Of a stretch of DNA of 64,000 bases, positions 1 to 64,000 are shown one piece after another (positions within the stretch are counted from its first letter, which is position 1; each line of letters starts with the position of its first letter). Below the pieces are notes generated by a model. It saw nothing but the letters and a program-made list of their open reading frames with translations. It had not been told where the DNA came from and did no database searches. Origin of the DNA: Lingula anatina (taxonomy: Eukaryota > Animalia > Brachiopoda); NCBI GenBank assembly GCA_051362555.1, contig CM120644.1, forward strand, positions 25,504,534 through 25,568,533. The letters run 5' to 3'. The position numbers were made by a program, and so were the translations under genes.

Positions 1-423
1 AGCGAGTGGATTTTATATACCGGTGATAAGGTATGAGAATCAATTATTTTTATTATTATTATTAATATTGGGAATGTGTGCTTAATGGATTTTATTTTGA
101 TACCAAAATCCTCTTCCTTGTCTATTAAAATATTCAACTCTGTGAACAGCTGCAAGCTTTCGTGTTTAAGGCCTTGCCTTGCCTTGCCTTGCGCCATTTA
201 ATGGACCGAAACCAAACATCTCGACCTGTTTTATTTAACAAGGTGACATTTAAAAAATGTATTTAAGTCACATTTTCCCAAGCCTTTTCACTTAACGGAC
301 TCGGTCGAATCTCGAGTTTGCTTTGGTAAAAGAAGTGACCAACGGTTCTCGATTTGTGAAGGTAGTTAAACTCTGTACAGCCGACAATCGTTAAACGACC
401 AATTTAGGGGAAGAACCACAATT

Positions 424-2693
424 ATGAAATTTTTGCTTTTTGCCTGGTCGCTTTTTATGCTTCTCGCGTTAGAGCAGGTGTATGCCAGTGAGAGCGAGGA
501 GACACCACCCGGACTGAGGTTAAAGAAGGAAAAAATTCCCCAGAACGGAAGACTAAAGAACATGAAAAGGGAAAACCCCGCAGAAATGAAAAAGATGATG
601 AAGGCAAAAGGCCTGATAGACATCTCTGAGGAGGAAGGTTTAGGTACGTAGCGGGCTTATAGTCCCTGTTACGTTTCTTAATACTTGTTTCTTAAACCAC
701 TCAAATAGTGTCCATTTGGCAAATCGATGATATTTGATAGCATCTGTTTATCAAAGTTGTTGTTATCACTTTGCAGTTCTATTTTCAGTGCCTCTGATCA
801 CCCCCACGGATGGTACGGCTGTTCCCAATGAATACATTGCCCGCCTTCTGCCTGGTGGCAAGTACGGAAGAAGTAGGTGCACCGCTTTAAATTGTTGCAA
901 AATTCTATTCCGTACAATTTAGTTTCATTTCCGCACTTATGCTTAGTAGTAAACAACTATCTTTAAGGAGCAGAACGCCCCACATACATCTACCTTGCAT
1001 GTACCTCAATGAGCGTATTCAGAACCAGTTGATCCCAGGACCAACTAGTCCGTGGATCGAATATTACGCGCTCTTCACAATGGATTCCCGCTTCCCCCTC
1101 GCGCTGTCCCGGCAGTGGCAGACCAATTAAATCTCGACACGCTTTCAAGTGGTTCGCGTCATATTTGATTCTCTCACATGTAGGTCCGCGGATCATCTGG
1201 TTTATAACGCGCCCCACGAGCAAAGACAAAACCTTGGCAATTGACATGCACCCGAAGACTGGCAGCGTAATGTGCTAAAATATTCAGAAATCCAAGAATT
1301 CTAAAATTTGAGTAAAGATGATAAGCGACAGGAAAGAACCTTCCTTTAGTCCGGTTGCAGATACATTATTCCTATACAAACCTGTAATATATGGTATTTG
1401 ATGGCGTTTTGTGTTTATCTGTCAGAATACATGTAGCACAAAAGAGAAATTTACAATTTGGTGCCAAAACTAGTTACATAGTCTTTACTAAAAGGCATAC
1501 CTGTTTTACTCGCGATTTATAGGGTACATAAGATTTTTTAAACCAAAAAGAAAATGAATTACTTAATAGATTACTTTCAAAACGATATAAGAACAGATTA
1601 CAAGATAGTATAAAATCAGTTATAATCTGTATGCAGATGTGTCTGCTATAAGATGCAGTTAACCGTACTTTTAAGTCTTTTGTCGTTTTAAATATCGAGA
1701 TTAGGTTATAAAATATCTTATTTCATAATCAATATATTCTACCTGCCCGTTTTACACTTACAATGTACAGTTTTAAATCATATTCCCCTCACAGTTCGTC
1801 GCATCCTGAAAGGAAAAGGTTCCAAAGAAAGAGTGAAGTTCAACAGAAAAAGCAGCTACGTCATTCTTAGGGATATAAATGCTAGGTATGATTTTCGTCA
1901 ACTCTCTCCTTTTCCATGGAGAACACTGGTTCAGACTTACGTGACCATTTGATTTGGTATAATATTCGTTATTTGATTATTTTCTTATTTTTCTTACAAT
2001 ATTAATGATATTTTCTTCATCTTTTTATGATATTTCAGATATCACAGTTCAACTTTACTTGATGCTAATATTTTGGGGAGAAATCCCAAACAAATTTATT
2101 TGAAATATGCACATTTTGTCCTGATATCTGAAATTTAATTATCATTATTACTGAAGTACATCATTTTTGTTTCTAGTGACCTTCAATTGCTTCGCCAACT
2201 TACTGGCGATATTGAAGAAATCGAACAAGCTAAGGAAATGTCGGTAGATCTAAGTCATTGTGAAGGGTATTTCCCGGCTGATGAAACATGGGTAAATATC
2301 ATCACATGTGTATGTGTATGTTTTGAGTTTCTTTGTGTGTGTTTGTGTGTTTTAGGACACTATATACTGCATACGGCATACAGTCTCTCTTTTGAGTACA
2401 ACTGATTTTACCCTGTTATTATATAAGAAACAACATCACTGATATCCACCAAGAAAAGAAAGATGTATTTTGATATGAATTCCGTACTTTTTTATGCAGA
2501 ATTTAGACAGAATAGACCACTATGAGGATGATGACCGTTTTGCCACCTGGGCTCTCGGCTCTGATATAGACGCCTACGTCGTTGACACGGGAATTAACCC
2601 TGGTCACAGTGACTTCGGAGGAAGAGTTCTGCCAGGTAAGTTGAATTTAACTTAAATAACAGAAGAGAGAGATAGAGAGGTAGAGGGGAATGC

Positions 2694-2756
<63 letters not shown>

Positions 2757-2835
2757 GGGGTGTGTGTATATTTGTGTGTGTGTGTGTGAGAGAGAGAAAG
2801 AGAGACAGAGAGAGTGAGAGAGAGAGAGACGGGAG

Positions 2836-2866
<31 letters not shown>

Positions 2867-2906
2867 CGAGAGAGAGAGAGAGAGAGAGAGACGGGGTGTG
2901 TGTATA

Positions 2907-2946
<40 letters not shown>

Positions 2947-2985
2947 AGAGAGACAGAGAGAGTGAGAGAGAGAGAGAGACGGGAG

Positions 2986-3017
<32 letters not shown>

Positions 3018-3815
3018 GGGGGTGGGGGGTAAGTAAACACAAGACAAAAATCAGGAGGCCAATGCTAATCAAAGATCTGGCTGTGTGTTCTTATTCCAGG
3101 TTGGCACGCGAGTCGTTTTTCTAACAGCAGAGACTCCCAAGGTCATGGTACCCACGTGGCAAGTACCTTAGGAGGCGCCACCTATGGAGCAGCCAAGGAG
3201 GTCACCCTTATCCCCGTCAAGGTATGCTGCACGACGGGGTGTTCAACTTCGGACATCCTGGCAGGACTGAACTGGATAAAGTCACGGGTTCAACAGAACA
3301 AGCGTCTCTCAGTCATTAACATGTCACTGGGTGGTCCGTACTCTTCTTCTTTTAATGACGCCGTGTACGCTGTATTAGATGCAGGTATTCCAGTGGTAGT
3401 CAGCGCTGGAAATGACGGCCAGGCTGATGCGTGTGATAAATCCCCTGCAAGCGTAAGCGGAGCCCTCACAGTTGGCGCCACCCAGATAGATGATTACGTG
3501 GCTTCGTTCAGTAACATCGGATCATGCGTCGATATTTACGCTCCTGGGAGGAAAATAAGAGCCGCCAACTACGCAAACAGCAACGGTTGGACCGAGAAAA
3601 GTGGGACGTCAATGGCGTCCCCTCTCGTCGCCGGTGCAGCCGCGGGCTTGTTGCAGGTTTTACGCGACGCTGGGTTTCATAGCGTCCCGTCGACAAGCCT
3701 TGTTGACGACATCAACTATTACATCGTCCAGTTTGCAGAGAAGGACACAGTGAAGGGACTCCCGTCTACGGACAACAACAATGTTATGCTTCACACTACC
3801 TGTCTTACTACCTAA
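424..3815 (+). CDS. Secreted subtilisin-like serine protease, family S8A (proteinase K/aqualysin/PCSK9-like), 6 coding exons, ~453 aa
   Basis: Exons 424-643, 789-872, 1795-1885, 2177-2291, 2500-2635, 3100-3815; GT-AG introns with consistent phases, total 1362 nt. Signal peptide MKFLLFAWSLFMLLALEQVYA; I9-like prodomain (VPNEYIARL); WNLDRID; catalytic Asp (YVVDTG), His (GHGTHVAS), oxyanion Asn (SAGN), Ser (GTSMASP). AATAAA at ~4112. Confidence 0.93.
2660..3030. repeat. Compound (GA)n/(GT)n microsatellite in intron 5 of the protease gene
   Basis: Alternating GA and GT dinucleotide runs; source of several spurious ORFs in the track. Confidence 0.95.
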
Positions 3816-5509
3816 ACTTAAAATCTCCATGAAATGAACTTTTCAAATTGTTAACATACCAGTTACTACAACAGCCTATCCAAACTCTTTAAATAACTTT
3901 TGGGAAATTTATCTATATATTTCTTTTGTTTTCTTTATAAGGTCTTCCTGAAAAGATGCTTTGCTTTGAATATATGTTAAGTTAATTAGTTAATTTAGAG
4001 GTTATTTTAGAGCAGCTTTCAATGAAACCTTGTTAGTGGCATTATGGGTTAAAAACATTTTTCACGGCGCTGGCAATTCAGAATCAAGCAAATGAATTTC
4101 GGCCTGCTCAGAATAAAGACAAATTTAAGAACAAGAAAACAAAGATACGTTTGGACTTAAAAATATTTAAGTGGACTATCATCTAAGGCATGAAAACTTG
4201 CAGCTAATTTGTGACATCCTGCAATCTTTAAAATCCAGGTTTGATAACATTTTGACATCAAATATTTAATATAGGCGTGGAGGCATAAATATTGTCAAAG
4301 CTTTTGCATGTCATCTAATAGGCCTATACTCTAAAAACAAAAAACTTAAAACCACAGCAGCTTATTTGCATCAACGTACTTTACAAGGGCAACTCTGGCG
4401 TAAAAGTGCTACACAAAAACTATAGTAAATGTAAGCTTTATATTGCACGCGGGATGCCATCTTATTTCTGTATTGTAATTAAACTGCTAATAAATTCAAT
4501 CAAGCACGCAAATATTCAGATGTTAAGATTCTCTTATGTCAACAATGGATCTGTCACAGGTAAACTGTTGCATTTAAATCAAAATATGCTTTTTTAAACA
4601 CGTTTCATCTCATAAAGCGTTGCAAACATCGTTCTTCGTGATTATACAAATTAAAATTCAGTGAACTGACAGAGATGACTTTTGACCACACAGCCATAAG
4701 AGACCCCATTTATATCGGCAAAACGCGGCACTGGTTAGGTTTCGTTTGGGTTTATTTCATCTATCTGACCTTGATTTCCTCTATCTGACCTTGATTTCCT
4801 CTATCTGACCGGTGACGAATTCAGTGGAGTCCTAACCGAAAACGTAAAAATAAAGTGCCAACCCAAGAATTTTCGTGGAAGTCGGCAACCATATGTAATA
4901 TGAGAATTCAGTTTGCACGGCTACAAAGTATGGTGGGTGTCTACAGTTCACAGACTCAGTTCCAATACGTACGTATTGTTATAGCGGCAAATAACGACGG
5001 TCTGGAGCTTTCGAACGTTTATTCATCGACTTTCTTTTTCATACAAATTCACAAGTATTTATGCGGAATTTCACAGTTCGGATCATGCATTTACTTTTCT
5101 TTCCATTGTCTTTGCGTGATTATACAAGGAATTTTCCACTCTCGTGTTGCAAACCACCATTCAACATTTCCTTTTTTTTTTGGTAATTTCTAAGACACTT
5201 GTTTGCAGTTTATAATATTTAAAATATCATATGAATTGCTTATGCTTGGACCATATCCATCCTTAGTTTGCATGTGTTTTACACGTGTCCGAAATTTGCA
5301 AATATATTGAGAAATTAACCTGTCAAATCGAAGTATATGTGACTTAAAAATGTTCCTTTTTTCCTACCACGAAAAAAAAGTACACTTGTTGACTCTTAGA
5401 GAAATTAAACTTACACTCAATAACTCCTTAACCTTCTACTCGTTTGAATCGTCTTTAATTATTACTTGCAATTAGTGAAAGTGTAAGTCATTTACCTTAC
5501 AACGTTACA

Positions 5510-6150
5510 GTATTATACGTATCATACCCCGTTTTTGCTCAGTTCGGTATTATACGTATCATACCCCTTGTGAAGATTCTTTTGTCTATAGCTATTTATA
5601 TTAGTTTGATCTTACCATCCAATATTTCATCTGCTTGCAGTCAGATTTCATCAGGGAATGAGGTTGTGACAGGTATGACAACCTGTCACCCCCTCTGGTG
5701 TGCTATTTGGTCAGATCCCCCCCCCCTTGCCTGCCCCTCCCTTAGGAGTGGTAGGTAGAGGTTGGGTAGCTCCCCAACCTCTACCTACCACTCCTAAGGT
5801 AGGGGCAGGCAAGGGGGGGGATCTGACCAAATAGCACACCAGAGGGGGTGACAGGTTGTCATACCTGTCACAACCTCATTCCCTGATGAAATCTGACTGC
5901 AAGCAGATGAAATATTGGATGGTAAGATCAAACTAATATAAATAGCTATAGACAAAAGAATCTTCACAAGTCTATTATAATAACATAGCTAATGAAACTG
6001 TTCTACAGTATCATACCCCGTTTTTGCTCAGTTCGGTATTATACGTATCATACCCCGTTTTCGCTCAGTTCGGTATATACGTATCATACCCCGTTTTCGC
6101 TCAGTTCGGTTTTATACGTATCATACCCCGTTTTTGCTCAGTTCGGTATT
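5510..6150. repeat. ~36-bp tandem repeat (TATACGTATCATACCCCGTTTTTGCTCAGTTCGGTAT) split by a 404-bp palindrome
   Basis: About 1.5 copies at 5510-5566 and about 4 copies at 6008-6150. Confidence 0.85.
5567..5970. repeat. Near-perfect 404-bp inverted repeat (foldback palindrome)
   Basis: 5567 CTTGTGAAGATTCTTTTGTCTATAG... mirrors ...CTATAGACAAAAGAATCTTCACAAG 5970; centre GTTGGG-TAGCTC-CCCAAC at 5761-5778; I found only a C10/G8 run difference and one substitution between the arms. Confidence 0.95.
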
Positions 6151-7002
6151 CGGTGGGTTTCTACCCTGTATTTTACTCACATGACGGTAAAGCTTAAAGA
6201 CAAGAACACAACCTGGGGGTAAAGTGTGATATAAATGTGGAGAGCCGGAGACACAGAAGAGGACGCGGTCTTGGTGGGTGTGGCGCCGTCTAGGACTTCA
6301 GTGGACCGAGTCTTATTGCCGCCATTGCCACACATGTCGGCAGCACGTGGTCTTGCGACCAGCCGCAGATCTCCCTCAGCCAGCTTGATGGCACGCTTCC
6401 CCAGAAACCTATCTATGGATGGCAGCAGACATACTATCTGTTTCCAACCCTCGATGTAGGAGACGCTGGGGGAATTCTTGGAAATCCTTGCCACATACAC
6501 GATACTGAGAGCCGATCCTTCTTCTGCCATCTGCACTCTGCAGTCGTGATGACCCATCAGAGAAACCTTCGAAGCTAAAGGTATGTGCCTTATACTGATA
6601 TCAATATTGTCACAAATGTAATAGACTAGGCGTTCAGTAAGGTTCCAACCATCAGGTGCGAAGATAAACTCCACTTGATAGGACACGTGCTCGAAAGCGT
6701 GTAAGATAGGACTGCACACTTCACCAATTGACATGTAGCCTACTGGGCAGGGCTGGCTCGCCTAAAACCCGAGAAAAGTACGTTTTCATCAAATCATATT
6801 TGTTAATAAATATATGTTATATGTAAGTGTCCTTGAATTCTAATTCTTGGCGCATTAACGGGTCAGACAGCGAACGCAAGAAATTTCACTTTTACAGTGG
6901 CGTCACGTAGGCTAGCATACACCAGACGGCTTGGCGACGTTCACGCATGCGCTGTGCCTATACTCACCTTGACCAAGCTTGCCTCATCGCTGTCGTCCCT
7001 GG

Positions 7003-7251
7003 TCCTCAGTAAAGAACTAAAACTTGGGGGTGTGTACTTCTTGATAAGTGACGAGTATGATCCTGAAATAAAGTTGTGATCCTTAGTAAAGAACTAAAAC
7101 TTGGGGGTGTGTACTTCTTGATAAGTGACGGGTATGATCCTGAAATAAAGTTGTGATCCTTAGTAAAGAACTAAAACTTGGGGGTGTGTACTTCTTGATA
7201 AGTGACGAGTATGATCCTGAAATAAAGTTGTGATCCTAAGTAAAGAACTAA
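7003..7251. repeat. 77-bp tandem repeat, ~3.3 copies
   Basis: Unit CTTAGTAAAGAACTAAAACTTGGGGGTGTGTACTTCTTGATAAGTGACGAGTATGATCCTGAAATAAAGTTGTGATC. Confidence 0.9.
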
Positions 7252-7465
7252 GGGCGCATTCCCATAGATTTTAGATCGATCTATTCCCGTGGGAAGTCTC
7301 ACTAGATTACTTTCAGATAATCCGGCTTAAATGTCCGTCCCGCCTACTACAAGCTGTAAGGGGGTAATTAACTGTCATTCACGCTCGGCTGACAGCTATT
7401 TAGCGTGAACCCCCAGGGAATTAGGTCGATCTAGTCGGATCGATCTTATCTCTGGGAATGGGGTC
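7252..7465. mobile_element. PIF/Harbinger-like MITE (214 bp) with TAA target-site duplication
   Basis: Imperfect TIRs GGGCGCATTCCCATAGAT / ATCTCTGGGAATGGGGTC, flanked by TAA at 7249-7251 and 7466-7468. The empty site GAAC-TAA-AACTTGGGGG is visible in the upstream repeat units. Second partial copy at 22481-22564. Confidence 0.85.
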
Positions 7466-7518
7466 TAAAACTTGGGGGAATTGTCGTTCTCGTTTGTTCG
7501 ATCCATAGGTAGAATTAT

Positions 7519-10357
7519 TACGGTGGCCCACAAGTGCACTCCAAATTCCAAACGACACTCCCAATTCTAAACCTCACACCGAATACTTAAACTTCACTCT
7601 CAATTCTTAAACCCCACTCCGAATTCGCAAACCTCACTCCGAATTCGTAAACCTCACTCCAAATTGAAAAAGCTCACTCCGAATTCGCAAACCTCACTCC
7701 GAATTCGTAAACCTCACTCCGAATTGAAAAAGCTCACTCCGAATTCGCAAACCTCACTCCGAATTCGTAAACCCCACTCCGAATTGAAAAAGCTCACTCC
7801 GAATTCGTAAACCTTACTCCGAATTCATATTTTAACCCCGTTCACTGCCGTATAAAGTCGGAAGTAATATTCTAAGATGGGCTAGGGGATTTTGCCAATA
7901 GAGGGCTTCGTGTGAAAACTAGTTATTTTTCATACTACTTGGTGCTCTGTATTCCCATGCACAAAATGATGACGTAGACGTATGACCCTTTTAAGCTCAA
8001 GGAAATAGAAGAAATGAAGAAAATAGGGATAAACATACATGTACTTAACAGCAAGTCACAATTAAAATATATTATGTTTACGTGTTTTCTTGTGTGTAGT
8101 TTAAGGAATTATACATGTATTATGAATATGAGAACAGAATTACGAGTTGAAACAGCGTTGGAAGGAACAGATTTATGCACTACATGTATGTAAATAAACG
8201 TGCGTTATTTATTATTTACAACTTCAAGCATTTTCACATGATTATTTTGAAATGAATGTTTAATACAGATAACATGTTTCAGGGTGTCGACATTGGCTTA
8301 TATTATTTACCTGTTATATAACCGAGTATACTTGATAATAGTAATTAGTAGCCCCTCACTCTTTTGCAGCTGAAATATTCATCTAAGATCATAGATAATC
8401 TAATAATTGAAATTAATCAGATTAATTACACTTTATTAATCGATTTCGAATGAATAACATGCAGTGGTGGATGGGGGGGGGGGGGGAGGCGTGTTAGGGG
8501 GGTCTTGACCCCCCTTTTGAATTCTGTAAAAAAAAATCACACCAATGTTAAAATTAGAATTTTGAATAATAGTTCTAAAACGTACCAAATAGCACTGTTC
8601 GCCCTATAAGGGGGGGGGGGGGGGGCAGCTCTGCATGTGCAGCCTGTCATTCCAAAAAAAAAAAAAACAGATCCCCCTTCAAATAATCCTGGATCCACTC
8701 CTGACATTGTAGAGACAGGCAACAAGACGGGAATGTTGACGGGTTGAACTAATCTTTATTCTTGCTTTCTAACATCCAATCAACCATGGCGGGTTGAAAT
8801 CAACCGTGAAACTAAAAGGAAACAAATAACAAAATAAATAAATGAATTCATGACAACTGTAAGAAACCAGTTAAAATACCTGTACTATACCTCAATGTTC
8901 ACAATATCTTATCATACAACTTTATTATACTCTCTTCTCTATTATCACACTCTACCAATCTGTTAGCTGAGGTTTGCATGCCTGCAGATAGCACCATGAC
9001 ATTTAAGACATCCTTTAACTAAATACGAATGCATGTTTTACCTACACACACACATACATGAACCCACACTGTCATTAAAATAAAGTACATGAAACCTCTT
9101 CCCGTGCATGATATCTACATGACTGCAATTCACAATAACTATTGCATCAGCACTAAGTTCAACTGTTACTATACTATATAGCCTTTGGCAGCTTGATAAT
9201 ACCAAACACTTAATACACACTTGTCTATCTTCCACATTAATCGTATACAACCTTATAGATTAACATATTGTTTCTTGGTTTAAACATAACACGGACATTA
9301 AACACAATTTAACTTCCTTGCCACGGATACATTTACACTCACTGACCTTCTAACAATTACTAAACTTGGGAACCCCGCACTACTAAATAACTCAAAAACA
9401 TGAATTCAGCAAAACATTAACATCCAGTAAACCAAGTGTAGACATAAACTTACCATTGACTCCCTTGTCTCCTATTAATAGGTCCTGCTTGTCTATAACT
9501 TTCAAAATCTGGACCTGCCTGTCTCTTAAGTTCATAATGTCTGCTTCACATTGCATGGTAAAGCTAGCAGGTCACGTGACTACATCTGACCTATATGTGA
9601 ATTGTGTTAGTTGTGCTGCTGGCGCATTTTTGCACCTACAGACATGTATGGATTATTAGTAGTATCAATCCTATGTTGAGAAAATTGGGAGCAGTGTCAC
9701 TTAATTTGTCCTTTTATTTATAATGGTAAACCTGTAAATTGCTTCTTGCCCCCAATTTGTGTCCCAGGCGAGAGAGAGTGTGTGTATGTGTGTGTGTGTA
9801 ATTGTGAAAAATACTGAAAATAGCTGGAGAAGTCAATTGACCTTGTGACGTAAACTGTTGGTTTATTTTCGTAAGGTATATATCACGCAAACCAAAATGT
9901 AACACAATTCGCACTGTTTGCTAAAACTCTCTCGAACCTTTCACTGGAAGCGCCCAGCTAAAAAAAATTATTTGTCCCAGACAAATTACTGTTTCATAAG
10001 ATTTCTCGAAGAGAACTTTGATGAGAATGGGCAAAGTGGAATTGGAAGTGAGCTTTACGAAGAGAACTTTGATGAGAATTGGCATAGTGGAATTGGGAGT
10101 GAGCTTTTTGAATTCGGAGTGAGGTTTGCGAATTCGGAGTGAGCTTTTTGAATTCGGAGTGAGGTTTGCGAATTCGGAGTGAGCTTTTTCAATTTGGAGT
10201 GAGGTTTGCGAATTCGGAGTGAGGTTTGCGAATTCGGAGTGGGGTTTACGAATTCGGAGTGAGGTTTAAGAATTGAGAGTGAAGTTTAAGTATTCGGTGT
10301 GAGGTTTAGAATTGGGAGTGTCGTTTGGAATTTGGAGTGCACTTGTGGGCCACCGCA
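7519..10357. mobile_element. Non-autonomous DNA transposon with long sub-repeated TIRs, IS3EU-like
   Basis: Termini TACGGTGGCCCACAAGTGCACTCC... and ...GGAGTGCACTTGTGGGCCACCGCA; ~300-bp TIRs built from 20-bp subrepeats (AAACCTCACTCCGAATTCGC); exact 6-bp TSD AATTAT at 7513-7518 and 10358-10363. TAY termini plus a 6-bp TSD fit the IS3EU superfamily. No transposase ORF. Confidence 0.8.
8462..8703. mobile_element. Degenerate CAGTGGCGGATC-type MITE nested in the IS3EU-like element
   Basis: Ends CAGTGGTGGAT... and ...GGATCCACTCCTG, G/C-run interior; a related right end CCTCTAAATCCGCCACTG is at ~18035-18052. Confidence 0.5.
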
Positions 10358-11307
10358 AATTATAATGGCATCAATCGCAATGTTCTTGCAGATTTTCATT
10401 TGATTTTTCTTTACTTTCAGTCGGCCGGTAATTGAGTAGGATATTAACCCCTATTTCATGGCCACCGTTTTACAAAAACAATTGAAAGTCTTAAATATTT
10501 AGTAACGTAACTCATCGAAATGACTTAATTACGACACGCGGAGAGGGTTTGATATCTCTCTTGTAACTTAGCTTAAAATTCAAAAGCGGCCATTAAAAGT
10601 CACCACTGGACAACGATACATGTACAAGAAAGAGAACAAGAAATATGTGTTCTAAAATCGTTATCTGGACAATGTTCTTTAGTTGTAATATTTGAAACTA
10701 CAGTATGTGGTGCCATTTGGTTGGGTTTTGTGGCAAAGATTTGCCTTCATATGTAACTTTTACATAAACTTAAGGATATTGTAAGCCTTTGCCAAAACCT
10801 CATTAACAACTGACTTACATACATTCTTTTGGATAACAGATAGATATTTAGTGTTCACTGTCTTAACTAATTATCTTTCATACACATGTCATCTTATGGG
10901 TAGCGACATTATTGCGACTTTGGGGTGAAAATTGAAAAATCGGTTTCTCAAATTACTCCTTTACTTGAGCACCCACAAACACAATTTTAACACTTATTAA
11001 ATGACAAGAATTTTTTTCCAAAACCCTGTCAGCGACTTTTCTTAAAAGCCTTATTTCAGATTTTATCGTTGATAAAGCAAAATACTGCCTTTGTTTCATG
11101 AAAATATGTAATCAGGGGCTCATAACTCCATAAAAACGTATCTAAAACAATATTTAAATTTAGATTGTATCCATCTTTTTTAATCTACTTTAGAGTGATA
11201 AAAAGTATCTCAAGTACATCTGACAACAAAGAATACGGGTCCACGTGTTTGCGTCCTCTGACACAGAGCGCCACCAGGAACTGGTACATAAACATGGAGA
11301 TTACAAC

Positions 11308-12165
11308 GTCCACCTACCGTTTTGGTACATTATCCCGGTATAACACAGCATACAATGGTAATATATATAACAACATCCACCTACCGTTTTGGTACATTAT
11401 CCCGGTATAACACAGCATACAATGGTAATAAATATAACAACATCCACCTACCGTTTTGGTAAATTATCCCGGTATAACACAGCATACAATGGTAATAAAT
11501 ATAACAACATCCACCTACCGTTTTGATACATTATCCCGGTATAACACAGCATACAATGGTAATAAATATAACAACATCCACCTACCGTTTTGGTACATTA
11601 TCCCGGTATAACACAGCATACAATGGTAATAAATATAACAACATCCACCTACCGTTTTGGTAAATTATCCCGGTATAACACAGCATACAATGGTAATAAA
11701 TATAACAACATCCACCTACCGTTTTGGTACATTATCCCGGTATAACACAGCATACAATGGTAATAAATATAACAACATCCACCTACCGTTTTGGTACATT
11801 ATCCCGGTATAACACAGCATACAATGGTAATAAATATAACAACATCCACTGACCGTTTTGGTACATTATCCCGATATAACACAGCATACAATGGTAATAA
11901 ATATAACAACATCCACTGACCGTTTTGATACATTATCCCGGTATAACACAGCATACAATGGTAATAAATATAACAACATCCACCTACCGTTTTGGTACAT
12001 TATCCCGGTATAACACAGCATACAATGGTAATAAATATAACAACATCCACCTACCGTTTTGGTACATTATCCCGGTATAACACAGCATGCAATGGTAATA
12101 AATGTAACAACATCCACCTACCGTTTTGATACATTATCCCGGTATAACACAGCATACAATGGTAG
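11308..12165. repeat. 67-bp minisatellite (~13 copies) built from the exon 3' end and splice donor of the Cys-rich gene
   Basis: On the minus strand the unit encodes HCMLCYTGIMYQN followed by G|GTAGGTGG; the highest-coordinate copy is continuous with the ORF. Confidence 0.9.
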
Positions 12166-13664
12166 TTCTTATACACCTGGATATTATGCTTAACACCTGT
12201 CTGTGTCACCGCTGTGTAAGAGAGACACGTGTCACGTAGAGACGACTGCACGTCAGAGGAACGCAGTCTGGACGCCACGTGCAGCGTATTGTTGACCAGT
12301 TCAAAATAACAGGGCTCCATGTCATCAGCGTTAACCGGGGGGAAACAGAACCTCGGCTTAGGGTGACTGCTCGGTTTTAACAACGCAAAGCAATCATACC
12401 GATGGAGAATCATATCTAGGATGCATTGCCACGACGTACAATTCAGGAACTCTTCCACGGGTGTCAGCATGCACTCCACCTGCACGTGCCACTGAACGCT
12501 GTCCCTGATCCCGTGACACAGCGCACAGAACTTGTTAGCGTACGTCACACCATTGGCGTCTGTGACGGGGAGGAAGGTCTCAAAGTCCGCCCTGGTGTTG
12601 TTGACACATTTCTGCTTGACGTTGCTGTTTCGCCAGGCGTCCGGGCATCGAGCCAGCGTCCATACTGGGTACACGTGGTTAACGAAGGCCTTGGAAATTC
12701 TCGGAAAACTTGACAAACGACCAACTGTGGATAGAGCAATCTTCTGAATTGGTGTGCATGTCATGAAACTAGCATTATTACGGCCAGCATGCTGTACAGT
12801 ATGCTCTACCTGTGAAATGTCGCCACCCTTGTCCCGACTAGAGCTGTCCTTTGCCATATGACCGCTGCCATTCCCTGGTGACAGCCCCAGGGGTGGAGCA
12901 GCCAATACACTACTGTTCTGACTGCTGTCCTCTGACATATGACCACTGCCATTCCCTGGTGACAGCCCCAGGGGTGGAGCGGCCAATACACTACTGTTCT
13001 GACTACTGTCCTCTGACATATGACCACTACCATTCCCTGGTGACAGCCCCAGGGGTGGAGCAGCCAATACACTACTGTTCTGACTGCTGTCCTCTGACAT
13101 ATGACCACTGCCATTCCCTGGTGACAGCCCCAGGGGTGGAGTGGCCAATACCCTACTGTTCTGACTACTGTCACAGTGCTGGGTCACGTCATAGCAGCAG
13201 TCGTCAAACAAACAGCACAATGAGTCTGTGGAACAGTGGATAATGAAGCAGTACCAGGACGTCATGGATATCTTGCTGCCATATAACCACCGGTTAACAG
13301 GCGGGTTAGAGCCACCCGTGGATGACCCGTGTTCTCCTCCGCCCAGAGAGGATCGGTCCTCTGCCTTCAACCGACTGCTGTCCACAACACCGTCATAGGG
13401 CAGGATACAGTAGCAGAGAAATATCAGCGACATCTTCAAGCACGCGAACATTTTCACTGGAAAGGTGGTAGCCCTAGAGACTTTACGGCTCGAAGTACTG
13501 ACACCTTGCTGCTGTAGTTCAGTTAAATACTGCACATTTCTCGTGAAAGGTTGCCCGACATCTTGCGATAACTGCGGGGGTTCGTCTCGGCGTGCGTCAC
13601 ACAACAGTTGCAGGGATTCTGGTGAAGTTGTTTTGATCAGAAGCCATATTATAATGAGCAGCAT
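12121..13664 (-). CDS. Large exon of a Cys-rich secreted/membrane protein with a somatomedin-B-like motif (family-2/adhesion-GPCR ectodomain type); downstream exons not found
   Basis: 537-aa ORF 12051-13664 with hydrophobic N-terminal segments; HCSTDSLCCLFDDCCYD (SMB-like), CPDAW..VKQKC, LPVTDANGVTYANKFCALCHG, YKNYHCMLC. Four in-frame 27-aa repeats at ~12843-13170. Probable donor G|GTAGGT at ~12121. Confidence 0.7.
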
Positions 13665-13866
13665 CGTGTCAATTCAGAAGTTAAATTATGAAGTAATGAT
13701 GATAAAAAACAAAACGCCAGTGAACAGTTCTAAAATAAAGCCCCATCTCGAAAAAAGGTATTAAAGTGGAGCGATTTAGTGTCACTCCGGGATAAAGCGG
13801 GATATTAATATTAAGAAACGGAATAAAACATCTTCATTTGTAACAAAACAAAACAAAACAAAACAA

Positions 13867-13905
<39 letters not shown>

Positions 13906-14099
13906 TAGAGCATAGAAAATCTGAGTTGTAAACCTTAAAATTTAGTTAAAATAAAGATTGCATTCCAATACAAAGTCTTATTGGTTTACAACGCTCCTAA
14001 AGGTGGCTACCGGTTCTTTCCATCGGCACAACAAACATCCAGCAATCTTTGACTCACGGTTGCTTTATGCCAATTTAGTATACAACTAAACAGGGAAGC

Positions 14100-14975
14100 C
14101 GAGAGTTACGATTATGTTCCGTGAGATTGTTCGTAAGGGGTCATCCATTAGAGGCAGAGAGTTACGATTGGGTTATGTTCCGTTAGATAGTTCGTAAGGG
14201 GTCATCCATTAGAGGCAGAGAGTTACGAATAAGTTTCATCCGTAAGAGGCAGAGAATCACGATTGGGTTATGTTCCGTGAGATAGTTCGTAAGGGGTCAT
14301 CCATTAGAGGCAGAGAGTTACGATTGGGTTATGTTACGTGAGATTGTTCGTAAGGGGCCATCCATTAGAGGCAGAGAATCACGATTGGATTATGTTCCGT
14401 GAGATAGTTCGTAAGGGGTCATCCATTAGAGGCAGAGAGTTATGATTGGGTTATGTTCCGTGAGATTGTTCGTAAAGGCTCATCCATTAGAGGCAGAGAG
14501 TTACGATTGGGTTATGTTCCGTGAGATTGTTCGTAAGGGGTCATCCATTAGAGGCAGAGAGTTACGATTGGGTTATGTTCCGTGAGATTGTTCGTAAAGG
14601 CTCATCCAATAGAGGCAGAGAGTTACGATTGGGTTATGTTCCGTGAGATTGTTCGTAAGGGGTCATCCATTAGAGGCAGAGAGTTACGATTGGGTTATGT
14701 TCCGTGAGCTTGTTTGTAAAGGCTCATCCATTAGAGGCAGAGAGTTACGATTGGGTTATGTTCCGTGAGATTGTTCGTAAGGGGTCATCCATTAGAGGCA
14801 GAGAGTTACGATTGGGTTATGTTCCGTGAGATTGTTCGTAAAGGCTCATCCATTAGAGGCAGAGAGTTACGATTGGGTTATGTTCCGTGAGATTGTTCGT
14901 AAGGGGTCATCCATTAGAGGCAGAGAGTTACAATTGGGTTATGTTCCGTGAGATTGTTCGTAAAGGCTCATCCAT
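14100..14975. repeat. 61-bp minisatellite, ~14 copies
   Basis: Unit CCATTAGAGGCAGAGAGTTACGATTGGGTTATGTTCCGTGAGATTGTTCGTAAGGGGTCAT; includes the left terminus of the adjacent MITE. Confidence 0.9.
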
Positions 14976-15184
14976 TTTATCATCGTTTTCAGAAGTTTGC
15001 AAATAGTTTGCTGGGGGAAGGGGGATGCCCACCGTGCACTTTTGCACAACTTGCATGATGCAACTTGCTCTCAAATGTCATCTTTTTTTCCTTTTTACCT
15101 TTTTCTCTATGAAGGGGGGGGGGGGGGTGGAAAAAGACTATTGTTTTTAGACTTGTGAAAATGGTGATAAAAATGGATGACTTT
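14964..15184. mobile_element. Putative MITE (Harbinger-like)
   Basis: Inverted ends GGCTCATCCATTTTATCA and TGATAAAAATGGATGAC; preceded by TAA. Confidence 0.55.
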
Positions 15185-16751
15185 TTTAAGACCAAAATTC
15201 GGTGGTTTAGTGGGTCATACAGTATGTACATGTAGTAGTGCCTAGTAGTGGTCCAAAACAAGTAAGTTCAAAGTGGTGCATTGTAGAATATTTCCCCTGA
15301 GTTACGCTATGATGAAGCTCTGAACCTGGAAAATATTAGAACTTTAGAGAAACGAATCTTTCTTTTACCAAATAACTGAACCCTCTGACGAACTGAATCA
15401 CATTTTAATTGAGCAATCCTGGAATCGTCTTTTAAGATCAAACAATATATATATAGATATAATGATATAATGTGCCAAAATTTAAGACCGGAGGATTTCG
15501 ATGCTCCTTTATTCCATATGCACTTCTAAATTTCCAATAGTAAGATATATTGTTTTATCCCTTGTAGAGCAGTTTTGAGGTCAAGAAGCAGTCTTTTAAT
15601 TAAGTTTCATACAAATATTAATAATTTTATTACCATTACAATGCTCTTATCATTTTATGTACAACTTCAACCCACTGGGTTACAGTCTCAATAAGTTATT
15701 ATTATTATCATTTTTATTATTATTAAGAAATGATTAAGAATTTAATAATTACTTATTAAGAAATAACAAAGAAATGACATTTGAATAAAAGGTCTGATTG
15801 GTTTATACACTGTAATACTCTTCAGCAACCGGCCGTTATCCTGCAATTCCTGATAAACGTTGGCTTCATTTGGTATATAACAAAGGGTTCCGGAGGTACG
15901 ACTAACTTCTGTCCCAACAGACTGTTCTTAAGTCGACTTGTTCGTAAGTCTTGGTGGGTCTTAGTCTACGACAAGGCAGTAGCCTACTAAGGTATCGGTA
16001 GTCAGATCTGTGAACAACAACACCACGAGCTTTGAGTCTTATGAAAACTGTTACGTGAAAACCATTGACTGAGATGCCATACAAAGATGACTGGGAATTA
16101 TAGGCTTTCATAGTGCGGAATTCGTTGGGTTTCACATCACATAATTCCCGTCAGACAGATTACTGCGGACTACGACCTACACCTGCTTTGAATCAGTCAA
16201 TTATCTTGTAGTACTTGTTTGAAGCTAAAGATGAATTAAATACATCGCAAAACTAATTTCGTTTGCGTGGATCTCATTGTATTTGTAGAAACTTTCAAGT
16301 TCATGTTCATGGCCTCCTGTTTTCAGCGAGATATTGTAATGCTATATACCATCATATATATCAAATGTAAAAGGGATATGTGAAGGGTTTGGAGGTAAGG
16401 GGTTACAAAGGACCGACCTTTAATTTTTGGCCGGCAAAGGTCCACTCTAAATCAAAATTAGATCGACACTCTGTGCTATGGTATTTTAAGATTAATTTGG
16501 TCAACTTATCAAGGGGGTCAAGGGAGACATTTTTCAGAAAAGCCCCCCCCCCAACTTTGAAGCTGTGATCACATACATGTACCCTCATATAACCAAATAA
16601 ATATATGCGCAGAATAATTAACAAAACTCCTCGTTGAAAATGAAAAACATTTAAATACATAAATGAATAAATTTAGTTCCTGATTAACGATACATGAAAT
16701 TTAGCAAACACTTCAAAGTTAGGAGAGGCGGATATTTTCGCCGCAACTCAC

Positions 16752-16895
16752 ACATGACAAGTAGGCCGCTCTCTACCATGACAAGTAGGCCGCTCTCTAC
16801 CATGACAAGTAGGCTGCTCTCTACCATGACAAGTAGGCTGCTCTCTACCATGACAAGTAGGCCGCTCTCTACCATGACAAGTAGGCTGCTCTCTA
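16752..16895. repeat. 24-bp tandem repeat, 6 copies
   Basis: Unit CATGACAAGTAGGCYGCTCTCTAC. Confidence 0.9.
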
Positions 16896-18814
16896 GCTGA
16901 CCGTTTGTTGGCCGTTATCAAATCTTTGCACTGCATAAAACATAGACAAAGATTAATTTCGTTTATGCTAACTCAGTCATTTCATTGATTGAAATAGAAA
17001 TTGTAATTTACTCAGCTGAATATCTGGGTCCAGTTTTTTAAAGGACATTATCCTCATCCTAACCGGTGGTCAAATTCTCTTAACGCCGGTGTAGAAAATA
17101 GCGTTTAAAATTGCATGGTATAAAGGGAAGTTAAATAGCTGGTTTGAGAAACGCAGTTTTAACACTTAAACCCTTGGCTGGACAGCTTTTCCTGTTTGTA
17201 TTTAGAAATGAAGTTTTTCTAAAATGGTGTTGTATTAGGCTACTACATGTACGTGTGTATATACAAACATTAGACCTAAAAAAGACCGTTCGTCTTTTTA
17301 ACTGTCTGCACAAGGTCTTTGGAATGGAAGGAGGGGGGGGGGGGGGGGGGGGGGGAGGGGGGGGGGGGGGGAAGCAAAGAGACCAAAGATCATCTGTTGT
17401 ATTTCTTACGTGTACTGATTATACCAGAGATTTTCCAGTCCCAAAAATGTAGGGGAAATAAAAAATTGTTCTCCTTCATTGTTTTCTAACATCAGTCAAT
17501 TCTTGGTGTGAGATCAGCATACAAAAGATTTTCCAAATCTTAAAATTGCGTGGTATAAAGGGCAGCATACAATCAGCATAAAAAATTCCAAATATGAAAT
17601 TAAATTTCCTTATCAGTTGCTGCTTAAATATCAGCATGGATCTGAATATAAAATTCTTTTAGAAAATATTTCTTCTGAAATTCCTCTATTTTTAATCTTA
17701 CAAACCAGTCTCTTTGAGGATTCTTTGCAAGTCTAAGAAGATTTCCGATATTTGCCTTTTTCTCCGATGATTAAGAAAATTCTACAATTTACCAGTTTGG
17801 TCCTCTTTGGAAAATGTAAAATTAACCAATCGTTTAGGAGATTTTTTGACTGTTGCCCTTGGCGTGTGGTTCGGGCCTGCTAAAGGGCCCCGAAAAATTA
17901 TTGGTGTTTTGGAGGGGAAACGGTGCCCTTTGGTACGGCTTAGACCTATGATTCAGCTAGTCAAAATTCCAATTTCAAGAGGGGGGTATTGGTATGGTAT
18001 ATTTTTCAGAAACCGAAAGAGGGGTCAGGGGGCCCCTCTAAATCCGCCACTGGATAATAAACGCTGGATTTTCAAGAACGCCATGCAGTGCAGTCCTGGA
18101 TGTTACTTGGGCTTGTCTTGTGGTCTTCTTGATGCGGCACCCCCTGTCGGCCGTAATGCAGCGCGTTGACAGACGAATGTTTGTGAAAGGTTGGTGCGAG
18201 TTTATAAATGAATCATGACTTGATTTGCAGCAATTAGTAACTAGTTTCACATGAAAAGGATTCTATAGAGTGCTGCAGTAAAGAAATTACTTGTGTTCTG
18301 GTGTGTCTTTTGAAAAAGTTAAAAAATATCACGTTGTTTAACGCTTGTTAATTGTCACTTTTGCATGCCCCCCCCCCCCCCCCCCCCCACTAACACTTTA
18401 TTGGCTTTAAATTATTTTGGTAATTTATTTAATAATTCTTCAATGTTTTACAAGAAACTTTATAAGAAATTAAATATGAGGCCATCACGGGTAAAAGTAT
18501 GATGTAATTTCATTGGTCAAAGAGCTTACAAAAATATGGAGAATTGCATCGACTTTTTGTTAAGTTTGTCCTATTATATCAAAGTGGACAGGGATTTCAT
18601 TTCACCCAGACATGAGCTTTTCCATGGAAAAGCAGAATTCCGCATTTTTAATTCAATTCTGAGGGTTTCTGAGATTCGTCAAGGTTAGGTATTGGTTCCC
18701 ACAATACAATAAATCTTTTTCTACTGTCTTTGTTTTGTCAAATGACTAAAAAAAGTTTATGGAATTTTATGTCATAGTTTTTTAATTTATTTTATGCTCT
18801 TATTTATTTTCTAG

Positions 18815-21800
18815 ATGGAGAAAAATCCAAAGGATAATCTTTTTTCTAATGAAGGATTATTGGTAGATGAAAGAGGTGCAGATAAAGGACCAAGAAATGG
18901 AGTAGGTCAGGATTCATCTCAACCAGTAACAGAGGCCCTTCATTGTGACACAACCTACAAAATTGACCAAAATCATGAAAATATTGTTGAGAATTCAGCC
19001 AGCTTTCTGGTTGGTGGTCGTGGTGTTGTCAGGCCCCAGAGGTCAAGACTTCCAGGTGAGAGTTCTCTGCTTTAGGAACAGTGACAGGATATAGTTGTTT
19101 GTCCTATTAGTGTTTTTAATACATGTGCTATTTTCCACTTGTGTGATATGTAGTACAAGTACTGAAATGTTGTAATTAAATGGGGTGCTTGTTGTTTTTT
19201 AGTGCGAAGGTATCAGTTTGTAGAACCATCTTATCCACTGCGCCAGGCAGATGACATGACAGGTAGACTGCACCAGGCAGATGACATGACAGGCAGACTG
19301 CGCCAGGCAGATGACATGACAGGCAGACTGCGCCAGGCAGATGACATGACAGGCAGACTGCGCCAGGCAGATGACATGACAGGCAGACTGCGCCAGGCAG
19401 ATGACATGACAGGCAGACTGCGCCAGGCAGATGACATGACAGGCAGACTGCGCCAGGCAGATGACATGACAGGCAGACTGCGCCAGGCAGATGACATGAC
19501 AGGCAGACTGCGCCAGGCAGATGACATGACAGGCAGACTGCGCCAGGCAGATGACATGACAGGCAGACTGCGCCAGGCAGATGACATGACGGGCAGACTG
19601 CGCCAGGCAGATGACATGACGGGCAGACTGCGCCAGGCAGATCCCACTGAAGAGCTGACTGCAGTGGAGGCTGTTGAAAGCCGTAGTAGGGAACAGAAAT
19701 ATGTGAGGCATGGGGCTGCTCAGATGCAGGCTCATACTACAAGGAAACCAAGAAACACAGTTCAAACCAAAGGTGAATAACTGAAGTACTTATCTCTTGC
19801 TTAAAGCTATTAAAGTCATTGACATGGCAGAAAAATTTCACAACCTATGATGGAATTACCTTCATCATTTGTTATTTTAACTGTAATACAAAAATGTATG
19901 AAGTACTTCCTTTTTAATGCCATTGCTGTTGTTGAGATTTAATTGTGATTGTGCTTGGTTGTGATTGTGTTGATTTTGACTCAAATATTTGTCTGTCTGT
20001 CTGTCTGGTGCCATTGTTGATTCAACCCTTGGTGACTAATGATGCCAGTTTCAGCTTCCCATTTCCTGCTGAGTCCAGTAATATCTAATGTTAACTTGAC
20101 CAAGACAAAGGAACTCCAGAGAATAAATTCCTCCATGAGGATAGTAAAAAAGTAAGACCATCCTTGTCAAAGGTCTATTTGAACTTGTAAATCACCCATA
20201 CAATATATCATATTATCCTGAACCTATGTGTTGCATTCAGTAAAGTGTCTAGTATTCTTTTGTTCAAGACTAATTATATCCAGATGTCAAATAATTCCTT
20301 GAAGTAGATAAATTCCTCCCATCATAGCTGATAACTATAGCAGTCTTCAGTGCTCTGTTTGATGTGTATGATGAGGGTCACGGTGGTGGGAGTGAGGGGG
20401 GGGGGAGGGGCAGTCATCTTAGTCCATGTTAAATGAAATCATCAAATCACAGTAAAGTTTATTTAGATCTCACTGATGATGTGCATTGAAAATCTTGAAA
20501 ATCATGAATCACCGAGAATAATGACTTTGTATCACAAAGAATGTAGAATAAAAAGCTGCATTAACAGGTCACAGGAATAGGGTGCATCATGAGTTATTCA
20601 GAATAAAACAAACCTTTCATGTTTAAATTATTGTTTTTCTTTTTATCAAGAGCTTATAAAATACAAGTTGATACATACAGAGTTAATGAAACTGTTCTCT
20701 CAAACCTTTCATGCATCTCACAAAATATAATGTGGCTTTCACAGGTAACAAAATCACCCCATGGTCCCCTCTATGATGTACACTATGTATATGGTAGCAA
20801 TAATCTTTGTAGAAATGACCATCTAGGTTGACCATACATGATATTGTTTTAGATTGGGTAGATCAGTGCCGCCCTCACCTGGTCAAGTGGACACAATGGA
20901 CCAAGGTATCCAGGTGGACCTAGCTGACCTGTCCACTACAACACCACTGTCCTCTACACCTGTGGACATGAAGTTCACATCTCAGAGAAATGTAAGTTAG
21001 AATGCAGTGTGTTCTAAATCTCACTGAGAAGTTAAAATAGCTGAAATATTGGTAGCAGCCCAGTGTGTAGTTGTAGGATCAGTCCATCTCTGAGGGGTTT
21101 CTCACAAAATTGCTTTCAGCTTAAGCGGCTTAGATGTCTGGCACGCCTACTGAAGCTGCTCAATGATAATTAATTACCCCCTGCTTCAAAAACTGTGACA
21201 GACATCTAAACCGCTTCAGTTGATTGCAATTTAGCGAGAATCCCACTGGAGGTAGATCGATCCACAGTTAGTACAATGGAGTTTGGGAATCGTCCCATGA
21301 AAGTATTGGTATTTTTATTTGAAGGTGTCAACAGCCAAGTGTGTAGCCTATCATTTGAACACAGGCAGGAAGTGGCTATGGGGGCGGAGGTCAGGGCGGT
21401 CAGTTGGTAGAGATGACGTTAACCAGCAGAGGGCGCTGAGATCAGTGTGGTCAGGAGGGTCAGTGTCTGACTTCAGAGATGACGGGACAGAAAATGTGGT
21501 TGACATGTTCCTAGAAGACTTAGCCAGGACTGAGAACAGACAGTGAGTATCACAAGTCTACATACAACAACACACAGCCAGGACTGAGAACAGACAGTAA
21601 GTATCACAAGACTACATACAACAACACACAGCCAGGACTGAGAACAGACAGTGAGTATCACAAGTCTACATACAACAACACACAGCCAGGACTGAGAACA
21701 GACAGTGAGTATCACAAGACTACATACAACAACACACAGCCAGGACTGAGAACAGACAGTGAGTATCACAAGACTACATACAACAACACACAGCCAGGAC

Positions 21801-24800
21801 TGAGAACAGACAGTGAGTATCACAAGACTACATACAACAACACACAGCCAGGACTGAGAACAGACAGTGAGTATCACAAGACTACATACAACAACACACA
21901 GCCAGGACTGAGAACAGACAGTGAGTATCACAAGACTACATACAACAACACACAGCCAGGACTGAGAACAGACAGGGAGTATCACAAGACTACATACAAC
22001 AACACACAGCCAGGACTGAGAACAGACAGTGAGTATCACAAGACTACATACAACAACACACAGCCAGGACTGAGAACAGACAGTGAGTATCACAAGACTA
22101 CATACAACAACACACAGCCTGTTTAATAGAAAAGTAACTTATATTTTATATTTAATTCATTTATTTATATTTACTTAAACTATTATTAAAATATAAGTGA
22201 CTGATCCTATTCAAAATAAAACACACAGTTTACCTTCACACAGTAGAGCCTGCATGACTTGCATTGATATATTGAGTCGCCTTATAAACATAGATATCGC
22301 TTATTGTGATTTACTTGTAAAAAAAAAAAAAAAGCTACTAAATAACTTACACACTTTTAGTGCATGGCTGCTGTTTCATAGGGGCAATTTACAATATTTA
22401 TAACTATGACATCAACAACATTTGTGAACATATGTAAAAGTTTTATGATATTAGTCATATGTCTTAATTCCATTGTCTCAGGGCGCATTCCCATAGATTT
22501 TAGATCGATCTATCCCCGTGGGGAGTCTCACTCCATTACTGTCAGATAATCCGGCTTAAATGTCTTGGTGTTGTCTCCTTGCCATCAACACATCTCTGAT
22601 CATTGCCTTGAACTCCTGTCTGTAAGCCTTGCAATTCAAGCAGTACAGGAAGAAATTAGATGCGTGATTCATGTAAAACATGAGCACAAACAGTGTAAAC
22701 ATCATGGAGTTGACGGCTTTCTCCTGTGGTGTGGCTGCGGCATGGATGTCGTAGATTCCAGCCTGGATGAGGTTGAAGCCAATGGTCAGTATCCAATAGC
22801 AGACAGTGATGGATATCACCAGGCGGGTCATCTCTTTCATGTGCTCTTCCCCTCTCCGTGCCTCCACCATGACCTCCTCCTCTGTGTCCATGGGGTGTAG
22901 AGGGTCAGGAATACGGCCAGTCACCTGGACATCTATACTGACCAGTTTGTGACGGACTCTCATCTTCCACAGAAGCCATCCATTCAGTATAGGCAGTCCA
23001 ATGTAGGGGATCCCCCCATACAGCACCAGAACTATATATCTGTACACAGAGTAGTACTGACGGTCTGCTGCAGACAATACACTGTCTGTGCTGTGGAACA
23101 GGTTCCAACAGATACTAACACTGCCATTTTGATGCTCTAGAAATATCTGTGTAGTTAACACTGGAATGTTGAGGAAGAAAAAGAACAGTGCCAGGGATAG
23201 GATTGCTATTGCGGTTCTCTTCACAGAGAAATAGACAACATGTGCATCAGAGTAGTCAGCCTTGAGAAGTCTCTCTGTACTCAGCAGGATGAGAAGAGAC
23301 GAGGTGAGCTCAGGACCAAAATATTCTGCTGAGATTGTCACAAATTTACAGACACCCTCATTGGCTGTCATGGAAGGAATGTCAAGGTCATAGTTAGTCC
23401 AGTAGAAAAATCCACAAATTAGAACTAAGATATCTCCTAAGGCAACGCCCTTTAGTATCATGCAGCTAGGGGCCCAACGTAAAGGTTTTCGTGAGAAAAC
23501 AGCAAGTGCCAGGATGTTACAGCAAATACCAACGACTGAAATGAGAGGGCGGCCAATAATGCGTAGAGTGTAGGCAGCACTTTCCAGTGAGTTGTTGTAA
23601 GAATGGCCCAGATTTCTGCCTTCTATGGTCTGGGCCGTATATTCCAATGTGTTGTTGTAAGAGTGGTCTAAATTTGTGATATCTAAGCCATCCATGTCCT
23701 CTAGATGATACTTGGGACAACAGGTGCTATCATACCTGGGGGTATAGGGGAACAAATGCTGCAGACTTATTGGATTCCATATATAGTTGATTAAGTAGAG
23801 TTTGAAGAGGGAGTGTGTGTGTTTGTGTGCATGTGTATGTGTGTGTGTATGTGTGTGTAAGAGAGAGAGAGAGAGACAGAGAGAGCTATGCCACTGTAGC
23901 AGATTAAATCAAGACAGAAAAAAAAGAGCAATTTGAAACATCATGTTTTTAGAAGCGTCTGTTGGTTCATTAGTACAACTTATTTTTGTCCATAAGATGA
24001 TTATACTGTACAGTGGAGGTAACCTCTTTGCTGTGATATAATTACTATACAGTAGTTAACTTATTCCATAGCTATTACAGACTTTCTTTTACATAATTAT
24101 ATGTTTAAAAAAATGTTTCACAGTGCACAAATAATACTCACCTCTGCTAGATAGTGTCAGTAATGACTGCTTGTTCATATGACCTCAGTGTGGTGGGGAG
24201 AGTATATATCCTGTTATCTGGATTGGGTGATAACATGGTATGCTCTGGAACAGTGCAATGGAGAGAGTGATCGAGTGACTAGGGTTACCTTTATCTGTCC
24301 TGTCCGTGATAATTTTGTTATCAACCACATAAATTAGTGAGTCAAAGTTTTTTATACACAGTGCTGCATGCATGTTATATTTTATTCAACAGGTTATGTG
24401 AAGTAAATAAAGTTACATATTGTTACAATGCACAATTATAGACAATGTTCCAGGGAGAGACAGAGAGACCATTTCTGCTGTCCCTCAGTGAAAAACCACC
24501 CCATATAATAACCCTGTACTTATAGTTGATGAACTAGAAGACTGGTCTGAGAAGAGGATGCCATTCTGTAGTAATGTGCTGGCATTTTGACCAGTGATTT
24601 AATCACACCACAGTTTATACTTGTCTTCACTCATAGTTACATCATATTTTATAGTATTAAAAAAAGTTCAAGCTTTGGTTGTTGGATGTAAGGATAATTC
24701 TGATTCTGCCTTATAATACATATCTATCAGAAGCTGATAAAATATTTGATCACTATAATCCTCATTTTTAATGATAAAGTTAATAGAAGTGGTTCATGGT

Positions 24801-27800
24801 GTCCATTGTCAAAGATTCTGACTCTTCATTCAAGTTTGGCAATATTGAAACTCTTGGTAGGGGGCGTTGTGTGCCATTTTGAAAATTGACAATTTACTAA
24901 CCTAAATAATTGTCATGCATTCAAAAGTTGTCACATTCATGTTCAACATCAAATTATGCCTTGTAAAATATCTGATAATGAAAATATTTCAGATTCCCTC
25001 TATCTTTATATGAATCATGAAGTTATTTTCCATTGTCACTCTATAGAGGTCTGCCATTACTAGTGGCAATATATGGAGGAGGGTATTAGTGAGGACAGCC
25101 TTATATGAAGTTATTTCCATTTAACTCATGTCACTCTATAGACGTCTGTCATTATTAGTGGCATGGAGGAGGGTATTAGTGAGGATTGCCTTGGTTTTCT
25201 TTGTCTTCCTCATTATCATGTCCTTCAGCTCCTCTCTGTACACCTTACAACTGAGGCAGTAGAGGAAGAAATTGGAGGCGTGATTGAGATAAAACAACAG
25301 TACAAACACAGAGTAGATCATGGCATTGACTGCCTGTTTATGCTCAGTCTTTGCATTGTGGATCTTATACAGATGTCCTTGGATGATGTTGTAGCCCATT
25401 GTAAGGAGGCAGAATGATGCAGTGACCAGGATTACCAGCCGTGTCAGTTCACGCTTATCATGCTCCAACTTCTGTGTGTGTACCAGCAGCTCTTCGTCCT
25501 CATAGTGAGGGTGGTCTGGGTCTGGAATTCTCTCAAAGTTGTCTTCATTGATGCTACGGTACTGCTTACGTGTGATCCAGTACAGCCATCCATTGAGCAG
25601 CGGGAGACCCACATATGGGAGGAGGCCGTAGAGGGTGAGCACCAGGTACCTGTAGAACAGGAAGTAGTTCTTATCGGTGGAGTTGAGGGCCTCCTCCCCA
25701 TTGTGTTCCAATATGTTCCAGCAAACCATCCCCAGGCAGGGATCCTCCAGGTAGATATGTGCTGTCAACACGGGGATGTTCAGAAGAACCAATACCATAA
25801 CCAATACAACTATAGCCACAGCAGTCCTACATGGGGTGAAGTACTTCTCATGGAGGTCTCTGTGACCTGCCTTCAAGACTCTCTCAGCTCCTAGGAGGAG
25901 CAGCAGAAATACACTCAGCTCTGGTCCAAAGTATTCTATAAAGGTGACAGCTTTACATGTGAACTCATCATGGCTCAGAGTGGGTGTGAGCAGGTCATAT
26001 TCTGCCCAGTAGAAATAGCCATGGGTTAAAATGAAGATGTCTGCCACAGCTACTGCTGTCAGGATCATACAACTTGAGGTCCTACGGAAAGCTCTTTGTG
26101 AGAAGACAGCAATGGCCAGAAAGTTACAGATGATACCTATACTGTAGATGAGAGGGCGTCCCACCACACGCATGTCATAGGCTGCATGCACCAGTGTGTT
26201 GTTGGGAAAACGTTTCAAAATATGTGCAGTAGTGATAGCCTGGTTAGCCCATTCAACCTCACAGCTGACATTAGAAGAGTTGCCAAAATACATCCTCAGA
26301 ACAGGGCAGGTCTGAAAGAATATATGTAATATTAATATAGTATATTTACAGTGGATACTAGTGATAGCCTGGTTAGCTCACTCAACCTCACAGCTGACAT
26401 TAGAAGAGTTGCTAAAATAAATCCTCAGAACAGGGCAGGTCTGAAAGGATATATGTAATATAGTACATTTATGTTGATTTTTAAACAGATAAGTTAAATG
26501 AAAACAACAGATATATTCTTCAACAACTCTGGATATTCCCCAAATTTTCTGGTTAACTTGATATATTGCATCATCAATTTTGGGGAGAGACAGAAGATAG
26601 AATCAGCTTTCATGAACATTTTACTAAGGAAGCTGGTTAAATCTCTCAGTTTTGAGTACCCATCTGATCATTGAAGTGTATTAGGCCACATTACAGTACA
26701 GTACAATACAATACAATACAATACAATACAATACAATACAATACAATACAATACAATACAATACAGTAAATTTTATTTCATGTCGGGTATAAATTGAAGG
26801 GAAACATTAGCTTTGCAGCTATTTACTGACTGGGTAAGGACAAACATTTTTACAATAATGCAATATTTACACATGAAGTCTAGTAAGATAGTAAATGGGA
26901 AATCTATAGGTATTAAACTGATGATTGAGGGTATGGAATTCCTTTTGCGTTCCACGTGATTGGCCTTATTTTTTTAGCATGATGCGTTATTTTAGCTCAA
27001 TATTCTGCGTGAAATGTGATTCGGGAATTCTTGCATAGTGATATTGGTGATCGGCCTGAATATATCTTTCTGATTGGTGATTGAACTGTTTTAATTCTTG
27101 GTGATTAAAGCTCTGAGTTGCCTATGATTATAGATTGCAATGAAGAAATATAAATGCAGATATTTTATATTTTCAAGGGCTTTTTCATTGTTTTAAGTCA
27201 GCACAAAGAAAGATGTATTATTGAATAATTAGATGCAGGAAAAAAACTCATTTTCAGTATTTGGATGATAATAAAGGGTTACAATAGCTTAACATCTTAC
27301 TGGTTACTTTTTATAAAGCTGGCCCTCTTTTATGAATGGATTGTGTTACTTGCACACAATATATTAATGCATGTTTGCTCACTGTGTTACTGGGTCAGTA
27401 CATATAGCTTGATTACTCATTGTAGCATGAGATGTTATCCCTGTGTAAACAGACTGTATACATGTATAACCACAGAGGTGTCATCTCTAGTACCCTATAA
27501 TTATCTCTGTTAACTAAATAATTACTTTTGGTATAACAAAAGGCAACAAAAAGATAATTAATATGAAGCGTTCTTTCTGAGCTTAACTGTATACGTACTG
27601 TATATAACTATATTTAAGATCATACGTGTACTAGCTAGACTAGTGTACTATAGTATAGTGAAAGAACTGATTATGGTAGGCCTGGTAAAAAACACAGTAG
27701 ACTGACTGCTGTGTATAAAACAGAACAGTAAAGTCCAGTGATAATAGCACTTGTTGATAATATACTTGAGGAAGTGAACTAATGTTTACCTACTGTATGG

Positions 27801-30800
27801 TCCTTGTGCTGCTTAGAGTGGGCTTATCTCTATTATCTTCTGAACAATACACAGAGTTAAGATTGAAGTGTCCTTACACGCTGTCAATTATCTTATTTGT
27901 CTGTTAAATTAACTGCTGCACAATACCCCCTCAGAGTGCAGGCTGAAAGACGCTATGTACTTCCTTGTCTTTACTGTTTCTTTTTTGACTTCCTGTAAGT
28001 TTCCCAGTAAGACAGTAGGTCATGCTGCTCTGAGTCATGGCACACTGTGCAGTATAGTAAACACATACATGGAGAGAATATTGTTGTGACTGTACATGTG
28101 ATATAATTGGTTATTTTCTGAATACTTCTACATTGACTCTTGTGACTGCAAAGTACTTACACATAATCTAGGTCATTGATTCATGATCAGCTGTGTATTT
28201 AAGTTGACAGTTTCGACGTTTTGCCACAGCAGTTGCTTATTAGTATAGCTATAGGAGTGGGGTGCCTGGATCATTGAAACATGATTTTATTGTAAACTCC
28301 AATCACAAGGTTTTGTGGTCAGAGCTGAAAAGGTTGCACATGCTGGGGGCCATAAATTAGTATGCTAATCTCTTATCATGGTATAATGATTGATACGATG
28401 GGTATCAGCTAGTTTTCATTTGATATAAATGACGAAAGAGCGATCTGTAACTGTGGTATAGGGTGGCCTTGTGTGTGTAATGATATACAAGTTGGGGCAG
28501 GGGTACAGTTTTATAGTACAATAAGTCATTTTATACATCTCATCGTCGGGTCATTGTTTACTATAGCACTTTGTCGCTGTGCATTGCGTACCTTTTTGCA
28601 ATTGAGTCAGACTCAGTCAGTAATAGCTGGTGATTTTGTCTTTTTTGCGTTTCATTGACAATATTTTGGCTACCTAAGTAGGACAATGTGGCTCTTTGTT
28701 TTGAAATGACATTTCCATTGTTCCTTTGAACACGCAAAAGTCTTCACCAGGAAGCAGATAACACTTACGTCAATATACTTGCTTTGTAATAACCACCAAG
28801 GGGAAGAAACAAAAGCCTCACAATTAAGGCATCATCCTTCACACTGTAAAAGGTGTTAATTTCATGCTTCCCCAGCTAGAAAAGCAGTCCCCTTTGCAGT
28901 CTCCCTAGCAGTCCCCGCTTCCACAGCAGTCTCCTTTGCAGGTATCGTTAAGTTTGGAGGGAGTCCCCTTGGCAGTCTTAATTTGCATTTTTGGAACGCG
29001 CTGCCAGGGGGACTGCCAGGGCAGTCCCCCTGCCCTGGCAGGGCAGTCCCCCTGGCAGTCTGCTTGGCAGCCCCCTTAGCAGTCTGCTTGGCAGTCTCCC
29101 TGGCAGTCTTAATTTGCATATTTGGAACGCGCTGCCAGGGGGACTGCCAGGGCAGTCCCCCTGGCAGTCTGCTTTAGCAGTCTCCCTAGCAGTCTGCTTG
29201 GCAGTCCCCCTAGCAGTCTTCATTTGCATTTTTGGAACGCGCTGCCAGGGGGACTGCCAGGGCAGGCCCCCTTGCAGTCTGCTTGGCAGCCCCCCTTGCA
29301 GTCTGCTTGGCAGTCCCCCTGGCAGTCTGCTTGGCAGCCCCCCTAGCAGTCTGCTTGGCAGTCCCTCTCGCAGTCTACTCTGCAGTCTCCTTAGCAGTTT
29401 GCTTAGCAAAATAAAATTTGGCAAAATCTTTTTATCTATTTATTTATTTATTTATTTATTTATTTTTTTTTAAAGTCATATACATGTATATATTCTAATA
29501 ATAATTATATTTATCAAAAGGAATCTAGAAATAATCTTTCTCTCAAGCATGTGTGTAAGTTCAAATCTAAATACAAAATTTTCCCTTGATCACAAAATGT
29601 ATGTTATCTGATTCATTTATATCTAACATATTGGTTTATTTCTCTCCATACTATTTAGTTCAGTTAACTATTTTACATATATATTTTTCTACAAAGCCCA
29701 TATTAGCAGAGGGCTGGGAATTCTACTGTACGTTATTTAATCATTCCAAAAACTCAGTCACAGAATTCACTGGCCAGGATTCATACATCGATACAGATCG
29801 ACACATAAGAGCAATATTTCAAGTAATTTTAAAGGTTTTTTAACTAATGTGGGCAAGTTATACACTAAAACAATTTTTAAAGTGTACATACCAAAGGAAA
29901 AGAAGGCTCATTTCATTTAAATTTTGTATTTTTAACACATTGCATGATAATGAAAAGTACAAAGATCGATGTTTTAAAAGGTGTTATCCTCATCTGTGAA
30001 TTATTGTCTATATTCATGTCAAAAACTGCAAAGTTTGAAATAATATTTTAATTGACAAAACGACCAAAATGGTTAAATGCAAACCTTTTTCTAGCCTAAT
30101 AGCAATTTCAAGTACTTTTAAAAACCACAAACAGAATTCAAAGTGCTGGGCTAAAATTGAACACTTCCCAAAGCTCTATATGGATCCTGGTGCATCAGTA
30201 AACTATACATGTAGGAAAATACAAAACCAAAAGGACTTGCATGCTCACTTCTTATCCTGTCTCTGTCCTTCTTCATTTTTCTTTCTACATGCATTTCCTA
30301 AAATGTCTTCTAGCTTTTTCAATCCAGAAATCAATGTTTTCAGATTTCTTGCCTCTTCCTTAGAACATTTCTGACCTAGCTTCTGGCTTAGAGTTTTGAA
30401 TTAATTAGCTCAACGGTTCTGTACTACTGCCTGTGCTGTATAGTTATTTGACCTCATTGGGCAAGCTATAGGTGAACTGTTTATATCAAACTGACAGTTA
30501 AGATAAACATGCCCCTGGCTTGAAATGAATTTAGTTTTGAAAGTTACCAGTTAATTTTAATCACAAGTCCAACTTAAATTGATGCTAACTGTGAGGTTTA
30601 AAATTTATATATTATGCAATTGTATATTATCATAAGACTTCAATTATTTGTCTGATTTCAATGAAAATTATAGCAATAATAAAGGATATTTTCACAGCAT
30701 TATTAAAAAAATAAAAATCTAAAATATTTAATAAAAAATAAAAAATTTAAAAAATATAAAACTTCACTTAGTTAGTAATCAAAAGTTTAGCACATGTGCT

Positions 30801-33800
30801 TCTCAATTGCGGATAGAAACACTTTTTAAATAACTATTGGGTTGTTTATTGCATACGTTGGCCAATGTTGAAAATGTCAGTTATTTCAGTTTAGTTTGCA
30901 GTCCCCTGTGAAAATTTCTAAGTTATTGCAGCCCCCTTTGCAGTCTCCTGCAAAATGTTGAAGTTATTGCAGCCTCCTTTGCAGTCTCCTGCAAAATTTT
31001 GAAGTTATTGCAGCCTCCTTTGCAGTCCCCTGCAAAATATTGAAGTTATTGCAGCCTCCTTTGCAGTCCCCTGCAAAATATTGAAGTTATTGCAGCCTCC
31101 TTTGTAGTCCCCTGCAAAATGTTGAAGTTATTGCAGCCCCCTTTGCAGTCTCCTGCAAAAATGTTTAAGTTATTGCAGCCCCCTTTGCAGTCTCCTGCAA
31201 AAATGTTTAAGTTATTGCAGCCCCCTTTGCAGTCTGCCTGCTCAAGGAGACTGCACACTGGAGCCCCAGACTGCAAAAGGGCAGTCTCCCTGGCAGTCTC
31301 TTTGGCAGCCTGGGCTCCCGTGGGCAGCTGGGGCTCCCATTCTAGCTGGGTCTATTGTTTGCCCATGAATCATTATGACAAAATTGTAGGGTTGCCAGAT
31401 CACTCGCGCTTCATTCAATTCTCCATATCTGCCCTGCAGCCTGGGATGAGTGAAACTTGACTGACCTTTGTTTACATCTGGAGATTCTCTTTATAATACG
31501 ATCAGTGTGCATAAATAATGATATTTTCCATCTGGAAAAATATGTGATAATGTAACGATTCTTATTTTACGGATACATATATTATTACGAAAAATTAATT
31601 CCTGGTATAATACCCCCTATTTCAGCGCCTATTCCTGGCTGCGTTAATTATGGGGGGTTGGAAAGTAATCCGTTAGGACGCGGGAGTGATGATTGCTACT
31701 CTTACCAACGGTAAATCACCGATCAACTAAACTCAGCCATCTGGAGCAGAATCACCAACAAAAGACAAATTGGACTACATCTGCCCTCTTGTTGAAACAT
31801 CTTATGTAAAAAAGGCGATGACGGTCAAAACATACATGCTTCGTGGTTTATTAAATGTTCATCGTATTTTTTCGTTCATTTTTCTTATGAGTTAAGCAGC
31901 TTCACCTCCGTGACACCCTTTTTATTTATTTAAACCATTGTTAGATAAACCATGGGTTTCACTCCAGATTTCACGATCGAGCAAGTGATCATGAGGAGAG
32001 TGTAGCATGCTATAGTTAGCTACCCCAAATATATACCTTACACCTCCAGGGTTTCACGATCGAGCAAGTGATCATGAGGAGAGAGTGTAACAGAGAACTT
32101 CATTAATGGTCGTCATAATTGGTGGTTGCCTTGGGGAAAATGAGTTACATGATTACATAATACGGATACATGATAACATAAGATTAATACTAAAATTTTC
32201 CCTGATACAAAATCCCCTATTTCAGCGCTTATTCCTGACTACGTTAATTACAGGGGATTAGAAAGTAATCTGTGAGGATGCAGGAGCGATATGATTGCTA
32301 TGCTTACCAACGGTAAATCACCGATTTACTTGACTCCGCTACTTCGAGCAAAATCACTACCAAAAGACAAATTAAACCACGTTCGTCCTCTTATTAAAAC
32401 AAAGAATGTAAAAATGTGATGTCGGTCAAAGAAGAGGCATGGGCTACGTGCTTCATGGTTTATTAAATATTCATCGTATTTTTTTAGTTCATTATTATAG
32501 CTTCACCTCGAGAGACCCTTTTTATATATTTAAAACACAGCACTCCACGGTTTTCGCGATCATGAAGAAAGGGAGTGTAGCAAAGAACCTCATTATGGTC
32601 GTAATAATTGGTGGTTGCATTGTAGGCCTAACCTTGTTCATTTTAGTTGACAGACTAAGCTAGAAGAAAGAACAGATCATTCCCAGATAGCAAGCATACG
32701 TTGGGCCAACGTAGGGGAATCGTTGGTTTGTTGGCACATAGTTGGCGTTGGTAGTAATACGTTGGCCCAACGTTGGCCCAACCACATCATAATATGCACA
32801 ACATAACTGCAATATGCTTACGTTGGCCCAACGTTGGGCCAACGTATGCATATTTATTGCATACGTTGGCCTAACGTTGGGCCAACGTATCCAAATAACA
32901 ACTCAATAGAAATGAATAATGTTTCTGTTATAATAAAAATGTTTCTGTTCACAACTGAGAATCACATGTGCTTATAAATATCTATTGATCAGTAACATAA
33001 GTTTTTAGGATAATTTTTTTTAATGAAGAGTTTGTCAAATTCCTTGGGTTAAAAAACAGTTTTCTGCTTTTATTTGTCTTCCAAGTTATATACTCTCATA
33101 TATAGTACATAGACTTCACCTGTAAAAAAATAACTGAGTGAACAGATTTATATTTTTAAATAATGCTGTGAAACATATTTATTATTATTGCTATTATTAT
33201 TATTGTTATTGAAATCAGAAAAATGATTGAAATCTTATTATAATGTACAATTGCACAATATATAAATTTTAAACTTTATAGTTAGCATCAATTGACTTTT
33301 GATTAAAGTAAACCAGTAACTTTCACTGGACCAGATTCATTACAAGCCAGGTGTTTATCTTAACTGTCAGTTTGATATAAACAGTTTGCCTACTGCCTGC
33401 TCAAACAGGTCAAATAACTATGCATAGCACAGTCTTAAGCGCGCCGTCCGTTGAGCCAATTCAAAAATCTAAGCCAGAAGGTCAGAAATGTTCTAAGGAA
33501 GAGGCAAGAATTAAGACTGAAAGCATTGATTTCTGGATATAAAAAGAAGACATCTTTTTGGAAATTAGAAAATGAAGAGATAAAGAGACAGGATAAGAAG
33601 TGAGCATGTACTGGTAAGTGACTTTTTAATTGTGTATTTTCCCATTATTTACTGATGCACCAGGATCCATACAGCCTTGAAAAGTGTTCAAATTTAGTCC
33701 AGCACTTTGGACTAGTTTAAATGTAACTAGTTTAAATGGCTCTAGTTTAAATGTAACTTTGAAAAGTACTTGAAAATGCTACAGTATAAGGCTTGAAAAA

Positions 33801-36800
33801 GGTTTGCATTTCAGCATTTTGTCTTTGTAAAAATATTATTTAAAACTTTGTAGTTTATTGACATGAATACAGACAATAATTCACAGATGGGGGTATACCT
33901 TAAGTTTTAATACATCATTACTTGTACTTTTATTTTCAACTTTTCATCATCAATGTGTTACACAGACAAAGTTAAAATGAAATGAGTCCTTTTTCCTTTG
34001 GTATGTACACTTTAAAATAACTGTATTAATGTATAACTTGCCCTCATTAGTTAAAAATAATTGAAAATAATTTCAATTAGAGCCTTAAAAGTCCTTGGAA
34101 ACCAATTGTTCTTATGTGTCTGTATGAATCCTGGCCAGTAAATTCTGTGATAGAGTTGTTGGAATGATTAAATGATGTGGAATTTAGTGGTACATTACAG
34201 TTGTCTAAAAACTGAATTCATGGTCAAGTGTACACGTAAGAACTAATTTAAATAAATCACTATAAATTACTGCACACAAGACACACTTTTATAGTTAAGA
34301 TATTGGCTGTTGCCTAACTTACATCTAAGATCTAATATACCGTTTATTAGATCTTAGCTTACATGTAGAAAAAGTGGGGAGATTATCATATAATACACAC
34401 CTACTAGTACTAGTTTGTATATGAAAACAGTGATGGGGGAAGAGGTAAAGTCATGTTATGCACCATACCAATTCTAGCATTATATTTCAAGTGTTTTTAA
34501 TATTTAAATTTGTAGGTGCAGCACACTCTTCTGTGACTGGTTAGACAAATATATTGAGGATACATCCAACTAATTGTGCTTTGCCAAAGATCACACAGGT
34601 GCCTGCAGGGCAGGAAAGAGAGAAAAACACACAAGATTGAACTCATATGACCACTGACTTGATTTTTATAGAGACAATGTCTGAGATTTTGCCTGAAGGA
34701 AGAGACTGTGATTTTATAGACTTGACATATAACTTATGAAAAGCATCTTACCTGACATTGACAAGGGTTTCTGGTTTAAATTTTGATTTAATGAAAATAT
34801 TTTTAAATATTGAAATGAGGCAAAAAAGACTACTAGTAGAAAAATGCCTTGACTCCAGGAATAAGGTGATAAGTCATAGGACTGTAATATTTTTTCTTGA
34901 TGTGAATCATGTAACAATTGATATAAGACACACTTATTAATGTTTAAATTTAATATTATAATATCTTATAAATTTTTTCTTTGTTGTTTTTTTGTATTAT
35001 ATTTCAATTCACATATCATTATTTAGTTGGTATAAGGTATTTGTTTTATGTAATGTTATGAATTAATTAAACAGTTCAAAACATATCACTAATCTTTTTG
35101 TTTCAACCACAACTATTAATTGACAATTTTCCAGGTGTAGTGTAAATGATCACAGGCAGATCAAGTCCTCTGAAGGATTCATCCCTTAGAAAGCTTTCTA
35201 ATTTTTTCAGTCATATCTTGCAGTTTGCAGATTTCAGATGCTCAAGATATTTCATCAGGACATTGATCTGCCTGTGCATCAGACGTGTAATTACAGTGCC
35301 CTACGTGTACCTATGTGATTCCAAAAAAGTTATTTTGCCTTCAGCTCAATGTTGGGTCACTGTAAATCACCGTGCCCCTGGTTTTAGGTTGGGTCATAGT
35401 TTGTTGTGCAAATTGCAGATAACTTGGTGACCAGTTGGCCTAACGTTGGGCCAACGCGGATGCACTAGCTGTTGGTTACAGGTTGGGGAATTGTTGGACT
35501 AATGTTGGTTATTAGTTGGCCCAATGTAGGGCCAACGCAGTTTGGTTGGGTAATTGTTGGACTGATGTTGGTTACAGGTTGGGAAATTGTTGGACCAATG
35601 TTGGTTATTAGTTGGCCCAATGTAGGGCCAACGCAGTTTGGTTGGGAATACGTTGGCAGTGCGTTGGCATTCAAAAAACGTTCAGCCAACCGTTGGCCAA
35701 AGTGAGCACTTAGATGGAAACCCAACGTTGGGCCAACGTTGTACGGTCAACCAAGGCAACGTTGGGCCAACGTTGGCCCAACGTATGCTTGCTATCTGGG
35801 TTATCGCCTCTCTTTACTTAGGAACAATAATGTTGGCTAGTGGCAACATTTATAAGTTCTTTTATTTGGAAACTTTCCGATCCTTTGTCTGGGACTGCCG
35901 TGCAACGCCGTATAAATGACGTCCGAGAAACGGCGATAACGACAAAAGACGTCCTCGAACAGTTTTTGACTCACTGAAAATAAAAAAAATCAGTTAAGAA
36001 GTAGCCTATTAATGCCCTGGCAAATAACTTTTCGATGGCTCAGAGAGTTCTAGAATGAATGACAAGAAACGCCATTAGGGCTAATAATAGACTAAAAACT
36101 ATCAGAGTGTATACCTGTCTTACTTTATTTCTAAGGCCATCTTGTGATACGAGTCATGCTACACTACAATAGAGGGGGTAGCAGTGGATGATTTAATACA
36201 GGGATACCATTGATAGTATATCAATAGAAAATTGCGATCCTCAAATGTTTTTAATTCATTAAATATAAACAGTCTTTCCTCGTGCAATATGGGTCTGGTA
36301 TAGTTGTATTGGCCTATCAGTTGGAAACACGTGCTTCGTCTACAATTGCAAATGGCGGAGGTGCCGTGTTAGTTATTGTCGTAAAATTAGCTGGATACGT
36401 GCACGTGATCCATATGAGTACATGTATATGGTGGTCAGGGTAAGAGCTCTATATTACCCTCCCCCCTCCCCAAACCTCTGATCCTATATATATGCACCTG
36501 CCTAGAGATCATATAGTGGAAATAAAGTGGTATATACGAGGATGCTGTGTTTATACTGATATATGATACAGTTTACTGATCAATTTTCATACAATACAAT
36601 ATAATAAATTTTATTTCATGTCGGGTATAAATTGAAAAGAACTATTCACCGCCTGGGTAATGACAAACATTTCTACAAATAATTAATGCAATATTTACAC
36701 ATGAAATCTAGTAAGATCATAAATGGAAAATCTTTCTACTAAAATATATACAAATACATGTCCACATGAAATCTACTAAGATAGAAAATGGAAAATCTTG

Positions 36801-39800
36801 ATACTGGAAAACATAAATAGTCTGCAGCCAGCAGATGTGCTGAAAATTCTAAATAACACCTTAAATGAAAATATTTCCCACACCATGCTTTTTTTATGAA
36901 AAAAAAAAAAAAATTAAAAGAATATAATATAATTTAAATCAATGAATTGTATCCAAAGTATATAAGGGCCGGTACTAATTAACAATGCAGTCATCTTTAG
37001 CAAGAAGAAGACAGTTGAAGTCTGCACATCCAGGATAAAAGCTCTGTAGACATACAGGGTATATGGGGACATCCTTATATATTCAGAGGGTTTATTGTTC
37101 TGAGAGGGTTTATTGTTCAGAGTGTCTATATTCTGAAGACTGTATACTGGTTAAGGATCCAACTGAGTTAAATAATCGACTGCTGTTCTGAGGGTCCACT
37201 TTTCCAAAGGGTCCGCAATTCTAAATAACGCTATTCTGAGAGTCATATTTTCTGAAAAAGTTTATTGATGCAAAAGCTGCACTTGAATGAATTGTATTAG
37301 TTGCGTTATCATGTACTGTTTTTTGCATTTCCATTGTTTGCCCATCATTTCGCAACATGTGCATGAGTATATTGGGTATACATAGAACAAATTCCTAATA
37401 GCAGTATATACAGCATATGTTTTATTGACGATGCTGCTTTGTAATCTATAATAAATTATAAAGTTGGATTTCTTAGTTTTCACATGCGTACAGATCATTA
37501 TTATAAGCAGTTCATGACTAAGAAGTGTTTTCACTGCTGTCACTTTGATCTGGGAGAATGCTGTGGTATTCTGACTGTTCAGTATTACAAGCAAACATAT
37601 CTTTGAATGCCTTTCTGTAAGTCCTGCAACTGATGCAGTACAAGAAGAAGTTAGACGCATGGTTTAAGGAAAATAATAACATGAAAATTGAATACATCAG
37701 TGAATTGATAGCTTGTTGATGAGCAGTATATTTCTCAAGGTTGTAGATGTCGTAGATTCCACTTTGTATAGCGTTGAATCCAGCAGTGAGTAGCCAGAAA
37801 GCAGTAGTCACACATAAAACCATCCTGGTGATTTCCTTCATGTTGGTGTTCAAGTCCTCAGTAGTGGAACCTAGCAATGGGATGGGTATGGTGGTTTGGG
37901 GGTTGTCTGTGGTCTGAGAGAGCCCTTGCCTTGTCTCCCACCAAAGCCAGCCATTAAGTAGTGGTAATGTAAGGTAAGGTATAATACAATACAGGGAGAA
38001 AGATACCCACTTATGTACTGAGTAAAACTGGGCAGAACTGTTGCTGTGTGCCTTTAACTTCTCTATACTGTTATGGTTTATACTCCAGCATGTTTGAGTG
38101 CCATTCTGGTCCTTATAGTAGATATCTGAAGGACCTGGTATGAAAATTGGTAAATTGACAGCCAGTAGAAGTATTCCTGTTGTACAAATGGCCAGCCTGG
38201 TACGGGGCACTGTAAACCAGTGACTGTGCACAGCACTGGACCTTACTTTGAGCACTCTCTCAATGCTGAGGATGACCAGTAGGAGTGCACTGAACTCTGG
38301 AGCAAAGTAAATCATGAAGACAGCATAGCGGCACAGGAAAACACTGTGTGAGGAGTGGCGTGTCCTGATCATAGTGAATCCAGTAAAAGAAGCCATTGAT
38401 GTTGACCAAGATGTCTGCCATAGCCACAGTTTTGAGGAGGATACAGCTCTGGGTTCTGTGGAAGATTCTTTGTGAAAACACCAGCAGGGCCAGAATGTTA
38501 AAGATGATTCCTAGAGAGAAGATGGTGGGTCGACCTACCAGGGTCAGCTGGTGGGAAGTTTGGTTTAAACCAGCCAGGCATTCATCTTCCTCTGGATTTC
38601 TTAGATATGGCTCTGATTCATGAGGAGTAAAGTGTGAAATACTGGCCATCTCTGGTGTTTTCCTCTCAGTTCCTCTGCTGTACTGAGCTATGGCTTCAGT
38701 CAGTAATTGTGCACTGTTCTATGTCATCTTATGCACATACTATTAAGGACCTGGTGATTAGCAGTCGTGATATCATAGCTTTGGAACAAAAGTGTGTCAA
38801 AAACACACTTGGCACATTTTATATCTTCCTTCTTACATTATCTGCAAATTGTATAGCTTTTTTGCTCACCAACTCAAAGAATATATATATCCATACAGAC
38901 ATATTCTACTGCTTTTTTTCACACAGGCACAGGTATGCATACACTAGCAGTATCATACAGCAACTATTCTTATACCTGCTAAATTATGTTCTAGCTGTTA
39001 TTGTGATTCCAGGACCAGGATTGCCACTAAGAATGTGCGTGCTGGCATGAATTGGTTTGATCTGTGGAGGCATGACTTCAAGGTAGGTGGGAGACATGAT
39101 GAGTGGTAGTGTGACCTGAAGGTGGGTGAGAGACATGACCTGAAAGTGGGTGAGACACATGACCTGAAGGTGGGTGAGAGACATGACCTGAAGGTGGGTG
39201 AGAGACGTGACTTCAAGGTGGGTGGGAGACATTGATACCATGACTTGAATTCTACCTGTTCAAGTATTACCTTCTTCTTTACATTTGTTAAACATTGATA
39301 GGAAGCAGCCTTTGTCCTCCCACATGTAGACAGATATTCGAATGTGTGAGGTCTAGCAGAGAAATCCTATATCCCACCTGTAGACAGCTATTTGTGTGAT
39401 CTCTAACAGAAAAAATCCTATTTCTCAGGTGTGGTGGCACAGACAAGGACGAAAGAAGCAGGACTTTCCATTGTTCAATAAACAGATTATGACCATAGAA
39501 GGTAATTATAAGGAATGCATTAACTTTCGATAAACACTAGTTATCATGATTAGACTAAAGTATAAGGCTGGTAAACCCTCCCTCTTCTTATGTTAGACCC
39601 CTCCCACACTTTGACCCTCTTCTCTGTGAACCCCTCTCCTCTGCGAAGCATCTCACCCCTCTGTGAAGCTATTCCTTCTGTTAGCCCCACTCCACTGTGT
39701 GACCCACTCCACTGTGTGACCCACTCCACTGTGCGAGTCCATCTCTCCTGTGTGACCCACTCCCCTGTGTGACCCACTCCCCTGTGTGACCCACTCCCCT

Positions 39801-42800
39801 GTGTGACCCACTCCCCTGTGTGACCCACTCCACTGTGTGACCCACTCCACTGTGTGACCCACTCCACTGTGTGACACACTCCCCTGCCCAACTCCACTGT
39901 GCGAGTCCATCTCTCCTGTGTGACCCACTCCCCTGTGTGAGCCCCACTCCCAAATGTGAACCCCTTCTTTCTGTGAACCCATTCTGCTGTGTGAGCCCCA
40001 TTCGCCTGTGTGAGCTCTTTCTCATGGACCATGTCAAGGAAGGTTATCAGTAGAAAGTGTCCTTAATGAAAACAGCCAGAAATAAATTTCATATTAAATG
40101 TCTAAAGTATTTGGAATTCAATTGAAGTGATTGGTTTAAATATGAAGTATTGTTTCCAAACTGAACAGAACTGTTTTTATCAACATCTCATTTCAAACAA
40201 TTCTCTTAGTGTAACTGTCTTTTTGAAGGTCACTTTGGGTCAGGTTTGGTGTCTTTCTTTGTGTTCACTCGCTGGCTATGCCTCCTCAACCTTCTCCTGA
40301 CTCTGTTCTGGCTCAGTTTGGTAGTGCTGCCCTCTGTAGTACACTTCAACTACTGCAACATCACACAGCCTTTCTACATCAGGAATTTACTGGATGGAGA
40401 GGTAAGTACATTTAATGTTTTATTGTTACATCCAACACAAAGTGGTTTGCTAGGATTGAGTGAGTCCTGGGTGTTGTTTTATATTGTCACAGCTAACACA
40501 ATTGTTTTATAGGATGCTGTTAGTGAGTCCTGGGTGTTGTTTTATATTGTCACAGCTAACACAATTGTTTTATAGGATGCTGTTAGTGAGTCCTGGGTGT
40601 TTTATGGTGGGTACCAGGAGATGGTGGGGAGCTATAACCTGGCCTTGGCATACCTGTGTATGATACTAGTCACATATTTATATTTATAGGATGCTGTTAG
40701 TGAGTCCTGGGTGTTCTATGGTGGGTACCAGGAGATGGTGGGGAGCTATAACTTGGCCCTGGCATACCTGTGTATGATACTAGTCACATATTTATATTTA
40801 TAGGATGCTGTTAGTGAGTCCTGGGTGTTCTATGGTGGGTACCAGGAGATGGTGGGGAGCTATAACTTGGCCCTGGCATACTTCTGCATGATACTAGTCA
40901 CATATTTATATTTATAGGATGGTGTTAGTGAGTCCTGGGTGTTCTATGGTGGGTACCAGGAGATGGTGGGGAGCCATAACTTGGCCCTGGCATACTTCTG
41001 CATGATACTAGTCACATATTTATATTTATAGGATGCTGTTAGTGAGTCCTGGGTGTTCTATGGTGGGTACCAGGAGATGGTGGGGAGCCATAACTTGGCC
41101 TTGGCATACCTGTGTATGATACTGGTCACATATTTATATTTATAGGATGGTGTTAGCGAGTCCTGGGTGTTCTATGGTGGGTACCAGGAGATGGTGGGGA
41201 GCTATAACTTGGCCCTGGCATACTTCTGCATGATACTAGTCACATATTTTGGAAGTTTGTTTCTGATACTGAGAAGGTAAGATCCTAATTAACAATATAT
41301 ACCAGTGGATATTTCAAGAATTAGCATTTTCTTTTTGTTAGGATCTTAGATCATTATATTGCACCACTTGATTGTATGGGACTCTGCAGACATACATACA
41401 AGGCTCATCATCATCATCATCATTTAGAGCCTATAGTGTTCCACTGTTGGACAAAGGCCTCAGCATGCTTTTTCCATTGTTTCCTATCCTGAGCGTCAGA
41501 TTTCCAGTTTGGCCAAGGTTTCTTCTTCCAAGACTTCCAGTAGTCATCTAATTCATCCCTCCATCGTTAGACCGGCCTTCCTCTTTTTCTTTGTCCATAC
41601 CTTGGGGTCCATTCTGTAAGCCTGATTGTCCACCTATTGTCCTTCATTCTTTTGACATGTCCTGCCCACCTCCATTTCATTTCTTTAACTGTGAGCAGTA
41701 CGACCTTAACTTTGATCTGTTCACGTAACCATACATTCGTTTTCCGCTCTCTTGGACTGATGTTCAACATAATTCTTTCCATCTTTCTCTGAGCTACTTG
41801 TAGCTTGTGTTCCATGGAGGCATTCAGTGCCCAGGTCTCTGAACCATAGGTGATTGCCGGCAGCACACAAGCAATGAACACTTTCTTTTTCAGGCAGGTA
41901 GGAAGGTTGCTCTTGAAGATGTCATTGTGCTTCCCATATGCTGCCCATCCTGCTTTTATCCTTCGTTGGATTTCTTTCTCCAGTGTTTGATCACTAAGGC
42001 TGAACCGTTGCCCAAGGTATATATACTCTTCTACTGCTTCTATCTCTTTGGTGTTGACCTTCACTGTGCAAGGGGTGGTTAGTGGTCCAAACATCACCTT
42101 TGTCTTGCTGGTGTTCATCTTTAGCCCACTTTTTGCACTTTCATCTGTTAATGCCTGTAGCATTTCTTCGAGGTCTTTTGCATCATCTGCTACTATTATG
42201 ATGTCGTCTGCAAACCTAAGGTGATTGAGCCTGGTACCGTCTATGTTTATGCCCTTGTCCTGCCAGTCTAGATCCCTGAATATACGTTCCAATGCTGCTG
42301 TGAACAGTTTAGGAGAGATTGTATCTTCTTGGCGTAAATACTGTATATATTTCAGTCTGGCCCATGTTGTAGAACAAGAGAGTGTAAATATGACAGATAT
42401 CAGACATTACTGTTATAAATACTGTATATATTTCAGACTGGCCCATGTTGTAGAACAAGAGAGTATAAATATGACAGATATCAGACATTACTGTTATAAA
42501 TACTGTATATATTTCAGTCTGGTCCATGCTGTAGAACAAGAGAGTATAAATATGACAGATATCAGACATTACTGTTATAAATACTGTATATATTTCAGAC
42601 TCGCCCATGCTGTAGAACAAGAGAGTATAAATATGACAGATATCAGACATTACTGTTATAAATACTGTATATATTTCAGACTCGCCCATGCTGTAGAACA
42701 AGAGAGTATAAATATGACAGATATCAGACATTACTGTTATAAATACTGTATATATTTCAGACTGGCCCATGTTGTAGAACAAGAGAGTATAAATATGACA

Positions 42801-45800
42801 GATATCAGACATTACTGTTATAAATACTGTATATATTTCAGTCTGGTCCATGCTGTAGAACAAGAGAGTATAAATATGACAGATATCAGACATTACTGTT
42901 ATAAATACTGTATATATTTCAGACTCGCCCATGCTGTAGAACAAGAGAGTATAAATATGACAGATATCAGACATTACTGTTATAAATACTGTATATATTT
43001 CAGACTCGCCCATGCTGTAGAACAAGAGAGTGTAAAGCTAACAGATACCAGACATTACTGTTATAAATACTGTATATATTTCAGACTGGCCCATGCTGTA
43101 GAACAAGAGAGTGTGAAGCTCACAGATATCAGACATTACTGTTATTACTGTATATATTTCAGACTGGCCCATGCTGTAGAACAAGAGAGTATAAAGATAA
43201 CAGATACCAGACATTACTGTTATAAATACTGTATATATTTCAGACTGGCCCATGCTGTAGAACAAGAGAGTGTGAAGCTCACAGATATCAGACATTACTG
43301 TTATTACTGTATATATTTCAGACTGGCCCATGCTGTAGAACAAGAGAGTGTAAAGCTCACAGATACCAGATATGTGTTCTTTCATCTGCTGTTGGACTCC
43401 TGGGATCACTCCATCACAGACACAGAAGCTGTCCTGAAAAGGAGCAGAGGAATTGCCAACTCTATCAGGGTAAGTCAGGTCTGGGTTGGTGCTTACTCTA
43501 TCAGGGTAAGTCAGGTCTGGGTTGGTGTTTAATCTATGAGGGTAAGACAGGTCTGGGTTGGTGTTTACTCTATCAGGGTAAGACAGGTCTGGGCTGGAAT
43601 GTACTCTATCAGGGTAAGACAGGTCTGGGGTGGTCTATACTCTATCAGGGTAAGACAGGTCTGGGGTGGTCAATACTCTATCAGGGTAAGACAGGTCTGG
43701 GGTGGTCTATACTCTATCAGGGTAAGTCAGGTATGGGGTGGTCTATACTCTATCAGGGTAAGTCAGGTCTGGGGTGGTCTATACTCTATCAGGGTAAGAC
43801 AGGTCTGGGGTGGTCTATACTCTATCAGGGTAAGACAGGTCTGGGTGGTCTATACTCTATCAGGGTAAGTCAGGTCTGGGGTGGTCTATACTCTATCAGG
43901 GTAAGTCAGGTCTGGGGTGGTCTATACTCTATCAGGGTTAGACAGGTCTGGGGTGGTCTATACTCTATCAGGGTAAGTCAGGTCTGGGGTGGTCTATACT
44001 CTATCAGGGTAAGACAGGTCTGGGGTGGTCTATACTCTATCAGGGTAAGACAGGTCTGGGCTGGAATGTACTCTGTCAGGGTAAGACAGGTCTGGGGTGG
44101 TCTATACTCTATCAGGGTAAGACAGGTCTGGGGTGGTCTATACTCTATCAGGGTAAGTCAGGTCTGGGGTGGTCTATTCTCTATCAGGGTAAGACAGGTC
44201 TGGGGTGGTCTATACTCTATCAGGGTTAGACAGGTCTGGGGTGGTCTATACTCTATCAGTGTAAGTCAGGTCTGGGTTGGAATGTACTCTATCAGGGTAA
44301 GACAGGTCTGGGCTGGAATGTACTCTGTCAGGGTAAGACAGGTCTGGGGTGGTCTATACTCTATCAGGGTAAGACAGGTCTGGGGTGGTCTGTACTCTAT
44401 CAGGGTAAGACAGGTCTGGGGTGGTGTGTACTCTATCAGGGTAAGACAGGTCTGGGGTGGTCTGTACTCTATCAGGGTAAGACAGGTCTGGGGTGGTCTA
44501 TACTCTATCAGGGAAAGGCAGGTCTAGGGCGTCTGTACTTAATATTTTTGAAAATCAATCAAATTAAGCGGTTTTGTTTAGTGCAATTGGTGTTAAAATG
44601 AAGCAAAATAAGCTTAGGCAGCTGTACTTTTGAGTGTTTCAGATAAATATTTTTAATACAGAGTATTTGGGCTGTGTCTATGGCCCCCTGCCCTAGCTGT
44701 GTACTCATTGTATAAGGTGTTCCTTCTGTTTCCAGCACCAGCTGTATGTGTTCATTGTATAAGGTGTTCCTATTTCCAGCACCAGCTGTATGTGTTCATT
44801 GTATGAGGAGTTCCTTCTATTTCCAGGACCAGCTCTCAGAAGTAAAGGCCAAGGAAGCCTTGAGGCAGAGAACAATCAGAGAAAAAGTGACCATAGCTGC
44901 CTGGAGAGCAATAGCTTGGCTGGTTACTCTGTGAGTATTCTACACTGTATATCCTGCTAAGTTTGGCTGGTTACTCTATAAGTATATTACACCATATATC
45001 CTGCTAAGTTTGGCTGGTTACTCTATAAGTATATTACACTGTATGTCCTGCTAATTTTGGCTGGTTACTCTGAGTATATCATACTGTATATCCTGTTAGG
45101 ATTGACTGGTTACTGTTTGAGTATATCATACTGTATATCCTGTTAGGATTGGCTGGTTACTGTTTAAGTATATCATACTGTATATCCTGTTAGGATTGGC
45201 TGGTTACTGTTTGAGTATATCGTACTGTATATCCTGTTAGGATTGTCTGGTTACTGTTTGAGTATATCGTACTGTATATCCTGTTAGGATTGGCTGGTTA
45301 CTGTTTGAGTATATCGTACTGTATATCCTGTTAGGATTGGCTGGTTACTGTTTGAGTATATCATACTGTATATCCTGTTAGGATTGGCTGGTTACTGTTT
45401 GAGTATATCATACTGTATATCCTGTTAGGATTGGCTGGTTACTGTTTGAGTATATCATACTGTATATCCTGTTAGGATTGGCTGGTTACTGTTTAAGTAT
45501 ATCATACTGTATAACCTGTTAAGATTGGCCGTTTCCAGGTGAGGTCTTATATAATTACTTTTGAAGAAAAAATACCATTAAACATTGTTGTAAAGTGTAA
45601 TAAACTGATAAGCTCATTTATTGTTTGGATTTGTAGAGTTTTAATTGGTGGGGCCTGCAGCACTATCATCTTACTGGTAGTCAGCAACATTCTGGAGACT
45701 TCAATACCACAAGAAAACAAGGTAAGTCTTATATCTACTGTATCCCTGTGTTATCAGTTAGTTTATATTTACCCAGACTGTCCACAGTGTTGTGATAACA

Positions 45801-48800
45801 TATGATATCTCTATGTTATCAGTTAGTTTATATTTACCCAGACTGTCCACAGTGTTGTGATAACATATGATATCTCTATGTTATCAGTTAGTTTATATTT
45901 ACCCAGACTGTCCACAGTGTTGTGATAACATATGATATCTCTATGTTATCAGTTAGTTTATATTTACCCAGACTGTCCACAGTGTTGTGATAACATATGA
46001 TATCTCTGTGTTATCAGTTAGTTTATATTTACCCAGACTGTCCACAGTGTTGTGATAACATATGATATCTCTCTGTTATCATTTAGTTTATATTTACCCA
46101 GACTGTCCACAGTGTTGTGATAACATATGATATCTCTATGTTATCAGTTAGTTTATATTTACCCAGACTGTCCACAGTGTTGTGATAACATATGATATCT
46201 CTGTGTTATCAGTTAGTTTATATTTACCCAGACTGTCCACAGTGTTGTGATAACATATGATATCTCTATGTTATCAGTTAGTTTATATTTACCCAGACTG
46301 TCCACAGTGTTGTGATAACATATGATATCTCTGTGTTATCAGTTAGTTTATATTTACCCAGACTGTCCACAGTGTTGTGATAACATATGATATCTCTGTG
46401 TTATCAGTTAGTTTATATTTACCCAGACTGTCCACAGTGTTGTGATAACATATGATATCTCTATGTTATCATTTAGTTTATATTTACCCAGACTGTCCAC
46501 AGTGTTGTGATAACATATGATATCTCTATGTTATCATTTAGTTTATATTTACCCAGACTGTCCACAGTGTTGTGATAACATATGATATCTCTATGTTATC
46601 AGTTAGTTTATATTTACCCAGACTGTCCACAGGTTTGTGATAACATATGGTATCTCTATGTTATCAGTTAGTATATATTTACCCAGACTGTCCACAGTGT
46701 TGTGATAACATATGATATCTCTGTGTTATCAGTTAGTTTATATTTACCCAGACTGTCCACAGTGTTGTGATAACATATGATATCTCTATGTTATCAGTTA
46801 GTTTATATTTACCCAGACTGTCCACAGTGTTGTGATAACATATGATATCTCTATGTTATCAGTTAGTTTATATTTACCCAGACTGTCCACAGTGTTGTGA
46901 TAACATGTTATCAGTTAGTTTATATTTACCCAGACTGTCCACAGTGTTGTGATAACATATGATATCTCTATGTTATCAGTTAGTTTATATTTACCCAGAC
47001 TGTCCACAGTGTTGTGATAACATATGATATCTCTATGTAATCAGTTAGTTTATATTTACCCAGACTGTCCACAGTGTTGTGATAACATATGATACCTCTA
47101 TGTTATCAGTTAGTATATATTTACCCAGACTGTCCACAGTGTTGTGATAACATATGATATCTCTATGTTATCAGTTAGTTTATATTTACCCAGACTGTCC
47201 ACAGTGTTGTGATAACATATGATATCTCTGTTATCAGTTAGTTTATATTTACCCAGACTGTCCACAGTGTTGTGATAACATATGATATGTCTATGTTATA
47301 GGTTAGTTTATATTTACCCAGACTGTCCACAGTGTTGTGATAACATATGATATCTCTATGTAATCAGTTAGTTTATATTTACCCAGACTGTCCACAGTGT
47401 TGTGATAACATATGATACCTCTATGTTATCAGTTAGTTTATATTTACCCAGACTGTCCACAGTGTTGTGATAACATATGATATCTCTATGTTATCAGTTA
47501 GTTTATATTTACCCAGACTGTCCACAGTGTTGTGATAACATATGATATCTCTATGTTATCATTTAGTTTATATTTACCCAGACTGTCCACAGTGTTGTGA
47601 TAACATATGGTATCCCTGTCATCTTCAGTACCATCAACTTTGCTGTGCCAGTCATCATCAACCAAGTAAGCTTCACTTTATGTATACATGTAAAATGTAG
47701 AAATACAATGGTAAAGGACATATATGTATTTTTATAGATGTTATATCCAAAGATATGCAAGTGTATATGCTTGTATGCATATATATATAACCATTCACAC
47801 TGACATAAATACCGAGATCATATTATCATATCAGTACAGTTATAAGTTATTATGTTTTTTTCCAATATTTAGAGACATATCTATTAAATATTGATATCTA
47901 AACTGCTCCATTTCAGCTGCCCAGGTGTGAGAACTACCTCAGTGGAAAGGATGTCCTCAGAGTAACAATCCTGAGAACTTTCATTCTGAGGATTTCAAAT
48001 CTGTTTGCTTTGATCATTTCTTTGTACAAGAAGACAACAGTAAAGAAAGTGAGTGCTGTTTGTGGACATGGATATATATAGTTGCCATTTTTGTATACCA
48101 GAAAAACATTTATTTTGTGTATTGCACATTCCATTGTGTACAGTCTGCTTTACAGTTAACAGTACATGTGCCATAAAATTAATTTTTCATATATTTACTC
48201 TGGAGTTAAGTTGAAATGACTTCCATATAGATGTAACACTGGTTTACATATAATATTTATTACATATAATGCTCTGACTTTCAACTGTGTCAAGTAAGAC
48301 ACACCTAAGACACTGCTGTCTCAGCTAACACACTGCTGTCTCAACTAACACACTGCTATTTCAACTAACACATTGCTGTCTCAACTAACACATTGCTGTC
48401 TCAACTAACACACTGCTGTCTCAACTAACACACTGCTATTTCAACTAACACATTGCTGTCTCAACTAACACATTGCTGTCTCAACTAACACACTGCTGTC
48501 TCAACTAACACACTGCTTCATTCCAGGGTGGACCAGAGTACTGTGTGGGGACTCTGATAGGCCAGGAGCTATATAAACTGGTCATAGTGGATACATTGCT
48601 ACAGGTGACACATTGTTGTTATATTTACAATGTAGTAAATGAATAAATTTGACAAAAAAGGAGTGGAGGGATATTTGTTCAGTTTTATTAAACCACTAGG
48701 AAATGCATATTTCTGTCTACAAACCAAACAAAATAGGATCCTCTTTAGGAGATTAACAACAAACTTAGTGCTTGGATGTCATCAGAGTGAGCTAGGTCAT

Positions 48801-51800
48801 GCTACTTGAAACTTGAGGATTTAAATTATTTGTATCAGATTCATGATTTCACCCAGCAATGAGGTCATTGTGTTCTATTTTCTACCACCCAGTCCAGTTT
48901 ACAGTTCCTCTACTCAAGATGTACATATCTGTGGACAAGGGAGAAAAAGGAATTCCTGATGTCCTCTGCCATATTAGTCTTAGTTTACAGACAGGCTTTG
49001 ATTTGGGTAAGTCAGTGGATGTCTCCTTCATTTGGGTAAGCTGGATAATACTTTCAAAGTATTCTGCTGAAGTATATTTGCAGACTTCCTTAAGACTTGC
49101 ATTATACTTGAAAAATAGCAAATAACTTTTATGATAGCTTGTGTAAACCTGGATAAAGAAGACCCCCAACTGTCACGTCTCCCTGATACAGAAAGTTGTT
49201 AGCAGACAGAATTTGATGTTGGTGGATTACATTGTCTTAAAAAAAAAACAAGATATGACAGTGTTGGGTCAATGTGGTATAAAAAATGAGTTAATGCATG
49301 CTGCTTTTAAAAAAGTTCAACACATTTTTTAAATTAGTTTCTGTATTTGATTATTTTTTTTCTCCAGACTGGCACCCTGGCCTGTCCTGTACTCCCCCTG
49401 GTGGGCAGTATGTCAGTCTTGCTGTTCTTTGCAGTGAACTACAGCACAGTGGTGACCAGCTGTAAACCTCCTGAAAACAGATGGAACCAGTCTAGACACA
49501 GTACTCTGTTTATAGGTCTACTTACTGTCACCTTAATGATACTACTGGTACCTGTGGCTGTTATCATTGGCAGGTTAGTATATATATATATACAGTCTAG
49601 ACACAGTACACTGTTCATAGGTCTACTTATACTGTCACCTTACTGATACTACTGGTACCTGTGGCTATTATCATTGGCAGGTTAGTATATATATATATAT
49701 ATACAGTCTAGACACAGTACACTGTTCATAGGTCTACTTATACTGTCACCTTACTGATACTACTGGTACCTGTGGCTGTTATCATTGGCAGGTTAGTATA
49801 TATATATATATATATATAGAAACCCCATATGGTAAGGATATAGTTGTCTTTGGGGAAGATTAACTCTATGAATAGCAAGCAAGTCCTTGTGTTTGAAGGT
49901 ATTAGAATGTAGTTTTGTGATTTTTTGGATAGGTTTATAATTGCTACATGTGTGTATTTGTTATTCCAGCAAAGACGTTGTGAACATTGGTCAGACTAAT
50001 GTGGCAGGGAGATCATGTGGACCATTTGGCCTCCACAGCCCCATAGGGACCTTAACCAGCCTTCAGTCCAGGCTCCCAGAGTGGCTGGCAGACATGTTCC
50101 ACTGGCTGTCATCAGCTACAGTCCTGTTGCCAGCAGGGTTTGTTCTTCTGTAAGTATCCATGTCATCAGCTACAGTCCTGTTGCCAGCAGGGTTTGTTCT
50201 TCTGTAAGTAACCATGTCATCAGCTACAGTCCTGTTGCCAGCAGGGTTTGTTCTTCTGTAAGTAACCATGTCATCAGCTACAGTCCCACTGCCAGCAGGG
50301 TTTGTTCTTCTGTAAGTAACCATGTCATCAGCTACAGTCCTACTGCCAGCAGGGTTTGTTCTTCTGTAAGTAACCATGTCATCACCTACAGTCCTACTGC
50401 CAGCAGGGTTTGTTCTTCTGTAAGTAACCATGTCATCAGCTACAGTCCTACTGCCAGCAGGCTTTGTTCTTCTGTAAGTAACCATGTCATCAGCTACAGT
50501 CCTACTGCCAGCAGGCTTTGTTCTTCTGTAAGTAACCATGTCATCAGCTACAGTCCTGTTGCCAGCAGGATTTGTTCTTCTGTAAGTAACCATGTCATCA
50601 GCTACAGTCCTACTGCCAGCAGGCTTTGTTCTTCTGTAAGTAACCATGTCATCAGCTACAGTCCTACTGCCAGCAGGCTTTGTTCTTCTGTAAGTAACCA
50701 TGTCATCAGCTACAGTCCTGTTGCCAGCAGGATTTGTTCTTCTGTAAGTAACCATGTCATCAGCTACAGTCCTACTGCCAGCAGGGTTTGTTCTTCTGTA
50801 TCCATGTCATTTGTCACCTTTACTGTTAGCAGGGTTTGTTCATTGCACAGTATTTAGGTATTTACTTTGTTGATATGTAAACCTTTAACTAATGAAAACT
50901 ATCAACATTTTTATCATTGTCAGTGCTATGATTTTCTACCAGTATATCATTGTAACCAGTTTAATGTGTATTAACAAGCAAGTTTTTATTGTCATTGTCA
51001 GTGCTTTGATCTTCTACCAGTATATCCTTGTGACCAGTTTAATGTGTATTAACAAGCAAGTTTTTATTGTCATTGTCAGTGCTATGATTTTCTACCAGTA
51101 TATCCGTGTGACCAGTTTAATGTGTATTAACAAGCAAGTTTTTATTCTCATTATCAGTGCTGTGAATTTCTACCAGTATATCCTTGTGATCAATTTAATG
51201 TGTATTAACAAGCAAGTTTTTATTCTCATTGTCAGTGCTGTGAACTTCTGCCAGTATATCTGTGTGACCAGTTTAATGTGTATTAACAAGCAAGTTTATA
51301 TGATTGTCAGTGCTGTGATCTTCTACCAGTATATCCTTGTGACCAGTTTAATGTGTATTAACAAGCAAGTTTTTATTCTCATTGTCAGTGCTGTGAACTT
51401 CTACCAGTATATCCTTGTGATCAGTTTAATGTGTATTAACAAGCATGTTTTTATTATTGTCAGTGCTGTGATCTTCTACCAGTATATCCGTGTGAAGGAA
51501 CAGAAGAAGAAAGTAGAGAAGGCTTACCAGGCTTTACATATGGTAAAATTGTGCCATTATTCCCACATTAAAGAATACTTCAATCAGTTTAATAATAAGT
51601 ATTAGGTACAACAAACCAATGTCAAACCAGACAAATAATTCCAATTGGCTCTTTTTTTTCTTTTTGCAGGTTATATTTGCAGCATTCATACTGCTACATT
51701 TAACACAAATTCAGACTTTTGATGCTCTAATTCAATGACTTTCCAATGGCTTTTTTTAAACATAAATCATGACAACTTATTGTCATTTATAGTTGCATCT

Positions 51801-52199
51801 GATAACTTTAAAGTGAATTATTTTAAAAAAATGTACATTTTATTTACTAATGTTGAATGAGGAACTACAGTGAAACATGATTTTTTTTATTTAAAATGAT
51901 GTAGAAAAAAGTTATAATCCCCTCCTGTGAACTAACGTTTTTTCATGTTCAAAACTAAAAACTTTGAAATAATTTTTGACAAACTACTTAGTGATCAAAT
52001 AAGTTCTTCTCAAGGACAAACATAAAATGTGAGCTTTTTCAAGGCTTTAAACAATTTAAATTTCTTTTTAAATACTTGATATAAGTTTTCAAGATTTTAT
52101 AAACCCTGATAACTTACATCTGCTTTCTTGTATTTCTAGGAGAGAGATGACAACAAAGAACTGGTGACCAAGCTACATCTGATGTCAGACCCAAGTTAA
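18815..52199 (+). CDS. TMC: Transmembrane channel-like (TMC family) protein, 20 coding exons, ~999 aa
   Basis: Exons 18815-19055, 19203-19772, 20055-20151, 20853-20991, 21325-21542, 38995-39082, 39429-39501, 40229-40401, 41146-41276, 43322-43469, 44827-44930, 45637-45721, 47582-47665, 47917-48048, 48527-48604, 48893-49006, 49368-49573, 49970-50149, 51464-51542, 52140-52199; total 3000 nt, open throughout. TMC motifs: IEGHFGSGLVSFFVFTRW, SWVFYGGY..YNLALAY, SWDHSI, ENY, CVGTLIGQELYKLVIVD, EF..AILVLVYRQALIW, CKPP, CGPF. Linking exons 1-5 rests on phase compatibility only; extra exons in intron 5 are possible. Confidence 0.88.
19237..19642 (+). repeat. In-frame coding 30-bp tandem repeat (LRQADDMTGR, ~13.5 copies) in TMC exon 2
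   Basis: Unit CTGCGCCAGGCAGATGACATGACAGGCAGA, near-identical copies. Confidence 0.92.
21094..21246. mobile_element. Small palindromic MITE-like element
   Basis: GGGGTTTCTCACAAAATTGC..GCGGCTTAGATGTCTG versus CAGACATCTAAACCGC..GCAATTTAGCGAGAATCCCAC (diverged inverted arms). Confidence 0.55.
21523..22118. repeat. 54-bp minisatellite (11 copies) duplicating the TMC exon 5 donor
   Basis: Unit GCCAGGACTGAGAACAGACA|GTGAGTATCACAAGACTACATACAACAACACACA. Confidence 0.93.
22481..22564. mobile_element. Truncated copy of the 7252-7465 MITE overlapping the GPCR-1 stop codon
   Basis: GGGCGCATTCCCATAGATTTTAGATCGATCTAT...GATAATCCGGCTTAAATGTC nearly identical to 7252-7335. Confidence 0.88.
22556..23695 (-). 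CDS. Rhodopsin-class (family A) GPCR, FMRFamide/peptide-receptor-like orphan; nested GPCR-1
   Basis: Seven hydrophobic segments; GICCNILAL, ALGDIL, TM3 Cys and STERLL, GGIPY, NHASNFFLYC. The ORF is open to 23755 (TTG); first ATG at 23695. Possible upstream 5' exon donor near 24141. Confidence 0.92.
   Translation of the reverse strand: MDGLDITNLDHSYNNTLEYTAQTIEGRNLGHSYNNSLESAAYTLRIIGRPLISVVGICCNILALAVFSRKPLRWAPSCMILKGVALGDILVLICGFFYWTNYDLDIPSMTANEGVCKFVTISAEYFGPELTSSLLILLSTERLLKADYSDAHVVYFSVKRTAIAILSLALFFFFLNIPVLTTQIFLEHQNGSVSICWNLFHSTDSVLSAADRQYYSVYRYIVLVLYGGIPYIGLPILNGWLLWKMRVRHKLVSIDVQVTGRIPDPLHPMDTEEEVMVEARRGEEHMKEMTRLVISITVCYWILTIGFNLIQAGIYDIHAAATPQEKAVNSMMFTLFVLMFYMNHASNFFLYCLNCKAYRQEFKAMIRDVLMARRQHQDI
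25136..26293 (-). CDS. Rhodopsin-class GPCR, paralog of GPCR-1; nested GPCR-2 (385 aa)
   Basis: 7TM; GIICNFLAI, AVADIF, GAERVL, GLLPY, NHASNFFLYC; N-glycosylation sequons in the N-terminus; acceptor TTTCAG just upstream of the ATG. Confidence 0.94.
   Translation of the reverse strand: MYFGNSSNVSCEVEWANQAITTAHILKRFPNNTLVHAAYDMRVVGRPLIYSIGIICNFLAIAVFSQRAFRRTSSCMILTAVAVADIFILTHGYFYWAEYDLLTPTLSHDEFTCKAVTFIEYFGPELSVFLLLLLGAERVLKAGHRDLHEKYFTPCRTAVAIVVLVMVLVLLNIPVLTAHIYLEDPCLGMVCWNILEHNGEEALNSTDKNYFLFYRYLVLTLYGLLPYVGLPLLNGWLYWITRKQYRSINEDNFERIPDPDHPHYEDEELLVHTQKLEHDKRELTRLVILVTASFCLLTMGYNIIQGHLYKIHNAKTEHKQAVNAMIYSVFVLLFYLNHASNFFLYCLSCKVYREELKDMIMRKTKKTKAILTNTLLHATNNDRRL
26695..26900 (-). repeat. 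Probable retroposon 3' end with AATAAA and (ATTGT)n tail; related copy at ~36585-36790
   Basis: (TACAA)n run followed by TTTTATTTCATGTCGGGTATAAATTGAA...ATTTACACATGAA.TCTAGTAAGAT at both sites. Confidence 0.55.
28871..31350. mobile_element. Non-autonomous EnSpm/CACTA(CMC)-like DNA transposon A
   Basis: TIRs CCCAGCTAGAA / TTCTAGCTGGG; 2-bp TSD TC; subterminal arrays of GGCAGTCCCCC and GCAGCCTCCTTTGCAGTC repeats at 28880-29405 and 30898-31310. Confidence 0.8.
32682..35800. mobile_element. Non-autonomous EnSpm/CACTA(CMC)-like DNA transposon B
   Basis: TIRs CCCAGATAGCAAGCATACGTTGGGCCAACG / CGTTGGCCCAACGTATGCTTGCTATCTGGG; 2-bp TSD TT; subterminal CGTTGGGCCAA repeats at both ends. Confidence 0.85.
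37518..38649 (-). pseudogene. Rhodopsin-class GPCR paralog (nested GPCR-3) with one frameshift near 38345: pseudogene, null allele or assembly error
   Basis: TM1-2 in ORF 38260-38649 (VGRPTIFSLGIIFNILAL, AMADIL), TM3-7 in ORF 37518-38396 (YFAPEFS, SIERVL, NHASNFFLYC). Adding one CA to CTCACACAGT restores PLLTHSVFLC, colinear with PTLSHDEFTC of GPCR-2. Confidence 0.85.
39068..39250. repeat. Degenerate 24-bp repeat duplicating the TMC exon 6 donor
   Basis: Repeated CATGACYTSAAG|GTGGGTGAGAGA. Confidence 0.75.
39680..39995. repeat. ~17-bp tandem repeat (CCACTCCMCTGTGTGAC) in TMC intron 7
   Basis: Directly visible; source of several spurious ORFs. Confidence 0.85.
40451..41250. repeat. 114-bp (6 copies) plus shorter repeats duplicating the acceptor and most of TMC exon 9
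   Basis: Acceptor TTATAG ends at 40575, 40689, 40803, 40917, 41031, 41145; only the last copy continues into unique exon sequence. Confidence 0.93.
41405..42335 (-). mobile_element. 5'-truncated RTE-clade non-LTR retrotransposon (RT C-terminal region)
   Basis: ORF 41567-42292 with LNHLRFADD, GLKMNTSKTKVM, YIYLGQ, VLPAITYGSETW, KWRWAGHV, RKRGRP; (GAT)n 3' tail at 41405-41423. Confidence 0.92.
42335..43370. repeat. 81/78-bp minisatellite (13 copies) duplicating the TMC exon 10 acceptor
   Basis: ATACTGTATATATTTCAG|ACTGGCCCATGCTGTAGAACAAGAGAG repeated; open in the TMC frame. Confidence 0.93.
43457..44526. repeat. 36-bp minisatellite (~30 copies) duplicating the TMC exon 10 donor
   Basis: CTCTATCAGG|GTAAGWCAGGTCTGGGGTGGTCTATA repeated. 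Confidence 0.93.
44915..45530. repeat. ~52-bp minisatellite derived from the TMC exon 11 donor
   Basis: Repeated TTGGCTGGTTACT-(CTGTGAGT/GTTTGAGT)-ATATCATACTGTATATCCTG; the GT is mutated in most distal copies. Confidence 0.88.
45745..47610. repeat. 65-bp minisatellite (~28 copies) duplicating the TMC exon 13 acceptor; fills almost all of intron 12
   Basis: TTAGTTTATATTTACCCAG|ACTGTCCACAGTGTTGTGATAACATATG repeated. Confidence 0.93.
48309..48517. repeat. 20-bp repeat (~10 copies) containing a CTAAC branch-point-like motif, immediately upstream of TMC exon 15
   Basis: Unit TCAACTAACACACTGCTGTC ending just before TTCATTCCAG|. Confidence 0.85.
49487..49818. repeat. ~107-111-bp repeat (3 copies) duplicating the 3' end and donor of TMC exon 17
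   Basis: ATCATTGGCAG|GTTAGTATATA with GT at 49574, 49681 and 49792. Confidence 0.9.
50107..50802. repeat. 54-bp minisatellite (13 copies) duplicating the TMC exon 18 donor
   Basis: GTCATCAGCTACAGTCCT..TGCCAGCAGGGTTTGTTCTTCT|GTAAGTAACCAT repeated. Confidence 0.93.
50905..51495. repeat. 78/75-bp minisatellite (8 copies) duplicating the TMC exon 19 acceptor
   Basis: TTTTATT..CATTGTCAG|TGCTGTGATCTTCTACCAGTATATCC repeated; open in the TMC frame. Confidence 0.92.
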
Positions 52200-52208
52200 C
52201 CGTAGACC

Positions 52209-54205
52209 CTGGTTGTTGACAGATGTCTTACTGACGGCAGACACTGGTTGTTGACAGGTGTCTTACTGACGGCACACACTGGTTGTTGACAGGTGTCTTA
52301 CTAACGGCACACACTGGTTGTTGACAGGTGTCTTACTGACGGCACACACTGGTTGTTGACAGATGTCTGACTGACGGCACACACTGGTTGTTGACAGATG
52401 TCTGACTGACGGCACACACTGGTTGTTGACAGGTGTCTTACTGACGGCACACACTGGTTGTTGACAGGTGTCTTACTGATGGCAGACACTGGTTGTTGAC
52501 AGGTCTCTTACTGACGGCAGACACTGGTTGTTGACAGGTGTCTTACTGACGGCACACACTGGTTGTTAACAGATGTCTTACTGATGGCAGACATTGGTTG
52601 TTGACAGATGTCTTACTGACGGCACACACTGGTTGTTGACAGGTGTCTTACTGACGGCACACACTGTTTGTTTACAGATGTCTTACTGACGTCACACACT
52701 GGTTGTTGACAGGTGTCTTACTGACGGCACACACTGGTTGTTGACAGGTGTCTTACTGACGGCACACACTGGTTGTTGGTAGGTGTCTTACTGACGGCAC
52801 ACACTGGTTGTTAACAGATGTCTTACTGATGGCAGACATTGGTTGTTGACAGATGTCTTACTGACGGCACACACTGGTTGTTGACAGGTGTCTTACTGAC
52901 GGCACACACTGTTTGTTTACAGATGTCTTACTGACGTCACACACTGGTTGTTGACAGGTGTCTTACTGACGGCACACACTGGTTGTTGACAGGTGTCTTA
53001 CTGACGGCACACACTGGTTGTTGGTAGGTGTCTTACTGACGGCACACACTGGTTGTTGGTAAGGTGTCTTACTGACCGCACACACTGGTTGCTGACAGAT
53101 CACTGACGGCACACACTGGTTGTTGACAGATCACTTACTGACGGCACACACTGGTTGTTGAAAGATGTCTTACTGACGGCACACACTGGTTGTTGACAGG
53201 TGTCTTACTGACGGCAGACACTGGTTGTTGACAGGTGTCTTACTGACGGCACACACTGGTTGTTGACAGGTGTCTTACTGACGGCAGACACTGGTTGTTG
53301 ACAGGTGTCTTACTGATGGCAGACACTGGTTGTTGACAGGTGTCTTACTGACGGCAGACACTGGTTGTTGACAGGTGTCTTACTGACGGCACACACTGGT
53401 TGTTGACAGGTGTCTTACTGACGGCACACACTGGTTGTTGACAGGTGTCTTACTGACGGCACACACTGGTTGTTTACAGGTGTCTTACTGACGGCACACA
53501 CTGTTTGTTTACAGATGTCTTACTGACGTCACACACTGGTTGTTGACAGGTGTCTTACTGACGGCACACACTGGTTGTTGACAGGTGTCTTACTGACGGC
53601 ACACACTGGTTGTTTACAGGTGTCTTACTGACGGCACACACTGTTTGTTTACAGATGTCTTACTGACGGCACACACTGGTTGTGGACAAGTGTCTTACTG
53701 ACGGCACTGGTTGTTGAGAGATGTCTTACTGATGGCACACACTGGTTGTTGACAGGTGTCTTACTGACGGCACACTGGTTGTCGACAGGTGTCTTACTGA
53801 TGGCAGACACTGGTTGTTGAGAGATGTCTTACTGACAGCAGACACTGGTTGTTGACAGGTGTCTTACTGACGGCAGACACTGGTTGTTGACAGGTGTCTT
53901 ACTGACGGCAGACACTGGTTGTTGACAGGTGTCTTACTGACGGCACACACTGGTTGTTGACAGGTGTCTTACTGACGGCACACACTGGTTGTTGACAGGT
54001 GTCTTACTGACGGCAGACACTGGTTGTGGACAGGTGTCTTACTGACGGCACACACTGGTTGTTGACAGATCACTTACTGACGGCACACACTGGTTGTTGA
54101 AAGATGTCTTACTGACGGCACACACTGGTTGTGGACGGGTGTCTTACTGACGGCACACACTGGTTGTTGACAGATGTCTTACTGACGGCACACACTGGTT
54201 GACAG
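52209..54205. repeat. 35-bp minisatellite (~57 copies, 2 kb) in the probable TMC 3' UTR
   Basis: Unit CTGGTTGTTGACAGGTGTCTTACTGACGGCACACA, starting ~10 nt after the stop codon. Confidence 0.93.
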
Positions 54206-54437
54206 ACCTTCAAAAACATCAACTGATAAGGAAATCATGGCATTATGGGACACTGTGCTTGGAGACATCATGGGATTTACAAAACATGGGGGATACAAAT
54301 CATGAAAATTGCGAACTATTTTATGACAATTAAAAAAGGACTGATGTGGTAGAAGTTTAGGATCAAATAGTTCGCCAACACATGACAGTGTTCAGTACAA
54401 TGTAGTCAAATGCAAGACTTCTTTTAAGTGCTTCCAC

Positions 54438-54793
54438 TGTGTTACTTTGGGCTGCCTCCTGTGATCATGCAGTGTGTTACTTTGGGCTACCTCCTGTGAT
54501 CATGCAGTGTGTTACTTTGGGCTACCTCCTGTGATCATGCAGTGTGTTACTTTGGACTACCTCCTGTGATCATGCAGTGTGTTACTTTGGACTACCTCCT
54601 GTGATCATGCAGTGTGTTACTTTGGACTACCTCCTGTGATCATGCAGTGTGTTACTTTGGACTACCTCCTGTGATCATGCAGTGTGTTACTTTGGACTAC
54701 CTCCTGTGATCATGCAGTGTGTTACTTTGGACTACCTCCTGTGATCATGCAGTGTGTTACTTTGGACTACCTCCTGTGATCATGCAGTGTGTT
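54438..54793. repeat. 35-bp tandem repeat, ~10 copies
   Basis: Unit GTGTTACTTTGGACTACCTCCTGTGATCATGCAGT; AATAAA follows at ~54845 (candidate TMC polyA signal). Confidence 0.9.
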
Positions 54794-54924
54794 GGTGGAA
54801 AGTTAAATGTGAAGAAAACATAAAAAAATGTTCAATTTATTGAAAATAAACAGAGCAACTGTTGGAACATGTTGGGCTGTTGCACAAATTAAGTTAAGAA
54901 TGTTTTCTTTTTCTTTTTAATTAA

Positions 54925-55544
54925 AGTCATAATAACTCTTCGTTTTGGCCAAAAATACGATTTTCCTGGAAAAAACGGCAATTTTCCCGTACTTACCAAT
55001 GGTCAACGACCCCATTCCTGCATTTTGAAGTTAATCCAGGTTTTTTTTTCCTAAACATACGTTTTTTTTGTTAAAATCTCTAAAATCTCTTAAGAGATTT
55101 TAACTGACAGAGCCCTCTCGTATCAAGCGATAGTTTCTGGTGACCTACTTAAAACCGCGGGAAAAGCAAACAACAACAACACTATATAACAATATTATAA
55201 GATTCATAAGATATGTTCGTCTTTTTGCTCAAAATGCATTTATATCTACAATGTGTGCAATTCTGGGTTTTTCGTTATCCGACGCACTGTACAAAAACTC
55301 ACAACTTACGTCTGAGGGTTTCCCGCCATGTTATTTTGGTCTCGAATGGACGCGAGAATCCACGTGACACCTAAACGGATGCACTTGTCGACTGCGAAGA
55401 AAGGCATCGAAAGCCCTAGTGACAAGCACAGATTTTAGTTTTACTACAATAACAGTCGTTTAAGCGGGAAAATGCAATAGAATATATTTCCAGGCGTTGT
55501 TTACAATGTATTTCTTACGGAATGAAGGATGAGTTATTATTGCT
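54925..55544. mobile_element. Kolobok-like non-autonomous DNA transposon (620 bp)
   Basis: TTAA on both sides (54921-54924, 55545-55548); TIRs AGTCATAATAACTC / GAGTTATTATTGCT (12/14 match); purine-purine start typical of Kolobok. Confidence 0.7.
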
Positions 55545-55874
55545 TTAACAGCAGGAAAACTGTATATATTAAGACATTTATATAAAATAATTTACATGAG
55601 GAGTGTTACAATAATGACATTTAAAAAAGAACAAGTCTTGTAAATGTCTGGACACAATGCTCAGGATGCTTGTGATCATTTCATCTAGAAATCAAAAAAC
55701 CAATACTTTTCATAATAACATATTTTCCCTTAGGTGACATTAAATCAGTACCAAATTCTGCTTTGTATAAGTGGTGTATTTTTAACAAAATGTTGTCCAG
55801 TCCAAGTTGCTACCTCAGTTTATCTATATAAATGGTGTATAATTTAACAAAATTATGTCATCCACTGCCGGCTG

Positions 55875-58138
55875 CTACCTCAGTTTATCTATATAAATGT
55901 TGTAAATTTTCACAAAATGATCACTTCCTCCACTGGCCAGCTGTAAAATGTTGTCCTTGACGTCTGATTCATGTGCCAGACCTGGACGTCCTCTGAACTG
56001 GAGTTTTTTCACTGTCAGGTGATGGGCAATACTGGGCATGGGTCAAGGAGAAAGATACTGAAACTAAATAAATCACCTTTACTGCACTGATCTCAACAGA
56101 AAGCACGAAGTAAGCCTTTCATCAGTAGAATATTGTGATAAATTTGATTCTTTATTTATTCATGAAGTGTGGTAGCAAATTTTTAATTGATATACAGATA
56201 ACCTAATGGTCTTTAAGATTTTTATTTGCACAGACCAATTGAACAAAGCATATTAAAGTTACCCAATTTGGTTCAACTTGGAAATTAATGAGAAACTACT
56301 TTATTTTAACATCAATTATTGTGTGCCAGTGATTTATTTCAACTTGACACCATATTCTTCCAAAACCCTGAACTGCAGACAAATTATATCATCCTCAACA
56401 ATCACACAATCATCTCAACTATCACAATCAAGACCAGCTTTGGTCTACTAAAGGATACTCATTTCCCAGGACAGCAGCAGGCGTCCAGCAGGAATCCTGA
56501 TCACCTGGCTGCCACTTGTACAAGTGAATAGAACCAGTCTCCAAACCACACGCTAGGAGGTATCTGAAATATCCATGGCACCATGGGTAATGGGAAAATA
56601 ACTTCATTTTGGTCAAAAATAGATTTTCCTGGAGAAAATGACAATTTTGGTTTTCCAGAAAAAAATTGTGTAAATCATCATTTTGGTGTTAAAATAAAAT
56701 TTATTATGTCCCTGTGAGTTGTTTACAATGTGTTTATTGTAAAATATGGCTCTCAAACATGAATCATGAATCTGTAATATTGTATGTTTCAGACAGAGAG
56801 TCCTAATTAAACTAATAAATCTAAGAAGAGAGCATTTTTGTATCAGACTTGTGATTTACTCTCTTGAAAGATAAACAAAGAAGTTTTTTCAAGACATCAT
56901 CATTTGAAAACTGCTCCAAGGCTTTATAACAGGCAGCTTGTATGACCATGCTAAATGACTTGGAGGCATTTGTCAAATACCATTCCAAATAAACTTATTA
57001 TATGCATGTACTGTTGTTGTCAAATATAATCTTTAATGTAGAGAGGCACACGTACTGGTTTTCTGACACCAAAATAGGAGCAAAGGCCACAGCTGTCACA
57101 GGTTCTGCTAGTTCCAGGGGTGGTGACAAGGCTCCATATCCATCTCCTGTTCTACCCCACACTATTACCTAAAACATAGAACACATCATTAATAATATCC
57201 ATCTCCTGTTCTACCTCACACTATTACCTAAAACATAGAACACATCATTAATAATATCCATCTCCTGTTCTACCCCACACTATTACCTAAAACATAGAAC
57301 ACATCATTAATAATATCCATCTCCTGTTCTACCTCACACTATTACCTAAAACATAGAACACATCATTAACAATATCCATCTCCTGTTCTACCCCACACTA
57401 TTACCTAAAACATAGAACACATCATTAACAATATCCATCTCCTGTTCTACCTCACACTATTACCTAAAACATAGAACACATCATTAATAATATCCATCTC
57501 CTGTTCTACCTCACACTATTACCTAAAACATAGAACACATCATTAACAATATCCATCTCCTGTTCTACCTCACACTATTACCTAAAACATAGAACACATC
57601 ATTAACAATATCCATCTCCTGTTCTACCCCACACTATTACCTAAAACATAGAACACATCATTAATAATATCCATCTCCTGTTCTACCCCACACTATTACC
57701 TAAAACATAGAACACATCATTAACAATATCCATCTCCTGTTCTACCCCACACTATTACCTAAAACATAGAACACATCATTAACAATATCCATCTCCTGTT
57801 CTACCTCACACTATTACCTAAAACATAGAACACATCATTAACAATATCCATCTCCTGTTCTACCCACACTATCCCCTAAAACCTGAACATTGAAATCCCG
57901 ACTTGTTGCTAAGGTATCATTACCTTGATACTGCTGGTTAAAGATTAAGCAGAGGGCTTCGTTTTATGCAATTTAATTTACAGAATTGATCAATGAAAGA
58001 GACATAAAGCTAGCACCTTCTTATCCCTGGATGACGTGGCGAAAAACTCATCATCATGTGACCAACCACATGACCAGATGATGCGGGTGTGGATGCTAGT
58101 TTTCTTGTTGGTTGCTGCCACCTGGTGGAATGCAGGAT
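55875..58138 (-). CDS. ELP2: Elongator complex protein 2 (WD40), last four coding exons; the gene continues beyond the window end
   Basis: Exons 58138-58017 ([25 protein letters not shown]), 57168-57056 ([13 protein letters not shown]), 56563-56459 ([15 protein letters not shown]), 56031-55875 ([26 protein letters not shown]..stop); phases consistent. The preceding exon end FLLTVSRDRTWSVY occurs as repeat copies at 58573-58815 and 63262-63672. Confidence 0.92.
56032..56458 (-). other. U12-type (minor spliceosome) GT-AG intron, last intron of ELP2
   Basis: 5' splice site GA|GTATCCTTT; branch site TTCTCCTTGAC ~10 nt upstream of CCCAG|; no polypyrimidine tract. Confidence 0.88.
57135..57885. 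repeat. 59-bp minisatellite (~13 copies) duplicating an ELP2 acceptor and exon start
   Basis: Minus strand CTATGTTTTAG|GTAATAGTGTGRGGTAGAACAGGAGATGGATAT repeated. Confidence 0.92.
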
Positions 58139-58364
58139 CTGACAGAAAGCAGATTGAGTTAATAGAATAGATATAGATCAAATATTTATATGTTACAGCT
58201 GTTTTTTTCCTTACTCTGCATATCTGGCACATCAACGATTCAAAGACATTTTAACACAATAATTTAAATGCATCCAAAAAGGAAAAGTAACTTTTTTTCA
58301 AACATAACTGGCCTTATCTTTTAACTGTCTTTAATTTTAAATTCATTTCTGTTGGCGCTGTTAA

Positions 58365-58815
58365 TACCTGCCCTGTCCTCCATCTTAACTCAACATACAT
58401 ACCAACACCTATCCTGTCCTCCATCTTAACTCAACATATATACCAACACCTACCCTGTCCTCCATCTGAACTCAACATATATACCAACACCTATCCTGTC
58501 CTCCATCTTAACTCAACATATATACCAACACCTACCCTGTCCTCCATCTTAACTCAACATATATACCAACACCTACCCTGTCCTCCATCTTGTTGTCTAT
58601 ACACAGACCATGTCCTGTCTCTAGATACAGTGAGTATAAACATACGTACTAATACCTACCCTGTCCTCCATCTTGTTGTCTGTACACAGACCATGTCCTG
58701 TCTCTAGATACAGTGAGTAGAAACATATGTACTAATACCTACCCTGTCCTCCATCTTGTTGTCTATACACAGACCATGTCCTGTCTCTAGATACAGTCAG
58801 TAGAAACATATGTAA
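58365..58815. repeat. ~42-bp and 83-bp repeats duplicating an ELP2 exon end and donor
   Basis: Minus strand ...CAAGATGGAGGACAGG|GTAGGT; the 83-bp unit encodes MFLLTVSRDRTWSVYRQQDGGQ. Confidence 0.9.
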
Positions 58816-61800
58816 CTAGAGGATCAGAGAGGCGATACCGCCTCCGAATATTGTACCACCAGCTGGAGTAAGCGCATTCGCATGGAACCCCCCCCCAAAA
58901 CAAAAAAGGGACACTATCACCAACTCTTGTGCTTGACAAGCTCTATAAAATGCAATCAACAAGAGTTCTCAAAATATGCAAAAAATATAACTAAAAATGG
59001 TACAATCAAGCAGATTTTCGAATTGACCTGCATTTTCCTACCATTGATCACTCGTGATTCTCTAGACAAAAAGCCTATTGGTTTTCCTTGAAATGTGTTG
59101 TCAGTGGTGCATATATGCTGACAAAAGAGAAAACCTAGGGGCAACACCGAGCACATCTCTCCTAGTTTTGAAGATATGAGGGGCAAGAAAATATACAAAG
59201 CTCAGTTCATGGTGAAAAAGTAGGTCAAAGGTCAATTTCAATATCATTGTATATAAATTTCTATTCAAGTTCAATAGTAACCATGGGCATTTCTTTGCCA
59301 ATTTTGCAGATTTAAAAGCCAGAAAAAATGCAAAAAGCAGTTCATCATAAAAAGTAGGTCAAAGGTCAATTTCAAGGTCACAGTAAAATTACCAGTATAA
59401 AACTTCCTATTCAACTTCAATAGTAACTATGGACCTATCTCTGCCAGTTTTGAAGATAAAGGGGAACGGACATTTGCAAAGTTCAGTTAATGGTGAAAAG
59501 TAGGTCAAAGGTCAATTTAAAGGTCATAGTAAATTGCCTCTAATGACTTTCTATTCAAATTCAATAGTAACCATGGGCGTAGCTTTGCCAGTTTTGAAAG
59601 TATAAGCATTAAAAAGTTGCAAAGTTCAGTTTATGGTGTAAAGTAGGTCAAAGGTCAATTTCAAGGTCACAGTAAGATTACCAGTATAAGACTTCCTATA
59701 TTCAACTTCAACAGTAACTATGGACCTATCTCTGCCAGTTTTGGAGATAAAAGGGAACCAAAATTTGAAAGTTCATTTCATGATGAAAAGTAGGTCAAAG
59801 GTCAATTTCAAGGTCACACTTAGATTGCCTGGATATGACTTCCTATTCAAGTTCAATAGTAAGTATGGACCTATCTCAGCCAGTTTTGGTGATAAAAGGG
59901 AACGGAAATTTGCAAAGTTCAGTTAATGGTGAGAAGTAGGTCAAAGGTCAATTTTAAGGTCATAGTAAATTGCCTCTAAAGACTTTCTATTCAATTTCAA
60001 TAGTAACTATGGACATATCTTTGCCAGTTTTGAAAGTATAAGCATTAAAAAAGTTGCAAAGTTCAGTTTATGGTGTAAAGTAGGTCAAAGGTCAATTTCA
60101 AGGATACAGTAAGATTACCAGTATATGACTTCCTATTCAACTTCAATAGTAACTATGGGACTATCTCTGCCAGGTTTGGCGTTAAAAGGGAAAGAAATTA
60201 GCAAAGTTCAGTTCATGATAAAAAGTAGGACAAAGGTCAATTTAAAAGTCACACTTAGATTGCCAGTATGACTTCCTATTCAAGTTCAATAGTAACTATG
60301 GACCTATCTCTGCCAGTTTTGGAGATAAAAGGGAACGAAATTTGCAAAGTTCAGTTAATGGTGAAAAGTAGGTCAAAGGTCAATTTAAAGGTCACAGTTA
60401 GATTGCCAGTATATGACTTCCTATTCAAGTTCAATAGTAACTATGGGCATTTCTTTGCCAGTTTTGGAGATATAAGGGACTTAAACGTTGCAAAGTTCAG
60501 TTCATAGTGAAAAGTAGGTCAAAGGTCAATTTCAAGGTCACAGTTAGATTGCCAGTATGTGACTTCCTATTCAACTTTAATAGTAACTATGGACATATCT
60601 CTGCCAGTTTTGGAGATATACGGTAATGTGCCAAGCATTTCGACGGGCCCAGTCAATCCGACCACAAAAATTATTTTATAAAATTAATTTTTCTGGGCTC
60701 AAACATTTAGTCCATACGTCAAAATCATGCGACAGAATTTTTTTCTTGTTCCGATTGTTCGACCACATCGTCGGCAAGACTCGGTAAATTTTAAAGCCAG
60801 TGAAATAGATGCTGCATGCCTCGACCCTTTGTCAATTGTTGTCCTTTCAATAGCTCTCGTAAATGAGGAATAAACAATTAATTGAAGATCTAATCTGGAA
60901 GCATGACGTACCTGTCATTTCCTTTGACCCCGATGACAATAATAGTGCTTATAGACATACAAATTGTGCTAATTAAGCAGACTTGCCCTTGCTGACTGAT
61001 TCATCACGCCCGTAACTGGGGAGGGGGGGGGTTAAAAAGTCTATTCTGGATGAAACCAAATATCGACAGTGGGTAGAATATGTCGTAAACACCTTCATAT
61101 AGACCTATATAGCGTTTGTTAGCAATAAAAGAATAAGCAATTTTATTTTCAAGTTCGATTGAAATATATATGCAGATGGGGAAACGTTCTTGAAGTCAAC
61201 ACCGCAAGATCTTACATTTACTACAATCGACTGAAAGATCAGTGGGATCGACCGCCCAGACTTCTTGGCGCCAAATACCACGCGCTATCAAAATCTGACG
61301 AACACGTGTAGCTGTTCACCTACATGGATAACTGATTTGTCAACAATAAAAATGACGTCTTCCGCAACTCCATGGGAGCTTCATAGAGAATTCCACTGGG
61401 TATTTACGTTACCTGTGAGTCACTTTCTATTTCCCCAGATGCATGAAATGTTGATAATATTTAGCGCAATCCACGAAGAAACTCCATTCCTGTGACCCCC
61501 TCCCCTAAAATGGGACCGTCTTCATTAACATGTGGTTTGTGCTATGCTGGAACAGACCAGATAAAACCAGTCTCTCATTTCTGCATGTGCTCAATTCTCA
61601 CGTTAAATTATAAATGCAACTGTTTTGTAAAATGTATGGCAATTAAATGCTTTTTTACGTTCGGGTTGTATCAGTGGGGTTTTCAATATGCACCGTGGTT
61701 TGTGCACACCGAGAGTATATAAGTAAGAAAATCGGAAGAGTGCCAGCAAGATACTGTATGTCTATCGGCACAGGTAGGCTGCGTATTTTGCCTTTTCTCA

Positions 61801-62937
61801 ATGTTTTAATATGACATGCATTTTAAATAAAAAAATTAAAGGTAATTTGAAGTTACACTGATTTCCGTTTGAGTACCAGTTGGTATTCTTTGATACGGGT
61901 GATTGAATTTTCTTCGGAAGTACGTACGTCTATGCCTCAACGCTGAGCAAGCCTTGGAGGATTGAAAACAACTGATCTCAGACTGGTTAAAAAAATTCAA
62001 TTCGGTTGATTTCTGTTGTCATATTAAAATTCAAATAGGGCGTACGTAGATCACATAACTAGTTTAAGTCCACTAAAGCTACCGGTTTCAAATATAAGTG
62101 ACCAGCCTTTGTTTACAACACCTGTACGTCTCCGGGGTGAAGCGCATCATGAAAATGATCGTAGGTGAGGGAAATATATAATTAGAAATTATAATTGTCG
62201 TCTTTTTTAATGTTAAGTAATGTTAGCACATATTGTACACAGCAAAATAAGATTTCAGAAGGAGGACAGAACATGCCTGAAACACGTGTTAGGCGAAAAT
62301 TGCAGCTTATCTTGCGTAACACTTCCGGTAAAATGCAATACTTCCGGAAAGATGGACGTTTTGGCAGATGCCCCTAACAATTCGACGATATCAAAGGTTT
62401 CCATTTGCTGTATTTTAATCAATTCGACCAAACTGACATTTCCATGAAATTAATTAATTAATCTTGGTCGAATTGTTTGGCATATTACCGTAAGGGACTA
62501 AATGTTTCAGTTTTGGAGTTACAATAATGTGCCATAAATTTTCTACAGAAAAAATTAATTAAAATAAAGAAAAGGTCATTTTGGTTGAAATTCTTGAAAT
62601 GGGAGGTGCTCAGAAGTTCCAGATGTTCAAATTTCATGAAATAATGTCATTTTTGACCAGAAGTTGTCTGCCTCGCCAAGCCTTATGTTTTATTTTCCCG
62701 AAGTTCAAAATTTGTTATCCATTACCGTATTGCACATTTTGCTTTCACCACCACAATGTACTTTTTGATACAGCATAACTCAAAAACCGTATGGAATACA
62801 AAAAAACGGAGACCACCCCCAGTGTTGGGCTTTACATGCTCTACAAAATGCAAAAAAGAATGGGTCTCTAGCATTAACGGTTCCCGAATTAGAGACAGTT
62901 TTCAGTTTCGTTATATTATGGCCGCTACTCCTGGACT
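58816..62937 (-). mobile_element. Non-autonomous Helitron/Helentron-like element with an internal ~145-bp tandem array
   Basis: Minus-strand 3' end CTAG|T at 58816 with hairpin GAGGCG-ATAC-CGCCTC (58829-58844) ~10 nt inside; ~10 copies of an AAGTAGGTCAAAGGTCAA..TTCCTATTCAA..AGTAACTATGG unit at 59200-60620; possible sub-TIR pair at ~58860 and ~62925. No RepHel ORF; far boundary approximate. Confidence 0.72.
60621..62490. mobile_element. Tc1/mariner-like non-autonomous element (1870 bp, TA TSD) nested in the Helitron-like array
   Basis: TIRs CGGTAATGTGCCAAGCATTTCGAC / GTCGAATTGTTTGGCATATTACCG, TA on both sides; the empty site GGAGATA-TA-AGGGAC is seen in the neighbouring unit at ~60466-60480. 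Confidence 0.82.
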
Positions 62938-64000
62938 ATTTAACACAATAATTTAAATGCATTCAAAAAGGAAAAGTAACTTTTTTTCAAACATAACTGG
63001 CCTTATCTTTTAACTGTCTTTAATTTTAAATTCATTTCTGTTGGCGCTGTTAATACCTGCCCTGTCCTCCATCTTAACTCAACATACATACCAACACCTA
63101 TCCTGTCCTCCATCTTAACTCAACATATATACCAACACCTACCCTGTCCTCCATCTGAACTCAACACTTATACCAACACCTATCCTGTCCTCCATCTTAA
63201 CTCAACATATATACCAACACCTACCCTGTCCTCCATCTTAACTCAACATATATACCAACACCTACCCTGTCCTCCATCTTGTTGTCTATACACAGACCAT
63301 GTCCTGTCTCTAGATACAGTGAGTATAAACATACGTACTAATACCTACCCTGTCCTCCATCTTGTTGTCTGTACACAGACCATGTCCTGTCTCTAGATAC
63401 AGTGAGTAGAAACATATGTACTAATACCTACCCTGTCCTCCATCTTGTTGTCTGTACACAGACCATGTCCTGTCTCTAGATACAGTGAGTAGAAACATAT
63501 GTACTAATACCTACCCTGTCCTCCATCTTGTTGTCTGTACACAGACCATGTCCTGTCTCTAGATACAGTGAGTAGAAACATATGTACTAATACCTACCCT
63601 GTCCTCCATCTTGTTGTCTATACACAGACCATGTCCTGTCTCTAGATACAGTCAGTAGAAACATATGTAACTAGAGGATCAGAGAGGCGATACCGCCTCC
63701 GAATATTGTACCACCAGCTGGAGTAAGCGCATTCGCATGGAACCCCCCCCCAAAACAAAAAAGGGACACTATCACCAACTCTTGTGCTTGACAAGCTCTA
63801 TAAAATGCAATCAAAAAGAGTTCTCAAAATATGCAAAAAATATAACTAAAAATGGTACAATCAAGCAGATTTTCGAATTGACCTGCATTTTCCTACCATT
63901 GATCACTCGTGATTCTCTAGACAAAAAGCCTATTGGTTTTCCTTGAAATGTGTTGTCAGTGGTGCATATATGCTGACAAAAGAGAAAACCTAGGGGCAAC
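62938..64000. repeat. Second copy of segment 58250-59145 (ELP2 intron, exon-end repeats and Helitron-like 3' end); runs off the window
   Basis: Near-identical from TTTAACACAATAATTTAAATGC onward; five 83-bp units versus three in the first copy; a few substitutions. Confidence 0.93.

What the first reader, a model, noticed from the sequence alone, without database searches (positions are those of the whole stretch)
21523..58815. Splice-site-anchored minisatellites at many exon boundaries
Seen: at least 14 arrays with unrelated sequences (units 20-114 bp, 2-30 copies) are each made of a splice site plus its flanking exon and intron bases. In TMC they cover the donors of exons 5, 6, 10, 11, 17, 18, the acceptors of exons 9, 10, 11, 13, 19 and the branch point before exon 15; in ELP2 an acceptor and a donor; also the Cys-rich gene donor (11308-12165) and the GPCR-2 acceptor (~26355-26460). 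The arrays extend into the intron, and in the TMC model the copy adjoining unique exon sequence gives the intact protein. The protease gene has none. Inference: either a mutational process favours exon-intron junctions (splicing/transcription-coupled lesions, nucleosome or GC edges), or random duplication is filtered by selection. Either way the spliceosome must ignore dozens of near-identical sites, and this is raw material for intron gain and new exons. I cannot tell whether this has been described for this lineage.
Basis: partly seen in the sequence, partly recalled or inferred. Interest (0 to 1): 0.82.

Follow-up and report, generated by a model that had tools for sequence, protein, structure and literature searches.

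The report
Brachiopod splice-junction "mirage" minisatellites
In this stretch of a lamp-shell (Lingula) genome, 11 of 36 modelled splice junctions of one gene and several in its neighbours are copied head-to-tail into the intron; this repeat type is already known from lancelets, humans and chickens and is likely spliced out harmlessly, but here one end of each copy sits about 10-47 bases inside the intron, which likely points to a DNA-repair hotspot at exon edges.

Summary
The arrays are real. The window is Lingula. Junction overlap exceeds chance even with wholly exonic placements excluded (10 of 12 vs 3.3 expected, P 4e-5; P 0.013 under the harshest null; gene chosen post hoc). Other individuals' contigs hold five of six arrays checked; the 111-bp one appears absent from one. 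RNA from other individuals uses the exon-adjacent site (ELP2 acceptor, 29 of 29 listed reads), but those animals may lack the arrays. This is the published 'mirage' (amphioxus) / 'exon stuttering' (chicken) / human F7 VNTR type. I found no paper on it in Lingula, but this scan noted it before in other genomes and at least three times in this one. New here, post hoc: the intron part of the unit is nearly constant (median 26 nt), while the exon part sets unit length (rho 0.9; P 0.002-0.008). That favours a lesion fixed just inside the intron over selection alone.

The parts
7003..7251 (-).
   Evidence: three-exon frame of 740 aa
11303..12164 (-). 67-bp x12.9 donor array, Cys-rich gene exon 1 (43 exon + 24 intron)
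   Evidence: model only, no RNA
18815..52199 (+). TMC-like gene, 19 modelled coding exons, 927 aa
   Evidence: PF07810 on the 99% identical protein P0002
21522..22119 (+). 54-bp x11.1 donor array (junction 21542)
   Evidence: model only
26239..26462 (-). two-copy duplication (spacing 129) of a putative GPCR 5' acceptor
   Evidence: acceptor untested
39067..39232 (+). 24-bp donor-derived array (junction 39082), diverged from the real site
40459..41249 (+). 63-bp x2.3 and 114-bp x6 acceptor arrays (junction 41145); the 7 decoys carry GTGAGT near their start where the coding copy has GCGAGT
42335..43370 (+). 81-bp x12.9 acceptor array (junction 43321); all 12 decoys keep an open frame; abuts a LINE fragment
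43459..44529 (+). 36-bp x29.8 donor array (junction 43469)
44705..44834 (+). 44/47-bp x2.8 acceptor array (junction 44826)
44916..45529 (+). 47-bp x13.1 donor-derived array (junction 44930); GT lost in all 12 extra copies
45741..47614 (+). 65-bp x29.1 acceptor array (junction 47581); the intron would be about 51-55 nt without it
   Evidence: exon start agrees with P0002
48305..48517 (+). 20-bp x10.6 array with a branch-point-like CTAAC, ending 9 nt before the acceptor at 48527; does not span the junction
49488..49814 (+). 107/111-bp x3 donor array (junction 49573); likely absent in run X6
50107..50800 (+). 54-bp x12.9 donor array (junction 50149)
50914..51495 (+). 75/78-bp x7.5 acceptor array (junction 51463); all 7 decoys keep an open frame
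55860..58138 (-). last four exons of ELP2
   Evidence: RNA joints; match to Elongator complex protein 2, E 1.9e-11
57136..57889 (-). 59-bp x12.8 acceptor array of ELP2 (26 intron + 33 exon); unit reads AG|GTAATA
58366..58814 (-). 41-bp x5.5 and 83-bp x3.1 ELP2 donor-derived arrays, detached from the real exon, abutting an element end with a hairpin and CTAG
63055..63669 (-). second copy of the ELP2 donor arrays (41-bp x5.5, 83-bp x5.1) within a near-identical duplicate

Best explanation
These are 'mirage'-type minisatellites: short tandem duplications across exon-intron junctions, likely seeded by a DNA lesion about 10-47 bases inside the intron, then likely amplified by ordinary minisatellite turnover and likely tolerated because splicing uses the copy next to the complete exon. 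Shown: units join an exon edge to an intron edge; they hit junctions more than uniform placement predicts; the intron part is narrow while the exon part sets unit length; the exon-adjacent site is the one seen in RNA. Inferred: (1) the seed is a fill-in or flap-ligation duplication whose fixed end lies at a landmark flanking exons on both sides (nucleosome edge or the GC-to-AT step); donor and acceptor arrays behave as mirror images, which fits a DNA/chromatin landmark better than a transcript-directional process; (2) copy number then changes by slippage and unequal exchange; (3) exon definition picks the terminal copy, since only it pairs with the exon's other splice site, and nonsense-mediated decay would remove most errors (90 of 110 TMC decoys break the frame or add a stop). 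No function is proposed.
For: Enrichment: 12 of 18 arrays in the whole TMC span vs 1.45 expected; 10 of 12 in the exon-dense part vs 3.3 (P 3.7e-5), 4.0 with the LINE removed (P 2.8e-4), 6.1 with unique intron capped at 150 nt (P 0.013). Breakpoints: intron side 10-43 nt, SD 10; exon side 8-104 nt, SD 29; side-flip P 0.008 (n=14), 0.002 (n=18); bounded null P 0.002; rho(unit, exon side) 0.90, rho(unit, intron side) -0.20. GC falls from 0.46 to about 0.3 at 19 array-free TMC junctions. RNA: 29 of 29 listed reads across the ELP2 array intron use the exon-adjacent acceptor; 4 reads use the first donor of the 111-bp array. Turnover: 83-bp array has 3.1 and 5.1 copies in two near-identical duplicates; 111-bp array likely absent in X6. 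Precedent: PMC3087553, PMC3902484, PMC1557585, PMC12954441; Rad27/Okazaki flap origin of tandem duplications in yeast, PMC13167724 (passages).
Against: One window, gene picked because it is rich in arrays; under the harshest null, dropping one array gives P 0.06. The breakpoint test is post hoc, n=14-18, partly hand-curated, and the acceptor-only side-flip test is not significant (P 0.07). Intron-side length does not track exon length significantly (rho -0.34, P 0.25), as a centred nucleosome would predict. Microhomology could not be measured reliably. The RNA animals differ from the window (six fixed differences in one ELP2 exon) and may lack the arrays; joints under 3 reads are not listed; X19 has reads inside the 59-bp array and no listed joint across it. 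No chromatin data.
Confidence: 0.6

Rival explanations
1. Duplications arise preferentially anywhere in exonic (GC-richer, nucleosomal) DNA; selection removes most wholly coding ones, leaving junction-spanning, in-frame and 3'-UTR arrays.
For: Two wholly coding arrays are both multiples of three (30 and 81 bp); two arrays start within 30 nt behind modelled stop codons (52209, 6150).
Against: It predicts variable intron-side lengths; they are narrow.
Confidence: 0.2
2. Uniformly random duplication in a gene with short ancestral introns, filtered by selection only.
For: Collapsed introns are short (about 51-290 nt for most array-bearing ones); with introns capped at 150 nt, 6.1 of 12 hits are expected.
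Against: 10 of 12 observed; P 0.013 to 4e-5 across nulls that already exclude wholly exonic placements; narrow intron side.
Confidence: 0.07
3. Splicing- or transcription-coupled lesions (R-loops, polymerase pausing, spliceosome footprint) fix the breakpoint relative to the splice site itself.
For: Donor intron sides are tight (median 24, SD 7); acceptor sides (median 32) and the CTAAC array fall in the branch-point zone.
Against: A polymerase-position model (recalled, not tested) would fix the downstream side, the exon side for acceptors, which is the variable side here. No germline expression data.
Confidence: 0.12
4. Assembly artefact.
For: Raw long reads not checked; the 111-bp array appears absent from X6; the ELP2 duplicate is near-identical.
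Against: Copies differ in shared, structured ways; summed contig depth is raised over four arrays in X6 and contigs break with tripled depth at the 59-bp array in X1.
Confidence: 0.01

Closest known systems
Amphioxus 'mirage' minisatellites (Adh3, globins BflGb6/BflGb9, troponin C, PGBD5); PMC3087553 and PMC3902484, passages read; the Adh paper PMC117041 was not held
   Same: Tandem units spanning an exon-intron boundary, at both 5' and 3' ends, many keeping AG/GT, variable in copy number, normal splicing.
   Different: Different phylum; 11 of 36 junctions in one gene; units 24-129 bp; a narrow intron-side length, which I did not see in the passages read.
Chicken 'exon stuttering' (PMC12954441; passages and second part of the Discussion read)
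   Same: Exon edge plus splice site copied through the adjacent intron; highly length-variable; mechanism open.
   Different: 236 introns in 115 genes, mostly on GC-rich dot chromosomes; this window is about 30-50% GC.
Human F7 intron 7 37-bp VNTR (PMC1557585; abstract only)
   Same: First unit spans the junction; downstream identical donors are functional but silent; the most upstream is chosen.
   Different: A single donor-side locus; here both sides and many loci.
Microhomology-mediated tandem duplication, raised by loss of Rad27/FEN1 (PMC13167724; passages)
   Same: A candidate seeding route for short tandem duplications.
   Different: The main text has no occurrence of 'intron' or 'splice'; microhomology was not reliably measurable here.

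Membership tests
mirage minisatellite | head-to-tail unit that spans an exon-intron boundary of the host gene | tested here: met
   junctions under arrays backed by RNA for 49573 and 57168 and by database proteins for 47581 and 50149; the rest are model only
mirage minisatellite | many but not all copies keep GT or AG | tested here: met
   110 of 124 extra TMC copies
mirage minisatellite | normal splicing uses the authentic site | tested here: inconclusive
   29 of 29 and 4 of 4 listed reads use it, but the RNA animals may lack the arrays and joints under 3 reads are hidden
mirage minisatellite | length instability between alleles | tested here: inconclusive
   111-bp array likely absent in X6, inferred from contig pieces; 3.1 vs 5.1 copies in a local duplicate
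mirage minisatellite | somatic instability | not testable with these tools
   needs single-molecule data from one animal
exon stuttering (chicken) | concentration on GC-rich, high-recombination chromosomes | not testable with these tools
   no genome held; window is not GC-rich
intron gain by tandem duplication | the duplicated segment itself is spliced out as a new intron | tested here: not met
   all arrays lie within introns that have their own opposite splice site; no new intron among listed joints
recursive (ratchet) splice site | AG|GT site used as an intermediate | tested here: inconclusive
   ELP2 unit has the motif; no joint to an inner copy listed in poly(A)-type RNA, where intermediates would be rare

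The most novel reading that the evidence does not exclude
Lingula has a genome-wide mutational process that anchors one end of tandem duplications at a fixed distance (about 25-30 nt) inside introns on both sides of exons, making thousands of mirage arrays a footprint of germline chromatin or spliceosome position on DNA and a natural library of identical competing splice sites; some arrays are not ignored: open-frame ones (81 and 78 bp) yield decay-proof longer isoforms, and AG|GT ones (ELP2) are removed stepwise by recursive splicing.
Probability: 0.3. Interest if true: 0.75.

Novelty: new member of a known kind. Interest (0 to 1): 0.42.

Why it matters
The origin of mirage/exon-stuttering repeats is stated as unclear in the amphioxus and chicken papers read. 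A genome where about a third of one gene's junctions carry them gives enough cases to test it, and the fixed intron-side breakpoint is a concrete prediction. The arrays also offer natural tests of splice-site choice among identical sites on the acceptor side, make up about 61% of the length of TMC introns 5-18, and may explain fragmented gene models (the two database TMC proteins are 172 and 230 aa).

Tried and rejected
No whole genome is held, so no genome-wide test. No indexed RNA holder was listed for 47600-52200; raw RNA runs of the same species label were laid instead. TMC reads were too few (5, 16, 16 laid) to test most arrays, and TMC 38901-47500 has no read evidence. Methylation proxy: CpG observed/expected is low in TMC (0.06-0.24) and ELP2 (0.27) and high in the array-free protease (0.89), but also high in the Cys-rich gene (0.56-0.86) that has two arrays, so it does not separate cases. 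Automated microhomology calls were unreliable; splitting overlaps equally gave a stronger breakpoint result, which I replaced by the unsplit, weaker one. The protease exon model was not frame-intact and served only for approximate junction positions. TMC exon 6 (16 nt) and the exon 2-4 acceptors are chosen by frame only. A target-site-duplication origin at the LINE was checked by eye and not found. No Pfam match for the Cys-rich exon. Literature: 9 searches and word searches in the main text of two Lingula genome papers (PMC4595640, PMC13121700) found no mention for Lingula; their supplements were not read, and subscription papers are not searchable.
Full report
Identity. A TMC exon (49368-49571) is 99% identical to two proteins named Lingula anatina TMC-like (2 hits among 140 candidates), a brachiopod. 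The neighbour on the minus strand matches Elongator complex protein 2. The window also holds a subtilase, three GPCR-like frames nested in a 17-kb TMC intron (one scanned) and a LINE fragment.

Observation. TRF lists the arrays at the stated places. A 19-exon TMC model using the exon-adjacent copy at each array gives 927 aa with one stop. Exons 12-17 agree by eye with P0001/P0002, two junctions have RNA, and exons 1-11 are model only. Arrays span 11 of 36 internal junctions, and one with a branch-point-like motif ends 9 nt before a twelfth. 110 of 124 extra TMC copies keep GT or AG; the 47-bp array keeps none. Arrays make up about 61% of introns 5-18. No array with period 15 or more and score 100 or more touches the protease gene.

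Chance. Each array was collapsed to one unit and placed uniformly, with wholly exonic placements excluded to mimic selection. Whole TMC span: 12 of 18 arrays span or derive from a junction vs 1.45 expected. Exon-dense part: 10 of 12 vs 3.3 (P 3.7e-5; 9 of 12, P 4.4e-4). Removing the LINE: 4.0 expected, P 2.8e-4. Capping unique intron at 150 nt: 6.1 expected, P 0.013, or 0.06 with one array fewer. The gene was chosen post hoc, so these are not genome estimates.

Reality and polymorphism. In DNA run X6, summed contig depth reaches 314-847 over the 65-, 20-, 54- and 78-bp arrays against about 60-180 in flanks. Over the 111-bp array it is 21-87, and a 566-letter contig aligns 49194-49592 with its remaining 170 letters apparently resuming near 49820; the joint row was dropped by the tool, so absence of the triplication is inferred. 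At 49511 and 49536 the window's coding copy differs from its own decoys, from X6 and from the RNA reads, which hints at exchange between alleles. In X1, contigs break at the 59-bp array and a 70-letter piece has depth 143 vs 49. Raw long reads were not available.

Splicing. ELP2: 8 + 21 reads in two runs join 58017 to the exon-adjacent acceptor at 57168; no joint to the other 12 copies was listed (threshold 3 reads), and depth in these runs is 0 over 57188-57659. The third run has no listed joint there and depth 1-3 inside the array. TMC: 4 reads use the first donor of the 111-bp array. The RNA animals are not the window's and may lack the arrays. Of 110 TMC decoys, 90 would break the frame or add a stop; 20 would not, including all decoys of the 81- and 78-bp arrays. 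The ELP2 unit reads AG|GTAATA, so joining to any copy would regenerate a donor-like site; its use is untested. The real ELP2 donor exon lies outside the window: 28 reads continue at 58634 into sequence not found here. The donor arrays abut an element end with a hairpin and CTAG (Helitron-like, recalled) and recur in a near-identical duplicate.

Mechanistic clue. Across 14 arrays the intron part of the unit is 10-43 nt (median 25.5, SD 10) and the exon part 8-104 nt (SD 29); unit length follows the exon part (rho 0.90), not the intron part (-0.20). Side-flip P 0.008; with 18 arrays 0.002; bounded null 0.002; donors alone 0.006; acceptors alone 0.07. The test was devised after seeing the data and some values were hand-curated. 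A mirror-image pattern at donors and acceptors suggests a landmark flanking exons in DNA, such as the GC step or a nucleosome edge, with flap or fill-in duplication as a candidate chemistry (PMC13167724, passages). These steps are inferred.

Known systems. Amphioxus mirages (PMC3087553, PMC3902484; passages), human F7 VNTR (PMC1557585; abstract) and chicken exon stuttering (PMC12954441; passages and part of the Discussion) describe the same structure, silent decoys and length variation, with the origin left open. Nine searches and word searches in two Lingula genome papers found no report for Lingula. This scan's own unchecked notes record the pattern in other genomes and at least three times in this genome; a word search for the breakpoint pattern found none.

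Verdict. Real and non-random in this window; a new, dense member of a known kind; likely neutral. Interest 0.42, carried mainly by the testable breakpoint pattern.

Noticed in passing
   Followed up: yes
window 19237-19642 and 12843-13172: Wholly coding in-frame arrays: 30 bp x13.5 in TMC exon 2 and 81 bp x4.1 in the Cys-rich gene.
   Followed up: partly
window 52209-54201 and 6008-6150: Arrays beginning within 30 nt behind the modelled stop codons of TMC (35 bp x57) and the Cys-rich gene (37 bp x3.9).
   Followed up: no
window 21543-38994: 17-kb TMC intron holds three antisense GPCR-like open frames and inverted-repeat elements with subterminal arrays.
   Followed up: partly
window 58250-59145 and 62939-64000: Near-identical duplicate (4 mismatches in 896) inside an ELP2 intron, each copy with donor arrays and a hairpin+CTAG element end; could be a real duplication or a haplotype join.
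   Followed up: partly
window 41146-41160: Only the coding copy of the 114-bp unit has GCGAGT; all 7 decoys have a consensus donor GTGAGT 7-10 nt after their acceptor, forming potential micro-exons.
   Followed up: partly
window 58029-58046: RNA runs X13 and X16 differ from the window and from X1 at six sites in 18 bases of an ELP2 exon; run X19 is mostly 90-95% alike, suggesting diverged populations under one species label.
   Followed up: no
window 14112-14976, 16753-16895, 39686-39950, 54438-54793: Arrays with no modelled junction nearby.
   Followed up: no
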